Assembly (NCBI GenBank): GCA_051294905.1
Contig: CM119371.1
Span: 40,798,001 to 40,862,000 of the forward strand
Direction of reading: 5' to 3'
DNA: 64,000 nt
Source of the DNA: Botryllus schlosseri
Lineage: Eukaryota
Below, one piece after another: positions 1 to 64,000 of the stretch. Both the position numbers and the translations under genes were made by a program. Below the pieces are notes generated by a model. The model did no database searches and had not been told where the DNA came from. It worked only from the letters and a program-made list of their open reading frames with translations. Positions within the stretch are counted from its first letter, which is position 1; the number at the start of each line of letters is the position of its first letter.

Positions 1-830
1 GCTCTGTGGTAAACTAATTACCAAAATATTACATTGTCAACGATCGGCATGTATGTAACAGCGAGTCGCGAGCGATGGTTATGTCTTAGGTATTATCTTG
101 TGAGCGATCGCGGGATTTTACCAATATTTCACACCTTTTTGGAGTGTTAGTCTGTGAACGCGGTTATTGTTGGTATTCGAATCGCCGTCTACGCCGGTTT
201 TGTGGTAAACTAATTACCAAAACATTACCATGCGGTCGATTCCTAGATTTAGCAAACTATTTCACACCCTTTTTTGGTGAAAGTACGACATGCCGCCCGC
301 AGTCTATAAACGAAAGTACGAATCATCGCCGCATCCATAAGAATAACGATATATTAAAGTCGCACTCGCCGTAAACGTTAGGATTAACTCGAATCGGTCA
401 TATATAATAATTTGGGATATACAGATTAACTAAGAGTCAATCACGTGACTATTTACTTGATACATATTCAACACCGTGCCGCCGCCGCCTATACCCACAA
501 CGTTAGTCAAATCATCTCTACCTGAAAGGTCACCATGTCACCGCGCCTATACCCGAAAAGGTAACCATGCCGCCACGAGTTTTCACGGCACCGTGCCGCC
601 ACAGCCTATACCCGAAAAGGTAACCATGCCACCACGAGTTTTCACGGCACCGTGCCGCCGCAGCCTATACCCGAAAAGGTAACCATGCCACCACAGCCAT
701 AAGACACAATGGCACCGTGCCACCGCACCCATAAGAGATAAGGGTCACCGTGCCACCACGAGTTTCTCGGCACCGTGCCACCGCACCCATAAGAGCCCCA
801 GGCACCCCCAGACCGATTTATATAACTACT
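1..830. mobile_element. Right end of a further Polinton-family element (runs off the window start)
   Basis: Ends in ...TATATAACTACT at 830, the same terminus as elements A and B. 310-800 resembles C's right TIR (35550-35940). 100-280 resembles A's core (37455-37620). The left end and TSD partner are outside the window. Confidence 0.85.
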
Positions 831-1228
831 AATGTGTTCCGATATCAATATTTAAAATGCATTTCTTCACCTGAATACTGCGTTAAGACGAACGGTATTG
901 GTAATAGTCGAAGGAAGTCTGATAACTGATAATGACGAAACGTGAGTTATCTACGAAGGGGCTGTGTTCAACAATGCCCAAATTGCCCATGTTTTACACA
1001 CATTAGTGTTATAATAGATTTTTCGGTGATTCATTTTATAGTGTGACAAATTTCCAAAAAATTGGATTTAATTGAACTCATTTTGTTGCAAGCCCATTTT
1101 ATTCTATGTTTCATACAGTCGTGAAGCAATGACATAGTGGCGACCCTGGTCTCCAGTATGGTGTTATGATAGCGAGAGACGCTATCGATTTCTAGTTGTG
1201 CATATTCTCCTTATTTAATAGGTCGAAG

Positions 1229-1253
1229 CGGGACCTACGATATCGTAGGCCCC
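1229..1253. repeat. 25-bp palindromic micro-insertion flanked by 8-bp direct repeats
   Basis: GGTCGAAG (1221-1228) + CGGGACCTACGATATCGTAGGCCCC + GGTCGAAG (1254-1261). Confidence 0.6.
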
Positions 1254-2177
1254 GGTCGAAGAATTAATTATTGGTATTGACGTGAATTTGGATGAGTTGA
1301 AACTTTACATTGTGAAATTTGTAAATGCAAATCGAAGTTTTTTTCTTCTAATTTTGTGATGGCACGAGCTCAATACCGCTAACCTATACAGCGCCCGTTC
1401 AAGCGGATGCAACGTAGTTGTCTAATGAATGGGACATCGACCTTCATTCCGTCATACTGAGTAGAGTGCAAACATATGCTGTGTTTCCAGAGTGCACAGT
1501 TACGTTTGGTGTTTGCAAGATCGCGAGTGAAACGTGTTCAACCGCAAAGCAATTAATTTCGGATTTGTTAGTCGTGTAAGCATTTGATTAATGCCATTTC
1601 GTGACAGGTGCCAACTTTACGGACGAATAGGTTTAAATTATTTTTGATTCTAACAGTTCATCATTGGTTTATTAGCAATTTTTATCAGTTCAATACACCA
1701 CAAAAATGCGATACAATGAAAAGACAGGAAGTTTATATCTCAATTTTCATGACAAAAAGTGCGTGAGAGAAAACCAGAATTTTACTATGAACGTCCCTTC
1801 GTAAATTATTTCTGTGGTTCGGAGTCATTTCAGGATTGGGTATGGAAGGCAAGCAGACACACTGACGAAATATGCGGATTACATAAGTAGTCACCACGCT
1901 GATCGGTTATTTGGTAGCATTTTACACCCAGATCTTAAACCATAGATTTAGCGCGAACGTTCGCCTTTTGTATGCCAACCGCCATGATGTTCGGAAAACA
2001 ACCATAGTAGGCTTCCACATTGAATAAAGAATCTGAATTTTCGGAATATACGGTAATCTTAACAATCGAAATGATTGAATTTTAAAATCCTATCACTCGC
2101 TAAATCACGGTGACATCAAAGTCGCGATGCTGCATTTGTATATGATTGACTAATCGAGAAAGTTTGTGTAGTTTAAG

Positions 2178-3977
2178 AGAGGTGGTCAAAGTAGTCAAGA
2201 AAGCTACTCAAGTAGAAGTAGAAGTAGCGAAGAAAAATCTACTCAAGTACAAGTAGAAGTACTTCTTCCGTAAGCAACCTAAAACTACTTGAAGTAGAAG
2301 TACTTTTTACTGACTTTAAATCTACTCAAGTAAGTAAGTAGTTTCAGAAAAGTCAAATATACGCTCTCGTTGACTGTCTATAAAACTAACTCTTAAGATG
2401 ACGATTCTGTCACTCAAATGAGGTGTCAGATCATTGATACACAACCACACCAATGTTCAATGAATGCAACTTCTTTGTTTCGATTTGAAGATGTACTTAT
2501 TTGAACAGCTTCCTGGAGGTACAGAACTTCAATACACAATTGAATAGTATATTCATATTGAAATGAACCCGAGTATTATGCCTAGGAGTCGACTTTTATC
2601 TAAATACACCAGCCAAGGCTGTGTTAACAAAAGGAGTTCGTGTACTATCTAAAAATAGTACATTTAACGCTCTCATGTTCGGAATTTCATGCTGGTCATG
2701 TCATATTTTGTGATACGATTGTTGATAAACTATGTTCTTTTGAATTTTCTGCTACAGTGGTTCTCAACCTATATGTCTTTGCGGACCATTTCTGGACCGT
2801 CATGGATCCCTGTGGACCTCCTCAAATTTAAGTTCAAATTTAGCTTAATTTAATCTATCTTGTGCCATAATTAACTGTAGGCTAGTGATAAATAGCAGTA
2901 AATGACTTTTCTTCTAATTAACAACATACAATATGTAGAAATAGGATAGACCCTTTAGTATCTTAAATCGAACTCCACAGCTGCATTTCTTAAAATAGGT
3001 GGTCGTGTATCGAAAATCTACGAGTTCAATTCGATATTACCGTGTGCCGAAGTTCTATTTCAACGAATATTGATGGTGACGAATATTAACATGAAACGCT
3101 TCCCACGACACCTTTGGGTATCGCAACATTCATGATATTACATGACAACTCACTCACCTAAAGTGAGAAACGGATTTTTCAATGAACGTCAAACCTAGTC
3201 ATTTCTATCTAGCAGCTCATCTTGAAGTTGTTTTTAGCAGTTAAGAAGCGAAACTCCTCATTTCTCCCTTTGATTAAAAAATTTAAAATAAGGTTATCAA
3301 TCATTTTGCAAATTTGGTTTGGTTGAGAACCGCTGCTCTAACTTAATACATTTCTACTCAACTCTCACAAATATGGTTAGAACGATCAATGAATGTGAAA
3401 GCGAACAGCTACTTCTATCCATCGCATACAGTGTAAGAGCAATAAATGGGATGGGAAACCCTACACAAGAGTGCCCATTAAACATGACAGCCCGCGAACC
3501 CATGCTCCTGAACCACTGCGTGCGAAGTTATGCTTATCACACTTAACTGTAAGTCAGCAGCAAGTTTTCCAAACCACACCGAGAAAGACCAATACCCCGC
3601 CAAAAAAACGACATGTGCGAAGCACTGCAGCAGTGGAGTGGAGATAAGATGAATGTCCTCAATGTCACGATGGTTTGACACGTGAGTTTTTGTTTCGTCA
3701 TAATCGATATCAGGATGCTCAGTCAGGTGTGATGTATATTACGCAGCGCGTGTTTTGTGATGACTGGACGACCTCGACGTAACGGAAATGACCTTACCGT
3801 AGCATAATACTTCTACTTGACAAACTGTAAATAGCGAAAAGTAAGTAAGTCACTGCATTTTGTGAAGTAGAAGTAGAAGTAGCGAAAGTCAGATCTACTT
3901 GAGTAAGTAGTACAAGTAGAGCAAAACTACTTGAGTACTTCGAAAAAGTAGAAGTACTTCGTTACTGACCACCTCTG
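2178..3977. mobile_element. Non-autonomous hAT-like element with AAGTAGAAGTA/CTACTCAAGTA subterminal repeats
   Basis: TIR AGAGGTGGTCA...TGACCACCTCTG. 8-bp TSD AGTTTAAG at 2170-2177; the right copy is split by the piggyBac-like insert. Empty site at ~53155 and ~59740. Confidence 0.8.
2755..3335. mobile_element. Old hAT/Charlie-like MITE nested in the previous element
   Basis: CAGTGGTTCTCAACC...GGTTGAGAACCGCTG inverted ends; TSD not convincing. Confidence 0.45.
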
Positions 3978-3984
3978 AGTTTAA

Positions 3985-4900
3985 CCCTTTTAATGGGGGG
4001 TCAGATTTTGCAGAACTGACCATCCCTTTTCAAATTCATACCGTGACCTCAACAAAACCTTAATCTTAGCTGTTCCAGTTTAAAAGTGGCCGGAGTATAG
4101 CCGTCTACCGTTTCCACCCTCGGTCGACACCCCATGTCATGTCTAGGGTTCTTTATACGACTAAATATACAAACTTTCTCTCTGAAAAATCTCTTTCTCT
4201 CTCTCTCATTTTCCCCGACTGACCCCTAGGATAGCGTCAGAGAGTCAAAAATGATGCCTCAGTGCGTAGCCACCGTTGCCTGGTTTCAAACAAGCCGTCA
4301 ACCATGACCGTAAACCGCGCGGCTGGCCAGATATCGAAAAATCAATATTACATGAAAAATTTACATATGGGCGTGGTCAGTGAGTGGTCATAATGGTCAA
4401 GTTCAAGATCGTGGTATACTTTCTCTTGTCATATCCCATTATTTGCAGACATAGTAAACCAGTTTATGACTCATTTTCCGTCTTGAAATTGGACTTGAAC
4501 TTGGCTATGTTCTTGAAAATCACTGAAGCGTGACCACAATTAACAAACCCCCTCAGAAAACTCCCCAGAACAAGGTTTGATGTTCCAAACGGTGATAAAT
4601 CACACAGAGTACCGTACAAGTCGACTTTTTATGTTCTGGCAGAATTTCTGACTATATTTCCCACTCGGAAAATATCTGGAAATTTTAGGCATGGGTATTT
4701 TCAGCCGAACTCTTCATGTAAGATCGTCGGTATTCGAAAATTTTCATGCCCTATACCTTCAAATTATGTATCATATAAATCAAAAGATAGCAGGCTTTCC
4801 ACAGACACCAAAAGCAGTTCGCTACGACATATATCTTTGGAGAAATTTAGAGATGAACTTGAACTTGGGTCACCAGTGACCCCCCCCCCCATTAAAAGGG
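3985..4900. mobile_element. piggyBac-like MITE
   Basis: TTAA|CCCTTTTAATGGGGGG...CCCCCCATTAAAAGGG|TTAA; absent from tandem copies 2 and 3. Confidence 0.85.
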
Positions 4901-6050
4901 TTAAGAAGACGTATATTTATACCGTGGCTTTGACGATTTTCACTCTATTTCAATGGTGCATGCGACACCTAAAAATATATCACATGTGGCTGTACTAAGG
5001 CTTCTCAACAATAACCTTTTTTCCGGATTCCGGGTAGTTTTTAAACCAAAGCTTTCATCTGTAGTAATATCGCTTGCACGGGTTAGAAGTTAGCAAAATG
5101 ATTTTTAGTTATACATCTTTCTCTTTTGCAGCTCAAATATTTCATGGGGTTGACAGTAAAATTTGAAGACATTTTTTTTTAATAAAATTAAAACTGTAAA
5201 TTGACTCTGCCGCGGCACCGCCTTTGGCTGGTTTTGTTTTTAGTTTTGTTTTGGTTTATGCATTCATTTTTGAACAACCCTACTGTACGGTGTACAATAC
5301 GCCGCTAGCTAATACCGAGCAGATTGTCGTTAACAATGGGCATTCGGATATACATTTGAATTTCATACAGTAAAGTGCGAATGGGAAGACTAGTTTCGGC
5401 GGTAAAGTTGACGCGCACAACTCGGGGAGCCAAAGTAAATTCTACCAAACAATGTAAGGAATTTCAGTAGAAGTGAGTAAAATATACATGTACCTATGGA
5501 ACAGCCGAGGATTTTGTTAAGTTAAAGTCTCTAAAATACCCAGGGTTGAGGTGAAAGTGTTCGCTTACATGTCCGTTTATAGTTAGAAAAGTCAAATTCG
5601 AAAAATTGAGACTTCCTCTCGATTGGTATCGTACTCACATATCTGTTTACCTAAAACCGACACATTTAGGAATGTAACTTTAATCACGAGTCAAAAAACT
5701 AGCGAGACTTTTTACTGCCACAAAATTATTACGCACCAATGGATGTTCTAGTAATTTCAAATAAATTTGTTGATTCAGTCATCAATTATGTAAAGAGTGG
5801 TACAGCATCATTTACTGGAGAGTGACATTTATAGTGCTGTTTGCCGACGATCGGCGTGTGTATATATTATTAATGAGGAAGTGTTTTTTTCTTTGTAGTC
5901 TCGTAGAAGGTACATATTTGAACCTCGCTCATCACCAATACTATTCGAGACTGACCTTTCGCGTATGATTTTGGTAAATATTTAATATCCATATATAATA
6001 TTCATTTGGTCACCACGCTATTTAGTATTTTAGTTTCCCGCTAATATAAC

Positions 6051-6627
6051 TATAGATAACTAACCTACGGATAGATAGCCAACAGCCGTCGTCACGCTTG
6101 CTTGCTCGGAGGAAAATACTGCTCAGCAATCAGAACTCAACGTAATTGCCAATCCCATTGCTTACGACCCTAGCGCTCAAATTGAATAAAGTTTATCTTA
6201 TTTGAACGCTACTGTCGCACTGATTCCGAAAATATACATTCAAATCCGATCGGGGCAATGGAACCGCCTCGAAATACACCTCAAAGTCTGAAAATGGGCA
6301 TTGTTCTGAACAATCGAGGACACGCAAGGGTTATTGTTATGGTCATTGTGGTGCGTCCATACGATTGTCTGGAACAATGCCGATTTTCAGACTTTGAACC
6401 CTATTTCGGGCTGGTTCTTTTGCCTTGACGAAAGTTTAATGTATATTTTCGGAGTCAGTGCGACAGTAGCTTTATAATAAGATCAACTTTGTTTAATTTG
6501 AGCGCTCGGGTCGTCAGCTATGGGATTGGCAATTACGTTGAGTTCAGATTGCTGAGCAGTATTTTCCTCCGAGCAAGCAAGCGTGACGACGGCTGTTGGC
6601 TATCTATCCGTAGGTTAGTTATCTATA
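6051..6627. mobile_element. Foldback (almost fully palindromic) MITE, possibly Mutator-like
   Basis: ~265-bp inverted arms TATAGATAACTAACCTACGG...CCGTAGGTTAGTTATCTATA. Flanking duplication ATATAAC (7 bp, or 8/9 match if read as 9 bp). Empty site at ~54555. Confidence 0.8.
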
Positions 6628-8070
6628 ATATAACACTATGAGAAGGTGACGATTACCTGTTCAAAAACTGCACGTAGGGACGATCGATATTGTGGTGTTA
6701 AAGGTATTTGCACACTTTTGCACACAGTGAAACCCAAATTTTTGTTTGAGAACCATTTAGCTAAGCCGACTCTAAGCCTAAACCGATGTTTCACCCTAAC
6801 TCAGTGGTTCCTAACCCTTTTCACACTGTTACCCCCAAGAAGAAAATGACAGGATGTGATTACCTCTTTTCAAAAAATAACAAGTTAAAGCAGGCACTCA
6901 ATTAATTGTAAAACAACACAAAGTGACGTCAGTAGTTATATAGATCGGTCGTGACCTGGCAGGGGCTCTTATGGGTGCAGCGGCGATTCGCCTGGAAACT
7001 CGTGTTGGCATATCGCGCTTTTAGACCCCCCCCTCTCGGTCGCGATTCGCCATGTGTTCTTATGGGTGCGGTCGTGATTCGCCTTTTCGGGTATAGGCCG
7101 CGGTTGTGATTCGCCGTGAAAACTCGTGGTCGTGACTCGCCGTTTTTGCTATAGGCGGTGGCGGTGATTCGCCTGTCGTGTATTCTTACGGGATCTGTGG
7201 TGATTCGCCATGTGTTCTTACGGGCGCGGTCGTGATTCGCACTTTCAGACATCTCTCGCGAGTAGTTATGTAGATCGGTCGTGACCTGGCAGGGGTTCTT
7301 ATGGGCCCGCTCGCACGGTGCCTCGAAACTCGTGTTGGCACGGTGACCCTTTTGACCCCCCCTATCTCTCGCACGGTGCCATTGTGTCTTATGGAGCCTC
7401 TCACACGGTAACCCTTTTCGGTATAGGCATCTCTCACACGGTGCCTCGAAAACTCGTGTTGGTGAGTCGTACTTTCAAGTATAGGCATCTCTCGCACGGT
7501 GCCGTTGTGTCTTATGGAACCTCTCACACGGTAACCCTTTTCGGTATAGGCATCTCTCACACGGTGCCTCGAAAACTCGTGTTGGTGATTCGCCCTTTCG
7601 GGCATCTCTCGCGCGGTGTTGAATATGTACGAGTCACCAACAATAACCGCGCAAACGGAAACGTGGTTTGTCGTGAGGATTAAGCAGTGCGTGCGACCTA
7701 TATTTCGAATGACCTGTGCGCTGAATTATTTCTCGTCCAGCCGCTACTATCGATTATTACACTATTCCATTCAGTGCGAAATAGTTTGATCGTAAATTAT
7801 GATATATGATGTCGTAGTTTAGTCGTATCAAATGACCGATCGTGTTCTCTCTTTCCTCGCTATTGATTGCTACCTGAATAATATTTTCGGTTTATTCACT
7901 GTTTCGCGCCTACAAAATAGTCTGCTGTTCATAGTCACAGATTCATCGCGATAGCACAATTTTCACACCTCGATCAGTAGAACAACACCGCGCTAACCCA
8001 GTTGTCGAATCACATAGGTCATACATTTACGTGAAATGAAATATTGTATTGCGATATACAAATATGCAAA

Positions 8071-8706
8071 CTATTCTTTCAATTCGACAAGTCTAGTTAA
8101 CTGATCGATTTTCAATCTGCCGACACAGTTTTTAACACGAGTGAGTTGATATTTCTTCCCGGGTACGAGCGAGGCTTTGTTCCATTGATCCAAAACCACC
8201 TCACCAGTATCATCCTTCAATGTAAAACTGTGTAATTTCAACTCCTTTCCGGCACCAGAATTGACCATCTTCTCCTCTCGAGAAACACAAGTAGCGGCGA
8301 TCGAGACGTATTCATCTTTATTTCCGTATACCGATTCACAGGTCAATAATGGGTATTCTTCAGTCGTATGTCTCGATTTTCCATGTAGAGTTACTGACGA
8401 AGCCCGTCCCAGTAATACAGCGGGTTTTCCAGTAAATTTATCAATTTGAACCCAACCGGATTTGACCATGAGTTTTTTTCGTTTGGTGAATGCTTTCTCA
8501 ATGTTCCCGAACAAATCACGATTGAAACACGTGAAAGATATCTCTTCGTTATTGCCATCGATGAATATACCTTTGAGATATTGGCTAACGCCACCTCTTT
8601 TGGGTGATGAGACGAATTTGACGCCGACGTGAAAATTTGAAGTTGCTCCGACTTGCATAGTGTTGACGCTGTTCGATGTCATATCGTTTGATAAAGTGGG
8701 AGTCAT
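8071..8706 (-). CDS. Tandem OB-fold protein, RPA/SSB-like (element B, left arm, intact)
   Basis: 211 aa. IDGNNEEISFTCFN and LKDDTGEVVLDQWN resemble the D-x-[ST]G-x-I-x-x-T-x-[FW] turn of RPA-type OB folds. Near-identical to 21280-21915. Confidence 0.7.
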   Translation of the reverse strand: MTPTLSNDMTSNSVNTMQVGATSNFHVGVKFVSSPKRGGVSQYLKGIFIDGNNEEISFTCFNRDLFGNIEKAFTKRKKLMVKSGWVQIDKFTGKPAVLLGRASSVTLHGKSRHTTEEYPLLTCESVYGNKDEYVSIAATCVSREEKMVNSGAGKELKLHSFTLKDDTGEVVLDQWNKASLVPGKKYQLTRVKNCVGRLKIDQLTRLVELKE

Positions 8707-8762
8707 CAGTGTAACTCACTACACAAATCAAGTTGAATCGTATTTGAATGTATTGATTCGAC

Positions 8763-9275
8763 TAGGGCTGGGCACAATGATTCGAGTACTCGAATCTGAA
8801 TCGAGTATTAATTTTAATGATTCGAGTCGAGTAGTAAAAGACGATTTTTCGAGTACTGAAATTATACGCTCCTCACCACTGAAAGTTGATTTATCAACGA
8901 TCAACGAGTTTATGCTAATTTCACTGTTGAAGCCTTGAAGCCTTGGTTGGCCGTATCGTAGCATGCGAAACATGAATTACAAAGCTACGAACGTTACTGG
9001 AAATAGCACATTTCCGAAGTCATGATCATCCCACAATATTGTCACCAAGTGCAATGAAATCGGTATGGTCGAAAAAAATAACAAAGTATCCCTAATATGA
9101 TGGATAACAGGCATTATATTCTTTGTGGTCGCTTAAAAGGTACATATTTGAACTTTGACAAATAATATTCTGATATGACGTCATAATGAGTGATACTCGA
9201 TTACTCGACTCGACTCGAAGCATTTTACGTGATTCAGAATCGAATCACTCAGGTACTCGATTTTGCCCAGCCCTA
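8763..9275. mobile_element. 513-bp hAT-like MITE, left arm of B only
   Basis: TIR TAGGGCTGGGCA. 8-bp TSD GATTCGAC at 8755-8762 and 9276-9283. Empty site at 20023-20030. A second family copy lies at 50590-51103. Confidence 0.92.
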
Positions 9276-12200
9276 GATTCGACCCAACTCAAATCCTATT
9301 AACGCGATCTGTTGAATCGAACGTAACCTGAATATTACTGACGCCAACATTCACCCTCATCGGATCATTCACACATTCCACGCCGCTGTTTTAACACTTA
9401 TAGAATCAATACCAACTATCTCTGACCCGATATTATTCAATCATTTTGGTAATTTGCCAACTTTAAATCCATTCGCGGGATGTACTAAAGGTAAATCCAA
9501 ATAATCCAGAATGAAATATTTGGACTTTGACATTGCGTGAATTGAAATAGGTTTGACAAACATGACTACCAACTTTGATCCAGCCACATTTCAAACTCAA
9601 AAGAATTATTCACAACATTAACAATTGTTAAAAATCTAGTTTCACTTACTTGATTATATCATTACAACTCACAAATTTGAATTAATTCATCCTGGTTGTA
9701 TTCGTATGCTCTATCTTTTTATTCAATTGTAAAGGTAGTTACTATTTTGAAGACAAAGTATTTACTAATCGGCGCATATACGATTTGACTTGGACATTTT
9801 ATATTTTGAGTATACGAGATTTGAATGTCTGAACAATAACTGAGAATTAATTTATCACAAATAAATCCGTATATTACAGCGTAAAAGATATTGGGGTGTC
9901 AGCAACTCTGTACGGTCGTAGTTACAACCACATTAACTAATCTACCCAGGCAACTCGTCATGATCATTCCTGAAATCAACACAAACACGACCACTGACTT
10001 GAGTTAACCGCGAAATACCATCAAGTTTTAAATCCGCTTGCAGCTGACGGATTATTCGAATGCATCGATGGGGAATATTATTGAACTCGTCGGTATTGTT
10101 ACTTCAACAAATTACACCGACTGCGAAAGTTAATATCGAATGGTAAGACTTGATCACATATTTGTTGATCACAGACATGACGAAAAAACATTACCGAGAT
10201 TTTATAAACTAGTCATATTACTCTACACATCTATCAATATCAAAATGCGAGTCATCCAATTTTTCTACTAAAGTAACATTGCACTTTCGGATTCGAATTC
10301 GGTATAGTCACACAAATTGTATTAAATCCAACATCAAAACAAAAGGAATTTTTTAGTTTATTGAAATCAAATCATTCGTCTTCGACTTGTGCTTTTCTAG
10401 ATTACCCGCGACAATTCGTTTCGAGTGAGTTGTAACCAAAGTCAAGATATCTTTGTGTCCACAGATATGGAAGATGAATATAGCTAACACAATCACGAAT
10501 CGACGTTTCAGAGTATTTCACGGTGTAATAAACTTGTTAGTGTCACCTATCTAAAAGTACGCACGCGTTCGATTTCCATACCGACTGTTGCGATGTTTAG
10601 GATTCACTTACAATAACCACGGGTGAGGATTTAACATCAATGTCGTTACTGTCGGAATTCGCGACAGAGAATTGAAACATATGCACTTTACAGAGTGTGA
10701 AAATATCACTTTGAGTATCGAGTACCGTTCGAAGCTAGCGATAAATTCTTAATCATTTCAGTAACTCCCCATTGTGCGTGCTAAATGTAAAATATCGCAA
10801 GGTTATACACTCTAAGACTTTGATTATCGTAAAAGTAAATTGTGATATGTTTGTTAGATGCATCCAATTCAACTAGAAGTGTCTAGTATCCAACACTCGT
10901 AATATCAAAAAAGTACTTGCTACACTGTTATTTGCTAAACGTGTTTTGCATTGTTGTTCATTTCTAGTATTGATTGAAATTGTTTTTGAACCCTCAAATA
11001 ATAATTCCCGACATGAAACTAAGCCGCCGAAAGTCGTTACCATCACAAAGAAACAATTTGCACGATGTTTACTAAATGTATCCTATAGTTAGGTGTACTG
11101 GAATTATTTGTAAAACACACACACACACACACACACACGATCAGAGAAATTGGAAATTTTTCCGTTGTCATTCGCTAAAGTAAATGTCATCACAATACTC
11201 TGTCACTAAAAGACGTTACTTGGACGTGCTTGAATTCTAGACATAGTTCTGATTTACCCAACACAAGACCCAAGGACAACCCTATTTCAGCCGAACACAG
11301 ATATCCAAAATATCACACACTTCGCTATTCCTAAAGCACAAACACACGATACAAAATAATACTTGTTGTGTTGTTGCGGCATCATCACTCAACAATATCA
11401 CCCTCAATACAAATGATGTTTATGTGTAACATGCTATTGATTTGAACCACACCCACCTGACGGAAGAGGATTTACTCAATCTTTACAAAACGGATATTGA
11501 CCAACATCACATCACCGGATTGTATCTGTTTCGCTGGATACGAGTTATGTTAGTTTAACAGTAAACAAATTTCACCCTCTTGGATTATGAACTCAATGCG
11601 TTAGCAGTCATTCAATATTTTGTTTGTGTCAACTAGTTACTTGGTATGTTACTCCACAACTCTTACAAAAGTACGAAGGATATTAACATCGCATTAAGTA
11701 ATTAACTTTACTCGATATTCTCGCATTACGAAACTAAAGAATGGTTGGTTAGACTCTACAAACTGTTTCGATATCACAAGACCTTTATTGTCTGAATGGG
11801 TGTTCATGTGTCTTAAGAACCAAATAGTTCAACACAGCACTAGTACCAACAGAAACATCAGAGTTGTTTACACAAAAGTTTGTATGCGTGCAGTATGCGA
11901 ATACCATGTGTAAGTCCAGCACAATTGTGGTATCCATCCGGGTTTAGTTAACACAATTTACGACACCGAGGTCACCACATCTTTCGTAAGACAACAAACC
12001 AACCAAGGTTTCAGGATATGTCCGTGTCATAGCAATAAATCAGCTACTCCAACAACAGAGTACATATGTTTTCTAGTTACGGCGCTTACATCTTACACAC
12101 AAATCAATCTACTTTGCTAACAAAAAGTGCTGGGTCATCAAGTGATTACCCTAACAACAAAACAGCTAAACGTACTATCATACAAAATGGCCGTTATAGT

Positions 12201-12859
12201 CACCAACGGTACATGGTACAAGTAACAAGTCTCGAGAATCCAGTTATTGAAAAAACATGAAAGTGTTTCTCCTGCGCCAAGTCGTTATGTTGACGAAAGC
12301 GTATATTGTAATATCATGATCGATTTGCATTCGTTGGTCACAAAATGTCACTACTCTAAATAATTATTTTTCACTCAAACACAAACGCATACTTGTCGCC
12401 AATCGTTTTCATCAAGCACGAGTTCAAGAAACCTGCTACGACATGAATTGTTATTTTTTTATGTTGTGTAAATAGGTAATAATTAATTTTAGTAACACTA
12501 TATCAACATCATCTAGTTGCGCGAATAGATTTACACGTGGTCTTGTGGTTTTAATCGAAGTACACAGCGCGGTCTAACGCGGAGTCATCTCTATTGTACA
12601 GCAACTCGGAAATCGAAATGCATGCATTAACATTTAAACAGCGATCGTGTTTCGTCACGCGAAAAATATGTTCACCACCGCGATACTCTGCACAGGGCGT
12701 GCAAATCCTTTTCACACTCGTAATAGTATACCAACGGCTACCGGCGACAACGTTTAACAATACCAACGACACTAAACATACGATACCTACCCAAGTAAAA
12801 TTTCCATTTTCACCTGGAGGTCAGCCGTTACCTGACTAAAAATACCATTGTCCATTGGA

Positions 12860-13610
12860 GATTTATCGTTTACCCAGTGTAACAATCCCCTTTTCACTTG
12901 GAAATATATTTTTGACCTGGATAACAAACCCCTTTTCACTTGGAAATCTATTTTTGCCCTGTATAACAAACCTTTTTCACTTGGAAATATATTTTTTCTC
13001 TTGGTAACAAACCTTTTTCACTTGGAAATATATTTTTTCTCTGGGTAACAAACCCCTTTTCCTTTGGAAATCTATTTTTTCTCTGGGTAACAAACCTTTT
13101 TCACTTGGAAATATATTTTTTCTCTGGTTAACAAACCTTTTTCACTTGGAAATATATTTTTTCTCTGGGTAACAAACCCCTTTTCCTTTGGAAATCTATT
13201 TTTTCTCTGGATAACAAACCTTTTTCACTTGGAAATATATTTTTTCTCTGGCTAACAAACCTTTTTCACTTGGAAATATATTTTTTCTCTTGGTAACAAA
13301 CCTTTTTCACTTGGAAATATATTTTTTCTCTGGTTAACAAACCTTTTTCACTTGGAAATATATTTTTTCTCTGGTTAACAAACCTTTTTCACTTGGAAAT
13401 ATATTTTTTCCCCGGGTAACAAACCTTTTTCCCTGAGCAACAAACCATTTTCACTTGGTGGTCCGTCGTTTACCCGAGTAAAAATATCATTTTCCTTTAG
13501 AGATCCGGCGTTTACCCAGTGTAACAATACATTTCCACTTGGAAATCTGTCATTTACCTGAGTACCAATACCGTTTCACTTGGAAATCTATCATTTTCCT
13601 GGGTAACAAT
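12860..13610 (+). repeat. 41-bp minisatellite in the left arm of B
   Basis: Unit AACAAACCTTTTTCACTTGGAAATATATTTTTTCTCTGG(G/T)T, period 41 (13081 to 13122), degenerate at the edges. Confidence 0.9.
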
Positions 13611-13773
13611 ACCATTTTCGTTTTGAAAACTAACCACCACACCGGGTCAATTTGATATTTTTGGATATTGTTACAACGGACAGTGACAACATTTACACCA
13701 ACAGCGACTCCGATACATTTGTGTAATCGCATTTTCACTTGTTCTGGTGCATCCCATCAAAATCGACGGTTAG

Positions 13774-13806
<33 letters not shown>

Positions 13807-15499
13807 AACAACGCGCTATTTCGATATGACTGCAATGTCCGGATTCGTGCTTTAGATTTTCCAGAATCAATCCGTCTAAAGTTGTAATCCCCCCGACTTT
13901 GTTAACTGGTTGATACACGGATAACAATCTTCGGAAAATGTAGGAAGCATGCTACCCATCGTGCGCACGATTCCAGGTTACTTGTGATTAATTTCCTTGC
14001 TCACACTATACAGATTATACGTACAGGGATATGTAGCGGTAATCGGTTTGGTCAATACATATCGCCCCATCCAGTATGGAATTACAAACCCAATGCAGGC
14101 CAGTTCATAACCGGATCCGGATATTCAATGCAAAGCGATAAAGCAGAACCAATGAACAAATGTAATTAAACATATAGATTCACAACCCTTGATTTTTTTT
14201 TTCGTGAAAAATGACAACACATGTCGAATATACTTTACGATTGTTCAACCCTACCAAGTACTCACGTAAATGTGGTTTATGACATTACATACAATGTGTC
14301 GGTGTACAAATGTTGGGTGTTTATGCACACATCGGTATGACCCATAGACAACATCATCATACCCTCTAGGACTTCAGTCAACTACCATTGGTCTCTCGAT
14401 ACAGCGAACGATACAGTATGCAACACATATCATTAGAGTGATATATCCACAGGTAAATATGGGGACTGGCCACAATAATTGTATCGAGATTTAACCGAGA
14501 TTACTATCCGTTCACTGATTCACTCGATGGTTTTAGCAACTTGAAACATCACAAGATAGACACGACTCGAATTACTAATATTCACAATGTTTATAAGTGT
14601 CGTTACTGATCGCGCACTAAGTCTATATGAATATTCGAAAAATCGGGTATCGCTACTCTCAACACCAGTGATTCGGTTTAAGTTTGAAATCGATTTGGTA
14701 ATGTAATCCAAAATGGTGTGTTTCTGCGGGATCTGTTAACCTTTACAAGAGAGTGCTGTCTCTTTGACGCATGAAACAATTATTATCAACCACACCTTGC
14801 GTGCATCGATTTGTCGGCGTCGTACAATTATTGTGGCCAGTCCCCATATTTACCTGTGGATATATCACTCTAATGATATGTGTTGCATACTGTATCGTTC
14901 GCTGTATCGAGAGACCAATGGTAGTTGACTGAAGTCCTGGAGGGTATGATGATGTTGTCTATGGGTCATACCGATGTGTGCATAAACACCCAACATTTGT
15001 ACACCGACACATTGTATGTAATGTCATAAACCACATTTACGTGAGTACTTGGTAGGGTTGAACAATCGTAAAGTATATTCGACATGTGTTGTCATTTTTC
15101 ACGAAAAAAAAAATCAAGGGTTGTGAATCTATATGTTTAATTACATTTGTTCATTGGTTCTGCTTTATCGCTTTGCATTGAATATCCGGATCCGGTTATG
15201 AACTGGCCTGCATTGGGTTTGTAATTCCATACTGGATGGGGCGATATGTATTGACCAAACCGATTACCGCTACATATCCCTGTACGTATAATCTGTATAG
15301 TGTGAGCAAGGAAATTAATCACAAGTAACCTGGAATCGTGCGCACGATGGGTAGCATGCTTCCTACATTTTCCGAAGATTGTTATCCGTGTATCAACCAG
15401 TTAACAAAGTCGGGGGGATTACAACTTTAGACGGATTGATTCTGGAAAATCTAAAGCACGAATCCGGACATTGCAGTCATATCGAAATAGCGCGTTGTT

Positions 15500-15532
<33 letters not shown>

Positions 15533-15695
15533 CTAACCGTCGATTTTGATGGGATGCACCAGAACAAGTGAAAATGCGATTACACAAATGTATCGGAGTC
15601 GCTGTTGGTGTAAATGTTGTCACTGTCCGTTGTAACAATATCCAAAAATATCAAATTGACCCGGTGTGGTGGTTAGTTTTCAAAACGAAAATGGT

Positions 15696-16446
15696 ATTGT
15701 TACCCAGGAAAATGATAGATTTCCAAGTGAAACGGTATTGGTACTCAGGTAAATGACAGATTTCCAAGTGGAAATGTATTGTTACACTGGGTAAACGCCG
15801 GATCTCTAAAGGAAAATGATATTTTTACTCGGGTAAACGACGGACCACCAAGTGAAAATGGTTTGTTGCTCAGGGAAAAAGGTTTGTTACCCGGGGAAAA
15901 AATATATTTCCAAGTGAAAAAGGTTTGTTAACCAGAGAAAAAATATATTTCCAAGTGAAAAAGGTTTGTTAACCAGAGAAAAAATATATTTCCAAGTGAA
16001 AAAGGTTTGTTACCAAGAGAAAAAATATATTTCCAAGTGAAAAAGGTTTGTTAGCCAGAGAAAAAATATATTTCCAAGTGAAAAAGGTTTGTTATCCAGA
16101 GAAAAAATAGATTTCCAAAGGAAAAGGGGTTTGTTACCCAGAGAAAAAATATATTTCCAAGTGAAAAAGGTTTGTTAACCAGAGAAAAAATATATTTCCA
16201 AGTGAGAAAGGTTTGTTACCCAGAGAAAAAATAGATTTCCAAAGGAAAAGGGGTTTGTTACCCAGAGAAAAAATATATTTCCAAGTGAAAAAGGTTTGTT
16301 ACCAAGAGAAAAAATATATTTCCAAGTGAAAAAGGTTTGTTATACAGGGCAAAAATAGATTTCCAAGTGAAAAGGGGTTTGTTATCCAGGTCAAAAATAT
16401 ATTTCCAAGTGAAAAGGGGATTGTTACACTGGGTAAACGATAAATC
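15696..16446 (-). repeat. 41-bp minisatellite, mirror copy
   Basis: Reverse complement of 12860-13610. Confidence 0.9.
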
Positions 16447-19400
16447 TCCAATGGACAATGGTATTTTTAGTCAGGTAACGGCTGACCTCCAGGTGAAAAT
16501 GGAAATTTTACTTGGGTAGGTATCGTATGTTTAGTGTCGTTGGTATTGTTAAACGTTGTCGCCGGTAGCCGTTGGTATACTATTACGAGTGTGAAAAGGA
16601 TTTGCACGCCCTGTGCAGAGTATCGCGGTGGTGAACATATTTTTCGCGTGACGAAACACGATCGCTGTTTAAATGTTAATGCATGCATTTCGATTTCCGA
16701 GTTGCTGTACAATAGAGATGACTCCGCGTTAGACCGCGCTGTGTACTTCGATTAAAACCACAAGACCACGTGTAAATCTATTCGCGCAACTAGATGATGT
16801 TGATATAGTGTTACTAAAATTAATTATTACCTATTTACACAACATAAAAAAATAACAATTCATGTCGTAGCAGGTTTCTTGAACTCGTGCTTGATGAAAA
16901 CGATTGGCGACAAGTATGCGTTTGTGTTTGAGTGAAAAATAATTATTTAGAGTAGTGACATTTTGTGACCAACGAATGCAAATCGATCATGATATTACAA
17001 TATACGCTTTCGTCAACATAACGACTTGGCGCAGGAGAAACACTTTCATGTTTTTTCAATAACTGGATTCTCGAGACTTGTTACTTGTACCATGTACCGT
17101 TGGTGACTATAACGGCCATTTTGTATGATAGTACGTTTAGCTGTTTTGTTGTTAGGGTAATCACTTGATGACCCAGCACTTTTTGTTAGCAAAGTAGATT
17201 GATTTGTGTGTAAGATGTAAGCGCCGTAACTAGAAAACATATGTACTCTGTTGTTGGAGTAGCTGATTTATTGCTATGACACGGACATATCCTGAAACCT
17301 TGGTTGGTTTGTTGTCTTACGAAAGATGTGGTGACCTCGGTGTCGTAAATTGTGTTAACTAAACCCGGATGGATACCACAATTGTGCTGGACTTACACAT
17401 GGTATTCGCATACTGCACGCATACAAACTTTTGTGTAAACAACTCTGATGTTTCTGTTGGTACTAGTGCTGTGTTGAACTATTTGGTTCTTAAGACACAT
17501 GAACACCCATTCAGACAATAAAGGTCTTGTGATATCGAAACAGTTTGTAGAGTCTAACCAACCATTCTTTAGTTTCGTAATGCGAGAATATCGAGTAAAG
17601 TTAATTACTTAATGCGATGTTAATATCCTTCGTACTTTTGTAAGAGTTGTGGAGTAACATACCAAGTAACTAGTTGACACAAACAAAATATTGAATGACT
17701 GCTAACGCATTGAGTTCATAATCCAAGAGGGTGAAATTTGTTTACTGTTAAACTAACATAACTCGTATCCAGCGAAACAGATACAATCCGGTGATGTGAT
17801 GTTGGTCAATATCCGTTTTGTAAAGATTGAGTAAATCCTCTTCCGTCAGGTGGGTGTGGTTCAAATCAATAGCATGTTACACATAAACATCATTTGTATT
17901 GAGGGTGATATTGTTGAGTGATGATGCCGCAACAACACAACAAGTATTATTTTGTATCGTGTGTTTGTGCTTTAGGAATAGCGAAGTGTGTGATATTTTG
18001 GATATCTGTGTTCGGCTGAAATAGGGTTGTCCTTGGGTCTTGTGTTGGGTAAATCAGAACTATGTCTAGAATTCAAGCACGTCCAAGTAACGTCTTTTAG
18101 TGACAGAGTATTGTGATGACATTTACTTTAGCGAATGACAACGGAAAAATTTCCAATTTCTCTGATCGTGTGTGTGTGTGTGTGTGTGTGTTTTACAAAT
18201 AATTCCAGTACACCTAACTATAGGATACATTTAGTAAACATCGTGCAAATTGTTTCTTTGTGATGGTAACGACTTTCGGCGGCTTAGTTTCATGTCGGGA
18301 ATTATTATTTGAGGGTTCAAAAACAATTTCAATCAATACTAGAAATGAACAACAATGCAAAACACGTTTAGCAAATAACAGTGTAGCAAGTACTTTTTTG
18401 ATATTACGAGTGTTGGATACTAGACACTTCTAGTTGAATTGGATGCATCTAACAAACATATCACAATTTACTTTTACGATAATCAAAGTCTTAGAGTGTA
18501 TAACCTTGCGATATTTTACATTTAGCACGCACAATGGGGAGTTACTGAAATGATTAAGAATTTATCGCTAGCTTCGAACGGTACTCGATACTCAAAGTGA
18601 TATTTTCACACTCTGTAAAGTGCATATGTTTCAATTCTCTGTCGCGAATTCCGACAGTAACGACATTGATGTTAAATCCTCACCCGTGGTTATTGTAAGT
18701 GAATCCTAAACATCGCAACAGTCGGTATGGAAATCGAACGCGTGCGTACTTTTAGATAGGTGACACTAACAAGTTTATTACACCGTGAAATACTCTGAAA
18801 CGTCGATTCGTGATTGTGTTAGCTATATTCATCTTCCATATCTGTGGACACAAAGATATCTTGACTTTGGTTACAACTCACTCGAAACGAATTGTCGCGG
18901 GTAATCTAGAAAAGCACAAGTCGAAGACGAATGATTTGATTTCAATAAACTAAAAAATTCCTTTTGTTTTGATGTTGGATTTAATACAATTTGTGTGACT
19001 ATACCGAATTCGAATCCGAAAGTGCAATGTTACTTTAGTAGAAAAATTGGATGACTCGCATTTTGATATTGATAGATGTGTAGAGTAATATGACTAGTTT
19101 ATAAAATCTCGGTAATGTTTTTTCGTCATGTCTGTGATCAACAAATATGTGATCAAGTCTTACCATTCGATATTAACTTTCGCAGTCGGTGTAATTTGTT
19201 GAAGTAACAATACCGACGAGTTCAATAATATTCCCCATCGATGCATTCGAATAATCCGTCAGCTGCAAGCGGATTTAAAACTTGATGGTATTTCGCGGTT
19301 AACTCAAGTCAGTGGTCGTGTTTGTGTTGATTTCAGGAATGATCATGACGAGTTGCCTGGGTAGATTAGTTAATGTGGTTGTAACTACGACCGTACAGAG

Positions 19401-20159
19401 TTGCTGACACCCCAATATCTTTTACGCTGTAATATACGGATTTATTTGTGATAAATTAATTCTCAGTTATTGTTCAGACATTCAAATCTCGTATACTCAA
19501 AATATAAAATGTCCAAGTCAAATCGTATATGCGCCGATTAGTAAATACTTTGTCTTCAAAATAGTAACTACCTTTACAATTGAATAAAAAGATAGAGCAT
19601 ACGAATACAACCAGGATGAATTAATTCAAATTTGTGAGTTGTAATGATATAATCAAGTAAGTGAAACTAGATTTTTAACAATTGTTAATGTTGTGAATAA
19701 TTCTTTTGAGTTTGAAATGTGGCTGGATCAAAGTTGGTAGTCATGTTTGTCAAACCTATTTCAATTCACGCAATGTCAAAGTCCAAATATTTCATTCTGG
19801 ATTATTTGGATTTACCTTTAGTACATCCCGCGAATGGATTTAAAGTTGGCAAATTACCAAAATGATTGAATAATATCGGGTCAGAGATAGTTGGTATTGA
19901 TTCTATAAGTGTTAAAACAGCGGCGTGGAATGTGTGAATGATCCGATGAGGGTGAATGTTGGCGTCAGTAATATTCAGGTTACGTTCGATTCAACAGATC
20001 GCGTTAATAGGATTTGAGTTGGGTCGAATCAATACATTCAAATACGATTCAACTTGATTTGTGTAGTGAGTTACACTGATGACTCCCACTTTATCAAACG
20101 ATATGACATCGAACAGCGTCAACACTATGCAAGTCGGAGCAACTTCAAATTTTCACGTC

Positions 20160-21274
20160 AGTAGTATAGTCGATCGCTCGCATGCGGCTATAGGGTTCTT
20201 ATGGGCGGGGTGGCACGGTGCCGAGAAAACCGGGGGTGGCACGGTGACCCTTATATCTTATGGCGGGGGTGGCACGGTGCCATTGTGTCTTATGGCGGGG
20301 GTGGCACGGTTACTTTTTCGGGTATAGGCTGCGGCGGCACGGTGCCGCGAAAACTCGTGGTGACATGGTTACCTTTTCAGGTATAGGCGCGGTGACATGG
20401 TGACCTTTCAGGAGAGATGATTTGACTAACGTTGTGGGTATAGGCGCGGCGGCACGGTGTTGAATATGTATCAAGTAAATAGTCATGTGATTGGTCTTTA
20501 GTTAATGTGTATATTCCAAATTACGGTGAGTGCGACAATGACATATCGTTATTCTTATGGACGCGGCGATGATTCGTACTTTCGAGTATAGACATCCCTC
20601 GCGTGGTGTTGAATATGTACGAGTCACCAACAATAACCGCGCGGACGGAAACGTGGTTTGTTGTGAGGATTACGCGTGCGACCTATATTTCGAATGACCT
20701 GCGCGCTGACTTATTTCTCGTCCAGTCGCTACTATCGATTATTACACTAGACCGGTCAGTGTGAAATAGTTTGATCGTAAATTATGATATACGATGTCGT
20801 AGTTTAATCGTGTCAAATGACCGATCGTGTTCTCTTTCCTCGCTATTGATTGCTAGCTGAATAATACTTTCGGTTTATTCGCTGTTTCGCGCCTACAAAA
20901 TAATCTGCTGTTCACAGGCGCAACAAGAATCACAAGTATATACATTTACACATTCGTTTATTACTCTGAAATCAAACTCTTCACAAAAACACGTACAATC
21001 GTATCATTCACTTTTTTATCATCGCCAAAATTATCCAAGTATTCCTCGGTTGAAAACCCTTGAGCTCTTTTTATCAAGAATGCGATAGCATGATCTCCAC
21101 ACACATCTGAAGTTTTACTCTGTAACTGTTTCCCAGTCACTGAAAATTCATCCGGCTCCAGGAATTCGATTATCTGAGGTTTTAGTGGTCCGAAGCCTAG
21201 CGAATCATGAAAATGAGTATCGTCATCTCTGTATATAGACACCCAGTGAGACCCAGGCAAACTCGACTCATCGT
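20160..21274 (+). repeat. Left TIR of element C (1115 bp)
   Basis: Reverse complement of 34859-35973; contains GCACGGTGC-type internal repeats and the protease 3' part. Confidence 0.95.
20961..21274 (-). pseudogene. 5'-truncated duplicate of the protease gene inside the left TIR
   Basis: DESSLPGSHW...KSLISE is identical to the C-terminal part of 34729-35172; no ATG start (TTG only). Confidence 0.85.
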
Positions 21275-21279
21275 GCAAA

Positions 21280-21915
21280 CTATTCTTTCAATTCAACAAG
21301 TCTAGTTAACGGATCGATTTTCAAGCTGCCGACACAGTTTTTAACACGAGTGAGTTGATATTTCTTCTCGGGTACGAGCGAGGCTTTGTTCCATTGGTCC
21401 AAAACCACCTCACCAGTATCATCCTTCAATGTAAAACTGTATAATTTCAACTCCTTTCCGGCACCAGAATTGACCATCTTCTCCTCTCGAGAAACACAAG
21501 TAGCGGCGATCGAGACGTATTCATCTTTATTTCCGTATACCGATTCACAGGTCAATAATGGGTATTCTTCAGTCGTATGTCTCGATTTTCCATGTAGAGT
21601 TACTGACGAAGCCCGACCAAGTAATACAGCGGGTTTTCCAGTAAATTTATCAATTTGAACCCAACCGGATTTGACCATGAGTTTTTTTCGTTTGGTGAAT
21701 GCTTTCTCAATGTTCCCGAACAAATCACGATTGAAACACGTGAAAGATATCTCTTCGTTATTACCATCGATGAATATACCTTTGAGATATTGGCTAACGC
21801 CACCTCTTTTGGGTGATGAGACGAATTTGACGCCGACGTGAAAATTTGAAGTTGCTCCGACTTGCATAGTGTTGACGCTGCTCGATGCCATATCGTTTGA
21901 TAAAGTGGGAGTCAT
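21280..21915 (-). CDS. Tandem OB-fold protein, RPA/SSB-like (element C)
   Basis: First ATG at 21915. Same OB-like motifs as 8071-8706, with 6 aa differences. TATAAATA on the minus strand at ~21931-21938. Confidence 0.72.
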   Translation of the reverse strand: MTPTLSNDMASSSVNTMQVGATSNFHVGVKFVSSPKRGGVSQYLKGIFIDGNNEEISFTCFNRDLFGNIEKAFTKRKKLMVKSGWVQIDKFTGKPAVLLGRASSVTLHGKSRHTTEEYPLLTCESVYGNKDEYVSIAATCVSREEKMVNSGAGKELKLYSFTLKDDTGEVVLDQWNKASLVPEKKYQLTRVKNCVGSLKIDPLTRLVELKE

Positions 21916-22053
21916 CAACAAACCCGTCGATATTTATAGAATTAGGCACGTTGTATTGAGTGAGTTAACAGTCTTTGTATAATCCTGATGACCCGCGTGA
22001 ATAGACTTGGATTGAAATAAACTTTACAGGAGTTCTGTAAGAAAGGATGCCGT

Positions 22054-22407
22054 TCACAAGTGACAAACGACACGAATGAATTTTCTTCTTACCCAGTCAA
22101 TTATCAATGTACTGTAGTGAGTATTCAAGATGTCTGATGCTAAATCTCTGTACGCCGCTAGGGTACGTATGTCACTTTTCATCGCCGCAATGCTTATGAC
22201 ACTAAAAACCCCGTTCCAGTCGATGCCGTATGATCGAATCGAGTTAACCAATGCGGTAAAATCGCACTTTCGAACACGGCTCACGTTTTGTCCATGTACA
22301 TAGAAATCTAGTACTCCGTGGATGAATTTTTCCGTTTCGCTCAATGCGGGGGTTGTCAAGTTATGATAATAGAGAAGGTAATTCTCAATAATCGCGCTAG
22401 TTGCCAT
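22054..22407 (-). CDS. 117-aa helical protein, possibly a viral Bcl-2-like protein
   Basis: ATG-initiated ORF in the accessory region. SYGIDWNGVFSVISI resembles BH1 (DGVNWGRIVAL) and IIDWVRRK resembles the start of BH2. Confidence 0.5.
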   Translation of the reverse strand: MATSAIIENYLLYYHNLTTPALSETEKFIHGVLDFYVHGQNVSRVRKCDFTALVNSIRSYGIDWNGVFSVISIAAMKSDIRTLAAYRDLASDILNTHYSTLIIDWVRRKFIRVVCHL

Positions 22408-22778
22408 AACGAGTATATGTAACTATCAACTGAAAAAGTAAACCATGAGAATGACACCACAATGTGTTAAAATGGTGAAATACACCGCTCAGATTTCGAA
22501 AAAACAGATGTTGCGGGTGCGTTTGACATATGTGACACAATAAAATCGCCCGTTTCGCTAAACAGGAAATTCACTAAAGCGCAGTGTGCTGTGCGATTTT
22601 GAAAAAACAGATGTCCGCGGCCGCGTTTTGATCTGTGTGACACACTAAATACGTCCGGTTCTGAAATTCGGAAACACGACCGGTTCTGAGGATTACGCAG
22701 TGTGCGTGCGGCCTATATTTCGAATGACCTGCGCGCTGAATTATTTCCCGTCCAGCCGCATGCTACTATCGAATTAAA

Positions 22779-22789
22779 TATATAAATAG
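22779..22789 (+). promoter_or_regulatory. Putative TATA box
   Basis: TATATAAATAG ~90 bp upstream of ATG 22870, directly after an internal copy of a TIR segment. Confidence 0.5.
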
Positions 22790-22869
22790 CCAACACCGCG
22801 ATCTGATTGTTATACTTCGCTGTCGCAGACATAAACGTTGGTTGGAGCAGTTAGATTAATTATTGTACA

Positions 22870-23748
22870 ATGGCCGAGGCTCAGATAGATAATCTTGACA
22901 AATTTGGTTATGAACCAAATGCATTCGAATCGCAATTTGAAGAGAATGCGGATATCTTTGACGCGATTAATCCTGGTGATCTGATGACGCCTGATTTAAG
23001 AGTTGAATCCGCAGAACGCGACCTTACGGCAACGATCGAAATACGACCAAACCATGCAGATATAGCGCACCAGGCGTGGCTGAAGTCGGGTCAACTAGCT
23101 AGAGAAAGCGTGATTAATGATCTCGCGAACTTGTTGACGACACCGTGTGTACCGACCGACGAGACAGCCGTTAGCAACGAATTGCCGAATCCCGAGAAAC
23201 CGTCGACTTCTGGGGTGACGCTACCACGCTCTGCTGAGTCGCTATCGGTGGTTGATACTCCTAAATCTGTATCAATCGACAAGCCGACTCGAAAAAGAAC
23301 CATATCGATGGGGGTGGGCATACCGCCAGCTAAACAGCTTCGTAATGGGAAATCGAAAAATTTGAATCGTACCGAACCCAAACAGAAGGCTGGTAAGAAA
23401 CCTGTGAAATCTAAAAGCGGGAGTGACGATGATTTTCGCGATGACGCGAAGGGAAAGAAGAAGCAGGAAGAAAAGTTATGTCAATACACAGTTGACAAGA
23501 TGGTCACCTACCTCCAGACTATTGACGTTGTTAAGCCGCATTTAGGTTCAATACTATGTTATGTTGATTCATTGATGGAGAAAAAAAATTTGACTGTCAC
23601 AAAGCTCATGACTGACATCAAACGATTGCTTACTGTCAAGGGTCGGCGTTGGAGTCTTGATGAGATTCAACCTGAATTAAATACCGCAACCAATGAGTAC
23701 TTGCATCGACTTCTAGAAATTAGAACAAAATTGAAGTATAATTTGTGA
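22870..23748 (+). CDS. 292-aa hypothetical Polinton accessory protein (acidic N-terminus, disordered basic middle, helical C-terminus)
   Basis: Long ATG ORF in good context (ACAATGG) downstream of a TATA box; no family recognised. Confidence 0.75.
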   Translation: MAEAQIDNLDKFGYEPNAFESQFEENADIFDAINPGDLMTPDLRVESAERDLTATIEIRPNHADIAHQAWLKSGQLARESVINDLANLLTTPCVPTDETAVSNELPNPEKPSTSGVTLPRSAESLSVVDTPKSVSIDKPTRKRTISMGVGIPPAKQLRNGKSKNLNRTEPKQKAGKKPVKSKSGSDDDFRDDAKGKKKQEEKLCQYTVDKMVTYLQTIDVVKPHLGSILCYVDSLMEKKNLTVTKLMTDIKRLLTVKGRRWSLDEIQPELNTATNEYLHRLLEIRTKLKYNL

Positions 23749-24340
23749 TTGTGCTGAATGATTTTCATTGTTGTGAGTGTCTATTCTCAATTTCTGTTTT
23801 CCGTTTCAGATTTTACATTAGAGTCATAAATAAACAATAGATTCTAAAAGCGCAACCACTAGTGGTGCTGGCGCTCTTGTAATCTCGAATCAGCTGTTTA
23901 GGTCTTTCTCTCTGGGTGTCGAGTAGCGAACAACGTGGCTGACTGTCTGGGTATATTCGACTGTGATTGGTGGATAAGGAGTTAATTAGTAAGTTATTCG
24001 GTACGATTACTTTGATTTATGAATATAATTTGTTATTTATTTATCCGCCAGACAAAACAAGCGCGGGATTAAAGAATTGAAACGGTGAGTTATTACTGTT
24101 CCGAATGATAGGAGTGAGATGTAACGATTTTGTTGTTGAACAGACAGAATAAACTCAAGTTGAACGCACGAGTCTACTGGTAAGTTATCTGCTATAACAC
24201 AACGTTAATGAGCATAGCATGATGTGTTGTTTGTTTTATTAAGCATAAAGGAAGACACCAACAAAGAAACTAGATTGTAAGTAAGACTAGTTTAATGTTC
24301 CTCAAGTGTTGAATTTGACCACGTGTTACCAATTTTACAG

Positions 24341-27300
24341 ATGAGTCGACGCAGACAAAATCGTGTTCGCGAAGAAACGAATGATGCACCAGAGATCGGT
24401 GACGAACGCCAAGAAGTTGTAAATCAGAATTGGCAAGCGATAAAATCGTATGTAGTGAATCAGAGTCGGCGCGTGTATAATATTCGAGTCATCGATCGTG
24501 AGCTAGCGGATGTTTTCCGCGATATACAAGCAATATTTTTCTCAGAGTCGACTCGTTTCAAAATCAATTTCGCGTATGCATTTATTTTGTACCACGTCGA
24601 GACTCTAAGATTTCGCTATTTTCATGCATCGGCGAATGTTGATAGTGTATTAGAAACACCAGCGGCAATTTCAACACTAGCTAAATTCGATGAATTTGTT
24701 GAATCTATTCGCTTGGAAACCGCACTAGATGTGTTACAAAACTCTCGACCAAACACAAAGTCACTGCCGATCTGTGTGACTAATGTACAGTTTTATGTAT
24801 ATCCTACCGACGGCATGTTGATTGGGTGCGTTGGTATTAAAATACCTCCGGGTCTGACACAATCGAGATGTATCTCGACATTTACACGTCGAAAAAATAA
24901 GAAACTGTACAATGACAATCTTTGTGCTTTTCGCTGTATCGCCCACTCGCTAGGAAAAGATACAAAGGAAATGGCTCAACAGTTCACTTCGGTGTATGGT
25001 GTAAATGTAGAATCTGGTGTGACTCTCGACATGCTGGATGATATCGAGGTCTTGTTTAATGTGGCCATATTCGTGTACACCAAAACTGAAGGTAAAGCTA
25101 GTGCACTCCGGCGTAGTACCTATGAAGCGAAAGCTGTTTACCTACATTTGGAAGATCGACATTTTTGTCTCATTACTAACATGAACCGTTATGTGGAGAC
25201 CTATAGATGTGTTGTTTGTCAACGATTGTTTGATGAACAATATGATTTGACCAGACACAAATGTGTAACGGGTTCTGTTGAAGTGTTTCGCGGTGGCGTG
25301 TATACACCTCCTCTGAACATATTTGAAAAACTTGATCTAGAAGGGGTGTTTGTTCCTCATCAGCTTCGTTATTTCAAATACCGTATCGCGTTCAGTATAG
25401 AGAGTGTGTATGATACCTCAAAAACTTTGCGAGAGCACCAGAACATCCCCATCTCTGTTAGCATATCGTCTAATGTGGAAGGTTACTTGGAGTCGCATGT
25501 AATTGTCTCGAGTGGTGATACAAACGATTTATGCGCACAAATGATTGACCATTTTCACGATATTCAAAGTGAATCATTCAGACTGTCACTCACAGAATAT
25601 CGACCCTACCTGGACATGCTCGAAACTAAAATTACCGAAATGAAAGTGCTCGATCCTTCAAAACACCCAATACCCCTTGAACGTTTACAAGCGGAGTTTA
25701 TGAGTTATTTACGTCAAATCCCTGTTTTGTCGTTCAATGGTGACCGGTATGACTTGAACTGGCTCAAAGCGTACTTGTTTGGTTTTCTCGTTGACGACAA
25801 TCTTAGTGTACTGAAATGTGATAACAAATTTCTCTCAATGACGACCAACAGACTCAAATTCTTGGATATTGTGAATTACTTGGCACCCGGGTTCTCGTAT
25901 GATTCATATTTGGAAGCCTTCAAATGTAGCACCGCTAAAGCTCACTTCCCGTACCAGTTTCTGAGTAGTTTGGAAAAGTTGAATAACTCGAGTCTTCCTA
26001 CCCACGACGAGTTTTACAGCTCGCTAAAGGGTTGCAATATATCAACATCAGAATATGAAAACTGTTTGAAGGTTTGGAACGACAACAAAATGACCTCTCT
26101 GCGTGATTATCTCAAATGGTGCAACGCGAACGATACTCACGACCTCATAGAGGTTTTAGAAAAACAATTCCAATCTTTCAAAAGCCAATTCAATGTTGAT
26201 ATATTCAAGGATGCGGTCTGCCTGCTCGGGGTTGTATCGAGACATCTTTTTAATAGCATACCGCGTGATTTCACAATGTTCAACGACAAACATAAAGATC
26301 TGTTTTCGCTATTCAGGGATAATTTAGTGGGTGGACCATCGATCATTTTCCATCGATACCCAAAACCGGGTGTAACTCGAATCAAAGAACATGTCTATAA
26401 GGAAAATACACAGATTGTGCAACATATAACAAGTTTGACCAGCGACTCACTCTATCTGTATGCTTTGAGTCGACCAAGTCCAACCGGATTTGCGGTACGT
26501 TGGCAACCAATCGACGCCGAGTGTACTAAATTCAAACCTGTCAAGACCGCACCGAAATGCTCAGAGACTGTAACCCAGTGGATGAATTGGTATTCTCATG
26601 TTCACAAGGTGCATGTTCACCACGCTTTTAACGGACCTGAAATTCATGTGGGCATGCGCAATTATCGACCTGATGGGTTTTATCGTAATTCGGCCGGACA
26701 AGGGATAATCTTATTGTTCCTTAGATGCGATTTTCACGCCCACGATTGTAGATTCGGATGTGATGACCCAGTCCGTCGAGAGCGAGCTAAACGTGTTCAT
26801 GATTATTACAAAAGTCTAAATTATCGAGTTGTATGTAAATGGGAATGTGAGTGGAATATTGAGAAGAGAATTCCTCATATTGTGCGATATCTCGATGGTA
26901 TTCAACCACAACTGACTCGTGCCAAGTCTGTCACCCCACAGAAATTGATGGAGATGGTGATGAATGGTACTTTCTTTGGTTGTTTGCTGGTTGATATTTG
27001 TACTCGATCACAGTCGAAAAAGCGATTCGTTGAACTCCGCCCGATATTCAAAAATACCACAGTGTCTCGCGATACCGTGAAAAGTGACATGAATCAGCTC
27101 GCTGTAGATCGGAAATCACCCAGTAAACCCACTGACATGTTGGTTGCGTCGTACTGCGGTAAGAAAATCTTGCTAACCTCCGACTTGATCAAATGGTATG
27201 TAGATCACGGGTTGGTGGTATCAAAAATTCATGAGGCTGTCGAATTCACCAAAAAGACCTGTTTTGACAACTTTGCGAAAAATGTCTCAGACTGTCGACG

Positions 27301-27925
27301 TGCTGGCGATCCTAACATGGCGATTATTGAGCTAGCGCAAAAACTCGCTGCGAATTCTTGTTATGATCGTGAGTTAATGAATCCGCGTAAACTCAAACAA
27401 ACCACGTTCTGTGATAAAAGTGAATTGGACGCAAATGTGGAGGATCGCTTTTTCATCAAGTGCGAAGAAATAAACACAGATCTATTTGAAATAACGAAGC
27501 ACCCTCAAAAGATCGAGCAAGATAACTGCATTCAAGTATCGTTCTGGTTGTATAATAATGTCAAATTACGGATGTTGTCGTTTTTTTATGACTGTTTATG
27601 CAAATATTTTCGTGCCGACAGCTTCATGCTACTTTCGGTGGATATCAACTCGTTTTTCATCGCGCATTCAGCCCCACTCGATGACATTCTCATTTCCGAG
27701 AAAAGGAACGAATTTTACTGTGATTACGAGAATTGGTTTCCACGTTATTTTTGCGATGAGCATCGAGACGAATTCTTGACTGATCCGATTTCTTTCGACC
27801 GCTCGAGACAATGCTGTAAAGATACGTATGCTCATTATCTTCATCAACCTGGTTTGATGGAAGTGAGATACGACGCCGATGCATCTTTCCACGGTCTCAA
27901 TCGCTTTCGCAGTGACCAAAGATAA
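24341..27925 (+). CDS. Protein-primed family B DNA polymerase (pPolB) homologue, catalytic motifs substituted
   Basis: ATG at 24341 follows TTTTACAG. Polinton pPolB hallmarks: DNLCAFRC, zinc-finger-like CxxC...H, FNGDRYDL, LKFLDIVNYLAPGFSY, FPY, LVGGPSIIFHRY, KLAANSCY, KLRMLSFFYD, PGL. Confidence 0.93.
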   Translation: MSRRRQNRVREETNDAPEIGDERQEVVNQNWQAIKSYVVNQSRRVYNIRVIDRELADVFRDIQAIFFSESTRFKINFAYAFILYHVETLRFRYFHASANVDSVLETPAAISTLAKFDEFVESIRLETALDVLQNSRPNTKSLPICVTNVQFYVYPTDGMLIGCVGIKIPPGLTQSRCISTFTRRKNKKLYNDNLCAFRCIAHSLGKDTKEMAQQFTSVYGVNVESGVTLDMLDDIEVLFNVAIFVYTKTEGKASALRRSTYEAKAVYLHLEDRHFCLITNMNRYVETYRCVVCQRLFDEQYDLTRHKCVTGSVEVFRGGVYTPPLNIFEKLDLEGVFVPHQLRYFKYRIAFSIESVYDTSKTLREHQNIPISVSISSNVEGYLESHVIVSSGDTNDLCAQMIDHFHDIQSESFRLSLTEYRPYLDMLETKITEMKVLDPSKHPIPLERLQAEFMSYLRQIPVLSFNGDRYDLNWLKAYLFGFLVDDNLSVLKCDNKFLSMTTNRLKFLDIVNYLAPGFSYDSYLEAFKCSTAKAHFPYQFLSSLEKLNNSSLPTHDEFYSSLKGCNISTSEYENCLKVWNDNKMTSLRDYLKWCNANDTHDLIEVLEKQFQSFKSQFNVDIFKDAVCLLGVVSRHLFNSIPRDFTMFNDKHKDLFSLFRDNLVGGPSIIFHRYPKPGVTRIKEHVYKENTQIVQHITSLTSDSLYLYALSRPSPTGFAVRWQPIDAECTKFKPVKTAPKCSETVTQWMNWYSHVHKVHVHHAFNGPEIHVGMRNYRPDGFYRNSAGQGIILLFLRCDFHAHDCRFGCDDPVRRERAKRVHDYYKSLNYRVVCKWECEWNIEKRIPHIVRYLDGIQPQLTRAKSVTPQKLMEMVMNGTFFGCLLVDICTRSQSKKRFVELRPIFKNTTVSRDTVKSDMNQLAVDRKSPSKPTDMLVASYCGKKILLTSDLIKWYVDHGLVVSKIHEAVEFTKKTCFDNFAKNVSDCRRAGDPNMAIIELAQKLAANSCYDRELMNPRKLKQTTFCDKSELDANVEDRFFIKCEEINTDLFEITKHPQKIEQDNCIQVSFWLYNNVKLRMLSFFYDCLCKYFRADSFMLLSVDINSFFIAHSAPLDDILISEKRNEFYCDYENWFPRYFCDEHRDEFLTDPISFDRSRQCCKDTYAHYLHQPGLMEVRYDADASFHGLNRFRSDQR

Positions 27926-28549
27926 AATTAATCACGGCATTGAATGTTATTGTAGTGAATATTTTGTGTGTGGTGTTATTGTATTTTATTTGTATATTTT
28001 GCTTGTTTGGTGTGATTTATTTGTATTGTGTGTTCATGTATCATTTGTTTTCCAGATGGATAACACTATTACCTATCTAAAGTCTGTCATGTCGTTAGAT
28101 TTTAATGGTTTACATGTAGAGATGACTGCCTTGGAGCGGGAATTACCACATTTCATGATTCTTGGTTCTACCAAACAACTCTCAACGTCGATGATACCCG
28201 ATTGATGAAAAGCAGACCACCAAAACTTGTGATCCGTGGTAAGGTCTATAGTTTGGTATAGTAACACTTTTAGATTTTAAAGCGCTATGAACGTATTACG
28301 AATCCTCTTATGTGATTTATTATTTTACAGATTGGGGTCAGCTGCTTGACGACCTGAAGCGCTCGTAACACTGCAACTTCCACTGACGATGAGGAACAGA
28401 TGAAGATTTCATAACCCGCGGAAAATTGTTAAATCGAACTCTACTGGGATTATATATTCCACTAGAACAAGATGACTACAACAGTGGATATTCCCAACCT
28501 TGTTGATATATAAACACATACACTTTATCGAGTTTTCAATAAACAACAA

Positions 28550-29161
28550 ATGATGGAATTGATCCACCCATTCGCGTGTATTGTGAGTGGTCCTTCAAGA
28601 AGTGGGAAGACTACTTTTGTTGCAAAGCTGATTAGACATGCGACATCCATGATTAAACCTAGTGTGTCCAGGGTCGTATATTGTTACAATAATTATCAGG
28701 AGGTTTTCAAGACGATGCATAACGTAGAATTCCACGCTGGTCTAGATATTTTAGAAGAGTTGAAGGCTTGCTCTGAAGACACCTTGATTATAGTGGATGA
28801 TTTCATGACTGAGACAGCGAAAATTGCAGACTACTTTACAAGATTTTCACATCATTCGGCCAAGTCAATTTGCTATAGCACGCAGAACCTGTACCACAAG
28901 GGTAAAGGGGCACGTGACTTGAGTCTTTCAAGCTCGTATATGGTGATTTTCAAGAATCCGCGCGACCAACAACAGATCAGTTTTCTTGGTCGACAAATGT
29001 ACCCAAACTCTAGATTTTTAACAGAGGCTTATCGTGACGCTGCTAGACAACCTCATAGTTATTTATTCCTTGATCTCACGCAAGAAGCACCTGAAAATCG
29101 ACGAGTTATGACCAATATATTTCCTGGTGAAACCATGGTGGTTTATAGCCCGATGGTATAA
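28550..29161 (+). CDS. A32/FtsK-like DNA packaging ATPase
   Basis: HPF...GPSRSGKTT Walker A, LIIVDD Walker B, HH, TQNLY, FKNPRD, PHSYLFLDL. TATATAAA at 28507. Confidence 0.93.
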   Translation: MMELIHPFACIVSGPSRSGKTTFVAKLIRHATSMIKPSVSRVVYCYNNYQEVFKTMHNVEFHAGLDILEELKACSEDTLIIVDDFMTETAKIADYFTRFSHHSAKSICYSTQNLYHKGKGARDLSLSSSYMVIFKNPRDQQQISFLGRQMYPNSRFLTEAYRDAARQPHSYLFLDLTQEAPENRRVMTNIFPGETMVVYSPMV

Positions 29162-29194
29162 ATAGCCAAGCGCAGAGACGACTTTAAACTCAAA

Positions 29195-29542
29195 ATGACC
29201 AAGGTACCAGCTCGGACACGGCGGCATATTCCCACACTGGAGTTCCTACATAAAAGTAAACCCGAGATACGCAAGCAAATTATATCGGGAGCCAGCAAAG
29301 AATTGATCGAGTGTATATGCGATTGTACAAAGAACATTTTAAATGGTAACATCCCTCTTTCAAAGTATAAAAGAAAGCGACTATCAGCTCATAAATGTAG
29401 TTTACGTCGACTTGTCAGGAAAGACATCCCTATTCGACATAAGAAACGTATGGTTAACCAGCATGGGGGTATGTTTATGACTCTATTATCAAGCATCCTA
29501 CCCGTCGTCACTGGTTTACTCGGTAATCTTTTCAAAAAATGA
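29195..29542 (+). CDS. Conserved small basic Polinton virion protein with QxGG motif and C-terminal amphipathic helix
   Basis: ICDCTKNILNGNIPL...KKRMVNQHGG-MFMTLLSSILPVVTGLL; position after the ATPase is typical. Confidence 0.8.
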   Translation: MTKVPARTRRHIPTLEFLHKSKPEIRKQIISGASKELIECICDCTKNILNGNIPLSKYKRKRLSAHKCSLRRLVRKDIPIRHKKRMVNQHGGMFMTLLSSILPVVTGLLGNLFKK

Positions 29543-29934
29543 CTTCTTTTAAAAAAATCTTCATAAATCCGAGCCCGATCAACGGAGCTGACGTTCAGAA
29601 ATTGAATTTGGATATCGACAAATGTATGAGCGACATATTACAGATGAACATACCCCAAGAACGAAAATTAGCCTTATATAACGACGCACTAAATCGTTAT
29701 CAAACAAAACACGACACACTGAATCAACCGATGAAAATCGATATATCAGAACAAAGGAATCTATTTTCGGCAAGTGAGTTGGACGCACTGCGACGCCTGA
29801 TCAAGGGTGAACCATCAAGGATTCCTATACCATCGCCGAGTAGCCAACGAAGCAAAGTAAAGACTCAGCATGCCAAGACGAAAAGCGGTCGTACACCCAA
29901 GACCCCGAGACGATACGGATGGGAGCCATACTAA
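29539..29934 (+). CDS. 131-aa Polinton protein upstream of the integrase
   Basis: LDIDKCMSDIL...ERKLALYNDALNRY and terminal WEPY; ATGA overlap with the upstream ORF. Confidence 0.75.
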   Translation: MTSFKKIFINPSPINGADVQKLNLDIDKCMSDILQMNIPQERKLALYNDALNRYQTKHDTLNQPMKIDISEQRNLFSASELDALRRLIKGEPSRIPIPSPSSQRSKVKTQHAKTKSGRTPKTPRRYGWEPY

Positions 29935-30940
29935 GTATTTCACGCCAGGGCTACCCGGTAGTTATCGCGGTGCATACGTATTCTCTAGAGGGCGGAATAG
30001 AGCCAAAGTCAAGGAGTTTCTTTCGAGCAAGGACGCGTACACAAAACATTTTCCCTATCGAAAGAAATTTAAGAGACCTAGAGTGATTACGTCCGGTCTC
30101 GGTGTTCAGTATCAAACCGATCTCATGCATATGCAAAATCTTTCAGAAGAAAACGATAATTTTAAATATGTGTTGGTGACGATCGATTGTTTCAGCCGAT
30201 TTTTATATCTGTATCCACTCAAAAACAAAACCTCGCAAGGTATTATTCGTGGATTCAAGGAAATATTTAAGGATCGTATACCTCATGTTATTCAAAGTGA
30301 TCAAGGTTCTGAGTTTACTAATCGTGCGTTTCAGACTTTCTTAAAAGAGAACAATGTGCGACATTTTCATACAAATAGTGAACTGAAAGCATCGATATGC
30401 GAGCGTGTTATTCGTACTGTGAAGCAAGTGTTATACCGGTATTTCACGCATAATAAGACTTTGAATTATGTCAGTGTCCTGTCTGAGATATGCCGGGGGT
30501 ATAACACTACTTTTCACGTTGCTATAGGGTGTCCTCCAGCGGATGTTGATTATTCAAATCAAGAACAAATTTTCCATAGGTTATACGGTGACATGACCCC
30601 TAAAAAACCCAAACTAACTATCGGCACACCGGTCAGGATTTCGAAATCACGTGGTAATTTTGTAAAAAGTGCCTTGGCGAGTTGGACCGAAGAAATCTTT
30701 TTCGTATCTCAATGTCGTAAAGGTGACCCTCCTACTTATCAATTGAAAGACTACCATGGTGAAGTTATAGACGGTCGCTTTCAGCGTGAAGAGTTACAAC
30801 CAATAACTAAAAATAATAATATTTACAATATCGAGAAAATCCTGTCTACTCGCAGGAAAGGAAAGAAAACGCAATATTTTGTAAAATGGTTGGGTTACCC
30901 ATCTACATTTAATTCCTGGGTCTCGGATTTGTATAAATAG
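29870..30940 (+). CDS. Retroviral-like (rve) DDE integrase with C-terminal chromodomain
   Basis: YQTDL, IDCFSR, QSDQGSEF and ICERVIRT give an intact D-D-E triad. IEKIL...YFVKWLGYPSTFNSWV is a chromodomain. Start uncertain. Confidence 0.95.
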   Translation: MPRRKAVVHPRPRDDTDGSHTKYFTPGLPGSYRGAYVFSRGRNRAKVKEFLSSKDAYTKHFPYRKKFKRPRVITSGLGVQYQTDLMHMQNLSEENDNFKYVLVTIDCFSRFLYLYPLKNKTSQGIIRGFKEIFKDRIPHVIQSDQGSEFTNRAFQTFLKENNVRHFHTNSELKASICERVIRTVKQVLYRYFTHNKTLNYVSVLSEICRGYNTTFHVAIGCPPADVDYSNQEQIFHRLYGDMTPKKPKLTIGTPVRISKSRGNFVKSALASWTEEIFFVSQCRKGDPPTYQLKDYHGEVIDGRFQREELQPITKNNNIYNIEKILSTRRKGKKTQYFVKWLGYPSTFNSWVSDLYK

Positions 30941-30949
30941 ACGCTGAAA

Positions 30950-31183
30950 ATGTTGTTCAACCAAACTATGGATTCTGATTCCGGCTCATCTCGCATGGGT
31001 CAAGTCTCGAACAGTCTGAAAAACCAGATTGTGTTTATTGTACAGATTTGTATGTTAGTGTGTGTAATCGTGTTTTCCTTATATCAAATTTCTGTCGGGG
31101 TGGATCGTGAGATATATTTAACGCTACTGTCTTCTTCACTTGGGTATTTATTACCGAATCCATCACCTCACCGTATATGTTGA
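30950..31183 (+). CDS. Small two-TM membrane protein
   Basis: Hydrophobic IVFIVQICMLVCVIVFSL and IYLTLLSSSLGYLLPNP, between integrase and penton as in many Polintons. Confidence 0.7.
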   Translation: MLFNQTMDSDSGSSRMGQVSNSLKNQIVFIVQICMLVCVIVFSLYQISVGVDREIYLTLLSSSLGYLLPNPSPHRIC

Positions 31184-31196
31184 AAGAAACAATAAA

Positions 31197-32027
31197 ATGT
31201 TGTTGACTTTACCTTCTAATGCGAGTTTGGATAAATTTCCGAATACTAGCACAGATTTTCAAACGGAACTTTACAAAGAATTAGAAATGAATCGCCATGA
31301 GCTAGGATTATGTGAGCTGACCTTCCCCCATGATTTCCAACCACGAATTGAAGTGACAGCGAAAAGTATCGGTTTTGGATTTGTCGATGCGAATGGATAC
31401 ACCGAACGGTATTATATTCCCGAAGGTTCGTATTACAGCATCGGTGAAATGTTAGAATCGTACGAGAAATATTACATGGGGGACATTTTCATTTTACAAG
31501 GATTCGGTGACTTTAGAATCACATTCAGAAGATTAGTCACGAGTAAAAAAAGACACAAGCGGGGTGTACCCATAAATACCGATACCGCAGACTCTAGCGT
31601 CAAACACATACCCCGTACCACGCATGATTCACCCGAGCCTTACGGACTGATACCGCTTGGTTCTGTGTTGGACACAATAACATTTAGACGCGTTGTATCT
31701 CGTCGCCGCGGAGTGGTAGAATTTATATTTACACCCGCGATAAAGTTGGAACGGATTGATAAGGTTTATGTGTATTGCGATCTGATACAACCAAGACCAC
31801 ATGGTAACAAGCTGCAACAACTTTTACGGGTGGTTACTGTAACCGCTAAACCGAATGAAAACCAAATCAACATATTCCCAAAACCATACTTCTTTGCTTT
31901 AGCGAGAAACAATTTTAGAACGATACGAATTTATCTACGTGATGCAGCTGGCAACCCTATTAAATTTCGAAAAGCACCAGTGACAGTAACCCTACGCTTC
32001 CGTCGTAGAGCTGTTGATTCAATATGA
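31197..32027 (+). CDS. Minor capsid protein (penton), paralogue 1
   Basis: LTLPSNAS..FPNT..F; VYVYCDLI...G...LLRVV; PYF; IRIYLRD..G.PI.F; VTLRFRR. Confidence 0.9.
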   Translation: MLLTLPSNASLDKFPNTSTDFQTELYKELEMNRHELGLCELTFPHDFQPRIEVTAKSIGFGFVDANGYTERYYIPEGSYYSIGEMLESYEKYYMGDIFILQGFGDFRITFRRLVTSKKRHKRGVPINTDTADSSVKHIPRTTHDSPEPYGLIPLGSVLDTITFRRVVSRRRGVVEFIFTPAIKLERIDKVYVYCDLIQPRPHGNKLQQLLRVVTVTAKPNENQINIFPKPYFFALARNNFRTIRIYLRDAAGNPIKFRKAPVTVTLRFRRRAVDSI

Positions 32028-32695
32028 GTTACATCACGTTGTCTGGCACCCAAGGTGAATTCTCGGTGGTGTTACCGAATGAAATTATTTGTAATGAGCT
32101 TGCGTTGATGGATATGAGTTTTGTCAGTGAATCTCTTGATCGAATTATAATCAATCGTGATCAAGCACTCTGGGAGCTACATAATGAGAAAGATCGAATA
32201 GTAGAAGCGTACCTAACACCACTTGGGAATTATGCAAACAACCTCGAGTTGACGCGAAGAATATTATCTGACAGTTTCAAACACTGTTTCACCGAAAGAA
32301 TCAACGATGAACTTTTCCGAATTCGTTACTCGAAACGTATCACACTCCACCCCACGGATATATTCACGAATTATTTCAGTGTAGTTGATCAAGTGTCGAC
32401 ACCAGTATGTAATGTCACGTCGATCAAACCTAAACCAACTCAACCCCACCTCAGATATCTTTTTGTGTATATCAATGTACTACGACATCATCCGGTGGGT
32501 GATTACATGAGTCAATTGCTTCGTGTGATCCAAGTAAATAACGAGACGTGTATGAGACAAGAAGTTGTATATGAAAAACCGTTTTATTTCCCAGTATCGA
32601 TTAACCACATCCGCGATATAAAAATCACCATCCGGGATCAATACGGTCAGTTAGTACATGATATAGAGACCACATTGACACTCCACGCACGATGA
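32024..32695 (+). CDS. Minor capsid protein (penton), paralogue 2
   Basis: LFVYINVL..HPVGD....LLRVI; PFYFPV; IKITIRDQYG; TLTLH. Confidence 0.85.
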   Translation: MSYITLSGTQGEFSVVLPNEIICNELALMDMSFVSESLDRIIINRDQALWELHNEKDRIVEAYLTPLGNYANNLELTRRILSDSFKHCFTERINDELFRIRYSKRITLHPTDIFTNYFSVVDQVSTPVCNVTSIKPKPTQPHLRYLFVYINVLRHHPVGDYMSQLLRVIQVNNETCMRQEVVYEKPFYFPVSINHIRDIKITIRDQYGQLVHDIETTLTLHAR

Positions 32696-33087
32696 AAATA
32701 GTGACGTTAACCACCTCTATGCTTGGTGTTGATTTTGAACACAGACTACTCACCATCAACAACATCCCGACAAGATATTGTGAATTAGCCCTCATGGAGA
32801 TCGATTTCACTTTAACCGAACCGGCGATTGGTCAATATTTGTTTGTGTATTGCGATATTATTCACCCTCACTTACTTGGAGATGTGTTAGCGCGTTTATT
32901 ACGAGTTATACCGCTGACACCTGGTGATGTCACGCATAATTGGGTAGCGACAAATCCGTATTATTTCCCTGTTTCAAAAGATGTTGTAGATTCTGTATGT
33001 CTTTACCTCAGGGATGAGTTTGGGGAACCTATAAATATAATAAGTCGTTCATTGCAAGCTACATTTAACATTAGGAAGCGATTATGA
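32692..33087 (+). CDS. Minor capsid protein (penton), paralogue 3, minimal 131 aa
   Basis: ELALMEIDF directly followed by YLFVYCDII.PHLLGD..ARLLRVI; NPYYFPV; LYLRDEFGEPI. Confidence 0.85.
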   Translation: MKIVTLTTSMLGVDFEHRLLTINNIPTRYCELALMEIDFTLTEPAIGQYLFVYCDIIHPHLLGDVLARLLRVIPLTPGDVTHNWVATNPYYFPVSKDVVDSVCLYLRDEFGEPINIISRSLQATFNIRKRL

Positions 33088-33455
33088 AAGTTGTTTTCAC
33101 GTGTGATCATCATTCTGTCCATCGTCATTATAACCAGACAGGTGATGGTTATGGATATTTTAGCGGTGGAGTTCAAGCCGGTTCCGGTATTGGGAGTTTG
33201 TTTAAATCACTCGGTCGTTTAGTGACACCTATTGCGAAATACGCCGGCGGTCAATTGTTACGGACTGGAGGTGAAATAGCGAGAGATCTATTACGGGGTA
33301 ACTCGATCAAGTCTAGTGTTGTCAAGAGAAGTAAACAAGCTGGCGGTCGAGTGATTGATAAAATTTTAACCCCAAAAGCTATAAAAAGGAAAAAAACAAA
33401 GTCAAAGAACACTTCATCCAAACGTCGTCGTAAACAACAGGATATATTCGACTAA
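33084..33455 (+). CDS. Gly-rich/basic Polinton core (membrane-lytic-type) protein
   Basis: YNQTGDG...F.GG.QAGSGIGSLFKSLGRLVTP, basic tail, DIF terminus; immediately upstream of the MCP. Confidence 0.8.
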   Translation: MKVVFTCDHHSVHRHYNQTGDGYGYFSGGVQAGSGIGSLFKSLGRLVTPIAKYAGGQLLRTGGEIARDLLRGNSIKSSVVKRSKQAGGRVIDKILTPKAIKRKKTKSKNTSSKRRRKQQDIFD

Positions 33456-33460
33456 GAACT

Positions 33461-34732
33461 ATGTTGATGCACGCGGGTTCCCGAGAATGTCATAACTCCG
33501 GATTAAACATATTTAGTATACCCCACACGCAAACCAGTATTGAGGAATCGCAATATGTCGTCGTCAAACCCCATAGTTTAGGTAATGTCATGGAAGTACA
33601 ATTACCAAGGACGGATCGATATATGGATCTACAAAACACGTTCTTGAGATTACGTTTGAAGCTCACTAAACGCGATGGAACTGATTTAGCAAACGATACA
33701 CAAGTGGGTCTTGTCAATAACATGATGGATTCTCTTTTCAAACAAATCGATGTAACTATTTCAAATGAGGTTATCACAAATTCGGATAATTGTCATGCCT
33801 ACAAAGCTTATATCTCTCGGTTGTTGAATGATACTCATGGTGCCTCGGAGAGTTTTGTGCAAGGACAAGGTTTTTATAAAGATGTCGCTGGCTCTATGGA
33901 TGTTCTTGGTGCAGCGAATACTGGATATGTTAAACGAAAAGACCTTACCAAAAACAGCACCCCGCTAGAGTTGATCGGAAAAATTCGAATGGGTCTTTTT
34001 GAACAGTCTAGATGTATGTTGGATAATGTCGACATGAAATTAAAATTTACACGTAACGAAGATAATTTCTGTCTGCTCGGTGACGTGGAGGATGTACAAA
34101 TTGTTTTACTCGAAATGGAGGTGTATGTCAAACAGATGAAGATCGCTGAAAGTGTAAGCTTAGCACACAAGTCTGTATTACAGAAGAATACTGCCAAGTA
34201 CCCCTGGATACGCTTACAAATGTCGACTCATACATTCGCGGCTGGTTTATCGAAAATTGATAGAGAGTTAGTTAGCGGCACCATGCCAAAGAAGATCGTA
34301 ATTGGTTTAGTTGAGACCACGACATTTAACGGTGTTCGAGCCAAAAATCCATTCAACTTTAAACACTTTGATGTTCAAAATCTTTCGTTAAGTGTGGACG
34401 GGCGACAAATTAACGGACGCGAATTTCATTTCGATTTTGATAAACACGGCGGACTCGAAGGTTATATGACACTATTCTCTCAGACAGGTCGCTGGGAATC
34501 CGAGACACCTTTAAATATTTCACGCAAAGATTATGTTAATGGATACACTCTTTTTGTGTTTGATTTGACACCTGATAATAGTTTGGGATGTTATCAACTT
34601 CATAAGACGGGAACTGTGCATCTGGTTTTGACTACATCGAAGCCTTTACCAACCTCCGTAACCTTGTTATGTTTGAAGGAGTTTCAACATCTTCTACAAC
34701 TGAATCAAAAAAGACAAGTCGTCGAAATATGA
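33461..34732 (+). CDS. Double jelly-roll major capsid protein
   Basis: LNIFSIPHTQTSI, YMDLQNT, VNN..DSLFKQIDV, YKAYI..LLN, PKKIVIGLV, NPFNFKHFD, GYTLFVFDLTPD. Confidence 0.93.
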   Translation: MLMHAGSRECHNSGLNIFSIPHTQTSIEESQYVVVKPHSLGNVMEVQLPRTDRYMDLQNTFLRLRLKLTKRDGTDLANDTQVGLVNNMMDSLFKQIDVTISNEVITNSDNCHAYKAYISRLLNDTHGASESFVQGQGFYKDVAGSMDVLGAANTGYVKRKDLTKNSTPLELIGKIRMGLFEQSRCMLDNVDMKLKFTRNEDNFCLLGDVEDVQIVLLEMEVYVKQMKIAESVSLAHKSVLQKNTAKYPWIRLQMSTHTFAAGLSKIDRELVSGTMPKKIVIGLVETTTFNGVRAKNPFNFKHFDVQNLSLSVDGRQINGREFHFDFDKHGGLEGYMTLFSQTGRWESETPLNISRKDYVNGYTLFVFDLTPDNSLGCYQLHKTGTVHLVLTTSKPLPTSVTLLCLKEFQHLLQLNQKRQVVEI

Positions 34733-35172
34733 ATACGTCTGAGATCAATGATATTCTCTATAACCACCCTGACACACAAAGTCTATATCTAGGAACTTAT
34801 CCAGTAGATCAGCTACCGAAGAAACCAACTAGCGGAAAATTCGCTATCACCATTAATTACGATGAGTCGAGTTTGCCTGGGTCTCACTGGGTGTCTATAT
34901 ACAGAGATGACGATACTCATTTTCATGATTCGCTAGGCTTCGGACCACTAAAACCTCAGATAATCGAATTCCTGGAGCCGGATGAATTTTCAGTGACTGG
35001 GAAACAGTTACAGAGTAAAACTTCAGATGTGTGTGGAGATCATGCTATCGCATTCTTGATAAAAAGAGCTCAAGGGTTTTCAACCGAGGAATACTTGGAT
35101 AATTTTGGCGATGATAAAAAAGTGAATGATACGATTGTACGTGTTTTTGTGAAGAGTTTGATTTCAGAGTAA
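34729..35172 (+). CDS. Adenain/Ulp1-like cysteine maturation protease
   Basis: INYD...PGSHWV, FHDSLG and LQSKTSDVCG give a His-Asp-Cys triad plus Gln. ATG overlaps the MCP stop; AATAAA at the stop. Confidence 0.92.
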   Translation: MNTSEINDILYNHPDTQSLYLGTYPVDQLPKKPTSGKFAITINYDESSLPGSHWVSIYRDDDTHFHDSLGFGPLKPQIIEFLEPDEFSVTGKQLQSKTSDVCGDHAIAFLIKRAQGFSTEEYLDNFGDDKKVNDTIVRVFVKSLISE

Positions 35173-35973
35173 TAAACGAATGTGTAAATGTATATACTTG
35201 TGATTCTTGTTGCGCCTGTGAACAGCAGATTATTTTGTAGGCGCGAAACAGCGAATAAACCGAAAGTATTATTCAGCTAGCAATCAATAGCGAGGAAAGA
35301 GAACACGATCGGTCATTTGACACGATTAAACTACGACATCGTATATCATAATTTACGATCAAACTATTTCACACTGACCGGTCTAGTGTAATAATCGATA
35401 GTAGCGACTGGACGAGAAATAAGTCAGCGCGCAGGTCATTCGAAATATAGGTCGCACGCGTAATCCTCACAACAAACCACGTTTCCGTCCGCGCGGTTAT
35501 TGTTGGTGACTCGTACATATTCAACACCACGCGAGGGATGTCTATACTCGAAAGTACGAATCATCGCCGCGTCCATAAGAATAACGATATGTCATTGTCG
35601 CACTCACCGTAATTTGGAATATACACATTAACTAAAGACCAATCACATGACTATTTACTTGATACATATTCAACACCGTGCCGCCGCGCCTATACCCACA
35701 ACGTTAGTCAAATCATCTCTCCTGAAAGGTCACCATGTCACCGCGCCTATACCTGAAAAGGTAACCATGTCACCACGAGTTTTCGCGGCACCGTGCCGCC
35801 GCAGCCTATACCCGAAAAAGTAACCGTGCCACCCCCGCCATAAGACACAATGGCACCGTGCCACCCCCGCCATAAGATATAAGGGTCACCGTGCCACCCC
35901 CGGTTTTCTCGGCACCGTGCCACCCCGCCCATAAGAACCCTATAGCCGCATGCGAGCGATCGACTATACTACT
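34859..35973 (-). repeat. Right TIR of element C (1115 bp)
   Basis: Mirror of 20160-21274. Confidence 0.95.
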
Positions 35974-38900
35974 CACGTCGGCGTCAAATTCGTCTCATCA
36001 CCCAAAAGAGGTGGCGTTAGCCAATATCTCAAAGGTATATTCATCGATGGCAATAACGAAGAGATATCTTTCACGTGTTTCAATCGTGATTTGTTCGGGA
36101 ACATTGAGAAAGCATTCACCAAACGAAAAAAACTCATGGTCAAATCCGGTTGGGTTCAAATTGATAAATTTACTGGAAAACCCGCTGTATTACTGGGACG
36201 GGCTTCGTCAGTAACTCTACATGGAAAATCGAGACATACGACTGAAGAATACCCATTATTGACCTGTGAATCGGTATACGGAAATAAAGATGAATACGTC
36301 TCGATCGCCGCTACTTGTGTTTCTCGAGAGGAGAAGATGGTCAATTCTGGTGCCGGAAAGGAGTTGAAATTACACAGTTTTACATTGAAGGATGATACTG
36401 GTGAGGTGGTTTTGGATCAATGGAACAAAGCCTCGCTCGTACCCGGGAAGAAATATCAACTCACTCGTGTTAAAAACTGTGTCGGCAGATTGAAAATCGA
36501 TCAGTTAACTAGACTTGTCGAATTGAAAGAATAGTTTGCATATTTGTATATCGCAATACAATATTTCATTTCACGTAAATGTATGACCTATGTGATTCGA
36601 CAACTGGGTTAGCGCGGTGTTGTTCTACTGATCGAGGTGTGAAAATTGTGCTATCGCGATGAATCTGTGACTATGAACAGCAGACTATTTTGTAGGCGCG
36701 AAACAGTGAATAAACCGAAAATATTATTCAGGTAGCAATCAATAGCGAGGAAAGAGAGAACACGATCGGTCATTTGATACGACTAAACTACGACATCATA
36801 TATCATAATTTACGATCAAACTATTTCGCACTGAATGGAATAGTGTAATAATCGATAGTAGCGGCTGGACGAGAAATAATTCAGCGCACAGGTCATTCGA
36901 AATATAGGTCGCACGCACTGCTTAATCCTCACGACAAACCACGTTTCCGTTTGCGCGGTTATTGTTGGTGACTCGTACATATTCAACACCGCGCGAGAGA
37001 TGCCCGAAAGGGCGAATCACCAACACGAGTTTTCGAGGCACCGTGTGAGAGATGCCTATACCGAAAAGGGTTACCGTGTGAGAGGTTCCATAAGACACAA
37101 CGGCACCGTGCGAGAGATGCCTATACTTGAAAGTACGACTCACCAACACGAGTTTTCGAGGCACCGTGTGAGAGATGCCTATACCGAAAAGGGTTACCGT
37201 GTGAGAGGCTCCATAAGACACAATGGCACCGTGCGAGAGATAGGGGGGGTCAAAAGGGTCACCGTGCCAACACGAGTTTCGAGGCACCGTGCGAGCGGGC
37301 CCATAAGAACCCCTGCCAGGTCACGACCGATCTACATAACTACTCTCGCGTGGTGTTGAATATGTACGAGTCACCAACAATAACCGCGCAAACGGAAACG
37401 CTGTTTGTTGTGAGGATTACGCAGTGCGTGCGACCTATCCGAGACATTATCTTGTCAGCGATCGCGGGGTTTTGCAAACTATTTCACACATTTTTGAAGT
37501 GTTAGTTTGTGAATGCGGTTATTGCTGATATTCGAATCGACGTCTACGCCGGCTCTGTGGTAAACTAATTACCAAAATATTACCTTGGAAGTGACTCCTA
37601 GATTTAGCAAACTATTTCGCACTGAATGGAATAGTGTAATAATCGATAGTAGCACGCGGTTGGCCGTGAAACAATTCAGCGCGCAGGTCATTCGAAATAT
37701 AGGTCGCACGCACTGCGTAATCCTCACAACAAACAGCGTTTCCGTTTGCGCGGTTATTGTTGGTGACTCGTACATATTCAACACCACGCGAGAGATGTCT
37801 GAAAGTGCGAATCACGACCGCGCCCGTAAGAACACATGGCGAATCACCACAGATCCCGTAAGAATACACGACAGGCGAATCACCGCCACCGCCTATAGCA
37901 AAAACGGCGAGTCACGACCACGAGTTTTCACGGCGAATCACAACCGCGGCCTATACCCGAAAAGGCGAATCACGACCGCACCCATAAGAACACATGGCAA
38001 ATCGCGACCGAGAGGGGGGGTCTAAAAGCGCGATATGGCAACACGAGTTTCCATGCGAATCGCCGCCGCACCCTTAAGAGCCCCTGCCAGGTCACGACCG
38101 ATCTATATAACTACTGACGTCATAATGTACACTGAAATGCGCGTTAAAAATATCAAGTCAATGGGAAGGCTAATGCTGTTTTTGTGTTATCCATGGTCAC
38201 ATATAGGAAAGGGAATGAGGATAATAATAATCATCTCATACAACTGTCAATCGTAAATATAATATTGATATTTCGTTTTGATGGATACCATTGCAGAAAT
38301 TCTATTTCACAGCAATAAGTTGAATGAAATTCAATCAAAAGTTCAATGCCATTATGACGAAGATTTGTAATTCATTTTGAAGGCGAACCCAAGAGGTTCC
38401 AATATCGTTTCTTCGTTTCCTGGAAGGCCTTCTGATGATGTAAGACCCAATTGGGTGGCCAGACTATAACACTGCACGTTTCAATACTAAAAAACTGTAT
38501 TTTTACGATATTGTTACTGTCTTATAGGTGTTAAGATGAACTTGGACGCCCCTTGTTGTCTTCCAATGGGTAAGAATATATGATCCGCACTACAGCAAAA
38601 TAAATTGGACTTCTAGCACTATACTAAACTACATTTGACCCTTTTATTCATAATCACTATTGGTTCTGGTTACTATGATATCACAGCAGGCATGGTGTGT
38701 TAAGTGAAACAAAAGATATGTAGCCTTCAAGTTCGCAAAAATATATGTTTGCCTGCATTCATATTCACGTTTGAAAATATTTCATTGCGGCGTTATAATA
38801 ATTCATAGGAAAGGTCAATTCCAATTACCCCGAAAATTGGTAAATTACCCATTTTAGGGTAGTTAACCCCAGGTTAACAGCCACTGCTAACTAGTTTTAA

Positions 38901-39257
38901 TTAGGATGAGTCGACTATAGATATCCTACATGGAGACTGTGGTCTCGTCGTTTTCAACTTGATAGCGTTTATTTAAAAGGTTCCCCATCTCCTGTTGTTC
39001 AACCTCTTCAAACTCTAGTGATCATGCACATGTACATTGTACAATACCTGCCCAATTGCAGAACGCTAGCGTATGGAGTTGTAAGTAAAAATATTTTATA
39101 AGCATTACGACATGGACGTGCATTTCGCGTATATTTCACAAAATACTGCTCGTATAACCTCTCTTAAACGATAATACCCACAAGGTTATTACATGAAGGA
39201 AATCCGATAACCAACCGGCCGTGACTCATCTTCTCGTTGACAATGCGCCTTCACTAT

Positions 39258-39809
39258 TAGAGGTCGACCGATATTGATTTTTACAGCCGATACCGATACC
39301 GATATATCGACACACTCACAAGGCCGATAACCGATATCATAGGCCGATATTAATATCGAAGGAGCAGAGAACAATTTCACCAAAAATATCATATATTAGG
39401 CAAGATGGCACTTGTTCATGCCACAGAACGCTGAACAAGAAACGAGAAAACTGATATTGAAAAGAATTATTGCTTAATTGTGCACATTCGTTGAAATTTG
39501 GGATAACCCAAAAAGCAAAACATGATACAGAATTGCAGATCAGTCCAGAAAAAGTAGATAGTAATGCAGGAAGCATAGTTTCTCTGCATGCTTATCCAGT
39601 TGAACTCGTCCTGCACGGGTAAATCTGTCATATATCGCCCTTTGAGTCGTCGATTTCTTGAGATTGAGAACACGGAGCATTGAATTTCCAATATTTTTGA
39701 AATTTTTGTAAATATAAAATATCGGCCTTCATAGGCCGATATCGATAATCGGGAAAGCTCTAAATATCGGCCTCGATAATCGGCCATGTCGATAATCGGT
39801 CGACCACTA
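39258..39809. mobile_element. 552-bp hAT-like MITE with CCGATA subterminal repeats
   Basis: TAGAGGTCGACCGAT...ATCGGTCGACCACTA; 8-bp TSD TTCACTAT; empty site at ~55936. Confidence 0.88.
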
Positions 39810-39901
39810 TTCACTATACTGTAGCTACCGTGTTTGCTGATTAGTACTGTCACCCTCAAAGCGACTAACTTACCGTACGCTCCTCAAATGCGACATAATA
39901 T

Positions 39902-42900
39902 CAGTAGGGGTCTCAGCTTTTCCGTGGCCACTTACTGGCCACAGATTTTTTTGTGGCCGGCCACGAATATCTCGTGGCCGGCCATGAAAATGCGTTGTCT
40001 CGTGGCCGGCCACAGTGAATTTCATGGCCGGCCATACGAATTCATCGTGGCCGGCCACGGGTTCATGGCCAGTTCGTGATTTTGGCACATCTAGTTGGAT
40101 CAAAATCCGCCATTTGCATCCAATTTGCCAATACTCAAGTAGATCTTCTTCAGTTGCAATACGAACTTGCTGGCGGTAAGGTTTGTATAGACGACTTTCA
40201 CTATTATCGCACGTACTTAAGTCACATTACCACTTTATTGTGTAGTTAAGGGATGGGTTCAAAATCTGCACGGCTTTACACGTGTTTACCTTCTGTGTTC
40301 GCTGTAGAAATGAATTTAATTCCCACTGACTATTGAAAAAGTACTCTGGGGCGATGCGTTGTAAACTAACACCGAAACATATGTTCCTTGAACTTCCTAG
40401 AATCTATATAAATATTTGATAGAGGAATGTATGCGCGTACATCTTATTGTTCGGTCAGACAGACGTCTTTATATTAAAACTGGTGTCCACACAGCTTCCA
40501 CGCCAGGCGATCAACACAATGGGATTGCGTGGAAAGATAAAACCGTGGTGCGGACTCGATAGCCTTGCAGTTTCTTCGCATCTCCATCGCCCAAGCCCAT
40601 TAGTGATGCAAACGTAGATAATCTGACTCCCTGCCCCTCCTTCCTTTTTTACATAAAGAAACCGTCATATTTTGCTACAAAAAGTTTGTTTATTCCGTTA
40701 CCAATTTCACAAAATCTGAAACAATTGAAGATATGATTACAATCAGTCACAATTCATATACAAGTAGTTGAATGCAATGTGTCCAATACATGCTTTTCAC
40801 AGAAAACACCTAGGGGCACGAGAGATCAGATTCACTTTACATGGCGATAAGTATTTGCACTGCATTCAAATGTCGAATTATAATGAATAATTGGGACTTG
40901 TCTGTGTCATCAAGATTGTTCGCTGAACATTGATTGGGGAAACATTCCATTGTTCCCTGCATCAATAACAAATATATCATGCCTATTGGTCAATTCGCAG
41001 GCTTGGCAGGGGCATTTTTTCATCGATCGATAGCGCTGCATTTGATGTCGCATCGATCGATGGTGCTGCATTAGATGACGCAAAGTATCTGGAGTTATCT
41101 ATTATTATAACAGTAATTTAATTATATAGCAGGCACATTTATGTCCTTATGCTCACCACATCGGTTAGCAGCTTGATCTAACAACGACATGCGATACAAA
41201 ACGATCCTTGCACCCAAGTAATCAAGTATCCTCTGGCATACACGGCATCGTTAGTGACTGCAACATGCATCTCATTCGTATATTATTTGTTTCAACCTGG
41301 AAGAATGGCACCTAGGTGGATATATACATACAAATTATATGGGATCGGAAACGTGACCAAAATCAAATTTCTGGGAACGAAGCCCCACATTTTACCAATA
41401 TTACCGGTAGGTTAGGCTACATCGTTGCCTTTATTCTACATCTACAGCACATCTGCAGTGTGTCAAGTTCAAGTGCTGCTACAGCATAGAAATATTCATA
41501 GACTCATTGACACAATTCTCATCGTGCAACAATATGAGTGCAAGCTCCTTTGATGTTGAGGATCTCGAACGTCGTATGTATTGTATAGCAGTACGATATT
41601 CAAATATGTATAAAACCGGATATCGCGGACTCATCATAGACCTAATACAGAAAAGAAGGATTGTATCAGCGTGGCATTATCCAATTCACAGCTTTTCAGC
41701 TATGCTATACGAAAGATAACAAACTATGGAATTGTTTGCAACTACAAGTCCTATACCGTTAGAAGACATATCAGAACGGGGGAAGCTGCTCTGTGGCCGG
41801 CCACAGAATGTTAGGTGGATTTCACAGCTTTTCTGGAACTTGAAATAGCATTTTCCACATATCCTTGGTTCTTTGATTCTCTAATTGTTTCGTTCGGGTA
41901 CTTTGATTACGGTATTTAGTATTGAAAACAGGTAAAATGACCGCATATTGACCGATCCAGTATCTCGATGAAACATAGATTATGTATTCAAGGAGGTATA
42001 TAGTCGAGTCTACTTGAGCGTAAATCGAAAAAATCTGCAATGAATTAAGACAAACTTCCAGTACAGTATTGTATTATTCATACATTCATCAGGGCGATCC
42101 AGCCAAGAATATAAACTGCCCCTACATCCAGCACCGTAACTGCCGCACCCCAAACCCCCCAATTGGGGGGGGGGGCGAGCTCGAAGGGGGCCCAAAATTA
42201 TTTCGTGGATTAGCATAAATTATAGAGTATTTTTTGAAAATTTATGCAACTTTTTCAAAATTTTTTCGCGTTTCGCGTATTTCAAGTTGCCACATATCTT
42301 GATTTTGGAGTACTCCTGCCCCCCCCCCCAAAAAAAATAAGCAAAAAAAAACGATTATTGAAATGGGTGTATTTGCGTTGGTCATTATCGCGCCACGATA
42401 TACCAAGACATATAAAGTTTCAGGCCATGTGACATGCGACTCCAAGAAATGTGCTAGTACGATCGGCAGTGAGAAAACCTTGGCCGAAAAGGACCGTCCT
42501 TATGCTGACCGAAAACTTCGTTATATATACAAAATACATGTAGGTTTAATTGTCCAAAAGCGCCTAAATGACTGACGCCGAATGTTCCTGTCTTGGCAAT
42601 CTGAACCACACAAGACAAATACCATCCCGCAGGGGAAAATTATATACCAGTGAAGAAATACCAATTTGAAATCGTGTGTGTCTTTTAGTTTAGTAGCCAA
42701 CGTTTGGGCGATTCTATATTTTTTGATATAGCAGACAGGAAGTCACGAAATAACATTATGTTACGGAGTCATACCAACGGGCCCTACAGTTTCCAAGACT
42801 CCTCACTCAGCTCTGCCGGTAAATCTGATTACGTGAGCAGAGAGGACAAGAAATTGATAGCAATATATATGCAATTCCCGATCTTATTGACCGATTGTAT

Positions 42901-44466
42901 CATGAATTATCGAAAATTTTCGCGCTTGGCGCTGGCTCACTAAACAGTACGACTAATTTCGTGGCAAAGCGAACGTCTTCGGGGGTCGGTTTATCACCCT
43001 ATGGGAGACCAAGACCCAAGCTAAATTAGGGGTCTGACGAAGTGCTGTTTCGTTCCTGACAATGGGTATACGCCCGAAGATGTTTAATTATTATTGAGGG
43101 GTCCTACCTATTCAAACACGCCTCACTCAGCTAGCTACCTGTAAATCTGATTAGGTGAGCAGAGAGAGGGTAAAAATTGATAGCAATACGTATGCAATTC
43201 CCGATCATATTTACCGATTCAATCACGAATTACAGAATTTTTCGCGCTTCGCGCGTTTAGGCGAGAAAAGCGTACCCAGTCAACGGAGCCCCATGAAAGA
43301 TGATAAGTAGCGGATAACGGCGTACAGGATACAGCGTGAGGGGGGTCTGGGGGGTGAAGCCCCCCAGAAGTTCGATTTATCATCATATGGGGGGCCCAAG
43401 ACCAAAGTTTTTTGGGGGGCCTGGCGAAGTGCTATTACGGCCCTGCCTACATCCTTAAACTACATGATCAAATATATGTGTATTACTTCGCATCGCAGAC
43501 TCATCATAAACGATAAACATGGTTGAAAAACGAAGGACATTATCAGCATCATATTGTTTAATCGTAGGTTTGCATATTTACAAAATAAAACTAACTATAC
43601 AATCGATTGCAACAATTGCACAATGCTCATTGCACATCTTACGGTTGAAAATCAATATCAGAACGGGGGAAGCACCGGCCACAGCGAGCTCTGATCAGTT
43701 CTGTGGCCGGCCACAGAATGACGTGTGAATCTCACAGCTTTTGGGGAACTTATAGAGATTTTCTGACCGATATCTGGTATACCTTGTTTTTTCCAATTCT
43801 ATGCAGTTGCATACAATTAGCTGTGACGAGTGTCAGCCGAATATTTTGATACATTTCTATAAAAAAAAAAGATACAAATCAACACTTACCATCAGTTACC
43901 AGTTTTGATAATGTCTTCATCGCTTCTACCTTTCTATACCATTATTTCCTGTTTCATTTAGCCGATATCCCCCTTTCTAATGCATTCTTTACATCATTTT
44001 GTGTGTTTTAATTGATATATAGAGACTATTCCAGATCGTTTCATCTTCTTCCGCTATTCTTCTGGTATGTCGGGTGAAAATGCATATAAACTGAGCTAAA
44101 TTCTCGCTCTCACCAAGTTCTATTTACTGTACGCCCATAAAAGAACATAATTGATCATACATTTGACCACGATTGGGTCACGTACAATACCAGTATCAAT
44201 ACTAACTTGATAAATTGCAGCCGGCCATGAAATTTGGCTATGGCCGGCCATGAAATATAGTCATGGCCGGCCATGAGAATGAGTTTGACATGGCCGGCCA
44301 TGGAAATTTCATGGCCGGCAATACTGAAATTTCATGGCCGGCCATGAAAATCACCATGGCCGGCCACAGAATAGCACTTTTCATGGCCGGCCACGGAATA
44401 TCTGTGGCCGGCCACGAAATTATCCGTGGCCAGTAAGTGGCCACGGGAATGCTGAAAGTCCGTCTC
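39902..44466. mobile_element. 4.6-kb non-autonomous hAT-like element with TGGCCGGCCA subterminal arrays
   Basis: 8-bp TSD CATAATAT (39894-39901, 44467-44474); inverted CCGTGGCCACTTACTGGCCAC near both ends; empty site at ~56020. Confidence 0.82.
42129..43445. mobile_element. 1.3-kb hAT-like MITE nested in 39902-44466
   Basis: CAGCACCGTAAC...ATTACGGCCCTG; 8-bp TSD CCTACATC. Confidence 0.75.
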
Positions 44467-44784
44467 CATAATATTAGGTTATGAACCCAATCAACAGTAT
44501 CTCAATATGATGGTTGAGTCCCTCATCGGCGGACTTTTATATCGGTAGCTCACCAACTGGTATTTAATGTCTAGTAAACATTCCCTACTATAATGTGGAT
44601 ACGAGAACGACCAAGTATCGGTAATTATTCGATATATTTTCTCATACTGCTAGATTTGAATTTCCTGACGACCGTGGTGCCCATGGCCATAAACGGCGAA
44701 AAGCGCCACTCATATTTGTAATAATAACAGTAATAATAATGTTATGACATGATCCAAAAGATCACGTTATTAGGCACTGTGCAT

Positions 44785-46420
44785 CAGACTTGAATCAATT
44801 GTAATTTGTAATTGAGCTGAATGTAATTAATTACATTTTTCATGCGATTGCAATTGTAATTGAACCATTTCTATTTTGTGTAATTGTAATTGTAATTGTA
44901 ATTTGATCAAAATTTTACTCAATTACAATCTTAATTACATTTTCATGGAAACCTGACAATCACAACATAAATTAATCATTTAATTATTCATTTATTCGTC
45001 GCACCAGTGAAAATCCGGTGCGAACCAGGATGACGACGAGGGGCCTTAAGGCCTTAGTAAACAGTCACGACATGTAATAATTAGCCTATTTACATCGGTG
45101 TTCTATGCGTCCTGCGTAATAACTAGATCATTCAGTCACGCTAACCTGTTTTCCATACTTCAGTAGCAACAGAAAACTTTGTGAATTACAATATAGGCTA
45201 AACCAGTGGTTCGCAAAGTGGGGGCGCGCCCCCTTGGGAGGCGTGAAAGCAGCTGAACGGGGCGCGACGCTCCAGTGAACTGAACTCTTTTCCGCGTTTG
45301 GCCCGATTCCCCGATTCACATCCGTTTTAATGTTTTTTCTCGGTGTATAGTGTGAATTTCGTGTTGCTGAATTCTCTCATCAACAGTCATAACCTTCCAT
45401 ACCATCGAACTAAAAGTAAGGATTGCTAACTTTTTGGTTTCATTGTGTGCTATGACGATAAGGGGGACACGAAATATTCACTGTCATAAAGGGGGGCGTG
45501 TCTAAAAAAGTTAGAGAACCAGTGCGCTAAATCTTAATATTTCAAAAATGGGTGAACATCAAATAAACTCTTCTGAAACCTGTGATGAACCATTTCCTAC
45601 ACCACGGTCAAAGTTTTTTTAATCTCTGACCAGTACCGAGGCTTTTTGCAGCAATAGCAAAAATAAATTCAAGTTTCTAACCAAGGCTTCATCAAACTTG
45701 ATCACGCATTTGTAGAGATGTTATCCCAATCTTACCTCCAATCTTGGCCAAATTTACTGGGGCCAGAAACTTTTCGCACCCTAATGTTCATCAAATGCAA
45801 TCTAACAGTTTCCGAGCAAGTGAAAATGTAAATGCGAACCAAAATATTGTAATTATTAGTTATCAGGAGGATCTTTCCTTTTGCGTTTATTTTAATTTTA
45901 CGCACCTTATCGGTATCATCCTTATCGCTGACGCCTTACCAATTACATTTCATTATCCTCATTCAGCTCTGATTAGCCTAATCGTTTGATTACATTTCAT
46001 TGACTGTCCCGTAGCCTATTCGCTGTTAGTCGCTCAAACCTTTGGTTCTTAACAGTCACTTGAAACATTTTTCTGTGCTTGTAGTTTTCAGTACTCATGA
46101 TTAGGAATAGTTCGAATACGTACGAGTTTTTTTCAATTAAAGGGTATTCTACATATCGGGAATGAAACACGAATAGCTTGAGATTGTTGCTGATTACGTC
46201 GCTACGGTTGTTCAAGAACACCTCTTTACTAAATCAATCACCTGTTTAAAAGTAATTGTAATTGTAATTGTAATTAATTACATGTTTAACAGTAATTGTA
46301 ATTGTAATTTGATATTTTTAGCATTGAGTAATTGTAATTGTAATGTAATTGAGACATGCAAGGAAGTAATTGCAATTGTTTTTGTAATTGAATTAAAATA
46401 TTGTAATTAATCCAACTCTG
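44785..46420. mobile_element. 1.6-kb hAT-like element with GTAATT subterminal repeats
   Basis: CAGACTTGAATCAATT...AATTAATCCAACTCTG; 8-bp TSD CTGTGCAT. Confidence 0.82.
45204..45524. mobile_element. 321-bp hAT/Charlie-like MITE nested in 44785-46420
   Basis: CAGTGGTTCGCAAA...TTAGAGAACCAGTG; TSD GGCTAAAC/CGCTAAAT (6/8). Confidence 0.6.
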
Positions 46421-46996
46421 CTGTGCATATTCTTCGGAAGGCCTTGAATGCACCACTGGACTAAAATTACACTTGTGAATCACAGCATAATTTCTGTAAT
46501 TTCGATTCTTCATTTTCAATCATATCTACCTCTGCTCCGTAACCCTTGCCAATTCTTTATCTACTGCAATTCTGTAATCTGACTTCTCCGTGTATTGCAT
46601 ATGAATAACAATTTGACTGCATTACTGAAATTTAAAAAAATTACTCCAATTTCGCCATTTTCCTTTCGGGGCAGGTTGCTCCCGGATTATGTGTGTATTT
46701 ACCAGTTTTACTGTGAATAAAGAGTATAATAATATAATCGACCAACAAATTTCTGTAGGAGAACTCATTCAGGGCCGGGAAACATAGCTCGCGTTTGATG
46801 GAAATGATCAATAACGGTCTGGCATGGCATGATGGCGCGTAGCTTATTCATCAAAGTAAGAAACTCATTTTCCAATGTTTCTACGTGACACTGAGCAAGA
46901 ATCGTGAGAAAAACTTGACAATAGTGTACATCGGTTGCGTCCCATCGGTTGCGCTCCACACAATCACATTGCAACAATTCCACGGGAAGCAATGAT

Positions 46997-49372
46997 CAGT
47001 GGCGGCTCGTCCTATAGGGCAACTGGGGCATTGCCCCACCTAAAATTCTGTTCAATAACAATTTAACCATTTATAGACGCACAGCAATCAATATATACCG
47101 AGATCACAGCGAAACCCGCGTTCTTCTTGTGCTTTCGCTTGCAAACGCCCATACATAGCGAAGTCTCTGCGAAAATCGAATTCTCTTCTGTGTTTTCGCT
47201 TTGTGAATGCCTAGCCGGGGCTTGCCCCGGTAGCGCTCATAACAAGCTTTCACTATCTATTCTCTCAAAGCCGCGCACAATAAAGAAACGGTGATTTACT
47301 CTCTCCTATTCGTAAAATGGCCGGGCAACCGGGGCAAATATGCCTACTCGCCCTTAAGGTGTGATGTAACAATCGTATCTATATCTGAACTCGGTTACCG
47401 TAATATGCGTTGAGTCGACCTTTGCTGGTATAGGTCGATTTTGACGGTGTTTCGTACCATGATAATTCTTGAAACTTGGTATGATATGTCGTGAAGGTAG
47501 TATTTAACACTGCTCCAAGTTTCGGGCTTGCTACTTAAAGATAATGGTAGTAATTCCGTTTCCGAAGTTCAGTGTGCGCTGATCTATCATGTACATAGTA
47601 CAGCAAACAGATTTTACTCAAAAGCCGGTATTGGTCTCCATTGATTTTGACGATGTTCGATACCGAGATCGGTCATGACATTTGGCACGGTAAGTGTTAG
47701 TATCGACCGCTGTAACAAGTTTTAAGTTTGTCACTGAACTATGTGGGTGGTAATTTCGTTTCCAAAGTCGAGTAAGAGCTGACTCTTCATTTATCGCCAA
47801 CAAATTTACGCAAAAGCCGTTATTGGTCTCTATTGATTTTAACGATGTTCCATACCTAGATCTGTCATGAGCTTTCACACGGTATGTCTTGATTTTAGTA
47901 TCGAACGCGGTGCCAAGTCTTAAAGTTGACACTCAATGATTGAGGCAGTTATTTCGTTTTCGAGGTCGAGTATGGTAGAGATGCGCGCTGATCTGATACT
48001 TAGCCTACCTACGTCATTGCGGATTTCACGCAAAAGCCGGTGTCGGTCTGTGCTAATCTATAGTCTGCGTTCCATAACGAGATCGGTGATGATATTTCCA
48101 ATGGTATATCTTGATGATCGCATGAAACAGCTAACCAAGATTCTCGGTTTGCATTCAAATATTCACATAATTTTATGTTCGCCAATGTCCATAGTCCATT
48201 TCACTGTGAAATTGTGGCCTTCAAACCATTTGCTTACAATCCCCTGTCAATTGCGATAGCTATTTCATTTTCGATGTCGGCTAACAGCTGATCATTCGAT
48301 CAGCCTATTCCTCGATCTATTTTACTCAAAGTTCGGTGTTCGTCTGTTTGCATTGATTTTGACAGTGTACCATACCGGAATGGGTTATGAGATTGCGTAT
48401 GCTACTTCTCGATGATTTCTTGTAACAGTATACTAAGTTACGGCTTTTATTCATGTATTTATTGATTAATATATTTTCCAACGGCGATTTCGCAGCTGAC
48501 TTATAGACAGTAAGCCGTATGTGTTGTGTCACAGTCTCCAGTTTCAAGGCCAAAATGTCCTACGTTGTTCCGAGACCGAAGTTCCGAGGCTGCTGTCCTT
48601 AGTTCTTCAAAGACCATTCAAATTGATGTTCTGGATTCAATATGACAGGCCCAATCTATGAGATAACAATTGCGTATGTGTCCGAACTCGTTGACCTTTC
48701 CAGTTAGGCTTACGCAATCTCTCGAGTTCTAGTCATTGGAATTAGTCAGGTCAAGTCAAGTGCGAACATGAATCGTATTGAATCTTTATTCCGTACGTAG
48801 TTTACGCAGTTGCCTTTAGAGCGAAAATGAGAGGTCTAGAAGTTGTCCAGTCTATTGATCCAATCGTACGCCGGGTGCCTCCGCTTTGGTTGCCTATTAT
48901 CACCTGGTCGTAACCAGAGATGGCCACAGTCCGGTTCAGGAGCCGGAGCAGGATTTCAATGTTTTTTTTACCTGGCCGGACTGGATCCGGATTTCGAATT
49001 TGGGGTGACGGTCGGATTTTAGGGTCTATCGATTTGCGTAATCTATAACTCTACCATGAAATCAAAACGCATGCTACTAAGGATGACCTGATACTTGATT
49101 CGTGGCATAGGGACGATTCTTAGTTCACGTACATTTTGTAAAATAATCCTTTGATTCAAAATAAATGAATAAAACATTTTTACCACACTTCAAGTCACGG
49201 CTCACCGGCAAACCTCTCGCGGCACCTACGTTAAAATCACTGTTGTCGGGAAATTCATGTGACCATCATAAAGTTACTTTTTTACGTTGGAAAACGCCAT
49301 TGTGACGTCATGTTGATAAAAGTCGCTCGCAGCCCTTGCCCCACCACCCGATATTGTCACGAGCCGCCACTG
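46997..49372. mobile_element. 2.4-kb non-autonomous TIR element (8-bp TSD) with internal ~200-bp degenerate repeats
   Basis: CAGTGGCGGCTCGT...ACGAGCCGCCACTG; TSD GCAATGAT; empty site at ~56455. Confidence 0.87.
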
Positions 49373-49563
49373 GCAATGATATGTGCTCGTACCATTTCAT
49401 ATAATTCACATTCTTGCAGATAGGTTGCTCGATTTATGTTCAGTACACCCTGTCCAAACAAATGCCTCATTCCGAGCAGACCGCATTATGGTGGTTCGTA
49501 AAAAATACGCTGTCGACAAATCGTCTGTTTGCAAACTTTGCAGTGACATGTGATGTTTGCGAC

Positions 49564-49865
49564 GGTCCGTGGACATATGAGCATGCGACATTACAGCATG
49601 CGACACTTCGGCATGCGACAATTTGGCATGCGACACATGAGCATGTGGGTTAAATTACGGGTTAGGGGTAGGTTAGGTTAGGTTTATGGTTGGGTTAGGG
49701 TTAGGGTTTAGGTTAGGTTAGGCTAGGTTAGGTTAGGTTAGGCTATGTCTCGGGTTAGGGTAAGTTTTTGGGTTATACAGTCACATGCTGAAGTGACGCA
49801 TGCTGATGTGTTCCATGCTGAACTGTCGTTTTCCATTGTGTCGCATGCTCATATGTCGGGCAACC
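49564..49865. mobile_element. 302-bp Mutator-like MITE carrying GGTTA/GGGTTA telomere-like repeats
   Basis: Inverted GACATATGAGCATGCGACA ends; 9-bp TSD GTTTGCGAC; empty site at 56635-56643. Confidence 0.8.
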
Positions 49866-50589
49866 GTTTGCGACATCTCTGCACGACAAGTAATCAATCA
49901 CTAGGAATTAACATTGGAATTTACTATTCGTGTAAACGGGTTGTTAATACTATTTCGTGACATGCACTAACGGTGCAGTAGTTAACGTTCACACAATTCT
50001 TGAATATGACTGATCATAGCTCAATTTTCACAGCATACAATACGCAAGAGAAACAGCGATTTAAACCTTAAAGTAACGTTTATATCATCTAAAACCACTT
50101 TTTGGATGCGGACTATAGGGTTGGTATGAGCCTGCGAACCCCTATAAAAGGTTATTATTCGTGCAAACGCTAGCCTTTATGCAAGGTTCTGGGTGAATTC
50201 TAACGTGAACCTATGAATTCACGTGACGTCATATTGATAATTCCAGCCCTACATTTCGGTAAAGTGATATATTATTGTTCATTGGACACGATACCTATAG
50301 CGACGACTCAGGCTATGTTATGCCACAATGCTGAAGTAAATGCTGACTTTTAAACGTTAATAAATGTATCACTTGTAGCGATCAAATGCTATAATAATCC
50401 CGTAAAATCAATATCTTCCGTCGCTTTGCCAACAGTTTCGACGAGAGCTTGCAAAGTAATATAAGCTCACTTGTCAACAGTCTAGACCTGACAGGAAAAT
50501 GTATTCGGCATCTGACAATTGCTTCATTGATATTGAGCAGAGTGTACCAGTTATACCAAGCAATTTTGAAACCCAAAGAGGGTTATTGA

Positions 50590-51103
50590 TAGGGCTGGGC
50601 AAAATCGAGTACCTGAGTGATTCGATTCTGAATCACGTATTATGCTTCGAGTCGAGTCGAGTATTCGAGTATCACTAATTATGACGTCATAACAGAATGT
50701 AATATGACAAAGTTCACATATGTACCTTTTATGCCACAACAAAGAATATAATGCATGTTATCCAACACATTAAAGATACTTTGCTATTTTTAGACCATAC
50801 CGATTTCATTGCACTTCGTGACAAGGTTATGGGATGAATATGACCTCGGAAATGTGTTATTTCACGTAACGTTGGCAGCTTTGTACTATGATTCGTATGC
50901 TTCAATGCGGCCAATCAATAATTTAAGGCTTCCACATTGGAAAATAGTATCAAAACAAAAACTCTCGTTGATGTATGGACTTTCAGTGGCGAGGAGCGTG
51001 TAATTTCAGTGCTCGAAAAAATTGTCTTTTACTACTCGACTCGAATCATTAAAATTAATACTCGATTCAAATTCGAGTACTCGAATCATTGTGCCCAGCC
51101 CTA
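50590..51103. mobile_element. 514-bp hAT-like MITE (same family as 8763-9275, opposite orientation)
   Basis: TIR TAGGGCTGGGCA; TSD GTTATTGA; empty site at ~57715. Confidence 0.9.
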
Positions 51104-52505
51104 GTTATTGAACGTTCGCGTCTAGATGCGAACCTCGATCATTAACAGATTCGTTTTAACAAAACAATCTGGGTATAGCTACTACCCAACGAACATGTTG
51201 GTAATGATCCGAATTTTTGATCGAAATTTTATCAATTTCCAGTGCCTGTCACCAGCGTACGTAGCGATGAAAACACGTTTTTGCTAATGCTGACCGTAAA
51301 CTTTTGTATCAGCTGTAGTTATCCAGAGGGTCAACGAATCCCAGTGTTCCGCCGATAAAGTTCCGGAGTTCGGCAAGAGTCAAGACACGCATCCAACTTA
51401 TATGATTAGCGATCACACGCCCGTTTTGCCTATCATTGCCTGTAGATAATTAGACGCAATCATCAGTCGAATTGTACCTGTTGTGATGATACGCGGTTTG
51501 CAATGACGTATACACAAGGAAGACTTAGATTCGTAATTCCGGCCTATCTCCGATATTTATTGATTCATTTGAAATTGAGCTATTTGCATCCCGTGGATAC
51601 AAGGCAATTCCCAGGGTCAATCCTCATTAAAGATAGGATTTGTTTAGGATTACAGAATTTGTAGAGATACATATTCATATCTCGGGTTAGACGACTTCAT
51701 CTACACCGCAATGACGTATGCGTCAACTGAATATATATTACACATGACTGCACTTTGTACCGTGTACTCGTCGTTAACTAATACGAAGCAAATTATCCTT
51801 CACAAGAAAAAAAGGAGATATATATTTGTTTTCCATGCGATTTGGTATAGGAGGGGTGAATTGATTTCGGTCTTACAACTCAAGGACCAAAGGTTTAATC
51901 AGCGCAAGATTTTATAGGTTTTCAGTACAAGCTAGCTAGATACCACTACTGTAACGGGGCTATCGAGTTTTTATTGTAAAAGCAAGTCTCCAAATCACTC
52001 GCTACTGACTCGAAAATAGTCGAATATATTTCTGAAATTATACGGCACAAACTGCAACTTGTCATATGTGTAGTACACACACATTGATATACGTCGAACC
52101 GATACATTTCAGAAGTTCCTGTTAATCATGTGCCCGATACACCAACGTTATATATGTTATTATACAATGCTGATGTACACGCACAGTGTTCTCTCCAAAT
52201 TACTACTAGTTGCTGATGATTACCCCTGGCATGAGTCAGCCGTAAATATTTTGGATTTATTTACCTATCTTTATATACTATATAATTGACGAATGCTTCT
52301 GTTTACTACCCCCTCTAGTTGAAACGAGTCACGGAATGTTGGCGTAATTCTGATTAAAAAAACCGTTGCTCCAGTCATAAATTATGTCATGAAGTGTTAT
52401 CGCAGTGTTGAGTTAAGAGTTATATATTTACTGCTTTATATTCACTATTGCCTTGTACAGTGTCCATATCATGGGCAAGGCAGTGTGCTTAACAAAATTA
52501 AATAC

Positions 52506-55500
52506 TGACGTGAATTTGGATGAGTTGAAACTTTAAATTGTGAAATTTGTGAATGGAAATGGAAGTATTTTTTTCTTTCCAATTTTTGTTATGGCACGAA
52601 CTAAACAGTAACCTATACAGCCCCCGTTCACACGAATGCAACGTAATTGTCTAATAAACCAAATTTGCATTTGGTTAATGCCATTTCGTGACAGGTAACA
52701 ACTTTACAGATGAATAGGTTTAAATTGTTCTTGATCCTAATAGTTGATATCTCAATTTTCACAACAAAAAGTGCGTGAGAGAAAACGAGAATTTGACTAT
52801 GCATTATCCCTTCGTAAATTTTTTGTGCGGTTCGGAGTCATTTCAGAATTGGGTATGGAAGGCAAGCAGACACACTGACGGAATATGCGGACTATATAAG
52901 TAGTCGCCACTCGGATCGGATATTTGGTAGCATTTTACACCCAGAGCTCAAACCATATGTATAGCGCGAACGTTCGCCTTTTGTATGCCAAACGCCAGCA
53001 TGATGTTCGGTAAACAACAATAGTAGGCTTCCACATTGAAAGAAGAATCTGAATTTTCGGAATAAACGGTAATCTTAACAATCGCTGTATCACGGTGACA
53101 TCAAAGTCGCGATGCTGCATTTGCATATGAATGACAAATCGAGAAAGTTTGTGTAGTTTATGAAGACGTATATTTATACCGTGGCTTTGACGATTTCCAC
53201 TCTATTTCAATGGTCCATGCGACACCTGGAAATATATGACTTGTGGCTGTAGGCTACTATTATGATTTTCAACAATAACCTTTTTTTTCGGATTCTGGGG
53301 ATTCGCCGATCAAATTGTTGGTGGGCCTAAAAAAGATGCAGACGAAATTTGACTCGATTTTTACCAGCCGACGCCGCGTTAGAGCCAAATGTAAATTTTT
53401 CATTATTGATTTTTTTTCAATTCGACTATCAACCCAATGTAATTGTTATGTTGTACACAAAACGATGCAAAAGAAATTTGACGCAACTCCTGCCCGTAGA
53501 AACGACGTTCTCTTCAATAATCCCGGAATTTCCCACCATCGATGCTATTTTTCGGAATCCAAAGCTTTCAACTGCAGTAATATCGCTTGTACCGGTTGGA
53601 AGTTAGCAAAAATGATTTTTAGTTATACATCTTTCTCTTTTGCAGCTCAAATATTTCATGGGGTGACAGTAAATTTTGAGGACAATTTTTTTAAATAAAA
53701 TTAAAACTGTAAATTGGCTCTGCTGCGCCATCGCCATCGGCTGGTTTTGTTTTGTTTTAGTTTAGTTTTGGATTTATGCATTCATTTTTTAACAACGCTA
53801 CTGTACAGCGTACAATACGCTCCTAACTAATACCAAGCAGATTGTCGTTGACAATGGACATTCGGATATACATTTGAATTTCATACGGTCAAGTGCGAAC
53901 GGGAAGACTAGTTTCGGCGGTAAACTTGACTTGCACAACTCAGGAAGCCAAAGTAAATTCTACCAAATAATGTAAGGAATTTCAGTAGAGGTGAGTAAAT
54001 ATGCATGCACACTACAATGGAACAGCCGAGGATTTTGGTAAGTTAAAGTCTCTGAAATACCCAGGGTTGAAGTAAAAGTGTTCGCTTACTGGTCCGTTTA
54101 GTTATAAAGGTCTAATTCCGAAAAGTGAGACTTCCTTTCGATTGGTATCGTACACACATATCTGTTTACATCAAACCGACACATTTAGGAAGGTAACTTT
54201 AATCATGAGTCAAAAAACTAGCGATACTTTTTACTGCCACAAAGTTATTACGAACCACTGGATGTTCCAGTAATTTCAAATAAATCTGTTGATTCAGTAA
54301 AGAGTGGCACGGCATGATTTACTAGAGAGTGACATTTATTGCTGTTTGCCAGCGATCAGCGTGTACATATTATGAATGAGTAAGTGTTCTTTTCTTTGTA
54401 GTCGCATAAAAGGTACATATTTGAACCTCCCTCATCACCAATACTATTCGAGACTGACCTTTCGCGTATGATTTTGATAAATATATTATATCCATATTAT
54501 CCATATATAATATTCATTTGGTCACCACGCTATTTATTATTTTAGTTTCCCGCTAATATACCACAATGAGAAGGTGACTATTGCCTGTTCAAAAACTGCA
54601 CGTAGGGACGATCGATATTGTGGTGTTAAAGATAGTTGCACACTTTTTCACACAGTGAAACCTAACTTTCTGTTTGAGCACCATTTAGCTGAACCGACTA
54701 TAAGCCTAACCCGATGTTTCACCCCAACTCAGTCGTTCTTAACCTTTTTACACCGTTACCTTCAAGAAGAAAATGACAGGATGCGATTACCCCTTTTCAA
54801 AAAATATCAAGTTAAAGCTGGCAGTCAATTAATGTTAAAACAATACAACGTGACGTCATAATGTACACTGAAATGCCTGTTAAAAATATCAAGTCAATGT
54901 GAAGGCTGATGCTGTTTTTGTGTTATCCAGTGATCACATAGAGGAGAGGGAATGAGAATAATAGACATCATCTAATGCAATTGTCAATCGTAAACATTAT
55001 TTTAATATTTCGTTTTGATAGATACCATTGCAGATAATCCTATTTCACAGCACAGCAATAAGTTGAAGGAAATTCAGTCTGAAAGTTCAATGCCGTTGTG
55101 ACGAAGATTTGTTATTAATTTTGAAGGCGAACCCAAAAGTTTCCAATATCGTCCCCTCGTTTTTGGAAGGCATTCTGAGGATGCAAGACCCAATTTTCTG
55201 ACCAGACTATACCACTACACTTTTCAATACTAACAACTATATTTCTACGATATTGTTACTGTCTTATAGGTGTAAAGCTGAACTTAGACGTCCCTTGTTG
55301 TATTTCAATGCGTAAAAATATATGATCCGTACTACAGCATTAAATTGGCCTTCTAGCACTATACTAAACTGCATTCGACCATTTTATTCATAATAACTAT
55401 TGCTTCTGGTTACTATGATATCACAACAGGCATGGTGTGTTAGTGAGACAAGAGATATTTAGCCTACAAGCTTTCACAAACATATGTTAGCCTTCATTCA

Positions 55501-57539
55501 TATTTACGTTTGAAAATATTTCCTTGCAGCGTTATAATAATTTATAGGAAATGTCAATTTGAATTACCCCCGAAAATTGGTAAATTACCCCAAAGGATGA
55601 GTCGACTATAGACATCCTACATGGAGACTGAGCCGTCTCGGTGTTTTCAACTTAATAGCGTTTATTTAAAAGGTTCCCCATCTCAGGTTGGTCAACCTCG
55701 TCAAACTCTAGTGATAATGCACGTGTACAATACCTGCCGAATTGCAGATCGGAAGCGTATGGAGTTGTAAGTAAAATATTTTATAAGCATTGCGACACGG
55801 ACGTGTATTTCGCGTATATTTCACGAAATACTGCTCGTAAAACCTCTCATAAACGATAACAACCACAAGGTTATTACATCAAGGAAATCCGATAACCAAC
55901 CGGTCGTGACTTATCTTCTCATTGACTATGCGCCTTCACTAAACTGTAGCTACCGTATTTGCTGATAAGTACTGTCACCCTGAAAGCGATTAACTTAACG
56001 TATGCTCGTCAAATGCGGCGTAATATTAGGTTGTAAACCCAATCAACAGTATCTCAATATCATGGTTGAGTACTTCATCGGCAGGCTTTTATATCGGTAG
56101 TTCACCAACTGGTATTTAATATCTAGTAAACATTACCTACTTAAATGAGTATACGAGAACGACCAAATATTGATAATTATTCGATATATCTTCCCATCTA
56201 ATCAACCAAAAAAAATTCTGTAGGAGACCTCATTCAGGGCCAATTAACATAGCTCGCGTTTTCGGGAAATGATCACCAACGGCCTGGCATAGCAGGATGG
56301 CGCGTAGCTAATTCATCATCATCAACGCAATAAACTCATTTTCCTAATGTTTCTACGTGACACTGAGCAGAAATCTTGAGAAATACTTAACAATAGTGTA
56401 CAATGTACATCGGTTGCGGCCCACACAATCACATTGCAACAACTGCATGGGAAGCGATGATATGTGCTCGTAACAATTCATATAATTCACATTCTGGCAG
56501 ATAAGTTGCTCGATTTATGTTCAGTATACGCTCTGTCCAAACAGTCTCATACCGAGCACATCGCATTTAAGTGCTTCATAAAAATTACGCTGTCAAAGAA
56601 TCGTCTGTTTGCAAACTTTGCAGTGACATGTGATGTTTGCGACATCTCCGCACGACGCGTAATCAATCACTAGGAATTATCATTGGGATTTACTATTCGT
56701 GTAAGCGGGTTGTTAATACCATTTCGTGACAGGCACTAACGGTGCAGTAGTTAACGTTCACAAAAATTCTTGAATATGACTGATCATAGCTCACTTTTCA
56801 CAGCATACAATACGCAAGAGGAACAGCGAAACCTTAAAGTAACGTTTATATCATCTCTAAAACCACTGTTAGGGTGACGACTAGGGTTGGTGCGAACCTG
56901 CGAACCCCTATAAAAGGTTCTTTTTCGTGCAAACGCGAGCCTTTTTGTAAGGTTCTGGGTGAATGTTAACGTGAACCTATGACCTCACGTCACGTCATAT
57001 TGATAATTCCAACCCTATATTTCAGTACATAGGTATATTATTGTTCATTGGACACAATACCTAGCGACGACTCAGGTTATATTATGCCAAAATGCTGAAG
57101 TAAATGCTGACTTTTAAACGTCCCCAAATGTATCACCTGTAACGATCAAATGCTACAATAATCCCGTAAATTCAATATCTTCCGTCGCTTTGCCAACAAT
57201 TTCGACGACAACTTGTAAAGGAATATAAGCTCGCTTGTCAACGGTCTAGGCCGGACCGAAAAATGTATTCGGGTTCTGAAAATTGCTACAGTAATGATGA
57301 GCAGAGTGTAGAACGTGGTTCTATACTTGCTACCGAGATCACCCCATAATGTGGGTATAAAATACCCGACACTCCAAACGCACGGATTTGTTTGTTACGA
57401 TCAAATAAACATAATAAATCAAGATTGATCCCAGACGCCTGCAAAATTTGTTGACATTTGACAGCAAAGTATCCATTAGTGTAGTGTGTGTGTGTGTGTG
57501 TATGTGTGTGTGTATGTGTGTATGTGTGTGTGTGTGTAT

Positions 57540-57596
<57 letters not shown>

Positions 57597-59094
57597 TGTG
57601 TGTGTGTGTGTGTGGTGTAGTGTAGTGGTGGAACAAGCATTGTTTGCTGACTACCAAGATGTAATAGTGTAGGCTATTTCGTTCTTGATGTACCAGTTTT
57701 GGAACCCAAAGAGGGTTATTGAACGTTCGTGTCTAGATGCGAACCTCGATCATTTACAGACTCGTTCAAAACAACCTGGGTAGCTACTACCCAACGAACA
57801 TGTTGGTAATGATCCAAATTTATGATCAAAATGTTATCAATGTCAAGTGCCTGTCACCAGCTACGTAGCGATGAAAACACGTTTGTGCTAAAGCTAATAA
57901 CCGTAAACTTGTATATCAGTTGTAGTTACCCAGGGGGTCAACGAACCCCAGGGTTACGCCGATAAAGTTTCGGAGTTCGGCAAGAGTCAAGACACACATC
58001 CAACTCATATGATTAGCGATCACGCGCTCGTTTGCCTGTAGATAATTAGACGCAATCAGTAATCGAATTGTATCTGTTGTGGTGGTACGCGGTTTGCAAT
58101 GACGTATACACAAAGAAGACTTGGATTCGTAATTGAAACCGCGTCCTTTGGATATTCCGGCCGATCTCCGATATTTATGGATCCATTTGAAATCGAGCAA
58201 TTTGCATCCCGTGGATAAAAGGCAATTCCCAGGATCAATCCTCATTAAAGATAGGATTCGTTAGAGATTACACAATTGGTAGAGATACATATTCATATCT
58301 CGGCTTTGACGACTTCATCCACATCGCAATGACGTATGCGTCAACTGAATATACACTACACATGACTGCACTTTGTACAGTTAACTGATACGAAGCAAAA
58401 TATCCTTCACAAGAAAAACACAGATATAAATTTGTTTTCCATGCGATTTGGTGGGAGAGGTGAATTGATTTCGGTCTTACAACTCAAGGACCAAAGGTTT
58501 AATCAGCGCAAGGTTTTATAGGTTTTCCGTACAGGCTAGCTAGATACCACTACTGCAACGGAGGTATCGAGTTTTTATTGTAGAAGCAAGTCTCCGAATC
58601 ACTCGCTACTGACTCGAAAATAGTCGAATATGTTTCTGAAATTATACGGCACAAACTGCAACTTGTCATATATGTAGTGCACACACATTGATATACGTCG
58701 AACCGATACATTTCAGAAGTTCCTGTTAATCATGTGCCCGATACACCAACGTTATATATGTTATTATACAATGCTGATGTACACGCACAGTGTTCTCTCC
58801 AAATTACTACTAGTTGCTGATGATTACCCCTGGCATGTGTCAGCCGTAAATATTTTGGATTTATTTACCTATCTTTGACGAATGCTTCTGTTTACTACCC
58901 CTCTAGTTGAAACGAGTCACGGAATGTTGGCGTAATTCTGATTAAAAAAAACCGTTGCTCCAGTCATAAATTATGTCATGAAGTGTTATCGCAGTGTTGA
59001 GTTAAGAGTTATATATTTACTGCTTTATATTCACTATTGCCTTGTACAGTGTCCATATCATGGGCAAGGCAGTGTGCTTAACAAAATTAAATAC
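52506..59094 (+). repeat. Tandem unit copy 2 (6589 bp)
   Basis: Direct repeat with 59095 onward; identical spurious ORFs at 54574 and 61157. Confidence 0.92.
57484..57614. repeat. (TG)n microsatellite within a ~375-bp segment absent from copy 1
   Basis: Directly visible; ~57310-57686 has no counterpart at ~50545. Confidence 0.9.
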
Positions 59095-62000
59095 TGACGT
59101 GAATTTGGATGAGTTGAAACTTTAAATTGTGAAATTTGTGAATGGAAATGGAAGCATTTTTTTCTTTCCAATTTTTGTGATGGCACGAACTAAACAGTAA
59201 CCTATACAGCCCCCGTTCACACGAATGCAACGTAATTGTCTAATAAACCAAATTTGCATTTGGTTAATGCCATTTCGTGACAGGTAACAACTTTACAGAT
59301 GAATAGGTTTAAATTGTTCTTGATCCTAATAGTTGATATCTCAATTTTCACAACTAAAAGTGCGTGAGAGAAAACGAGAATTTGACTATGCATTATCCCT
59401 TCGTAAATTTTTTGTGCGGTTCGGAGTCATTTCAGAATTGGGTATGGAAGGCAAGCAGACACACTGACGGAATATGCGGACTATATAAGTAGTCGCCACT
59501 CGGATCGGATATTTGGTAGCATTTTACACCCAGAGCTCAAACCATATGTATAGCGCGAACGTTCGCCTTTTGTATGCCAAACGCCATGATGTTCGGTAAA
59601 CAACCATAGTAGGCTTCCACATTGAAAGAAGAATCTGAATTTTCGGAATAAACGGTAATCTTAACAATCGCTGTATCACGGTGACATCAAAGTCGCGATG
59701 CTGCATTTGCATATGAATGAAAAATCGAGAAAGTTTGTGTAGTTTATGAAGACGTATATTTATACCGTGGCTTTGACGATTTCCACTCTATTTCAATGGT
59801 CCATGCGACACCTGGAAATATATGACTTGTGGCTGTAGGCTACTATTATGATTTTCAACAATAACCTTTTTTTCGGATTCTGGGCCGATCAAATTGTTGG
59901 TGGGCCTAAAAAAGATGCAGACGAAATTTGACTCGATTTTTACCAGCCGACGCCGCGTTAGAGCCAAATGAAAATTTTTCATTATTGATTTTTTTTTCAA
60001 TTCGACTATCAACCCAATGTAATTGTTATGTTGTACACAAAACGATGCAAAAGAAATTTGACGCAACTCCTGCCCGTAGAAGCGACGTTCTCTTCAATAA
60101 TCCCGGGATTTCCCACCATCGATGCTATTTTTCGGAATCCAAAGCTTTCAACTGCAGTAATATCGCTTGTACCGGTTGGAAGTTAGCAAAAATGATTTTT
60201 AGTTATACATCTTTCTCTTTTGCAGCTCAAATATTTCATGGGGTGACAGTAAAATTTGAGGACAATTTTTTTTAAATAAAATTAAAACTGTAAATTGGCT
60301 CTGCTGCGCCATCGCCTTCGGCTGGTTTTGTTTTGTTTTAGTTTAGTTTTGGATTTATGCATTCATTTTTTAACAACGCTACTGTACAGCGTACAATACG
60401 CTCCTAACTAATACCAAGCATGATTGTCGTTGACAATGGGCATTCGGATATACATTTGAATTTTATACGGTCAAGTGCGAACGGGAAGACTAGTTTCGGC
60501 GGTAAACTTGACTTGCACAACTCAGGAAGCCAAAGTAAATTCTACCAAATAATGTAAGGAATTTCAGTAGAGGTGAGTAAATATGCATGCACACTACAAT
60601 GGAACAGCCGAGGATTTTGGTAAGTTGAAGTCTCTGAAATACCCAGGGTTGAAGTAAAAGTGTTCGCTTACTGGTCCGTTTAGTTATAAAGGGTCTAATT
60701 CCGAAAAGTGAGACTTCCTTTCGATTGGTATCGTACACACATATCTGTTTACATCAAACCGACACATTTAGGAAGGTAACTTTAATCATGAGTCAAAAAA
60801 CTAGCGATACTTTTTACTGCCACAAAGTTATTACGAACCACTGGATGTTCCAGTAATTTCAAATAAATCTGTTGATTCAGTAAAGAGTGGCACGGCATGA
60901 TTTACTAGAGAGTGACATTTATTGCTGTTTGCCAGCGATCAGCGTGTACATATTATGAATGAGTAAGTGTTCTTTTCTTTGTAGTCGCATAAGAGGTACA
61001 TATTTGAACCTCCCTCATCACCAATACTATTCGAGACTGACCTTTCGCGTATGATTTTGATAAATATATTATATCCATATTATCCATATATAATATTCAT
61101 TTGGTCACCACGCTATTTATTATTTTAGTTTCCCGCTAATATACCACAATGAGAAGGTGACTATTGCCTGTTCAAAAACTGCACGTAGGGACGATCGATA
61201 TTGTGGTGTTAAAGATAGTTGCACACTTTTTCACACAGTGAAACCTAACTTTCTGTTTGAGCACCATTTAGCTGAACCGACTATAAGCCTAACCCGATGT
61301 TTCACCCCAACTCAGTCGTTCTTAACCTTTTTACACCGTTACCTTCAAGAAGAAAATGACAGGATGCGATTACCCCTTTTCAAAAAATATCAAGTTAAAG
61401 CTGGCAGTCAATTAATGTTAAAACAATACAACGTGACGTCATAATGTACACTGAAATTCCTGTTAAGAATATCAAGTCAATGTGAAGGCTGATGCTGTTT
61501 TTGTGTTATCCGGTGATCACATAGAGGAAAGGGAATGAGGATAATAGACATCATCTAATGCAATTGTCAATCGTAAACATAATTTTATTATTTCGTTTTG
61601 ATAGATGCCATTGCAGAAAATCCTATTTCACAGCAAGAAGTTGAAGGAAATTAAGTCTGAAAGTTCAATGCCGTTGTGACGAAGATTTGTTATTAATTTT
61701 GAAGGCGAACCCAAAAGTTTCCAATATCGTCCCCTCGTTTTTGGAAGGCATTCTGAGGATGCAAGATCCAATTTTCTGACCAGACTATACCGCTACACTT
61801 TTCAATACTAACAACTATATTTCTACGATATTGTTACTGCCTTATAGGTGTAAAGCTGAACTTGGACGTCCTTTGTTGTATTTCAATGCGTAAAAATATA
61901 TGATCCGTACTACAGCAAAATAAATCGGCCTTCTAGCACTATACTATACTGCATTCGACCATTTTATTCATAATAACTATTGGTTCTGGTTACTATGATA

Positions 62001-62901
62001 TCACAACAGGCATGGTGTGCTAAGTGACACAAAAGATATTTAGCCTACAAGCTTTCACAAACATATGTTAGCCTTCATTCATATTTACGTTTGAAAATAT
62101 TTCCTTGCAGTGTTATAATAATTTATATGAAATGTCGATTTGAATTACCCCCGAAAATTGGTAAATTACCCCAAAAGGATGAGTCGACTATAGACATCCT
62201 ACATGGAGACTGAGCCGTCTCGGTGTTTTCAACTTGATAGCGTTTATTTAAAAGGTTCCCCATCTCAGGTTGTTCAACCTCGTCAAACTCTAGTGATAAT
62301 GCACGTGTACAATACCTGCCCAATTGCAGATCGGAAGCGTATGGAGTTGTAAGTAAAATATTTTATAAGAATTACGACATGGACGTGTATTTCACGTATA
62401 TTTCACGAAATACTGCTCGTAAAACCTCTCTTAAACGATAACAACCACAAGGTTATTACATCAAGGAAATCCGATAACCAACCGGTCGTGACTCATCTTC
62501 TCATTGACTATGCGCCTTCACTAAACTGTAGCTACCGTATTTGCTGATAAGGACTGTCACCCTGAAAGCGATTAACTTAACGTATGCTCGTCAAATGCGG
62601 CGTAATATTAGGTTGTAAACCCAATCGACAGTATCTCAATATGATGGTTGAGTACTTCATCGGCAGGCTTTTATATCGGTAGTTCACCAACTGGTATTTA
62701 ATATCTAGTAAACATTACATACTATAATGAGTATACGAGATCGACCAAATATTGATAATTACTCGATATATCTTCCCATCTAATCAACCAAAAAAATTTC
62801 TGTAGGAGACCTCATTCAGGGCCAATTAACATAGCTCGCGTTTTCGGGAAATGATCACCAACGGCCTGGCATGGCAGGATGGCGCGTTGTTTATTCATCA
62901 A
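59095..62901 (+). repeat. Tandem unit copy 3 (partial)
   Basis: Colinear with 52506-56320. Confidence 0.92.
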
Positions 62902-64000
62902 CAGTGCTGGGATCAAGTCACTACCTTCGAGTCACGAGTCATCTCGAGTCATTGCACAATTTGACTCGAGTCAAGTCAAGTCAATCGATTTTCGAAGGTG
63001 ACTTGAGTCAAGTCAAGTCACTCGTTTTTTGGATGTGACTCGAGTCAAGTCAAGTCAAGTCGAGTCGAGTCACGAGTCAAGTCACAATTCAAGTCAAATT
63101 GAATTTTCGAAGTATCAGTGACGATTCACAGTCATTACAATTGGCTAGCTGTGAGAAAGGCAGAATAATTTGCCATTTATCTTGCATCAAATAACGTGTA
63201 GCGTACCGCTCCATGATTAACCTATAATTACCCTTGCTGGTCACTGATTATGTTACTACTACGTCTTGTTGTGTTGCACTCGTTTATACCAGTCGGCCTT
63301 TCAGTCACCGTCCGCGATACCAGTCGGCTTTTAGTCAGCGTCGGAGGTGCGGTCGTCTTTTAGTCCCCGTCGGACGAGCATCGTCACGTTTTAGTTGTTT
63401 TATTAAAAGAGCAATGCTGACTTGTTTACTTTGACTTATTGAGCCACTGACCAAGAAGAACGCCACCCACGACAGAGCGCGCTATAAACGAATATAAAGT
63501 TTTATATGCTTGCAAGAAGGCGCTGTGTCTATCACGCACACGTAGAACCGCAAATAAACTACGTGACTAACTGTATAGCTATGCTACAGACTGTTAATAT
63601 CAGCCAATAGGATCGAATACGAAGCCTCGAGAAGTTGTAACAAATTGATATGGTGCAATACATTACCATCTACACATCCGTGAGAAAACAAATGCATCAA
63701 TTATATTCGCCAGATTTAAATCATAAAAGAGGGTTGGTAAAGGTGATCACTGGGCAATGTTAGCACACGTTGCTATTATATTCTTATTCTTCTACTAATG
63801 CTACTAATACGACAACGTAACCTGTGATAATTTCGCTTGTGATCAATGTATTTGTGATGCAATAATGGAGGATCATTCAAACGTACATTCAGTGAATGCC
63901 TGGCTACTTTCACAAGTGACACAAGCGTATCGAGAACAATACGAACATACACGAAATACAGTGATTTATTTGATACCGTTTATACTTGATGACTTGAAAT
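62902..64000. mobile_element. Left part of a hAT-like element with GAGTCAAGTC subterminal repeats
   Basis: Homology to copy 2 breaks at CAGTGCTGGGATCAAGTC, followed by a dense AGTC repeat array; the other end is not in the window. Confidence 0.6.

Follow-up and report, generated by a model that had tools for sequence, protein, structure and literature searches.

Three-level nesting of Polinton-family elements in Botryllus schlosseri, with CG-centred target choice and a conserved polymerase lineage lacking catalytic residues

Polintons or Mavericks (polintoviruses) have 5'-(AGT)2//(ACT)2-3' ends (PMC8097293; 10.1101/2023.08.22.554363), and the available text of these two papers makes no mention of a target-sequence preference for them. 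Polinton particles had not been observed according to PMC8097293. Derivatives of the protein-primed polymerase (pPolB) with an altered active site are described in the Tlr1-like helicase/pPolB fusions of Polinton-like viruses and transpovirons (PMC5499653; PMC11161782). Nesting is documented for Ngaro retrotransposons in EMALE virophages, with 91% of the type 1 elements inside EMALEs (PMC8547959), and for retrotransposons in cryptophyte PLVs (PMC12220804). Among retroviruses with a 6-bp TSD, ASLV, HERV-K, HTLV-1 and MMTV are enriched for a central YR step and avoid RY (PMC4422553).

The window (the whole stretch of DNA analysed, 64,000 nucleotides from Botryllus schlosseri) contains a real three-level nest of related virus-like transposons, here called A, B and C (Table 1). 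A extends over 6931-38115, B over 7261-37344 and C over 20160-35973; each starts with AGTAGT and finishes with ACTACT, and each is bounded by a perfect 6-bp TSD (GACGTC, CTCGCG and CACGTC, respectively). An earlier note on this DNA had described A as containing B in its left TIR and B as containing C in its OB-fold gene, with each pre-insertion state visible in the window, and this layout was borne out by TSDs, coordinates and empty sites alike. The empty site of A is a single GACGTC in each of two clean host tandem copies, that of B is one copy of its target in the right TIR of A (37787-37792), and that of C is a single copy in the left-arm gene of B (8626-8631); the copy of the same OB-fold gene carried by C itself also holds one such target (21835-21840). 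That three perfect 6-bp duplications lie directly beside the same 6-bp end motifs, each with a matching empty allele, is far beyond chance. The TIRs differ by five mismatches and one gap over 423 bp in A, by two mismatches over 6,716 bp in B and by none over 1,115 bp in C, which agrees with insertion of A, then B, then C, and TSDs, empty sites and TIR divergence together show this landing order. With all empty sites visible, the order of insertion can be read cleanly from the nest. The fourth relative that had been placed with its end at 830 was likewise found; the DNA upstream of this end shows an element of the palindromic family, 6.1 kb from A and outside the nest. No tRNA genes were found within the window.

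Long inverted repeats could mislead an assembly, and the 6.7-kb arms of B, 99.97% identical, are hard to assemble; the 16 pieces listed, of about 64,800 from two contig sets and two RNA runs over 21920-38700, are all short, and none spans a junction. The RNA there (513 and 909 reads, mostly partial matches) peaks at the OB-fold ORF, is low at the polymerase and was given no weight. An artefact of this kind is nevertheless highly improbable, as four insertions have exact TSDs with matching empty alleles, a 513-bp insert and two substitutions distinguish the two arms, and the same architecture occurs at other loci with TSDs of their own.

Table 1. Features of the nest and its surroundings (positions in the window)
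Feature	Position	Strand	Evidence
Fourth, separate family member, right end	1..830	+	end and upstream sequence
Decayed copy of 6.6-kb host tandem unit, site of A	1275..50546	+	
A, left TSD copy GACGTC	6925..6930	+	
A, left terminal part (TIR), broken by B; CpG-rich, 108 per kb	6931..7254	+	
B, left TSD copy CTCGCG	7255..7260	+	
B, left arm of 13.7-kb palindromic non-autonomous element	7261..14483	+	
211-aa ORF, probable OB-fold (SSB/RPA-like) protein, intact, B left arm	8071..8706	-	
513-bp hAT-like non-autonomous insertion, B left arm	8763..9275	.	8-bp TSD 8755-8762, 9276-9283
41-bp tandem array in B's arm; mirror copy 15687-16427	12879..13619	+	
B, spacer, 339 bp, non-palindromic	14484..14822	.	
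B, right arm, inner part; right OB-fold ORF copy begins 20079, cut by C	14823..20153	+	
C, left TSD copy CACGTC	20154..20159	+	
C, left TIR, 1,115 bp, same as right TIR	20160..21274	+	
C's own OB-fold ORF copy; 98% DNA identity to B's	21280..21915	-	
117-aa ORF, no family match	22054..22407	-	
292-aa ORF, no family match	22870..23748	+	
Protein-primed family B polymerase homologue, 1,194 aa, open frame	24341..27925	+	
Packaging-type ATPase, 203 aa	28550..29161	+	AAA_14 E 2e-5; Pox_A32 E 0.026; PHROGs ATPase E 7e-4
Two small ORFs (115, 131 aa), no family match	29195..29934	+	
Retrovirus-like integrase, C-terminal chromodomain, 356 aa	29870..30940	+	Pfam rve E 4e-16, Chromo E 4e-8
Three ORFs (276, 223, 131 aa), probable minor capsid proteins	31197..33087	+	mutual tblastn E 1e-8 to 1e-11
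Basic ORF, 123 aa, probable core protein, no family match	33084..33455	+	
Double jelly-roll major capsid protein, 423 aa	33461..34732	+	predicted model and Foldseek
167-aa ORF, probable adenain-like protease	34669..35172	+	motif by eye
C, right TIR	34859..35973	+	
C, right TSD copy CACGTC	35974..35979	+	
B, right arm, outer part; remainder of cut OB-fold ORF to 36534	35980..37344	+	
B, right TSD copy CTCGCG	37345..37350	+	
A, remainder: left-TIR end, deletion junction 37438/37439, right TIR	37351..38115	+	
A, right TSD copy GACGTC	38116..38121	+	
A's empty site, clean host tandem copy 1	54852..54857	+	
A's empty site, clean host tandem copy 2	61435..61440	+	

Among the three elements, core Polinton genes are carried by C only. 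Like Polintons and Mavericks, C combines the end motif, TIRs within 100-1500 bp, a 6-bp TSD and a size of 15.8 kb with an rve integrase, a pPolB homologue, a packaging ATPase and a double jelly-roll capsid protein. The integrase is assigned from its Pfam rve and Chromo matches, and the ATPase matches P-loop ATPases, its match to the A32 family being weak (E 0.026). The model predicted for the capsid protein (pLDDT 90), which has no PDB match by sequence, resembles the capsids of iridovirus, PBCV-1, Sputnik and mavirus in Foldseek, with E down to 2e-16. The ORF trio are candidate minor capsid proteins, the basic ORF is presumably a core protein and the 167-aa ORF presumably an adenain-like protease; the protease and minor capsid candidates have no Pfam or PHROGs match. 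Within the left TIR of C, 20964-21275 repeats the 3' part of the protease-like ORF in inverted orientation.

The polymerase homologue of C, which has no direct Pfam match itself, was compared with 34 homologues at E<=1e-20, of which 13 carry PF03175. Three of its nine scored catalytic positions are replaced; this column-based score was used instead of a regex motif table, in which 5 of 7 patterns failed in C and which overstates the loss. The replaced positions are metal-binding catalytic positions of both active sites, polymerase and exonuclease, and they are kept in 31/31, 34/34 and 29/29 of the outside homologues covering them. The same replacements occur in all six sampled relatives. Also, about 95 C-terminal residues are missing, a vOTU-type cysteine motif is kept, and the lineage is under purifying selection (pN/pS 0.28); close relatives in the same genome, 78-79% identical to the C polymerase, have canonical motifs. 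On sequence grounds, C belongs to a lineage of conserved polymerases without catalytic residues, in which catalytic activity has probably been lost, and with these residues replaced and the C-terminal part absent it does not classify as an autonomous Polinton. This lineage is new, the literature searched having given no report of such.

In this respect C is unlike nematode Polintons, as it lacks the catalytic residues that the legends of the nematode paper call conserved (PMC8097293; 10.1101/2023.08.22.554363). It is closer to the Tlr1-like fusions in being an altered pPolB derivative within a mobile element that keeps terminal protein and vOTU domains. The described fusions, however, lack the exonuclease domain and are joined to a superfamily 1 helicase, and their palm domains are predicted to be active in the 2024 paper (PMC11161782), whereas the protein of C is near full-length, unfused and altered at both sites, with canonical relatives in the same genome. 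That about 20 mobile copies share this loss of catalytic residues and yet remain under purifying selection implies trans-complementation as well as a function other than catalysis, which is biochemically testable, and it bears on how Polintons move, by particles and helpers or otherwise. The most likely role, to which we give roughly even chances, would be that C supplies its own terminal protein together with an origin-binding scaffold and that the polymerase of a helper carries out synthesis.

B is a 13.7-kb palindromic satellite with the OB-fold ORF in both arms and a spacer (339 bp) that is shorter than the 0.88-0.98 kb of sampled relatives. Among the best 40 matches to a probe from its arm (1,179 bp), 98-100% identity was found on 11 contigs, and six of six relatives chosen by length are palindromic at the centre; with multiple dispersed copies, the palindromic form itself moves. 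The 513-bp insert is absent from the right arm, and its junction is unique in the assembly; we presume it to be hAT-like from its TSD length of 8 bp and the short TIR seen. The OB-fold ORF has no Pfam match, its look-alikes in the Atlas include OB-fold families (score 0.93-0.95, a lead only), a single-sequence fold was uninformative (pLDDT 31), and a homologue search returned one near-identical match. In tblastn of the 14 proteins of C against the window, the OB-fold ORF is the sole match in B. B is both an invader, of A, and a target, of C.

Without B, A measures only 1,095 bp, and its central deletion junction is present once in the assembly (<=2 mismatches allowed); A is a single-copy deletion remnant, and with its short form single-copy it does not represent a MITE family. 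The same tblastn search gave no match of A to any of the 14 proteins. Unlike typical Polintons, A and B lack core genes, and their family termini, TIRs and 6-bp TSDs fit non-autonomous Polinton derivatives. Core genes being absent from A and B, and catalytic residues from the polymerase of C, none of the three looks autonomous, and all probably depend on a helper in trans.

One terminal type alone has 647 ends genome-wide, and several hundred family elements reside in this animal genome. CG stands at the TSD centre of 313 of these 647 ends, against a background of 4.4%. In a census of 110 elements, compiled from terminus lists and short flanks over the entire contig C1 and contig C2 to 24.5 Mb, the TSD centre is CG in 54 and YR in 93 (85%), with AC/GT, GC and AT at 0, and all three TSDs of the nest are CG-centred. 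Such a preference, seen on hundreds of ends, provides a target signature for a Polinton integrase and is new, no report having been obtained from the literature searched. The Botryllus family shares central YR enrichment and RY avoidance with the intasomes of 6-bp-TSD retroviruses, although those retroviruses have the weakest preferences (PMC4422553), whereas here YR reaches 85% and CG takes half of the sites. It also differs from EMALEs, whose integration is described as without sequence specificity (PMC8547959). By analogy with retroviral integrases, the central pyrimidine-purine step of the 6-bp cut, which is mostly CG, may be chosen for its bendability. The idea that CG targeting keeps insertions out of methylated, CpG-poor genes was rejected, as CG and GC are about equal genome-wide in AT context (58,952 vs 57,617).

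The CG-centred preference also provides a proper null for claims of self-targeting. The census left out 10 of 73 C1 rows with matched letters unlike the termini and the C2 rows past 24.5 Mb; its elements cover 2.5% of the surveyed DNA, so that the family makes up at least 2.5%. Eight of the 110 elements are nested, six of 107 outside the window (three firm, three probable), counts that may be too low as 90 of the 110 flanks are only 170 bp. Family DNA is itself under-counted, given that 4 of 8 host elements are missing from the terminus lists. The excess of nests depends on the null, from 1.6 to 5 fold: with census elements alone, 6/107 has P=0.001-0.002, with 1-2% of unlisted family DNA P=0.05-0.19, and with half of the genome closed to insertion P=0.41. 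Several candidates were discarded, namely C2:18377123 (a duplicated right end with the same flank), the flank matches of C1:31848152 and C2:8412056 (other repeats), and the joining of C1:41571999 and 41602705 into one element (their TSDs differ; effect on coverage <0.03 points).

The earlier note had taken repeated insertion of the family into itself as suggesting self-targeting, perhaps through the chromodomain integrase or TIR-binding proteins; the integrase would in that case be tethered to family DNA, either by its chromodomain reading a mark on silenced copies or by proteins on the TIRs. The integrase of C does have the chromodomain, several nests lie near host termini, and a second three-level nest, unselected, occurs on the same contig within the census (P 0.01-0.10 under simple models). 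We nevertheless consider self-targeting unlikely. Under genome-wide models without it, the probability of one or more three-level nests is 7-77%. The like-for-like count is 3/107 against 1.2-1.4 expected (P=0.12-0.16), nests within 1.7 kb of a host terminus number 5 of 9 excluding B in A (P=0.10) or 4 of 8 outside the window (P=0.19), and 102 of 110 elements lie outside detectable family DNA. Genuine targeting is far stronger in the Ngaro case (PMC8547959); the EMALE and PLV nests resemble ours as mobile elements within integrated virus-like elements, including multi-level ones, but their invaders are of another class, at up to 91%, and family-in-family insertion here is about 3-7%. A family bias of 2-4 fold may exist, two three-level nests in about 110 elements exceeding simple models, but most likely the family prefers CG-centred sites rather than one another.

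A permissive locus, the other suggestion made for this site, fares better where permissiveness is concerned than as a silencing cluster. Elements are found close to each other about 1.6-2 times more often than at random (gaps <60 kb, 15 vs 9.4 expected, P=0.04; <15 kb, 5 vs 2.5, P=0.10), and the decayed host unit, with 4.8 kb of original sequence, has 10 gaps, A and 9 others, against 1 on the clean side (P=0.012). This mild clustering, the many unrelated insertions and the fourth family member 6 kb off could also point to a trap, resembling a piRNA cluster and positively selected to gather transposons. We regard a trap as improbable, given that both adjoining tandem copies are almost insertion-free, for which relaxed selection on one copy is a better fit.

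We contend that an integrase with CG-centred choice, a large family and permissive junk, with helpers acting in trans, probably explains the nest, which would mostly be the product of a large family in a permissive site. Three successive integrase insertions struck one chromosomal place, A entering the decaying host unit, B the TIR of A and C the right arm of B. Nests arise because the family is at least 2.5% of surveyed DNA and its TIRs have roughly double the CG density of host DNA (CpG per kb 93-108 in A, 70-74 in TIRs and 44 in flanks), and presumably also because selection spares insertions in existing junk. B also received a hAT-like element, in keeping with a permissive site. Against this explanation, B took two insertions while its arms gained two mismatches over 6,716 bp, which is fast unless gene conversion intervened.

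Palindromic and gene-bearing elements alike carry the OB-fold gene, with 98-99% identity over at least 40 places, whereas the polymerases of the gene-bearing elements differ at dS 0.6-0.8, and their N-terminal module appears mosaic in a FastTree of 13 sequences (eight from this genome and five of the 34 homologues); together these imply that the elements meet and recombine. Entry of C into B by homology through this gene was rejected, as the gene is in so many places and the junction has an integrase-type TSD. The same signs of exchange, and the about equal youth of B's arms and C's TIRs, would suit a joining of the two outside the chromosome, in which the integrase of C hit free B during co-replication and the 30-kb composite then entered A. 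We think this doubtful, since the unique hAT-like junction of B suggests time in the chromosome, two recent events in the chromosome would leave B and C equally young as well, and no second composite copy is among the matches listed.

More broadly, it can be speculated, as a joint and tentative reading, that these elements form a Polinton community in tiers, much as a virus occurs together with defective and satellite particles. It would comprise elements with canonical polymerases, a long-lived lineage that retains capsid and integrase genes and whose selected pseudo-enzyme donates terminal protein, scaffolds the origin or acts as a decoy against the helper, and palindromic satellites kept near 13.7 kb as if limited by capsid size. 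Through a shared replication compartment its members might co-replicate, exchange end modules and insert into each other above chance, and the nest would then be a fossil of such a meeting.

Window self-comparison and junction inspection delimit three Polintons, A, B and C from the outermost to the innermost, all of which have the termini AGTAGT...ACTACT. The earlier note had described a three-level nest with every target site duplication (TSD) and every empty site visible; the TSDs and end motifs, together with these two analyses, bear out the nest, and the empty sites of A, B and C were found where the note had placed them, so that a real feature had been correctly described. There were three integrase-type insertions, in sequence. 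Their mirror divergence (5 mismatches and 1 gap over 423 bp in A, 2 over 6,716 bp in B and 0 over 1,115 bp in C) is consistent with A being the earliest and C the latest. The more surprising results are a selected pseudo-polymerase in C and the target signature of the family.

Positions of elements, nests and other features (window positions unless a contig of the same assembly, C1, C2 or C13, is named; the window lies on C1)
Feature	Position	TSD	Remark
Element A	6931-38115	GACGTC	
Element B	7261-37344	CTCGCG	firm nest
Element C	20160-35973	CACGTC	firm nest
Palindromic MITE-like insertion	6049-6625	short	577 bp, near A
Inverted protease-like ORF copy	20964-21275		
OB-fold gene	21280-21915		
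RNA read peak	28080-28639		
Three related ORFs	31197-33087		
4.6-kb insertion	39905-44468		repeats 39953-40058, 44220-44431
Telomere-like array	49660-49742		
Nested element	C1:32997234		firm
Nested element	C1:16774511-16789166		firm
Nested element	C2:21164103		firm
Nested element	C1:24935653		probable, host ends partly found
Nested element	C1:41583322		probable, host ends partly found
Nested element	C1:37404761		probable, host ends partly found
Nested element	C2:29453751		outside census lists
Nested element and host	C1:16772825-16801530	AATACC	outside census lists
Outer element	C1:16768420-16810257		
Very short derivative	C2:35685329-35685788		
Duplicated right terminus	C2:18376102, 18377123		
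Altered polymerase copy	C13:14450600-14454200		

Neither A nor B carries core genes. After subtraction of B, A measures only 1,095 bp, and its central junction is spanned by no element interior in the comparison library and occurs once in the assembly, which identifies A as a deletion remnant; it may have been a larger target at the time of B's arrival. A very short derivative resembling A, with two termini just 460 bp apart, lies on C2. Once both inserts are taken out, B spans 13,743 bp and consists of mirror arms flanking a 339-bp spacer, each arm with one 211-aa ORF whose look-alikes in the Atlas are OB-fold proteins (a lead only). An arm probe matched at least 40 places at 98-100% identity (best 40 listed), as did the 211-aa ORF in 40 of 40 listed places (best 40 of 274 candidates scored). 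All six relatives of B picked by length (13.4-14.1 kb) have a palindromic centre and a spacer of 0.88-0.98 kb, and 27 of the 73 paired elements in the census fall at 13.0-14.2 kb, a satellite length that a capsid may constrain. Judging from these matches, B belongs to a family that is large and young.

All long ORFs are carried by C (15,814 bp), which encodes an integrase with a chromodomain, an ATPase, a polymerase homologue and a double jelly-roll capsid protein (model pLDDT 90; Foldseek E to 2e-16), besides ORFs that we take to be candidates for the protease and the minor capsid protein. Three related ORFs in tandem probably represent a triplication of the latter. Partly matching reads of both RNA runs form a local peak 5' of the ATPase ORF. 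In inverted orientation, the left terminal inverted repeat (TIR) of C repeats the final 104 codons of the protease-like ORF; it ends just before the stop codon of the OB-fold ORF, which implies that the TIR lengthened, with the right end as template, until an essential gene was reached. Modules have been exchanged among elements. The OB-fold gene, in C as elsewhere in the genome, shows 98-99% identity between palindromic satellites and elements that bear genes, whichever of the two polymerase groups these fall in, whereas the adjoining TIRs vary far more (72-89% when B and C are compared), a difference that suggests a recent sweep of the OB-fold module.

C's polymerase frame stays open for 1,194 aa, yet both the proofreading and the polymerase sites have replacements at metal-binding catalytic positions, and about 95 C-terminal residues are missing. 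Among the best 39 of 379 candidates scored, 20 copies are 89-100% and 19 are 78-79% identical; the same three of nine positions are replaced in all six copies sampled from the former group, and both copies sampled from the latter are canonical. Outside homologues retain these three positions in 31/31, 34/34 and 29/29 cases. The six altered copies form a single clade over the exonuclease-polymerase part (support 1.0), with a mosaic N-terminal part. In several altered copies, including one on C13, residues 1-65 and residues 143-1194 match separately, the N-terminal part forming an ORF of its own. In a pseudogene undergoing decay, pN/pS would be expected to approach 1. The six copies have pairwise dN/dS values of 0.16-0.27 at dS 0.13-0.31, and pN/pS pooled across 840 codons is 0.28 (95% 0.22-0.34) in the domains with altered catalytic residues, the borders of which are approximate. 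At the sequence level, these ratios show that the replaced catalytic residues are under purifying selection in C's lineage, and the protein would thus have a non-catalytic job. The cysteine motif of its vOTU-type domain, a domain proposed to release an N-terminal terminal protein (PMC11161782), is kept in 8/8 sampled copies from both groups. Most likely, C's polymerase would donate the element's own terminal protein and bind the origin, with a helper polymerase carrying out elongation; the main alternative is a decoy that out-competes helpers. The elements would probably depend on helpers. Closest to this situation is the helicase-fused 'inactivated' pPolB known from PLVs and transpovirons (PMC5499653), which differs from C's in build and was later predicted to be active (PMC11161782).

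Across the 495.5-Mb assembly, one terminal type gave 647 ends (control 0) and a second pattern 838 matches (control 219), from which the family is estimated at roughly 600-800 elements. Its target choice is CG-centred: CG occupies the TSD centre at 313 of the 647 ends of the first type and, as a bare count, at 367 ends of the second, against a background CG step of 4.4%. In a census of 110 elements, with TSDs scored from one end per element, the central step was CG in 54, CA/TG in 33, TA in 6 and another in 17, never AC/GT, GC or AT, and the TSDs of A, B and C all match the preference. Retroviruses with 6-bp TSDs are described as favouring YR and avoiding RY at the centre (PMC4422553), and by this analogy target bending likely underlies the CG preference. 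EMALEs are reported to integrate without sequence specificity (PMC8547959). CpG is not depleted in the genome and reaches 70-108 per kb in TIRs, compared with 44 in flanks and 37 in B's inner arms; together with the CG preference, this makes insertion into a TIR likelier, and insertion into whole elements only modestly so.

Non-autonomous Polintons as such have already been described. In the titles and abstract openings searched, which did not include the founding 2006-2007 Polinton papers or Repbase entries, we found no Polinton-in-Polinton nesting rates, no CG-centred Polinton TSDs (a claim on which supplementary TSD tables could bear), and neither palindromic Polinton satellites nor an unfused, catalytically dead Polinton polymerase. 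Term searches in PMC8097293, the nematode preprint 10.1101/2023.08.22.554363, PMC11131425, PMC12220804 and PMC8547959 returned none of these four topics.

The earlier note had inferred either self-targeting or a permissive locus. The census covered all termini listed for the whole of C1 and for the first 24.5 Mb of C2 (76 + 34 elements, 2.5% of 66.4 Mb), and flanks (20 long, 90 of 170 bp, doubtful ones extended) were compared with an element-interior library plus B and C. Outside the window, 6 of 107 elements are nested (3 firm and 3 probable), against 1.2-1.4 expected under simulated sequential insertion (P(>=6) 0.001-0.002). This null is too low, as four of the eight nest hosts are absent from the terminus lists; with 1% or 2% unlisted family DNA, 2.6 (P=0.05) or 3.8 (P=0.19) nests are expected, and 5.1 (P=0.41) if half the genome is closed besides. 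Counting listed hosts only, 3/107 are nested (P=0.12-0.16). Strong self-targeting is absent from this census, and self-targeting itself is unproven and probably weak. Family nesting may exceed expectation by as much as 2-4 fold, an excess for which relaxed selection may be responsible. Elements lie somewhat closer together than random, and nest positions tilt towards host ends, not significantly. One nested element outside the census lists also contains a firm nest and lies within C1:16768420-16810257, constituting a second three-level nest on C1. In place of a TSD, the two sides of that outer element carry inverted duplicates of about 3.1 kb of host flank, which suggests palindrome-driven rearrangement. 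On C2, a tandem duplication has left two copies of one right terminus, each with the adjoining flank, 1,021 bp apart.

The site itself is permissive and takes insertions of many kinds. The host sequence is organised in tandem units of 6.6 kb; the copy that took A is decayed and shares 81-89% identity with the two clean ones beside it. Across 4.8 kb, the decayed side has 10 gaps (A and nine others, seven of them showing 6-9 bp overlaps that resemble TSDs) versus 1 on the clean side (P=0.012). B also carries a 513-bp hAT-like insert with a unique junction. Elsewhere in the window, a 4.6-kb insertion bears palindromic repeats rich in GGCCGGCC close to each end, and a short telomere-like GGTTA/GGGTTA array lies within a 302-bp insertion.

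Follow-up and report, generated by a model that had tools for sequence, protein, structure and literature searches.

The closest parallel to the locus described here appears, by analogy, to be the RPA gene that plant Helitrons lacking a helicase have kept. For Plant Helitron RPA (PHRPA) and the Mothra mother element, PMC4683698 describes a non-autonomous derivative in which the RPA gene remains although the replication enzyme has been lost. Our locus shares with PHRPA/Mothra the pattern of a eukaryotic DNA transposon with an RPA-like gene of its own, which is kept by a derivative lacking the replication enzyme. It differs in that those elements are rolling-circle transposons of plants, whereas the one considered here is presumably of the protein-primed type and resides in an animal; the likeness is one of pattern.

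Protein-primed replicons provide the second comparison. Their polymerases displace a strand, and the viruses that use them often encode an SSB; according to PMC4889955, these SSBs have no relationship to OB proteins. The Bam35/phi29 SSB group is presented in 10.1101/2021.03.25.437074 as the first, highly diverged OB-like case, with a single domain. The initial annotation had argued from adenovirus and phi29 to the usefulness of an SSB in a Polinton; functionally this analogy stands, but it does not extend to structure, since the SSBs of those systems are not RPA-type according to both sources. Adenovirus DBP, phi29 p5, Bam35 SSB and PRD1 P12/P19 have in common with the protein studied here a presumed role in strand displacement, but are non-OB proteins or contain a single diverged OB-like domain, as opposed to a tandem RPA-type OB. 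Viral SSBs composed of several OB domains do exist, such as baculovirus LEF-3 (7yny; PMC9825184) and the RPA homologue of EhV-86 (PMC4889955), but these are larger (340-450 aa or more), belong to large RNA-primed viruses and are 9-14% identical to our protein.

The third system is that of the Polintons/Mavericks (adintoviruses), for which PMC8097293 gives (AGT)2//(ACT)2 as the end motif and describes eight core genes along with variable accessory regions. Term searches turned up no mention of an SSB or OB gene of Polintons in PMC8502044, 10.1101/2024.03.25.586562, 10.1101/2024.03.18.585575, PMC13348850, 10.64898/2026.10.13.758929, 10.1101/2023.08.22.554363 and 10.64898/2026.06.19.733378. More generally, no report of an OB/RPA-like gene in Polintons was found in the literature searched, largely the main text of non-subscription papers. 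As far as this search reaches, the Polinton context of the gene is therefore new, while its fold is ordinary. We know of no demonstration of how Polintons copy their DNA.

The window analysed here is a stretch of 64,000 nucleotides of Botryllus schlosseri DNA. Self-comparison and inspection of ends revealed in it three nested insertions, each having AGTAGT...ACTACT ends and its own 6-bp TSD. The outermost, element A (6931..38115; TSD GACGTC), has Polinton ends, measures about 1.1 kb once its insert is discounted and splits a host repeat that runs unbroken elsewhere in the window. Inserted in A is element B (7261..37344; TSD CTCGCG), a palindromic non-autonomous Polinton derivative with arms of 6,702 bp each around a unique central spacer of 339 nt (14484..14822); by arithmetic from the coordinates, B is 13,743 bp long without its two insertions. 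One of these insertions is a repeat with short TIRs and an 8-bp TSD (8763..9275), which we take to be a hAT-like MITE of the host. The other is element C (20160..35973; TSD CACGTC), a gene-complete Polinton of 15,814 bp with TIRs of about 1.1 kb (20160..21274 on the left and 34859..35973 on the right), which lies with its 6-bp target duplication in the right arm of B. A, B and C nest one in another, CG being present in every target duplication, which suggests that such elements insert by preference into their own kind. An assembly artefact was considered and rejected, as each of the three nested insertions has its own clean 6-bp TSD and the protein discussed below is also present in an independent record. 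It should be added that positions 1-830 form the right-hand end of a further element, whose Polinton-type TIR is approximately 73% alike to that of C and has its closing ACTACT at 830, and that both arms of B contain a 41-bp minisatellite (12788-13632 and 15674-16518).

Element C corresponds to described Polintons both in its ends, with TIRs that terminate in (AGT)2//(ACT)2 and a 6-bp TSD, and in its genes, among which are a chromodomain integrase (rve, E 4e-16) and a P-loop ATPase (with a weak Pox_A32 match, E 0.026); capsid-like and protease-like ORFs and a length of 15.8 kb complete the likeness. The capsid, protease and polymerase labels are our assumption from Polinton gene order and motifs. 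Relatives of the ATPase, integrase, capsid-like and protease-like ORFs occur together at one metagenome locus (L003), and no locus related to the capsid, integrase or ATPase was found in viral contigs. The seven integrase-bearing metagenome loci, being only 1.9-5.0 kb long and thus short for this purpose, gave no OB profile match (best E 0.17).

The leftmost gene of C, adjoining its left TIR, is an ORF of 211 codons from the first ATG (21280..21915, minus strand), hereafter the OB-OB gene; by chance the window would be expected to contain about 0.008 stop-free frames as long as this. The initial annotation had placed a gene with two motif-bearing halves in a Polinton, and both its location and its two halves are borne out: the motifs occupy aa 49-62 and aa 163-176, and each half forms a barrel of its own in the predicted model. 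BLASTP detected no similarity between the halves, an internal duplication being undetectable that way. The product is small and basic (23 kDa, pI 9.2). Its true start could be Met9 or Met17, for a TATA-like word starts merely 23 nt ahead of the first ATG of the C copy, and the record of the closest homologue begins at Met9.

The three copies counted in the initial annotation were recovered by tblastn across the window, though only two of them are intact, namely that of C and that in the left arm of B (8071..8706, minus strand), which differ by 5 synonymous and 6 non-synonymous substitutions. The third, in the right arm of B, was split by the insertion of C into a 5' piece (20079..20159, plus strand) and a 3' piece (35974..36534, plus strand), each with 0 mismatches to the left-arm copy. 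A 194-aa ORF (35950-36534) was not accepted as a gene in its own right, since it amounts to the 3' piece of the split copy, with an ATG within the TIR serving as its start. It had also been claimed that this is the only gene kept by a defective element. For palindromic B, as tested, this agrees with our data: the gene is present in both arms, and 0 of the 12 other C ORFs match B by tblastn, a search that a spliced or very small gene could escape. Only one of the 39 stop-free frames of at least 50 codons in the interior of B has a Pfam match at E ≤ 0.01, a match that falls short of the cut-off and is probably due to chance. However, the copy at 21280..21915, to which the claim was attached, belongs to gene-complete C.

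Two homologues of the OB-OB protein were found, one 97% identical (P0001) and the other, P0002, of 214 aa and 27% identity (E 3e-5), which is acidic (pI 5.6), has no Pfam match and is borne by contigs of up to 12,767 nt. The searches, which covered unfused forms of about this length, returned 1 of 65 candidates, 2 of 629, 2 of 1443 at E ≤ 10 and 2 among 1.84 billion representatives. No related locus was found in viral contigs, metagenome contigs or phages; the absence of a tblastn match in 50,697 phage records and of a meaningful PHROG match concerns two methods that are insensitive at the distance of phi29 p5 and B35SSB. In Pfam the protein reaches 13.2 bits with PF01336 against a cut-off of 27 (E 0.091) and thus stays below the level of an OB family assignment. 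Searches of PDB sequences with the whole protein, A1, domain 1 or P0002 gave chance matches only, whereas domain 2 alone gave weak phmmer matches to RPA, to archaeal 3e0e around the Trp motif (E 0.85) and to Ustilago RPA70 (E 1.5), with 6 rows in total.

AlphaFold2 with alignment A3 (4 rows, 2 distinct sequences) returned one confident model of five (pLDDT 72.4, pTM 0.48; the others 53.6, 44.3, 41.5 and 37.3), as compared with pLDDT 33.6 on the single sequence. The best model consists of two beta-barrels, OB domain 1 (aa 25-108; 21592..21843, minus strand) and OB domain 2 (aa 123-209; 21289..21549, minus strand), joined by a linker with pLDDT under 50. It presents the five-stranded closed barrel with capping helix of the OB-fold superfamily twice, and the tandem OB fold is in our opinion well supported by the modelling. 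P0002, at 27% identity, has retained both the length of the protein and its pattern of two barrels.

Foldseek against the PDB ranked DBD-A/B of RPA70 (1jmc) first (E 9.3e-8, TM 0.39, rmsd 14.9, 14% identity), and RPA70 entries (1jmc, 1fgu, 4gop) lay within ranks 1-4 and 6, with 79 of at least 500 matches at E ≤ 0.001. The large rmsd over both barrels is due to the uncertain inter-domain angle of the model. In VIA-align (48,161 chains), each domain taken singly reached Z 9-10 and rmsd 2-3 with archaeal RPA-type OBs, SSB and PriB; domain 1 aligned to bacterial SSB (Z 9.1, rmsd 2.8, 88 aligned residues) and to Teb1 OB-A (Z 8.9), and domain 2 to archaeal OB 2k75 (Z 10.4, rmsd 2.9, 82 aligned). The best rows in a viral structure library were LEF-3 (E 1.8e-5) and then an EhV-86 protein (1.1e-4). 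In the ESM Atlas the query fell into OB/RPA clusters (feature score 0.94), its ten best family-bearing matches all being of one family or clan, and P0002 into OB/RPA clusters at 0.94-0.95, with recognition below threshold. The model, the three fold searches, the ESM Atlas and the weak sequence matches thus sustain what was first proposed, a tandem OB fold of RPA likeness, and the comparison with RPA70 DBD-A/B that had been suggested as a check returned a predicted OB fold with these domains in first place.

F61 and F91 of domain 1 and W175 of domain 2 are common to P0002 at 25-27% identity and presumably sit, judged by OB topology, at three of the four aromatic positions of RPA70; W175 alone is tied to an RPA by an alignment tool (phmmer, domain 2), and the fourth position is not aromatic in our protein. 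The four conserved aromatics of RPA70 are F238, F269, W361 and F386 (PMC4937323). In comparison with RPA70 (human 1jmc and 1fgu, Ustilago 4gop/4gnx), the two OB barrels, the short linker and the top Foldseek rank are shared; the OB-OB protein differs in being a stand-alone protein of 211 aa, 14% identical, with two domains only, that is, without 70N or the zinc-binding DBD-C, and without RPA32/RPA14 partners in the element. The model thus suggests RPA70 DBD-A and DBD-B with a flexible linker and nothing else attached, a protein that would work like DBD-A/B, yet is no member of RPA1.

The structural ranking does not separate RPA from its neighbours, and this counts against an RPA-specific reading: HIN-200 domains (from E 1.0e-6) and Teb1 AB (3.2e-7) follow RPA within about tenfold in Foldseek, with POT1 at 6.2e-5, and the whole-protein VIA scores of HIN, Teb1 and RPA70 (Z 9.0, 8.9 and 8.4) are not separated. 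Teb1 AB, POT1 and HIN-200 share the two-barrel architecture at near-RPA scores, but are cellular proteins that bind telomeres in a sequence-specific manner or bind dsDNA. The protein might, in particular, resemble the HIN protein p202 and coat the dsDNA of the extrachromosomal element, hiding it from host sensors or nucleases. Many HIN domains were indeed matched at E 1e-6 to 1e-4, with a lower rmsd over both barrels than RPA (10-12 vs 15), the p205 HIN aligned over 156 residues in VIA, and domain 1 is strongly basic (14 K+R vs 6 D+E). We regard this dsDNA coat as very unlikely, given that the rmsd depends on an inter-domain geometry that is unreliable in the model (linker pLDDT under 50, pTM 0.48), that the aromatic positions of presumed RPA type are conserved and that homologue P0002 is acidic; besides, HIN proteins are known as a mammalian family. 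Pfam gave no HIN match at E ≤ 1.

The OB-OB genes of B and C are 98.3% identical over a stretch that begins 2 nt ahead of the first ATG and runs to 6 nt past the stop, whereas in the upstream 1.5 kb the similarity was not above that of 50 shuffles (score 24 vs mean 24.5) and the TIR blocks of the two elements show 7% and 21% substitutions. Synonymous divergence of the gene amounts to 5 of approximately 139 sites (3.6%) and is thus lower than that of the TIRs, which suggests that the coding cassette was lately exchanged or homogenised between lineages with already different flanks. The coincidence between upstream junction and start would be weaker if translation began at Met9, as the junction would then be 26 nt away from the start. 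On the downstream side it is C that stands apart, the flank in reads and contigs of other runs being of the B type. The left TIR of C, with polyadenylation-like signals downstream of the OB-OB gene, contains an inverted copy of codons 64-167 of the protease-like ORF (20964-21275, minus strand), 99% identical and ending 6 nt short of the OB stop, which suggests that the TIR of C grew inward by copying the right end and stopped at the stop codon of the OB-OB gene; a contig of run X7 is without the inverted protease copy.

These divergences also bear on an end-specific role in the manner of Teb1, POT1 or TEBP, in which the protein would recognise the single-stranded terminal AGT repeats or an opened origin and aid initiation, end protection or integration. 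The near-RPA scores of Teb1 AB and POT1 are consistent with such a role, as is the AGTAGT terminus common to all three nested elements. We nevertheless hold it to be rather improbable: a gene that is almost the same in B and C next to TIR blocks that are 7% and 21% different shows no co-divergence with the ends, and RPA was the target of the only sequence-level matches.

Transcription was assessed by mapping the reads of 4 of 24 listed runs over 20161-34858. Run X24, chosen independently of the OB-OB gene, is single-cell RNA with the same species label as the best-matching DNA run, and about 3% of it yielded 866 reads, nearly all of them (858) second mates. Bin 21141-21630 had the highest depth of 30 bins, 52.5 in one orientation vs 0.97 in the other, although 3' depth of this kind is not a protein level. 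Peaks near the ends of plus-strand genes (16.5, 15.7 and 11.7) have the opposite orientation, and the OB-OB reads are therefore sense. They fall within the final 200 nt of coding sequence, and an AATAAA found 175 nt past the OB stop in the B-type flank fits the position of such 3' tags. All 152 RNA reads at 21368 carry a non-C base and 20 reads continue into the B-type flank, so that the transcripts come from other copies of the family and not from the copy at 21280..21915; the B-type flank cannot tell satellites from other complete elements. Some reads at 34280-34486 derive from a more distant family. Contigs of X7 and X8, being of uncertain type, were left out as expression evidence. At 21445-21475 there are RNA reads with loose ends (24 and 12 reads), which come from a divergent OB-OB version differing in a loop of domain 2 and point to a second OB-OB subfamily that is also transcribed.

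In DNA run X1 the summed contig depth, which is not a copy number, was 46,000-86,000 over the OB-OB gene, 16,000-23,000 over the integrase-capsid part and 2,600-5,900 over the polymerase region, the polymerase-like ORF lying about 4-fold below the capsid block. This depth serves as a lead in judging whether B merely carries the gene, that is, whether a protein possibly working as SSB in complete Polintons is encoded in B because a fold-back of the left end drags the TIR-adjacent gene along. Such passive carriage is a real possibility, although we would not bet on it. The gene does adjoin the TIR, its dN/dS between B and C (about 0.34) is not significantly below 1 (p 0.07), and both B copies in the window have been struck by insertions, the presumed MITE some 55 nt upstream of the left-arm gene and C inside the other, which counts against a role in B. 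On the other hand, the block shared by B and C is almost exactly the coding sequence, the low synonymous divergence points to recent exchange and not to simple descent, and X1 depth is greater over this gene than over the integrase-capsid part.

There is, finally, little likelihood in our view that the gene is a captured or degenerate OB gene whose product binds something else (RNA or a protein partner) or plays no part in replication at present. OB folds take a wide range of ligands, and editosome, MCM and tRNA-synthetase OBs were matched in VIA at Z 7.7-8.8; moreover, the gene is absent from the eight vertebrate Maverick core genes given in PMC8097293. However, the best whole-protein matches are tandem DNA-binding OBs, the OB-OB gene family is transcribed from a specific strand, and the architecture is kept in P0002 despite its low identity.

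The OB-OB gene is thus real, and in light of its modelled structure a role as SSB is likely: we consider it probable that the protein serves strand-displacement replication of the protein-primed kind as a minimal RPA-like SSB. It would be the element's own sequence-independent ssDNA-binding protein. Protein-primed copying would start from the TIR ends, and the protein would coat the displaced strand, limiting premature fold-back and nuclease attack and helping the polymerase through panhandles and, in B, through the 6.7-kb hairpin. As a near-total palindrome, B might gain most from such a coat; it would borrow polymerase, integrase and capsid in trans, and would have kept, or recently re-acquired, an intact OB-OB copy per arm. 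RPA's modules for protein interaction lie in 70N and 32C (PMC8210275), and a protein without these or the trimerisation core would cover DNA yet bring in no host repair or checkpoint factors.

In a Polinton, a tandem RPA-type gene that is transcribed would be an exception to the non-OB or barely-OB SSBs of protein-primed replicons, and the 23-kDa candidate is a directly testable protein. That an RPA-type gene is kept by a helper-dependent palindrome, as it is in plant Helitrons, an unrelated transposon class, suggests that ssDNA coating may be limiting for such elements. More speculatively, and we think this unlikely, palindromic satellites may be more than parasites and act as SSB donors: they would exchange the cassette with helper elements, bear two doses of it and provide the greater part of a checkpoint-silent ssDNA coat, by which a borrowed protein-primed polymerase could copy giant fold-back genomes; in that case RPA-type SSB genes would recur among animal Polintons as an accessory that has been overlooked.

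Several further features of the window deserve mention. The polymerase-like ORF of C (24341-27925, plus strand) is fully open over 1194 aa and has no match to Pfam PolB, the PDB or phages. We recognise it as a polymerase by motifs only, of which exonuclease I and polymerase A and C are off the family B consensus at catalytic positions; possibly, the polymerase is inactive and the frame is maintained for the sake of its terminal-protein part. It is preceded by a 292-aa ORF (22870-23748, plus strand) with an acidic N-terminus, a Lys-rich middle and no family match. A segment of about 544 nt (22015-22558) is absent from contigs of runs X1 and X7, which suggests optional cargo; inside it lies a 117-aa ORF (22054-22407, minus strand) with no Pfam match. 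Three adjacent paralogous ORFs of 276, 223 and 131 aa (31197-33087, plus strand), 29-34% identical in their C-terminal regions, are presumably minor capsid proteins. Beyond the nested elements, a direct duplication of host repeats with a period of about 6.58 kb and 94-100% identity extends over approximately 51650-63000.

Follow-up and report, generated by a model that had tools for sequence, protein, structure and literature searches.

A putatively polymerase-dead form of Polinton with a conserved pseudo-polymerase gene, probably dependent on a canonical sister form in Botryllus schlosseri

Introduction

By definition, Polintons (Mavericks) are self-synthesizing elements equipped with a protein-primed polymerase of their own. 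A dependent element, be it a non-autonomous transposon, a satellite virus or a defective interfering genome, usually deletes a gene that it has lost. The polymerase (pPolB) of canonical Polintons is described as having a TP-vOTU-Exo-Pol architecture, that is, terminal-protein (TP), viral OTU protease-like, exonuclease and polymerase regions (PMC11161782), and a VSR endonuclease insertion has been described in pPolB2 polymerases (bioRxiv 10.1101/2023.08.22.554363). Inactivated relatives are on record as well. The Tlr1-like helicases of polinton-like viruses, Tlr1 and transpovirons contain an inactivated protein-primed polymerase (PMC5499653; PMC11161782), and the other inactivated family B polymerases discussed in PMC5499653 include the C-terminal half of Pol epsilon, archaeal inactive PolBs, herpesvirus UL8 and poxvirus F12.

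Here we analyse a Polinton in a 64-kb window of the Botryllus schlosseri genome (GCA_051294905.1, contig CM119371.1); the window is the whole stretch of DNA under study, all coordinates are positions in it, and features lie on the plus strand unless the minus strand is stated. The polymerase homologue of this element resembles canonical Polinton pPolB in its clear homology, domain order, vOTU-like fold with Cys and His, phi29-like fold and VSR-like insertion. Unlike canonical pPolB, it appears to have both active sites disabled, its KxY motif and thumb are deleted, and it does not match PF03175. With the Tlr1-like helicases, as these are outlined in the two sources, it shares a pPolB-derived palm, mutated motifs, a lost C-terminal motif and the same virus class. 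However, the Tlr1-like proteins carry a fused SF1 helicase and, according to PMC11161782, lack the exonuclease domain, whereas Pfam scans found no helicase domain in our protein, which aligns collinearly with ordinary pPolBs and retains an alignable exonuclease region with an intact Exo II. Moreover, Tlr1-like helicases, as described, define whole lineages that abandoned pPolB, while here dead and active forms coexist and recombine. Like the inactivated family B polymerases for which PMC5499653 predicts structural roles, the protein is a pseudo-enzyme under selection; those, as presented there, are fixed parts of autonomous genomes, whereas this one belongs to a multi-copy mobile variant that apparently relies on a sister form.

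Results

A complete Polinton/Maverick element, 15,814 bp long, occupies 20160..35973 of the window. Its terminal inverted repeats (TIRs) of 1115 bp (20160..21274 and 34859..35973) match perfectly, the right one overlapping the protease ORF in its 3′ portion, and identical target-site duplications (TSDs) CACGTC flank it on the left (20154..20159) and right (35974..35979); the lack of mismatches had previously been judged by eye. Thus, the long TIRs, 6-bp TSD and rve integrase that are hallmarks of Polintons are all there, and in place of a further one, the gene for a protein-primed family B polymerase, stands a homologous gene with replaced catalytic motifs. The element is nested within an ORF of an older, fragmentary Polinton copy. 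This interrupted ORF is a paralogue of the element's own 211-aa ORF (21280..21915, minus strand), in which the uninterrupted target sequence is found at 21810-21870; OB-fold/RPA-like features of the 211-aa ORF are taken only as a lead.

The integrase gene (29870..30940) encodes a retroviral-type enzyme with a chromodomain, now established by Pfam matches to rve (PF00665, E=4.4e-16) and chromo (E=4.3e-8), and is 96-100% identical in most copies. The remaining assignments are candidates whose ORF size and order fit the Polinton gene set of double jelly-roll major capsid, minor capsid, packaging ATPase and Ulp1-like protease. The putative packaging ATPase (28550..29161) has weak AAA/P-loop Pfam matches and a Walker A motif GPSRSGKT; the major capsid protein candidate (33461..34732) is assigned from position only and has 80 full-length matches in the genome at 96-100% amino acid identity; the cysteine protease candidate (34669..35172) is read by eye only. 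Inspection of the translations by eye is likewise the basis for the Walker motifs and the protease triad, and neither the capsid nor the protease ORF has a Pfam match. In variant elements the capsid and packaging candidates are still intact. Canonical elements have a 175-aa gene after pPolB; alongside the dead polymerase block this gene is almost wholly lost, leaving a remnant of 49 codons (28056..28205). An ORF of 108 codons at 27879-28205 was rejected as a gene, being open in only one of 20 copies, that of the window.

The pseudo-polymerase ORF (24341..27925; 1194 codons) runs from the ATG at 24341 to the stop at 27923-27925 with no internal stop and encodes TP, vOTU, zinc-finger, Exo and Pol regions in that order. 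The terminal-protein-like domain D1 (about residues 20-160; 24398..24820) has 93-99% nucleotide identity to canonical copies. In the vOTU part (24833..25195) Cys195 and His274 are invariant, as are C290, C293, H306 and C308 of a C2H2-like zinc finger (residues 288-308; 25202..25264). The model of the N-terminal TP/vOTU region (pLDDT 78.6) weakly matches viral OTU proteases (E ~0.01, probability 0.9-1.0) and also weakly resembles Y-family polymerases. For the Exo-Pol region the best structural match of the predicted fold is phi29 polymerase (2pyj_B, E=4.1e-5), and a VSR-like endonuclease insertion lies between motifs A and B (about residues 745-840; 26573..26860). A sequence-profile search of solved structures returned VSR endonuclease and zinc-finger matches only and no polymerase. 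Likewise, the protein finds no match in Pfam even up to E 10, whereas a canonical sister copy scores 30.9 bits on PF03175 (cut-off 25.8). Alignments and 879 database hits show the protein to be homologous to the protein-primed polymerases of Polintons. Among 1.84 billion representatives, the only match that exceeded 39% identity was one 259-aa fragment of canonical type, which speaks neither for nor against the dead form in other species.

The sequence-only reading had proposed an intact ORF with substituted catalytic motifs, and this, together with every motif position, stands. Motif columns were set by two alignments, one with 13 distant homologues and the other with 54 homologues and one canonical copy, and the substituted residues fall in the family motif columns. 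Exo I reads FSIE (F351-S-I-E354; 25391..25402) against the family consensus FDFE, with Ser352 in place of Asp (AGT as opposed to GAT/GAC in canonical copies). Exo II (FNGDRYDLN, 25733..25759) retains its Asn and Asp. Exo III is CNAND (C594-D598; 26120..26134; consensus YNxxD), with Cys594 for Tyr. In motif A, TSDSLY (26438..26455; consensus DANALY), the catalytic Asp is Thr700 and an Asp (702) stands two residues on. Motif B, KLAANSCYD from K1001 (27341..27367; consensus KLLGNSAYG), has Gly1004 replaced by Ala and Gly1009 by Asp. Motif C, DINS from D1101 (27641..27652; consensus DTDS), keeps the first Asp and has Asn1103 for the second. In PGLMEVRY (27848..27871; consensus PGLFKxE) the near-invariant Lys is Glu1174. 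As the earlier reading had noticed, some swaps require two nucleotide changes, which is true of D352S (GAT>AGT) and D700T (GAC>ACC). The PGL (residues 1170-1172) ends 22 residues before the C-terminus. KxY is missing, as are about 85 C-terminal residues, and the deletion junction (27890..27955) marks the loss of ~220 bp for KxY and thumb relative to canonical copies; tblastn found no thumb-coding sequence anywhere within the 64-kb window. By these comparisons, both the exonuclease and the polymerase active sites are disabled and the thumb is deleted.

The predicted defect is not peculiar to the window's copy. Variant-type 3′ ends occur in at least 38 places (40 of 120 candidates scored). Twenty close copies are 89-94% identical in amino acid sequence to the window ORF, and all 20 share every substitution and the shortened end wherever a readable frame covers them. 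Among 18 further loci, represented by the 3′ 650 nt, D(I/V)NS is found in 16 and the variant motif B in 13, the rest being unreadable; no canonical motif state occurs in any readable copy of the 38. Since the same states recur in every readable copy, the motif losses are far beyond chance, and on alignment grounds the polymerase defect is family-wide rather than copy-specific, in agreement with the earlier expectation that sister copies would share it. The ORF is open in 16/20 variant and about 16/19 canonical copies.

The same genome holds at least 40 copies (40/40 scored places canonical) of a family with an active-type pPolB and similar termini, a search for which had been proposed. These copies carry DxE, YxxxD, DxxSLY, NSSYG, DTDS, KxY and the thumb, and the window ORF has 78-79% amino acid identity to them. 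The end-to-end comparison covers one canonical element (L031/L032). Outside pPolB it shares 95-99% identity with the window's element (96.6% over 28270-35676), and inside pPolB identity drops from 90% to 75%. The termini are similar (AGTAGTATAG... in the window's element and AGTAGTAGTATAG... in L031/L032), and the box GGGTTCTTATGGGCGG is present in both. Capsid proteins encoded beside either polymerase type are 99-100% identical. In trees of single domains, variant and canonical copies are mixed in vOTU and form two deep clades in Exo and in Pol. Identity between variant and nearest canonical copies is 93-99% over residues 1-125 and 73-91% from residue 351, exchange between the forms extending to about residue 330-350, right before Exo I. 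In Pol, synonymous divergence is ~1.0 between the forms versus 0.13-0.21 within each. These patterns indicate that variant and canonical elements are two forms of a single recombining, recently active Polinton population, which keep apart over the 3′ part of the gene, from Exo I at about residue 350 onwards, and recombine elsewhere, including TP/vOTU. Thus, of the earlier proposal of a satellite-type lineage rather than a decayed copy, the second part holds and the first does not: the variant is not decayed, and instead of a separate lineage it appears to be a recombining form of one population.

The variant pseudo-polymerase is under purifying selection. By pairwise NG86 on recombining, non-independent copies, dN/dS in the variant family is 0.241 (16 intact copies; bootstrap CI 0.208-0.278), with 0.171 in Exo and 0.248 in Pol, compared with 0.100 (CI 0.083-0.119) in the canonical family; the estimate excludes five loci that carry stops or are truncated (L004, L009, L010, L011 and L027). 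A value near 1, which would have spoken against the sequence-only reading, is thus not what we see, and even the highest of the 60-codon windows in the variant family does not exceed 0.59. Variant copies differ from one another by 4-10% in nucleotides with frames still open: the median pair has 268.5 nucleotide differences, for which 12.7 stops would be expected under neutrality, and the 16 compared copies contain none. It is hardly credible, and indeed contradicted by these figures, that the copies are non-functional and decaying with frames open only through youth; the window's copy with its perfect TIRs is very young, but divergence without stops, the upper confidence bound of 0.28 and a motif C Asn codon that varies synonymously (AAC in 13 copies, AAT in 3) all speak against it.

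In an independent triplet test that took a third family as the outgroup, Pol N/S was ~16/34 on the variant branch versus ~5/38 on the canonical one, and amino acid replacement in Exo and Pol proceeds at 2-3 times the canonical rate. Around motif B dN/dS is 0.42 in the variant versus 0.02 in the canonical family, a constraint ~20 times weaker, while around the disabled motif C it is 0.08, selection there being as strong as in canonical copies. Subfamily G2, in which residues 64-142 are deleted from the TP domain, has the same dN/dS, and therefore a role as TP donor cannot account for retention of the ORF. Gene conversion from canonical copies was considered as the main cause of the low dN/dS and rejected; a scan flagged 44/752 windows, only four of them within Exo-Pol, in L018 and L019.

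Elements with the dead polymerase have integrated recently and independently. Three such copies (L013, L014 and L015) differ by only 0-0.09% and occupy three loci with different TSDs (CCCGTC, GTGGTG and GACGTG) and flanks without homology. G2 copies without the TP core have also integrated recently. None of the listed data sets that contain the stretch is recorded as RNA. In raw RNA-seq runs X22 and X24, sampled to about 6% each, the ORF had a depth of 0-1 and 96-97% of placed reads fit only partly, and run X3, whose RNA status is a guess, gave contigs over 25968-28607. A peak over 28080-28607, where poly-A loose ends occur near 28570, stems from a stretch that many copies share and was set aside as uninformative on the variant gene.

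Discussion

The explanation that we consider fairly probable is that the variant represents a polymerase-dead, helper-dependent form of Polinton, whose pseudo-polymerase would be kept for a non-catalytic role. Most likely, canonical polymerase from co-resident elements with similar termini copies the dead-polymerase elements in trans, and the copies would then be inserted by the common integrase. The dead Exo-Pol module may be retained for a non-catalytic service to its element, candidate roles being the binding of TP-capped ends or of the helper polymerase, either favouring its own genome or competing. Two signs of helper dependence are present: mobility after loss of the enzyme (38 copies, with separate TSDs for three) and a co-resident autonomous partner whose termini, compared for one canonical element, are related. 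The earlier view that the ORF is kept for a non-polymerase role while the element moves with a helper is thus supported, although both the role and the replication by a helper are inferences.

The relationship between the two forms can be taken further, if more tentatively. It is possible, though we would stop short of calling it probable, that frequency-dependent or balancing selection keeps an anciently diverged dead Exo-Pol block alongside the active allele, with recombination free outside the block and a new function for the pseudo-polymerase, such as capturing the helper polymerase or TP-capped ends. If so, this two-form population would be a living intermediate toward the inactivated pPolB domain of polinton-like viruses.

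An alternative would dispense with protein-primed replication altogether: for example, the integrase would move the element by cut-and-paste with the help of host repair or host polymerases, and the ORF would have an unrelated role (vOTU deubiquitinase plus scaffold, regulatory or anti-defence). The intact integrase, 96-100% identical across most copies, the invariant vOTU Cys and His and the recent integration of G2 copies without the TP core are all in line with this idea. We nevertheless regard it as unlikely, as it leaves unexplained both the dN/dS of 0.17-0.25 in Exo-Pol, which lies downstream of vOTU, and the fact that the dead block lives alongside a canonical family of similar termini and recombines with it; moreover, variant elements keep their capsid and packaging genes intact.

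Another alternative casts the pseudo-polymerase mainly as an interference factor, a dominant-negative protein acting on ends or TP that restrains canonical elements, which would make the variant a competitor or tamer. A fold kept with catalysis gone, similar copy numbers of the two forms and their long coexistence (judged by Pol synonymous divergence between and within forms) would suit such a factor. Yet the variant would need a source of replication anyway, so that interference adds to helper dependence rather than replacing it, and as an account in its own right we find it rather improbable.

Less credible still is a polymerase that has remained active with a rebuilt active site (Asp702 and Asp1101), making the element autonomous. 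An Asp does stand two residues past the lost motif A Asp, the first Asp of motif C is kept, purifying selection extends over the palm (0.08 around motif C), and the same caveat is allowed for other inactivated protein-primed polymerases in the discussion of PMC5499653. On the other hand, seven functional elements are hit together (Exo I, Exo III, motifs A, B and C, the Lys of PGLxK, and KxY with the thumb), Exo and Pol accept replacements at 2-3 times the canonical rate, motif B is under ~20 times weaker constraint (0.42 versus 0.02), and PF03175 is not matched. Together these make a working polymerase very improbable.

Returning to the helper-dependent form that we favour, it is comparable with non-autonomous transposons, satellite viruses and defective interfering genomes in that activity of the replication enzyme appears lost, termini are common with an autonomous partner and mobility is recent. 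Unlike in those elements, a 3.6-kb ORF has been kept at dN/dS 0.24 and other genes are retained. Our literature search found no description of such a polymerase-dead, helper-dependent Polinton family.

Overall, this genome has no fewer than 38 copies of a Polinton that is complete but for a polymerase apparently unable to work by the known mechanism, while the gene is conserved and integration has continued. Together with the canonical elements they form a candidate helper/dependant pair, defined by sequence and differing in essentially one gene block. Such a pair opens Polinton DNA replication, the non-catalytic parts of pPolB and the origins of cheating and of pseudo-enzymes to direct tests. 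It is also plausible that the variant represents an early step towards the inactivated pPolB domains found in polinton-like viruses and transpovirons.

Motif states and domain architecture of the polymerase homologue

The open reading frame at 24341–27925 (+) runs uninterrupted through 1194 codons. Searched against 5.8 billion protein clusters, it gave 879 matches, the top ones at 37–38% identity and 99% query coverage; PF03175 (protein-primed family B polymerase) is present in most of them. The ORF itself has no Pfam match with E values up to 10 allowed; a canonical copy, that is, one of a sister family in the same genome with intact motifs, scores PF03175 at 30.9 bits. In an alignment with 13 homologues (A1), which set the motif columns, Exo II, conserved in the family, is kept. 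Exo I reads FSIE for the family FDFE, Exo III CNAND for YNxxD, motif A TSDSLY for DANALY, motif B KLAANSCYD for KLLGNSAYG, motif C DINS for DTDS and the PGL motif PGLMEVR for PGLFKxE. Both KxY and some 85 C-terminal residues are absent, and nothing matching that end is encoded in any frame of the 64-kb window. Against a canonical element from this genome, the variant, as we call the window's form, is missing about 220 bp after 27889 and a further three residues, including the Lys of KxY. The sequence-only reading, which had described an open frame with substituted catalytic motifs and an early end, was accurate: its coordinates were right throughout, and each residue that it named falls in the corresponding motif column.

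Polinton pPolBs are described, in the accessible part of PMC11161782, as a terminal-protein (TP) domain followed by a vOTU protease and the polymerase. The predicted model of residues 1–340 (pLDDT 78.6) matches the viral OTU proteases of TYMV and MRFV (7mic) and also OTUD1 (E about 0.01, probability 0.9–1.0) and, weakly, Y-family polymerases; these modeled similarities agree with it. All 56 sequences compared keep Cys195 and His274. For residues 331–1194 (pLDDT 71), the best match of the predicted model is phi29 polymerase (2pyj_B, E=4.1e-5). Between motifs A and B lies a VSR-like endonuclease domain (26573–26860, residues ~745–840; Vsr profile match E=0.0016), whose HGC-type motif reads FLRCDFHAH in the variant, FLGCHFHAH in canonical copies and FHGCYFHGC in distant homologues. 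A VSR insertion is known, from the accessible part of bioRxiv 10.1101/2023.08.22.554363, in pPolB2-type polymerases of marine nematodes and molluscs. In read run X3, presumed to be RNA, single contigs omit 24179–24251 (GT..AG) and 24274–24341, which hints at introns in the 5′ leader directly upstream of the ATG.

The element and its surroundings

The gene belongs to a Polinton of 15,814 bp (20160–35973). The terminal inverted repeats (TIRs), judged perfect by eye in the earlier reading, match over 1115 bp without a mismatch, and the 6-bp target-site duplication CACGTC is the same at both ends; the window's own copy is young. The element interrupts an ORF that belongs to an older, fragmentary copy; the ORF halves lie at 20077–20159 and from 35974 on. 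This outer copy has the opposite orientation, the split ORF is of the 211-aa type, and more TIR-like repeats come after it, up to about 37832 (35974–37832). The integrase carries rve and chromo domains, and the candidate ORFs for the ATPase, capsid and protease, identified by eye and position, are open.

Several other features of the element deserve mention. The right TIR (34859–35973) takes in the 3′ third of the protease ORF (34859–35172), so that the left TIR contains a duplicate open frame of 105 codons at 20961–21278 (−). Adjoining the left TIR, a 211-aa ORF at 21280–21915 (−) shows OB-fold/RPA-like language-model features (score 0.92–0.94), which we treat as a lead, and has the top RNA-seq depth within the element (7–10); it possibly encodes a single-strand DNA-binding protein. 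By eye, three consecutive ORFs of 276, 223 and 131 aa at 31197–33087 have an LLRV(I/V) motif in common and resemble one another in their C-terminal halves. They have no Pfam match and may be paralogues. At 28080–28607, read run X22 peaks at a depth of about 17, with loose ends and poly-A tails near 28570; these transcripts probably come from other copies, because nearly all of the reads fit only in part.

The inactivated polymerase is a family trait

When the 495-Mb genome that contains the window was searched in six frames, 39 of 380 candidates were scored, and these fall into two groups. The first comprises 20 places, the window's own among them, at 89–94% protein identity; the second comprises 19 places at 78–79% identity, with open frames of about 1295–1300 residues. 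At all 20 close loci, each motif within readable frame is in the variant state and the shortened end is shared. The second group has FDIES, YNAID, LDSNSLY, KLAGNSSYG, MDTDS, PGLMKVEY, SKNY and the full thumb at 10 of 10 loci, with the exception of L027, whose longest frame ends upstream of motif C. At the DNA level, the variant 3′ end occurs in at least 38 places (40 of 120 candidates scored) at 92–100% identity, one of them partial. We retrieved and read 18 additional places: D(I/V)NS is present in 16 and the variant motif B in 13, the remainder being frameshifted, uncovered or missed by the pattern, and canonical motifs occur in none of the 18. The substitutions are therefore common to the genomic copies examined at every readable motif, and the dead pPolB is a family trait rather than damage to one copy. 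The canonical 3′ end occurs in at least 40 places (all 40 scored, out of 116 candidates), so a genomic family with a canonical pPolB is present as well, with similar termini in the one canonical element compared.

The variant has lost more than catalytic residues. Canonical elements have an ORF of 175 codons directly 3′ of pPolB (9282–9809 in L031), for which there is no Pfam family, and a third Polinton family has a counterpart of 195 codons (L039, 1901–2488 (−)). Variant copies retain only a diverged match to the first 53–112 residues of the canonical ORF (mostly about 59), which reached E<1e-3 in 10 of 20 copies; the window's remnant spans 49 codons (28056–28205). The exception is variant copy L011, with the entire gene at 95% identity. 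Nine of the 20 close loci (L012–L020, e.g. G000:C10:5658365-5661706) form a subfamily, G2, with an in-frame deletion of residues 64–142, the TP core. The Pol sequences of G2 and the full-length subfamily interleave, implying that the deletion spread by recombination. Three G2 copies, L013, L014 and L015, differ by 0–0.09% in the ORF and lie on three contigs with flanking duplications CCCGTC, GTGGTG and GACGTG and no homology between their flanks; the integrase match in L014 and L015 is limited to residues 1–279 of 356. Judged from sequence, each arose by the independent insertion of an element devoid of both polymerase catalysis and the TP core.

Selection on the inactivated polymerase

We estimated dN/dS (pairwise Nei–Gojobori, bootstrap intervals) from 16 variant and 9 canonical intact ORFs, excluding L004, L009, L010, L011 and L027 for stops or truncation; the bootstrap and window estimates additionally leave out L014 and L015 as near-duplicates of L013. 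For the whole ORF, dN/dS is 0.241 (95% CI 0.208–0.278) in the variant, not near 1, and 0.100 (0.083–0.119) in the canonical form. The respective values are 0.265 and 0.161 for the N-terminus, 0.171 (0.124–0.227) and 0.056 for Exo, and 0.248 (0.194–0.318) and 0.072 for Pol; G2 has 0.22 despite its deletion. In 60-codon windows, the variant reaches 0.59 at most; its motif C window has 0.08, and its motif B window 0.42 versus 0.02 in canonical copies. Apart from the L013–L015 trio, each variant copy differs from its nearest sampled relative by 4–8% of nucleotides, and the median variant pair has 268.5 differing sites. With stops created by 4.7% of random substitutions, neutrality predicts about 12.7 of them in such a pair; the 16 compared copies have none. 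The substituted codons are fixed in 16 of 16 copies, and the motif C Asn codon varies synonymously (AAC in 13, AAT in 3). These data contradict neutral decay.

Relative-rate tests with distant outgroups gave 61–93 variant-specific replacements versus 25–39 canonical-specific ones, the excess being concentrated in Exo and Pol; the full-length subfamily shows little of it in the N-terminus. With the third family as outgroup, single-difference Pol codons give about 16 non-synonymous and 34 synonymous changes on the variant branch, and about 5 and 38 on the canonical one. Together with dN/dS, these rates indicate that protein change in the dead block is 2–3 times faster than in the active sister and far below the neutral rate.

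Two recombining forms of one population

The complete canonical element L031/L032, flanked by the duplication AGTGTC, is the only one that we aligned to the window's element. Identity is 95–99% 5′ of the polymerase gene, drops within pPolB from about 90% to about 75%, with the minimum directly 3′ of the gene, and is 96.6% over 28270–35676 (ATPase, integrase, capsid genes, protease). For the major-capsid candidate, the genome contains 80 full-length matches at 96–100% protein identity, and capsids adjoining variant (e.g. L007, L018, L020) or canonical (L021–L025) polymerases are 99–100% identical to the window's; the integrase follows the same pattern. In the Exo and Pol trees the two forms are deep clades, and in the vOTU tree they are intermixed. 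In 150-nt windows, full-length variants are 93–99% identical to some canonical copy over residues 1–125, mixed to about residue 330 and 73–91% identical from residue 351, and only four windows, in L018 and L019, were flagged as possible conversion tracts within Exo-Pol. Pol synonymous divergence is about 1.0 between the forms and 0.13–0.21 within each; overall, the Exo-Pol blocks of the two forms diverge by 20–25%. These results place a recombination boundary just upstream of Exo I and make the dead block older than the present copies.

The two forms have similar termini: variant ends read AGTAGTATAG... or AGTAGTTATATAG..., that of the one canonical element AGTAGTAGTATAG..., and the box GGGTTCTTATGGGCGG is common to both. 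Terminal sequences (AGTAGTATAG, AGTAGTTATATAG, AGTAGTAGTATAG) differ among loci L033–L038 and window 20160–20177, and a single element may differ even at its own two ends; slippage on terminal repeats in protein-primed initiation could be the cause. The third family (L039, 2496–5501 (−), on G000:C11) has a capsid 79% and an integrase 65–67% identical to the window's; its pPolB is canonical in the Exo, A, C and KxY motifs and has a thumb, and motif B reads KLSGNVIYE in the one copy examined.

The earlier proposal of a satellite-type lineage is thus supported in its interpretation and refined in one respect: as the trees and 95–99% identical flanks indicate, the variant does not stand apart as a lineage but belongs, as one of two forms, to a single recombining population.

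Possible mechanism and relation to known systems

Our results show a conserved but disabled polymerase homologue, a coexisting, recombining canonical family with similar termini, and continuing integration. The canonical polymerase from co-resident elements probably copies variant genomes in trans, and the dead Exo-Pol module is probably retained because it acts non-catalytically, either at the termini or in a complex with the helper. Less likely readings are that the elements spread by integrase only and the ORF has an unrelated role, that the pseudo-polymerase is an interference factor, or that the active site has been remodelled around Asp702 and Asp1101. A role as TP donor alone is ruled out as the reason for retention, because the TP/vOTU part sits upstream of the dead block and the core of the TP domain is deleted in G2.

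Inactivated pPolB domains are known, according to the accessible part of PMC5499653, from Tlr1-like helicases of polinton-like viruses, Tlr1 and transpovirons, and additional inactivated family B polymerases are catalogued there. The cases in that part are helicase fusions or fixed components of autonomous genomes; unlike Tlr1-like helicases, the window protein has no helicase. According to PMC11161782, the known inactivated pPolB domains also come without the Exo domain; the window protein keeps the Exo fold. Polintons in the accessible part of PMC3014272 are ordinary ones only, and full-text literature searches turned up no Polintons in which a full-length pPolB that is catalytically dead yet conserved coexists with an active counterpart. 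Polintons, pseudo-polymerases and helper-dependent elements are all kinds already known, and the window's family is a variant of these.
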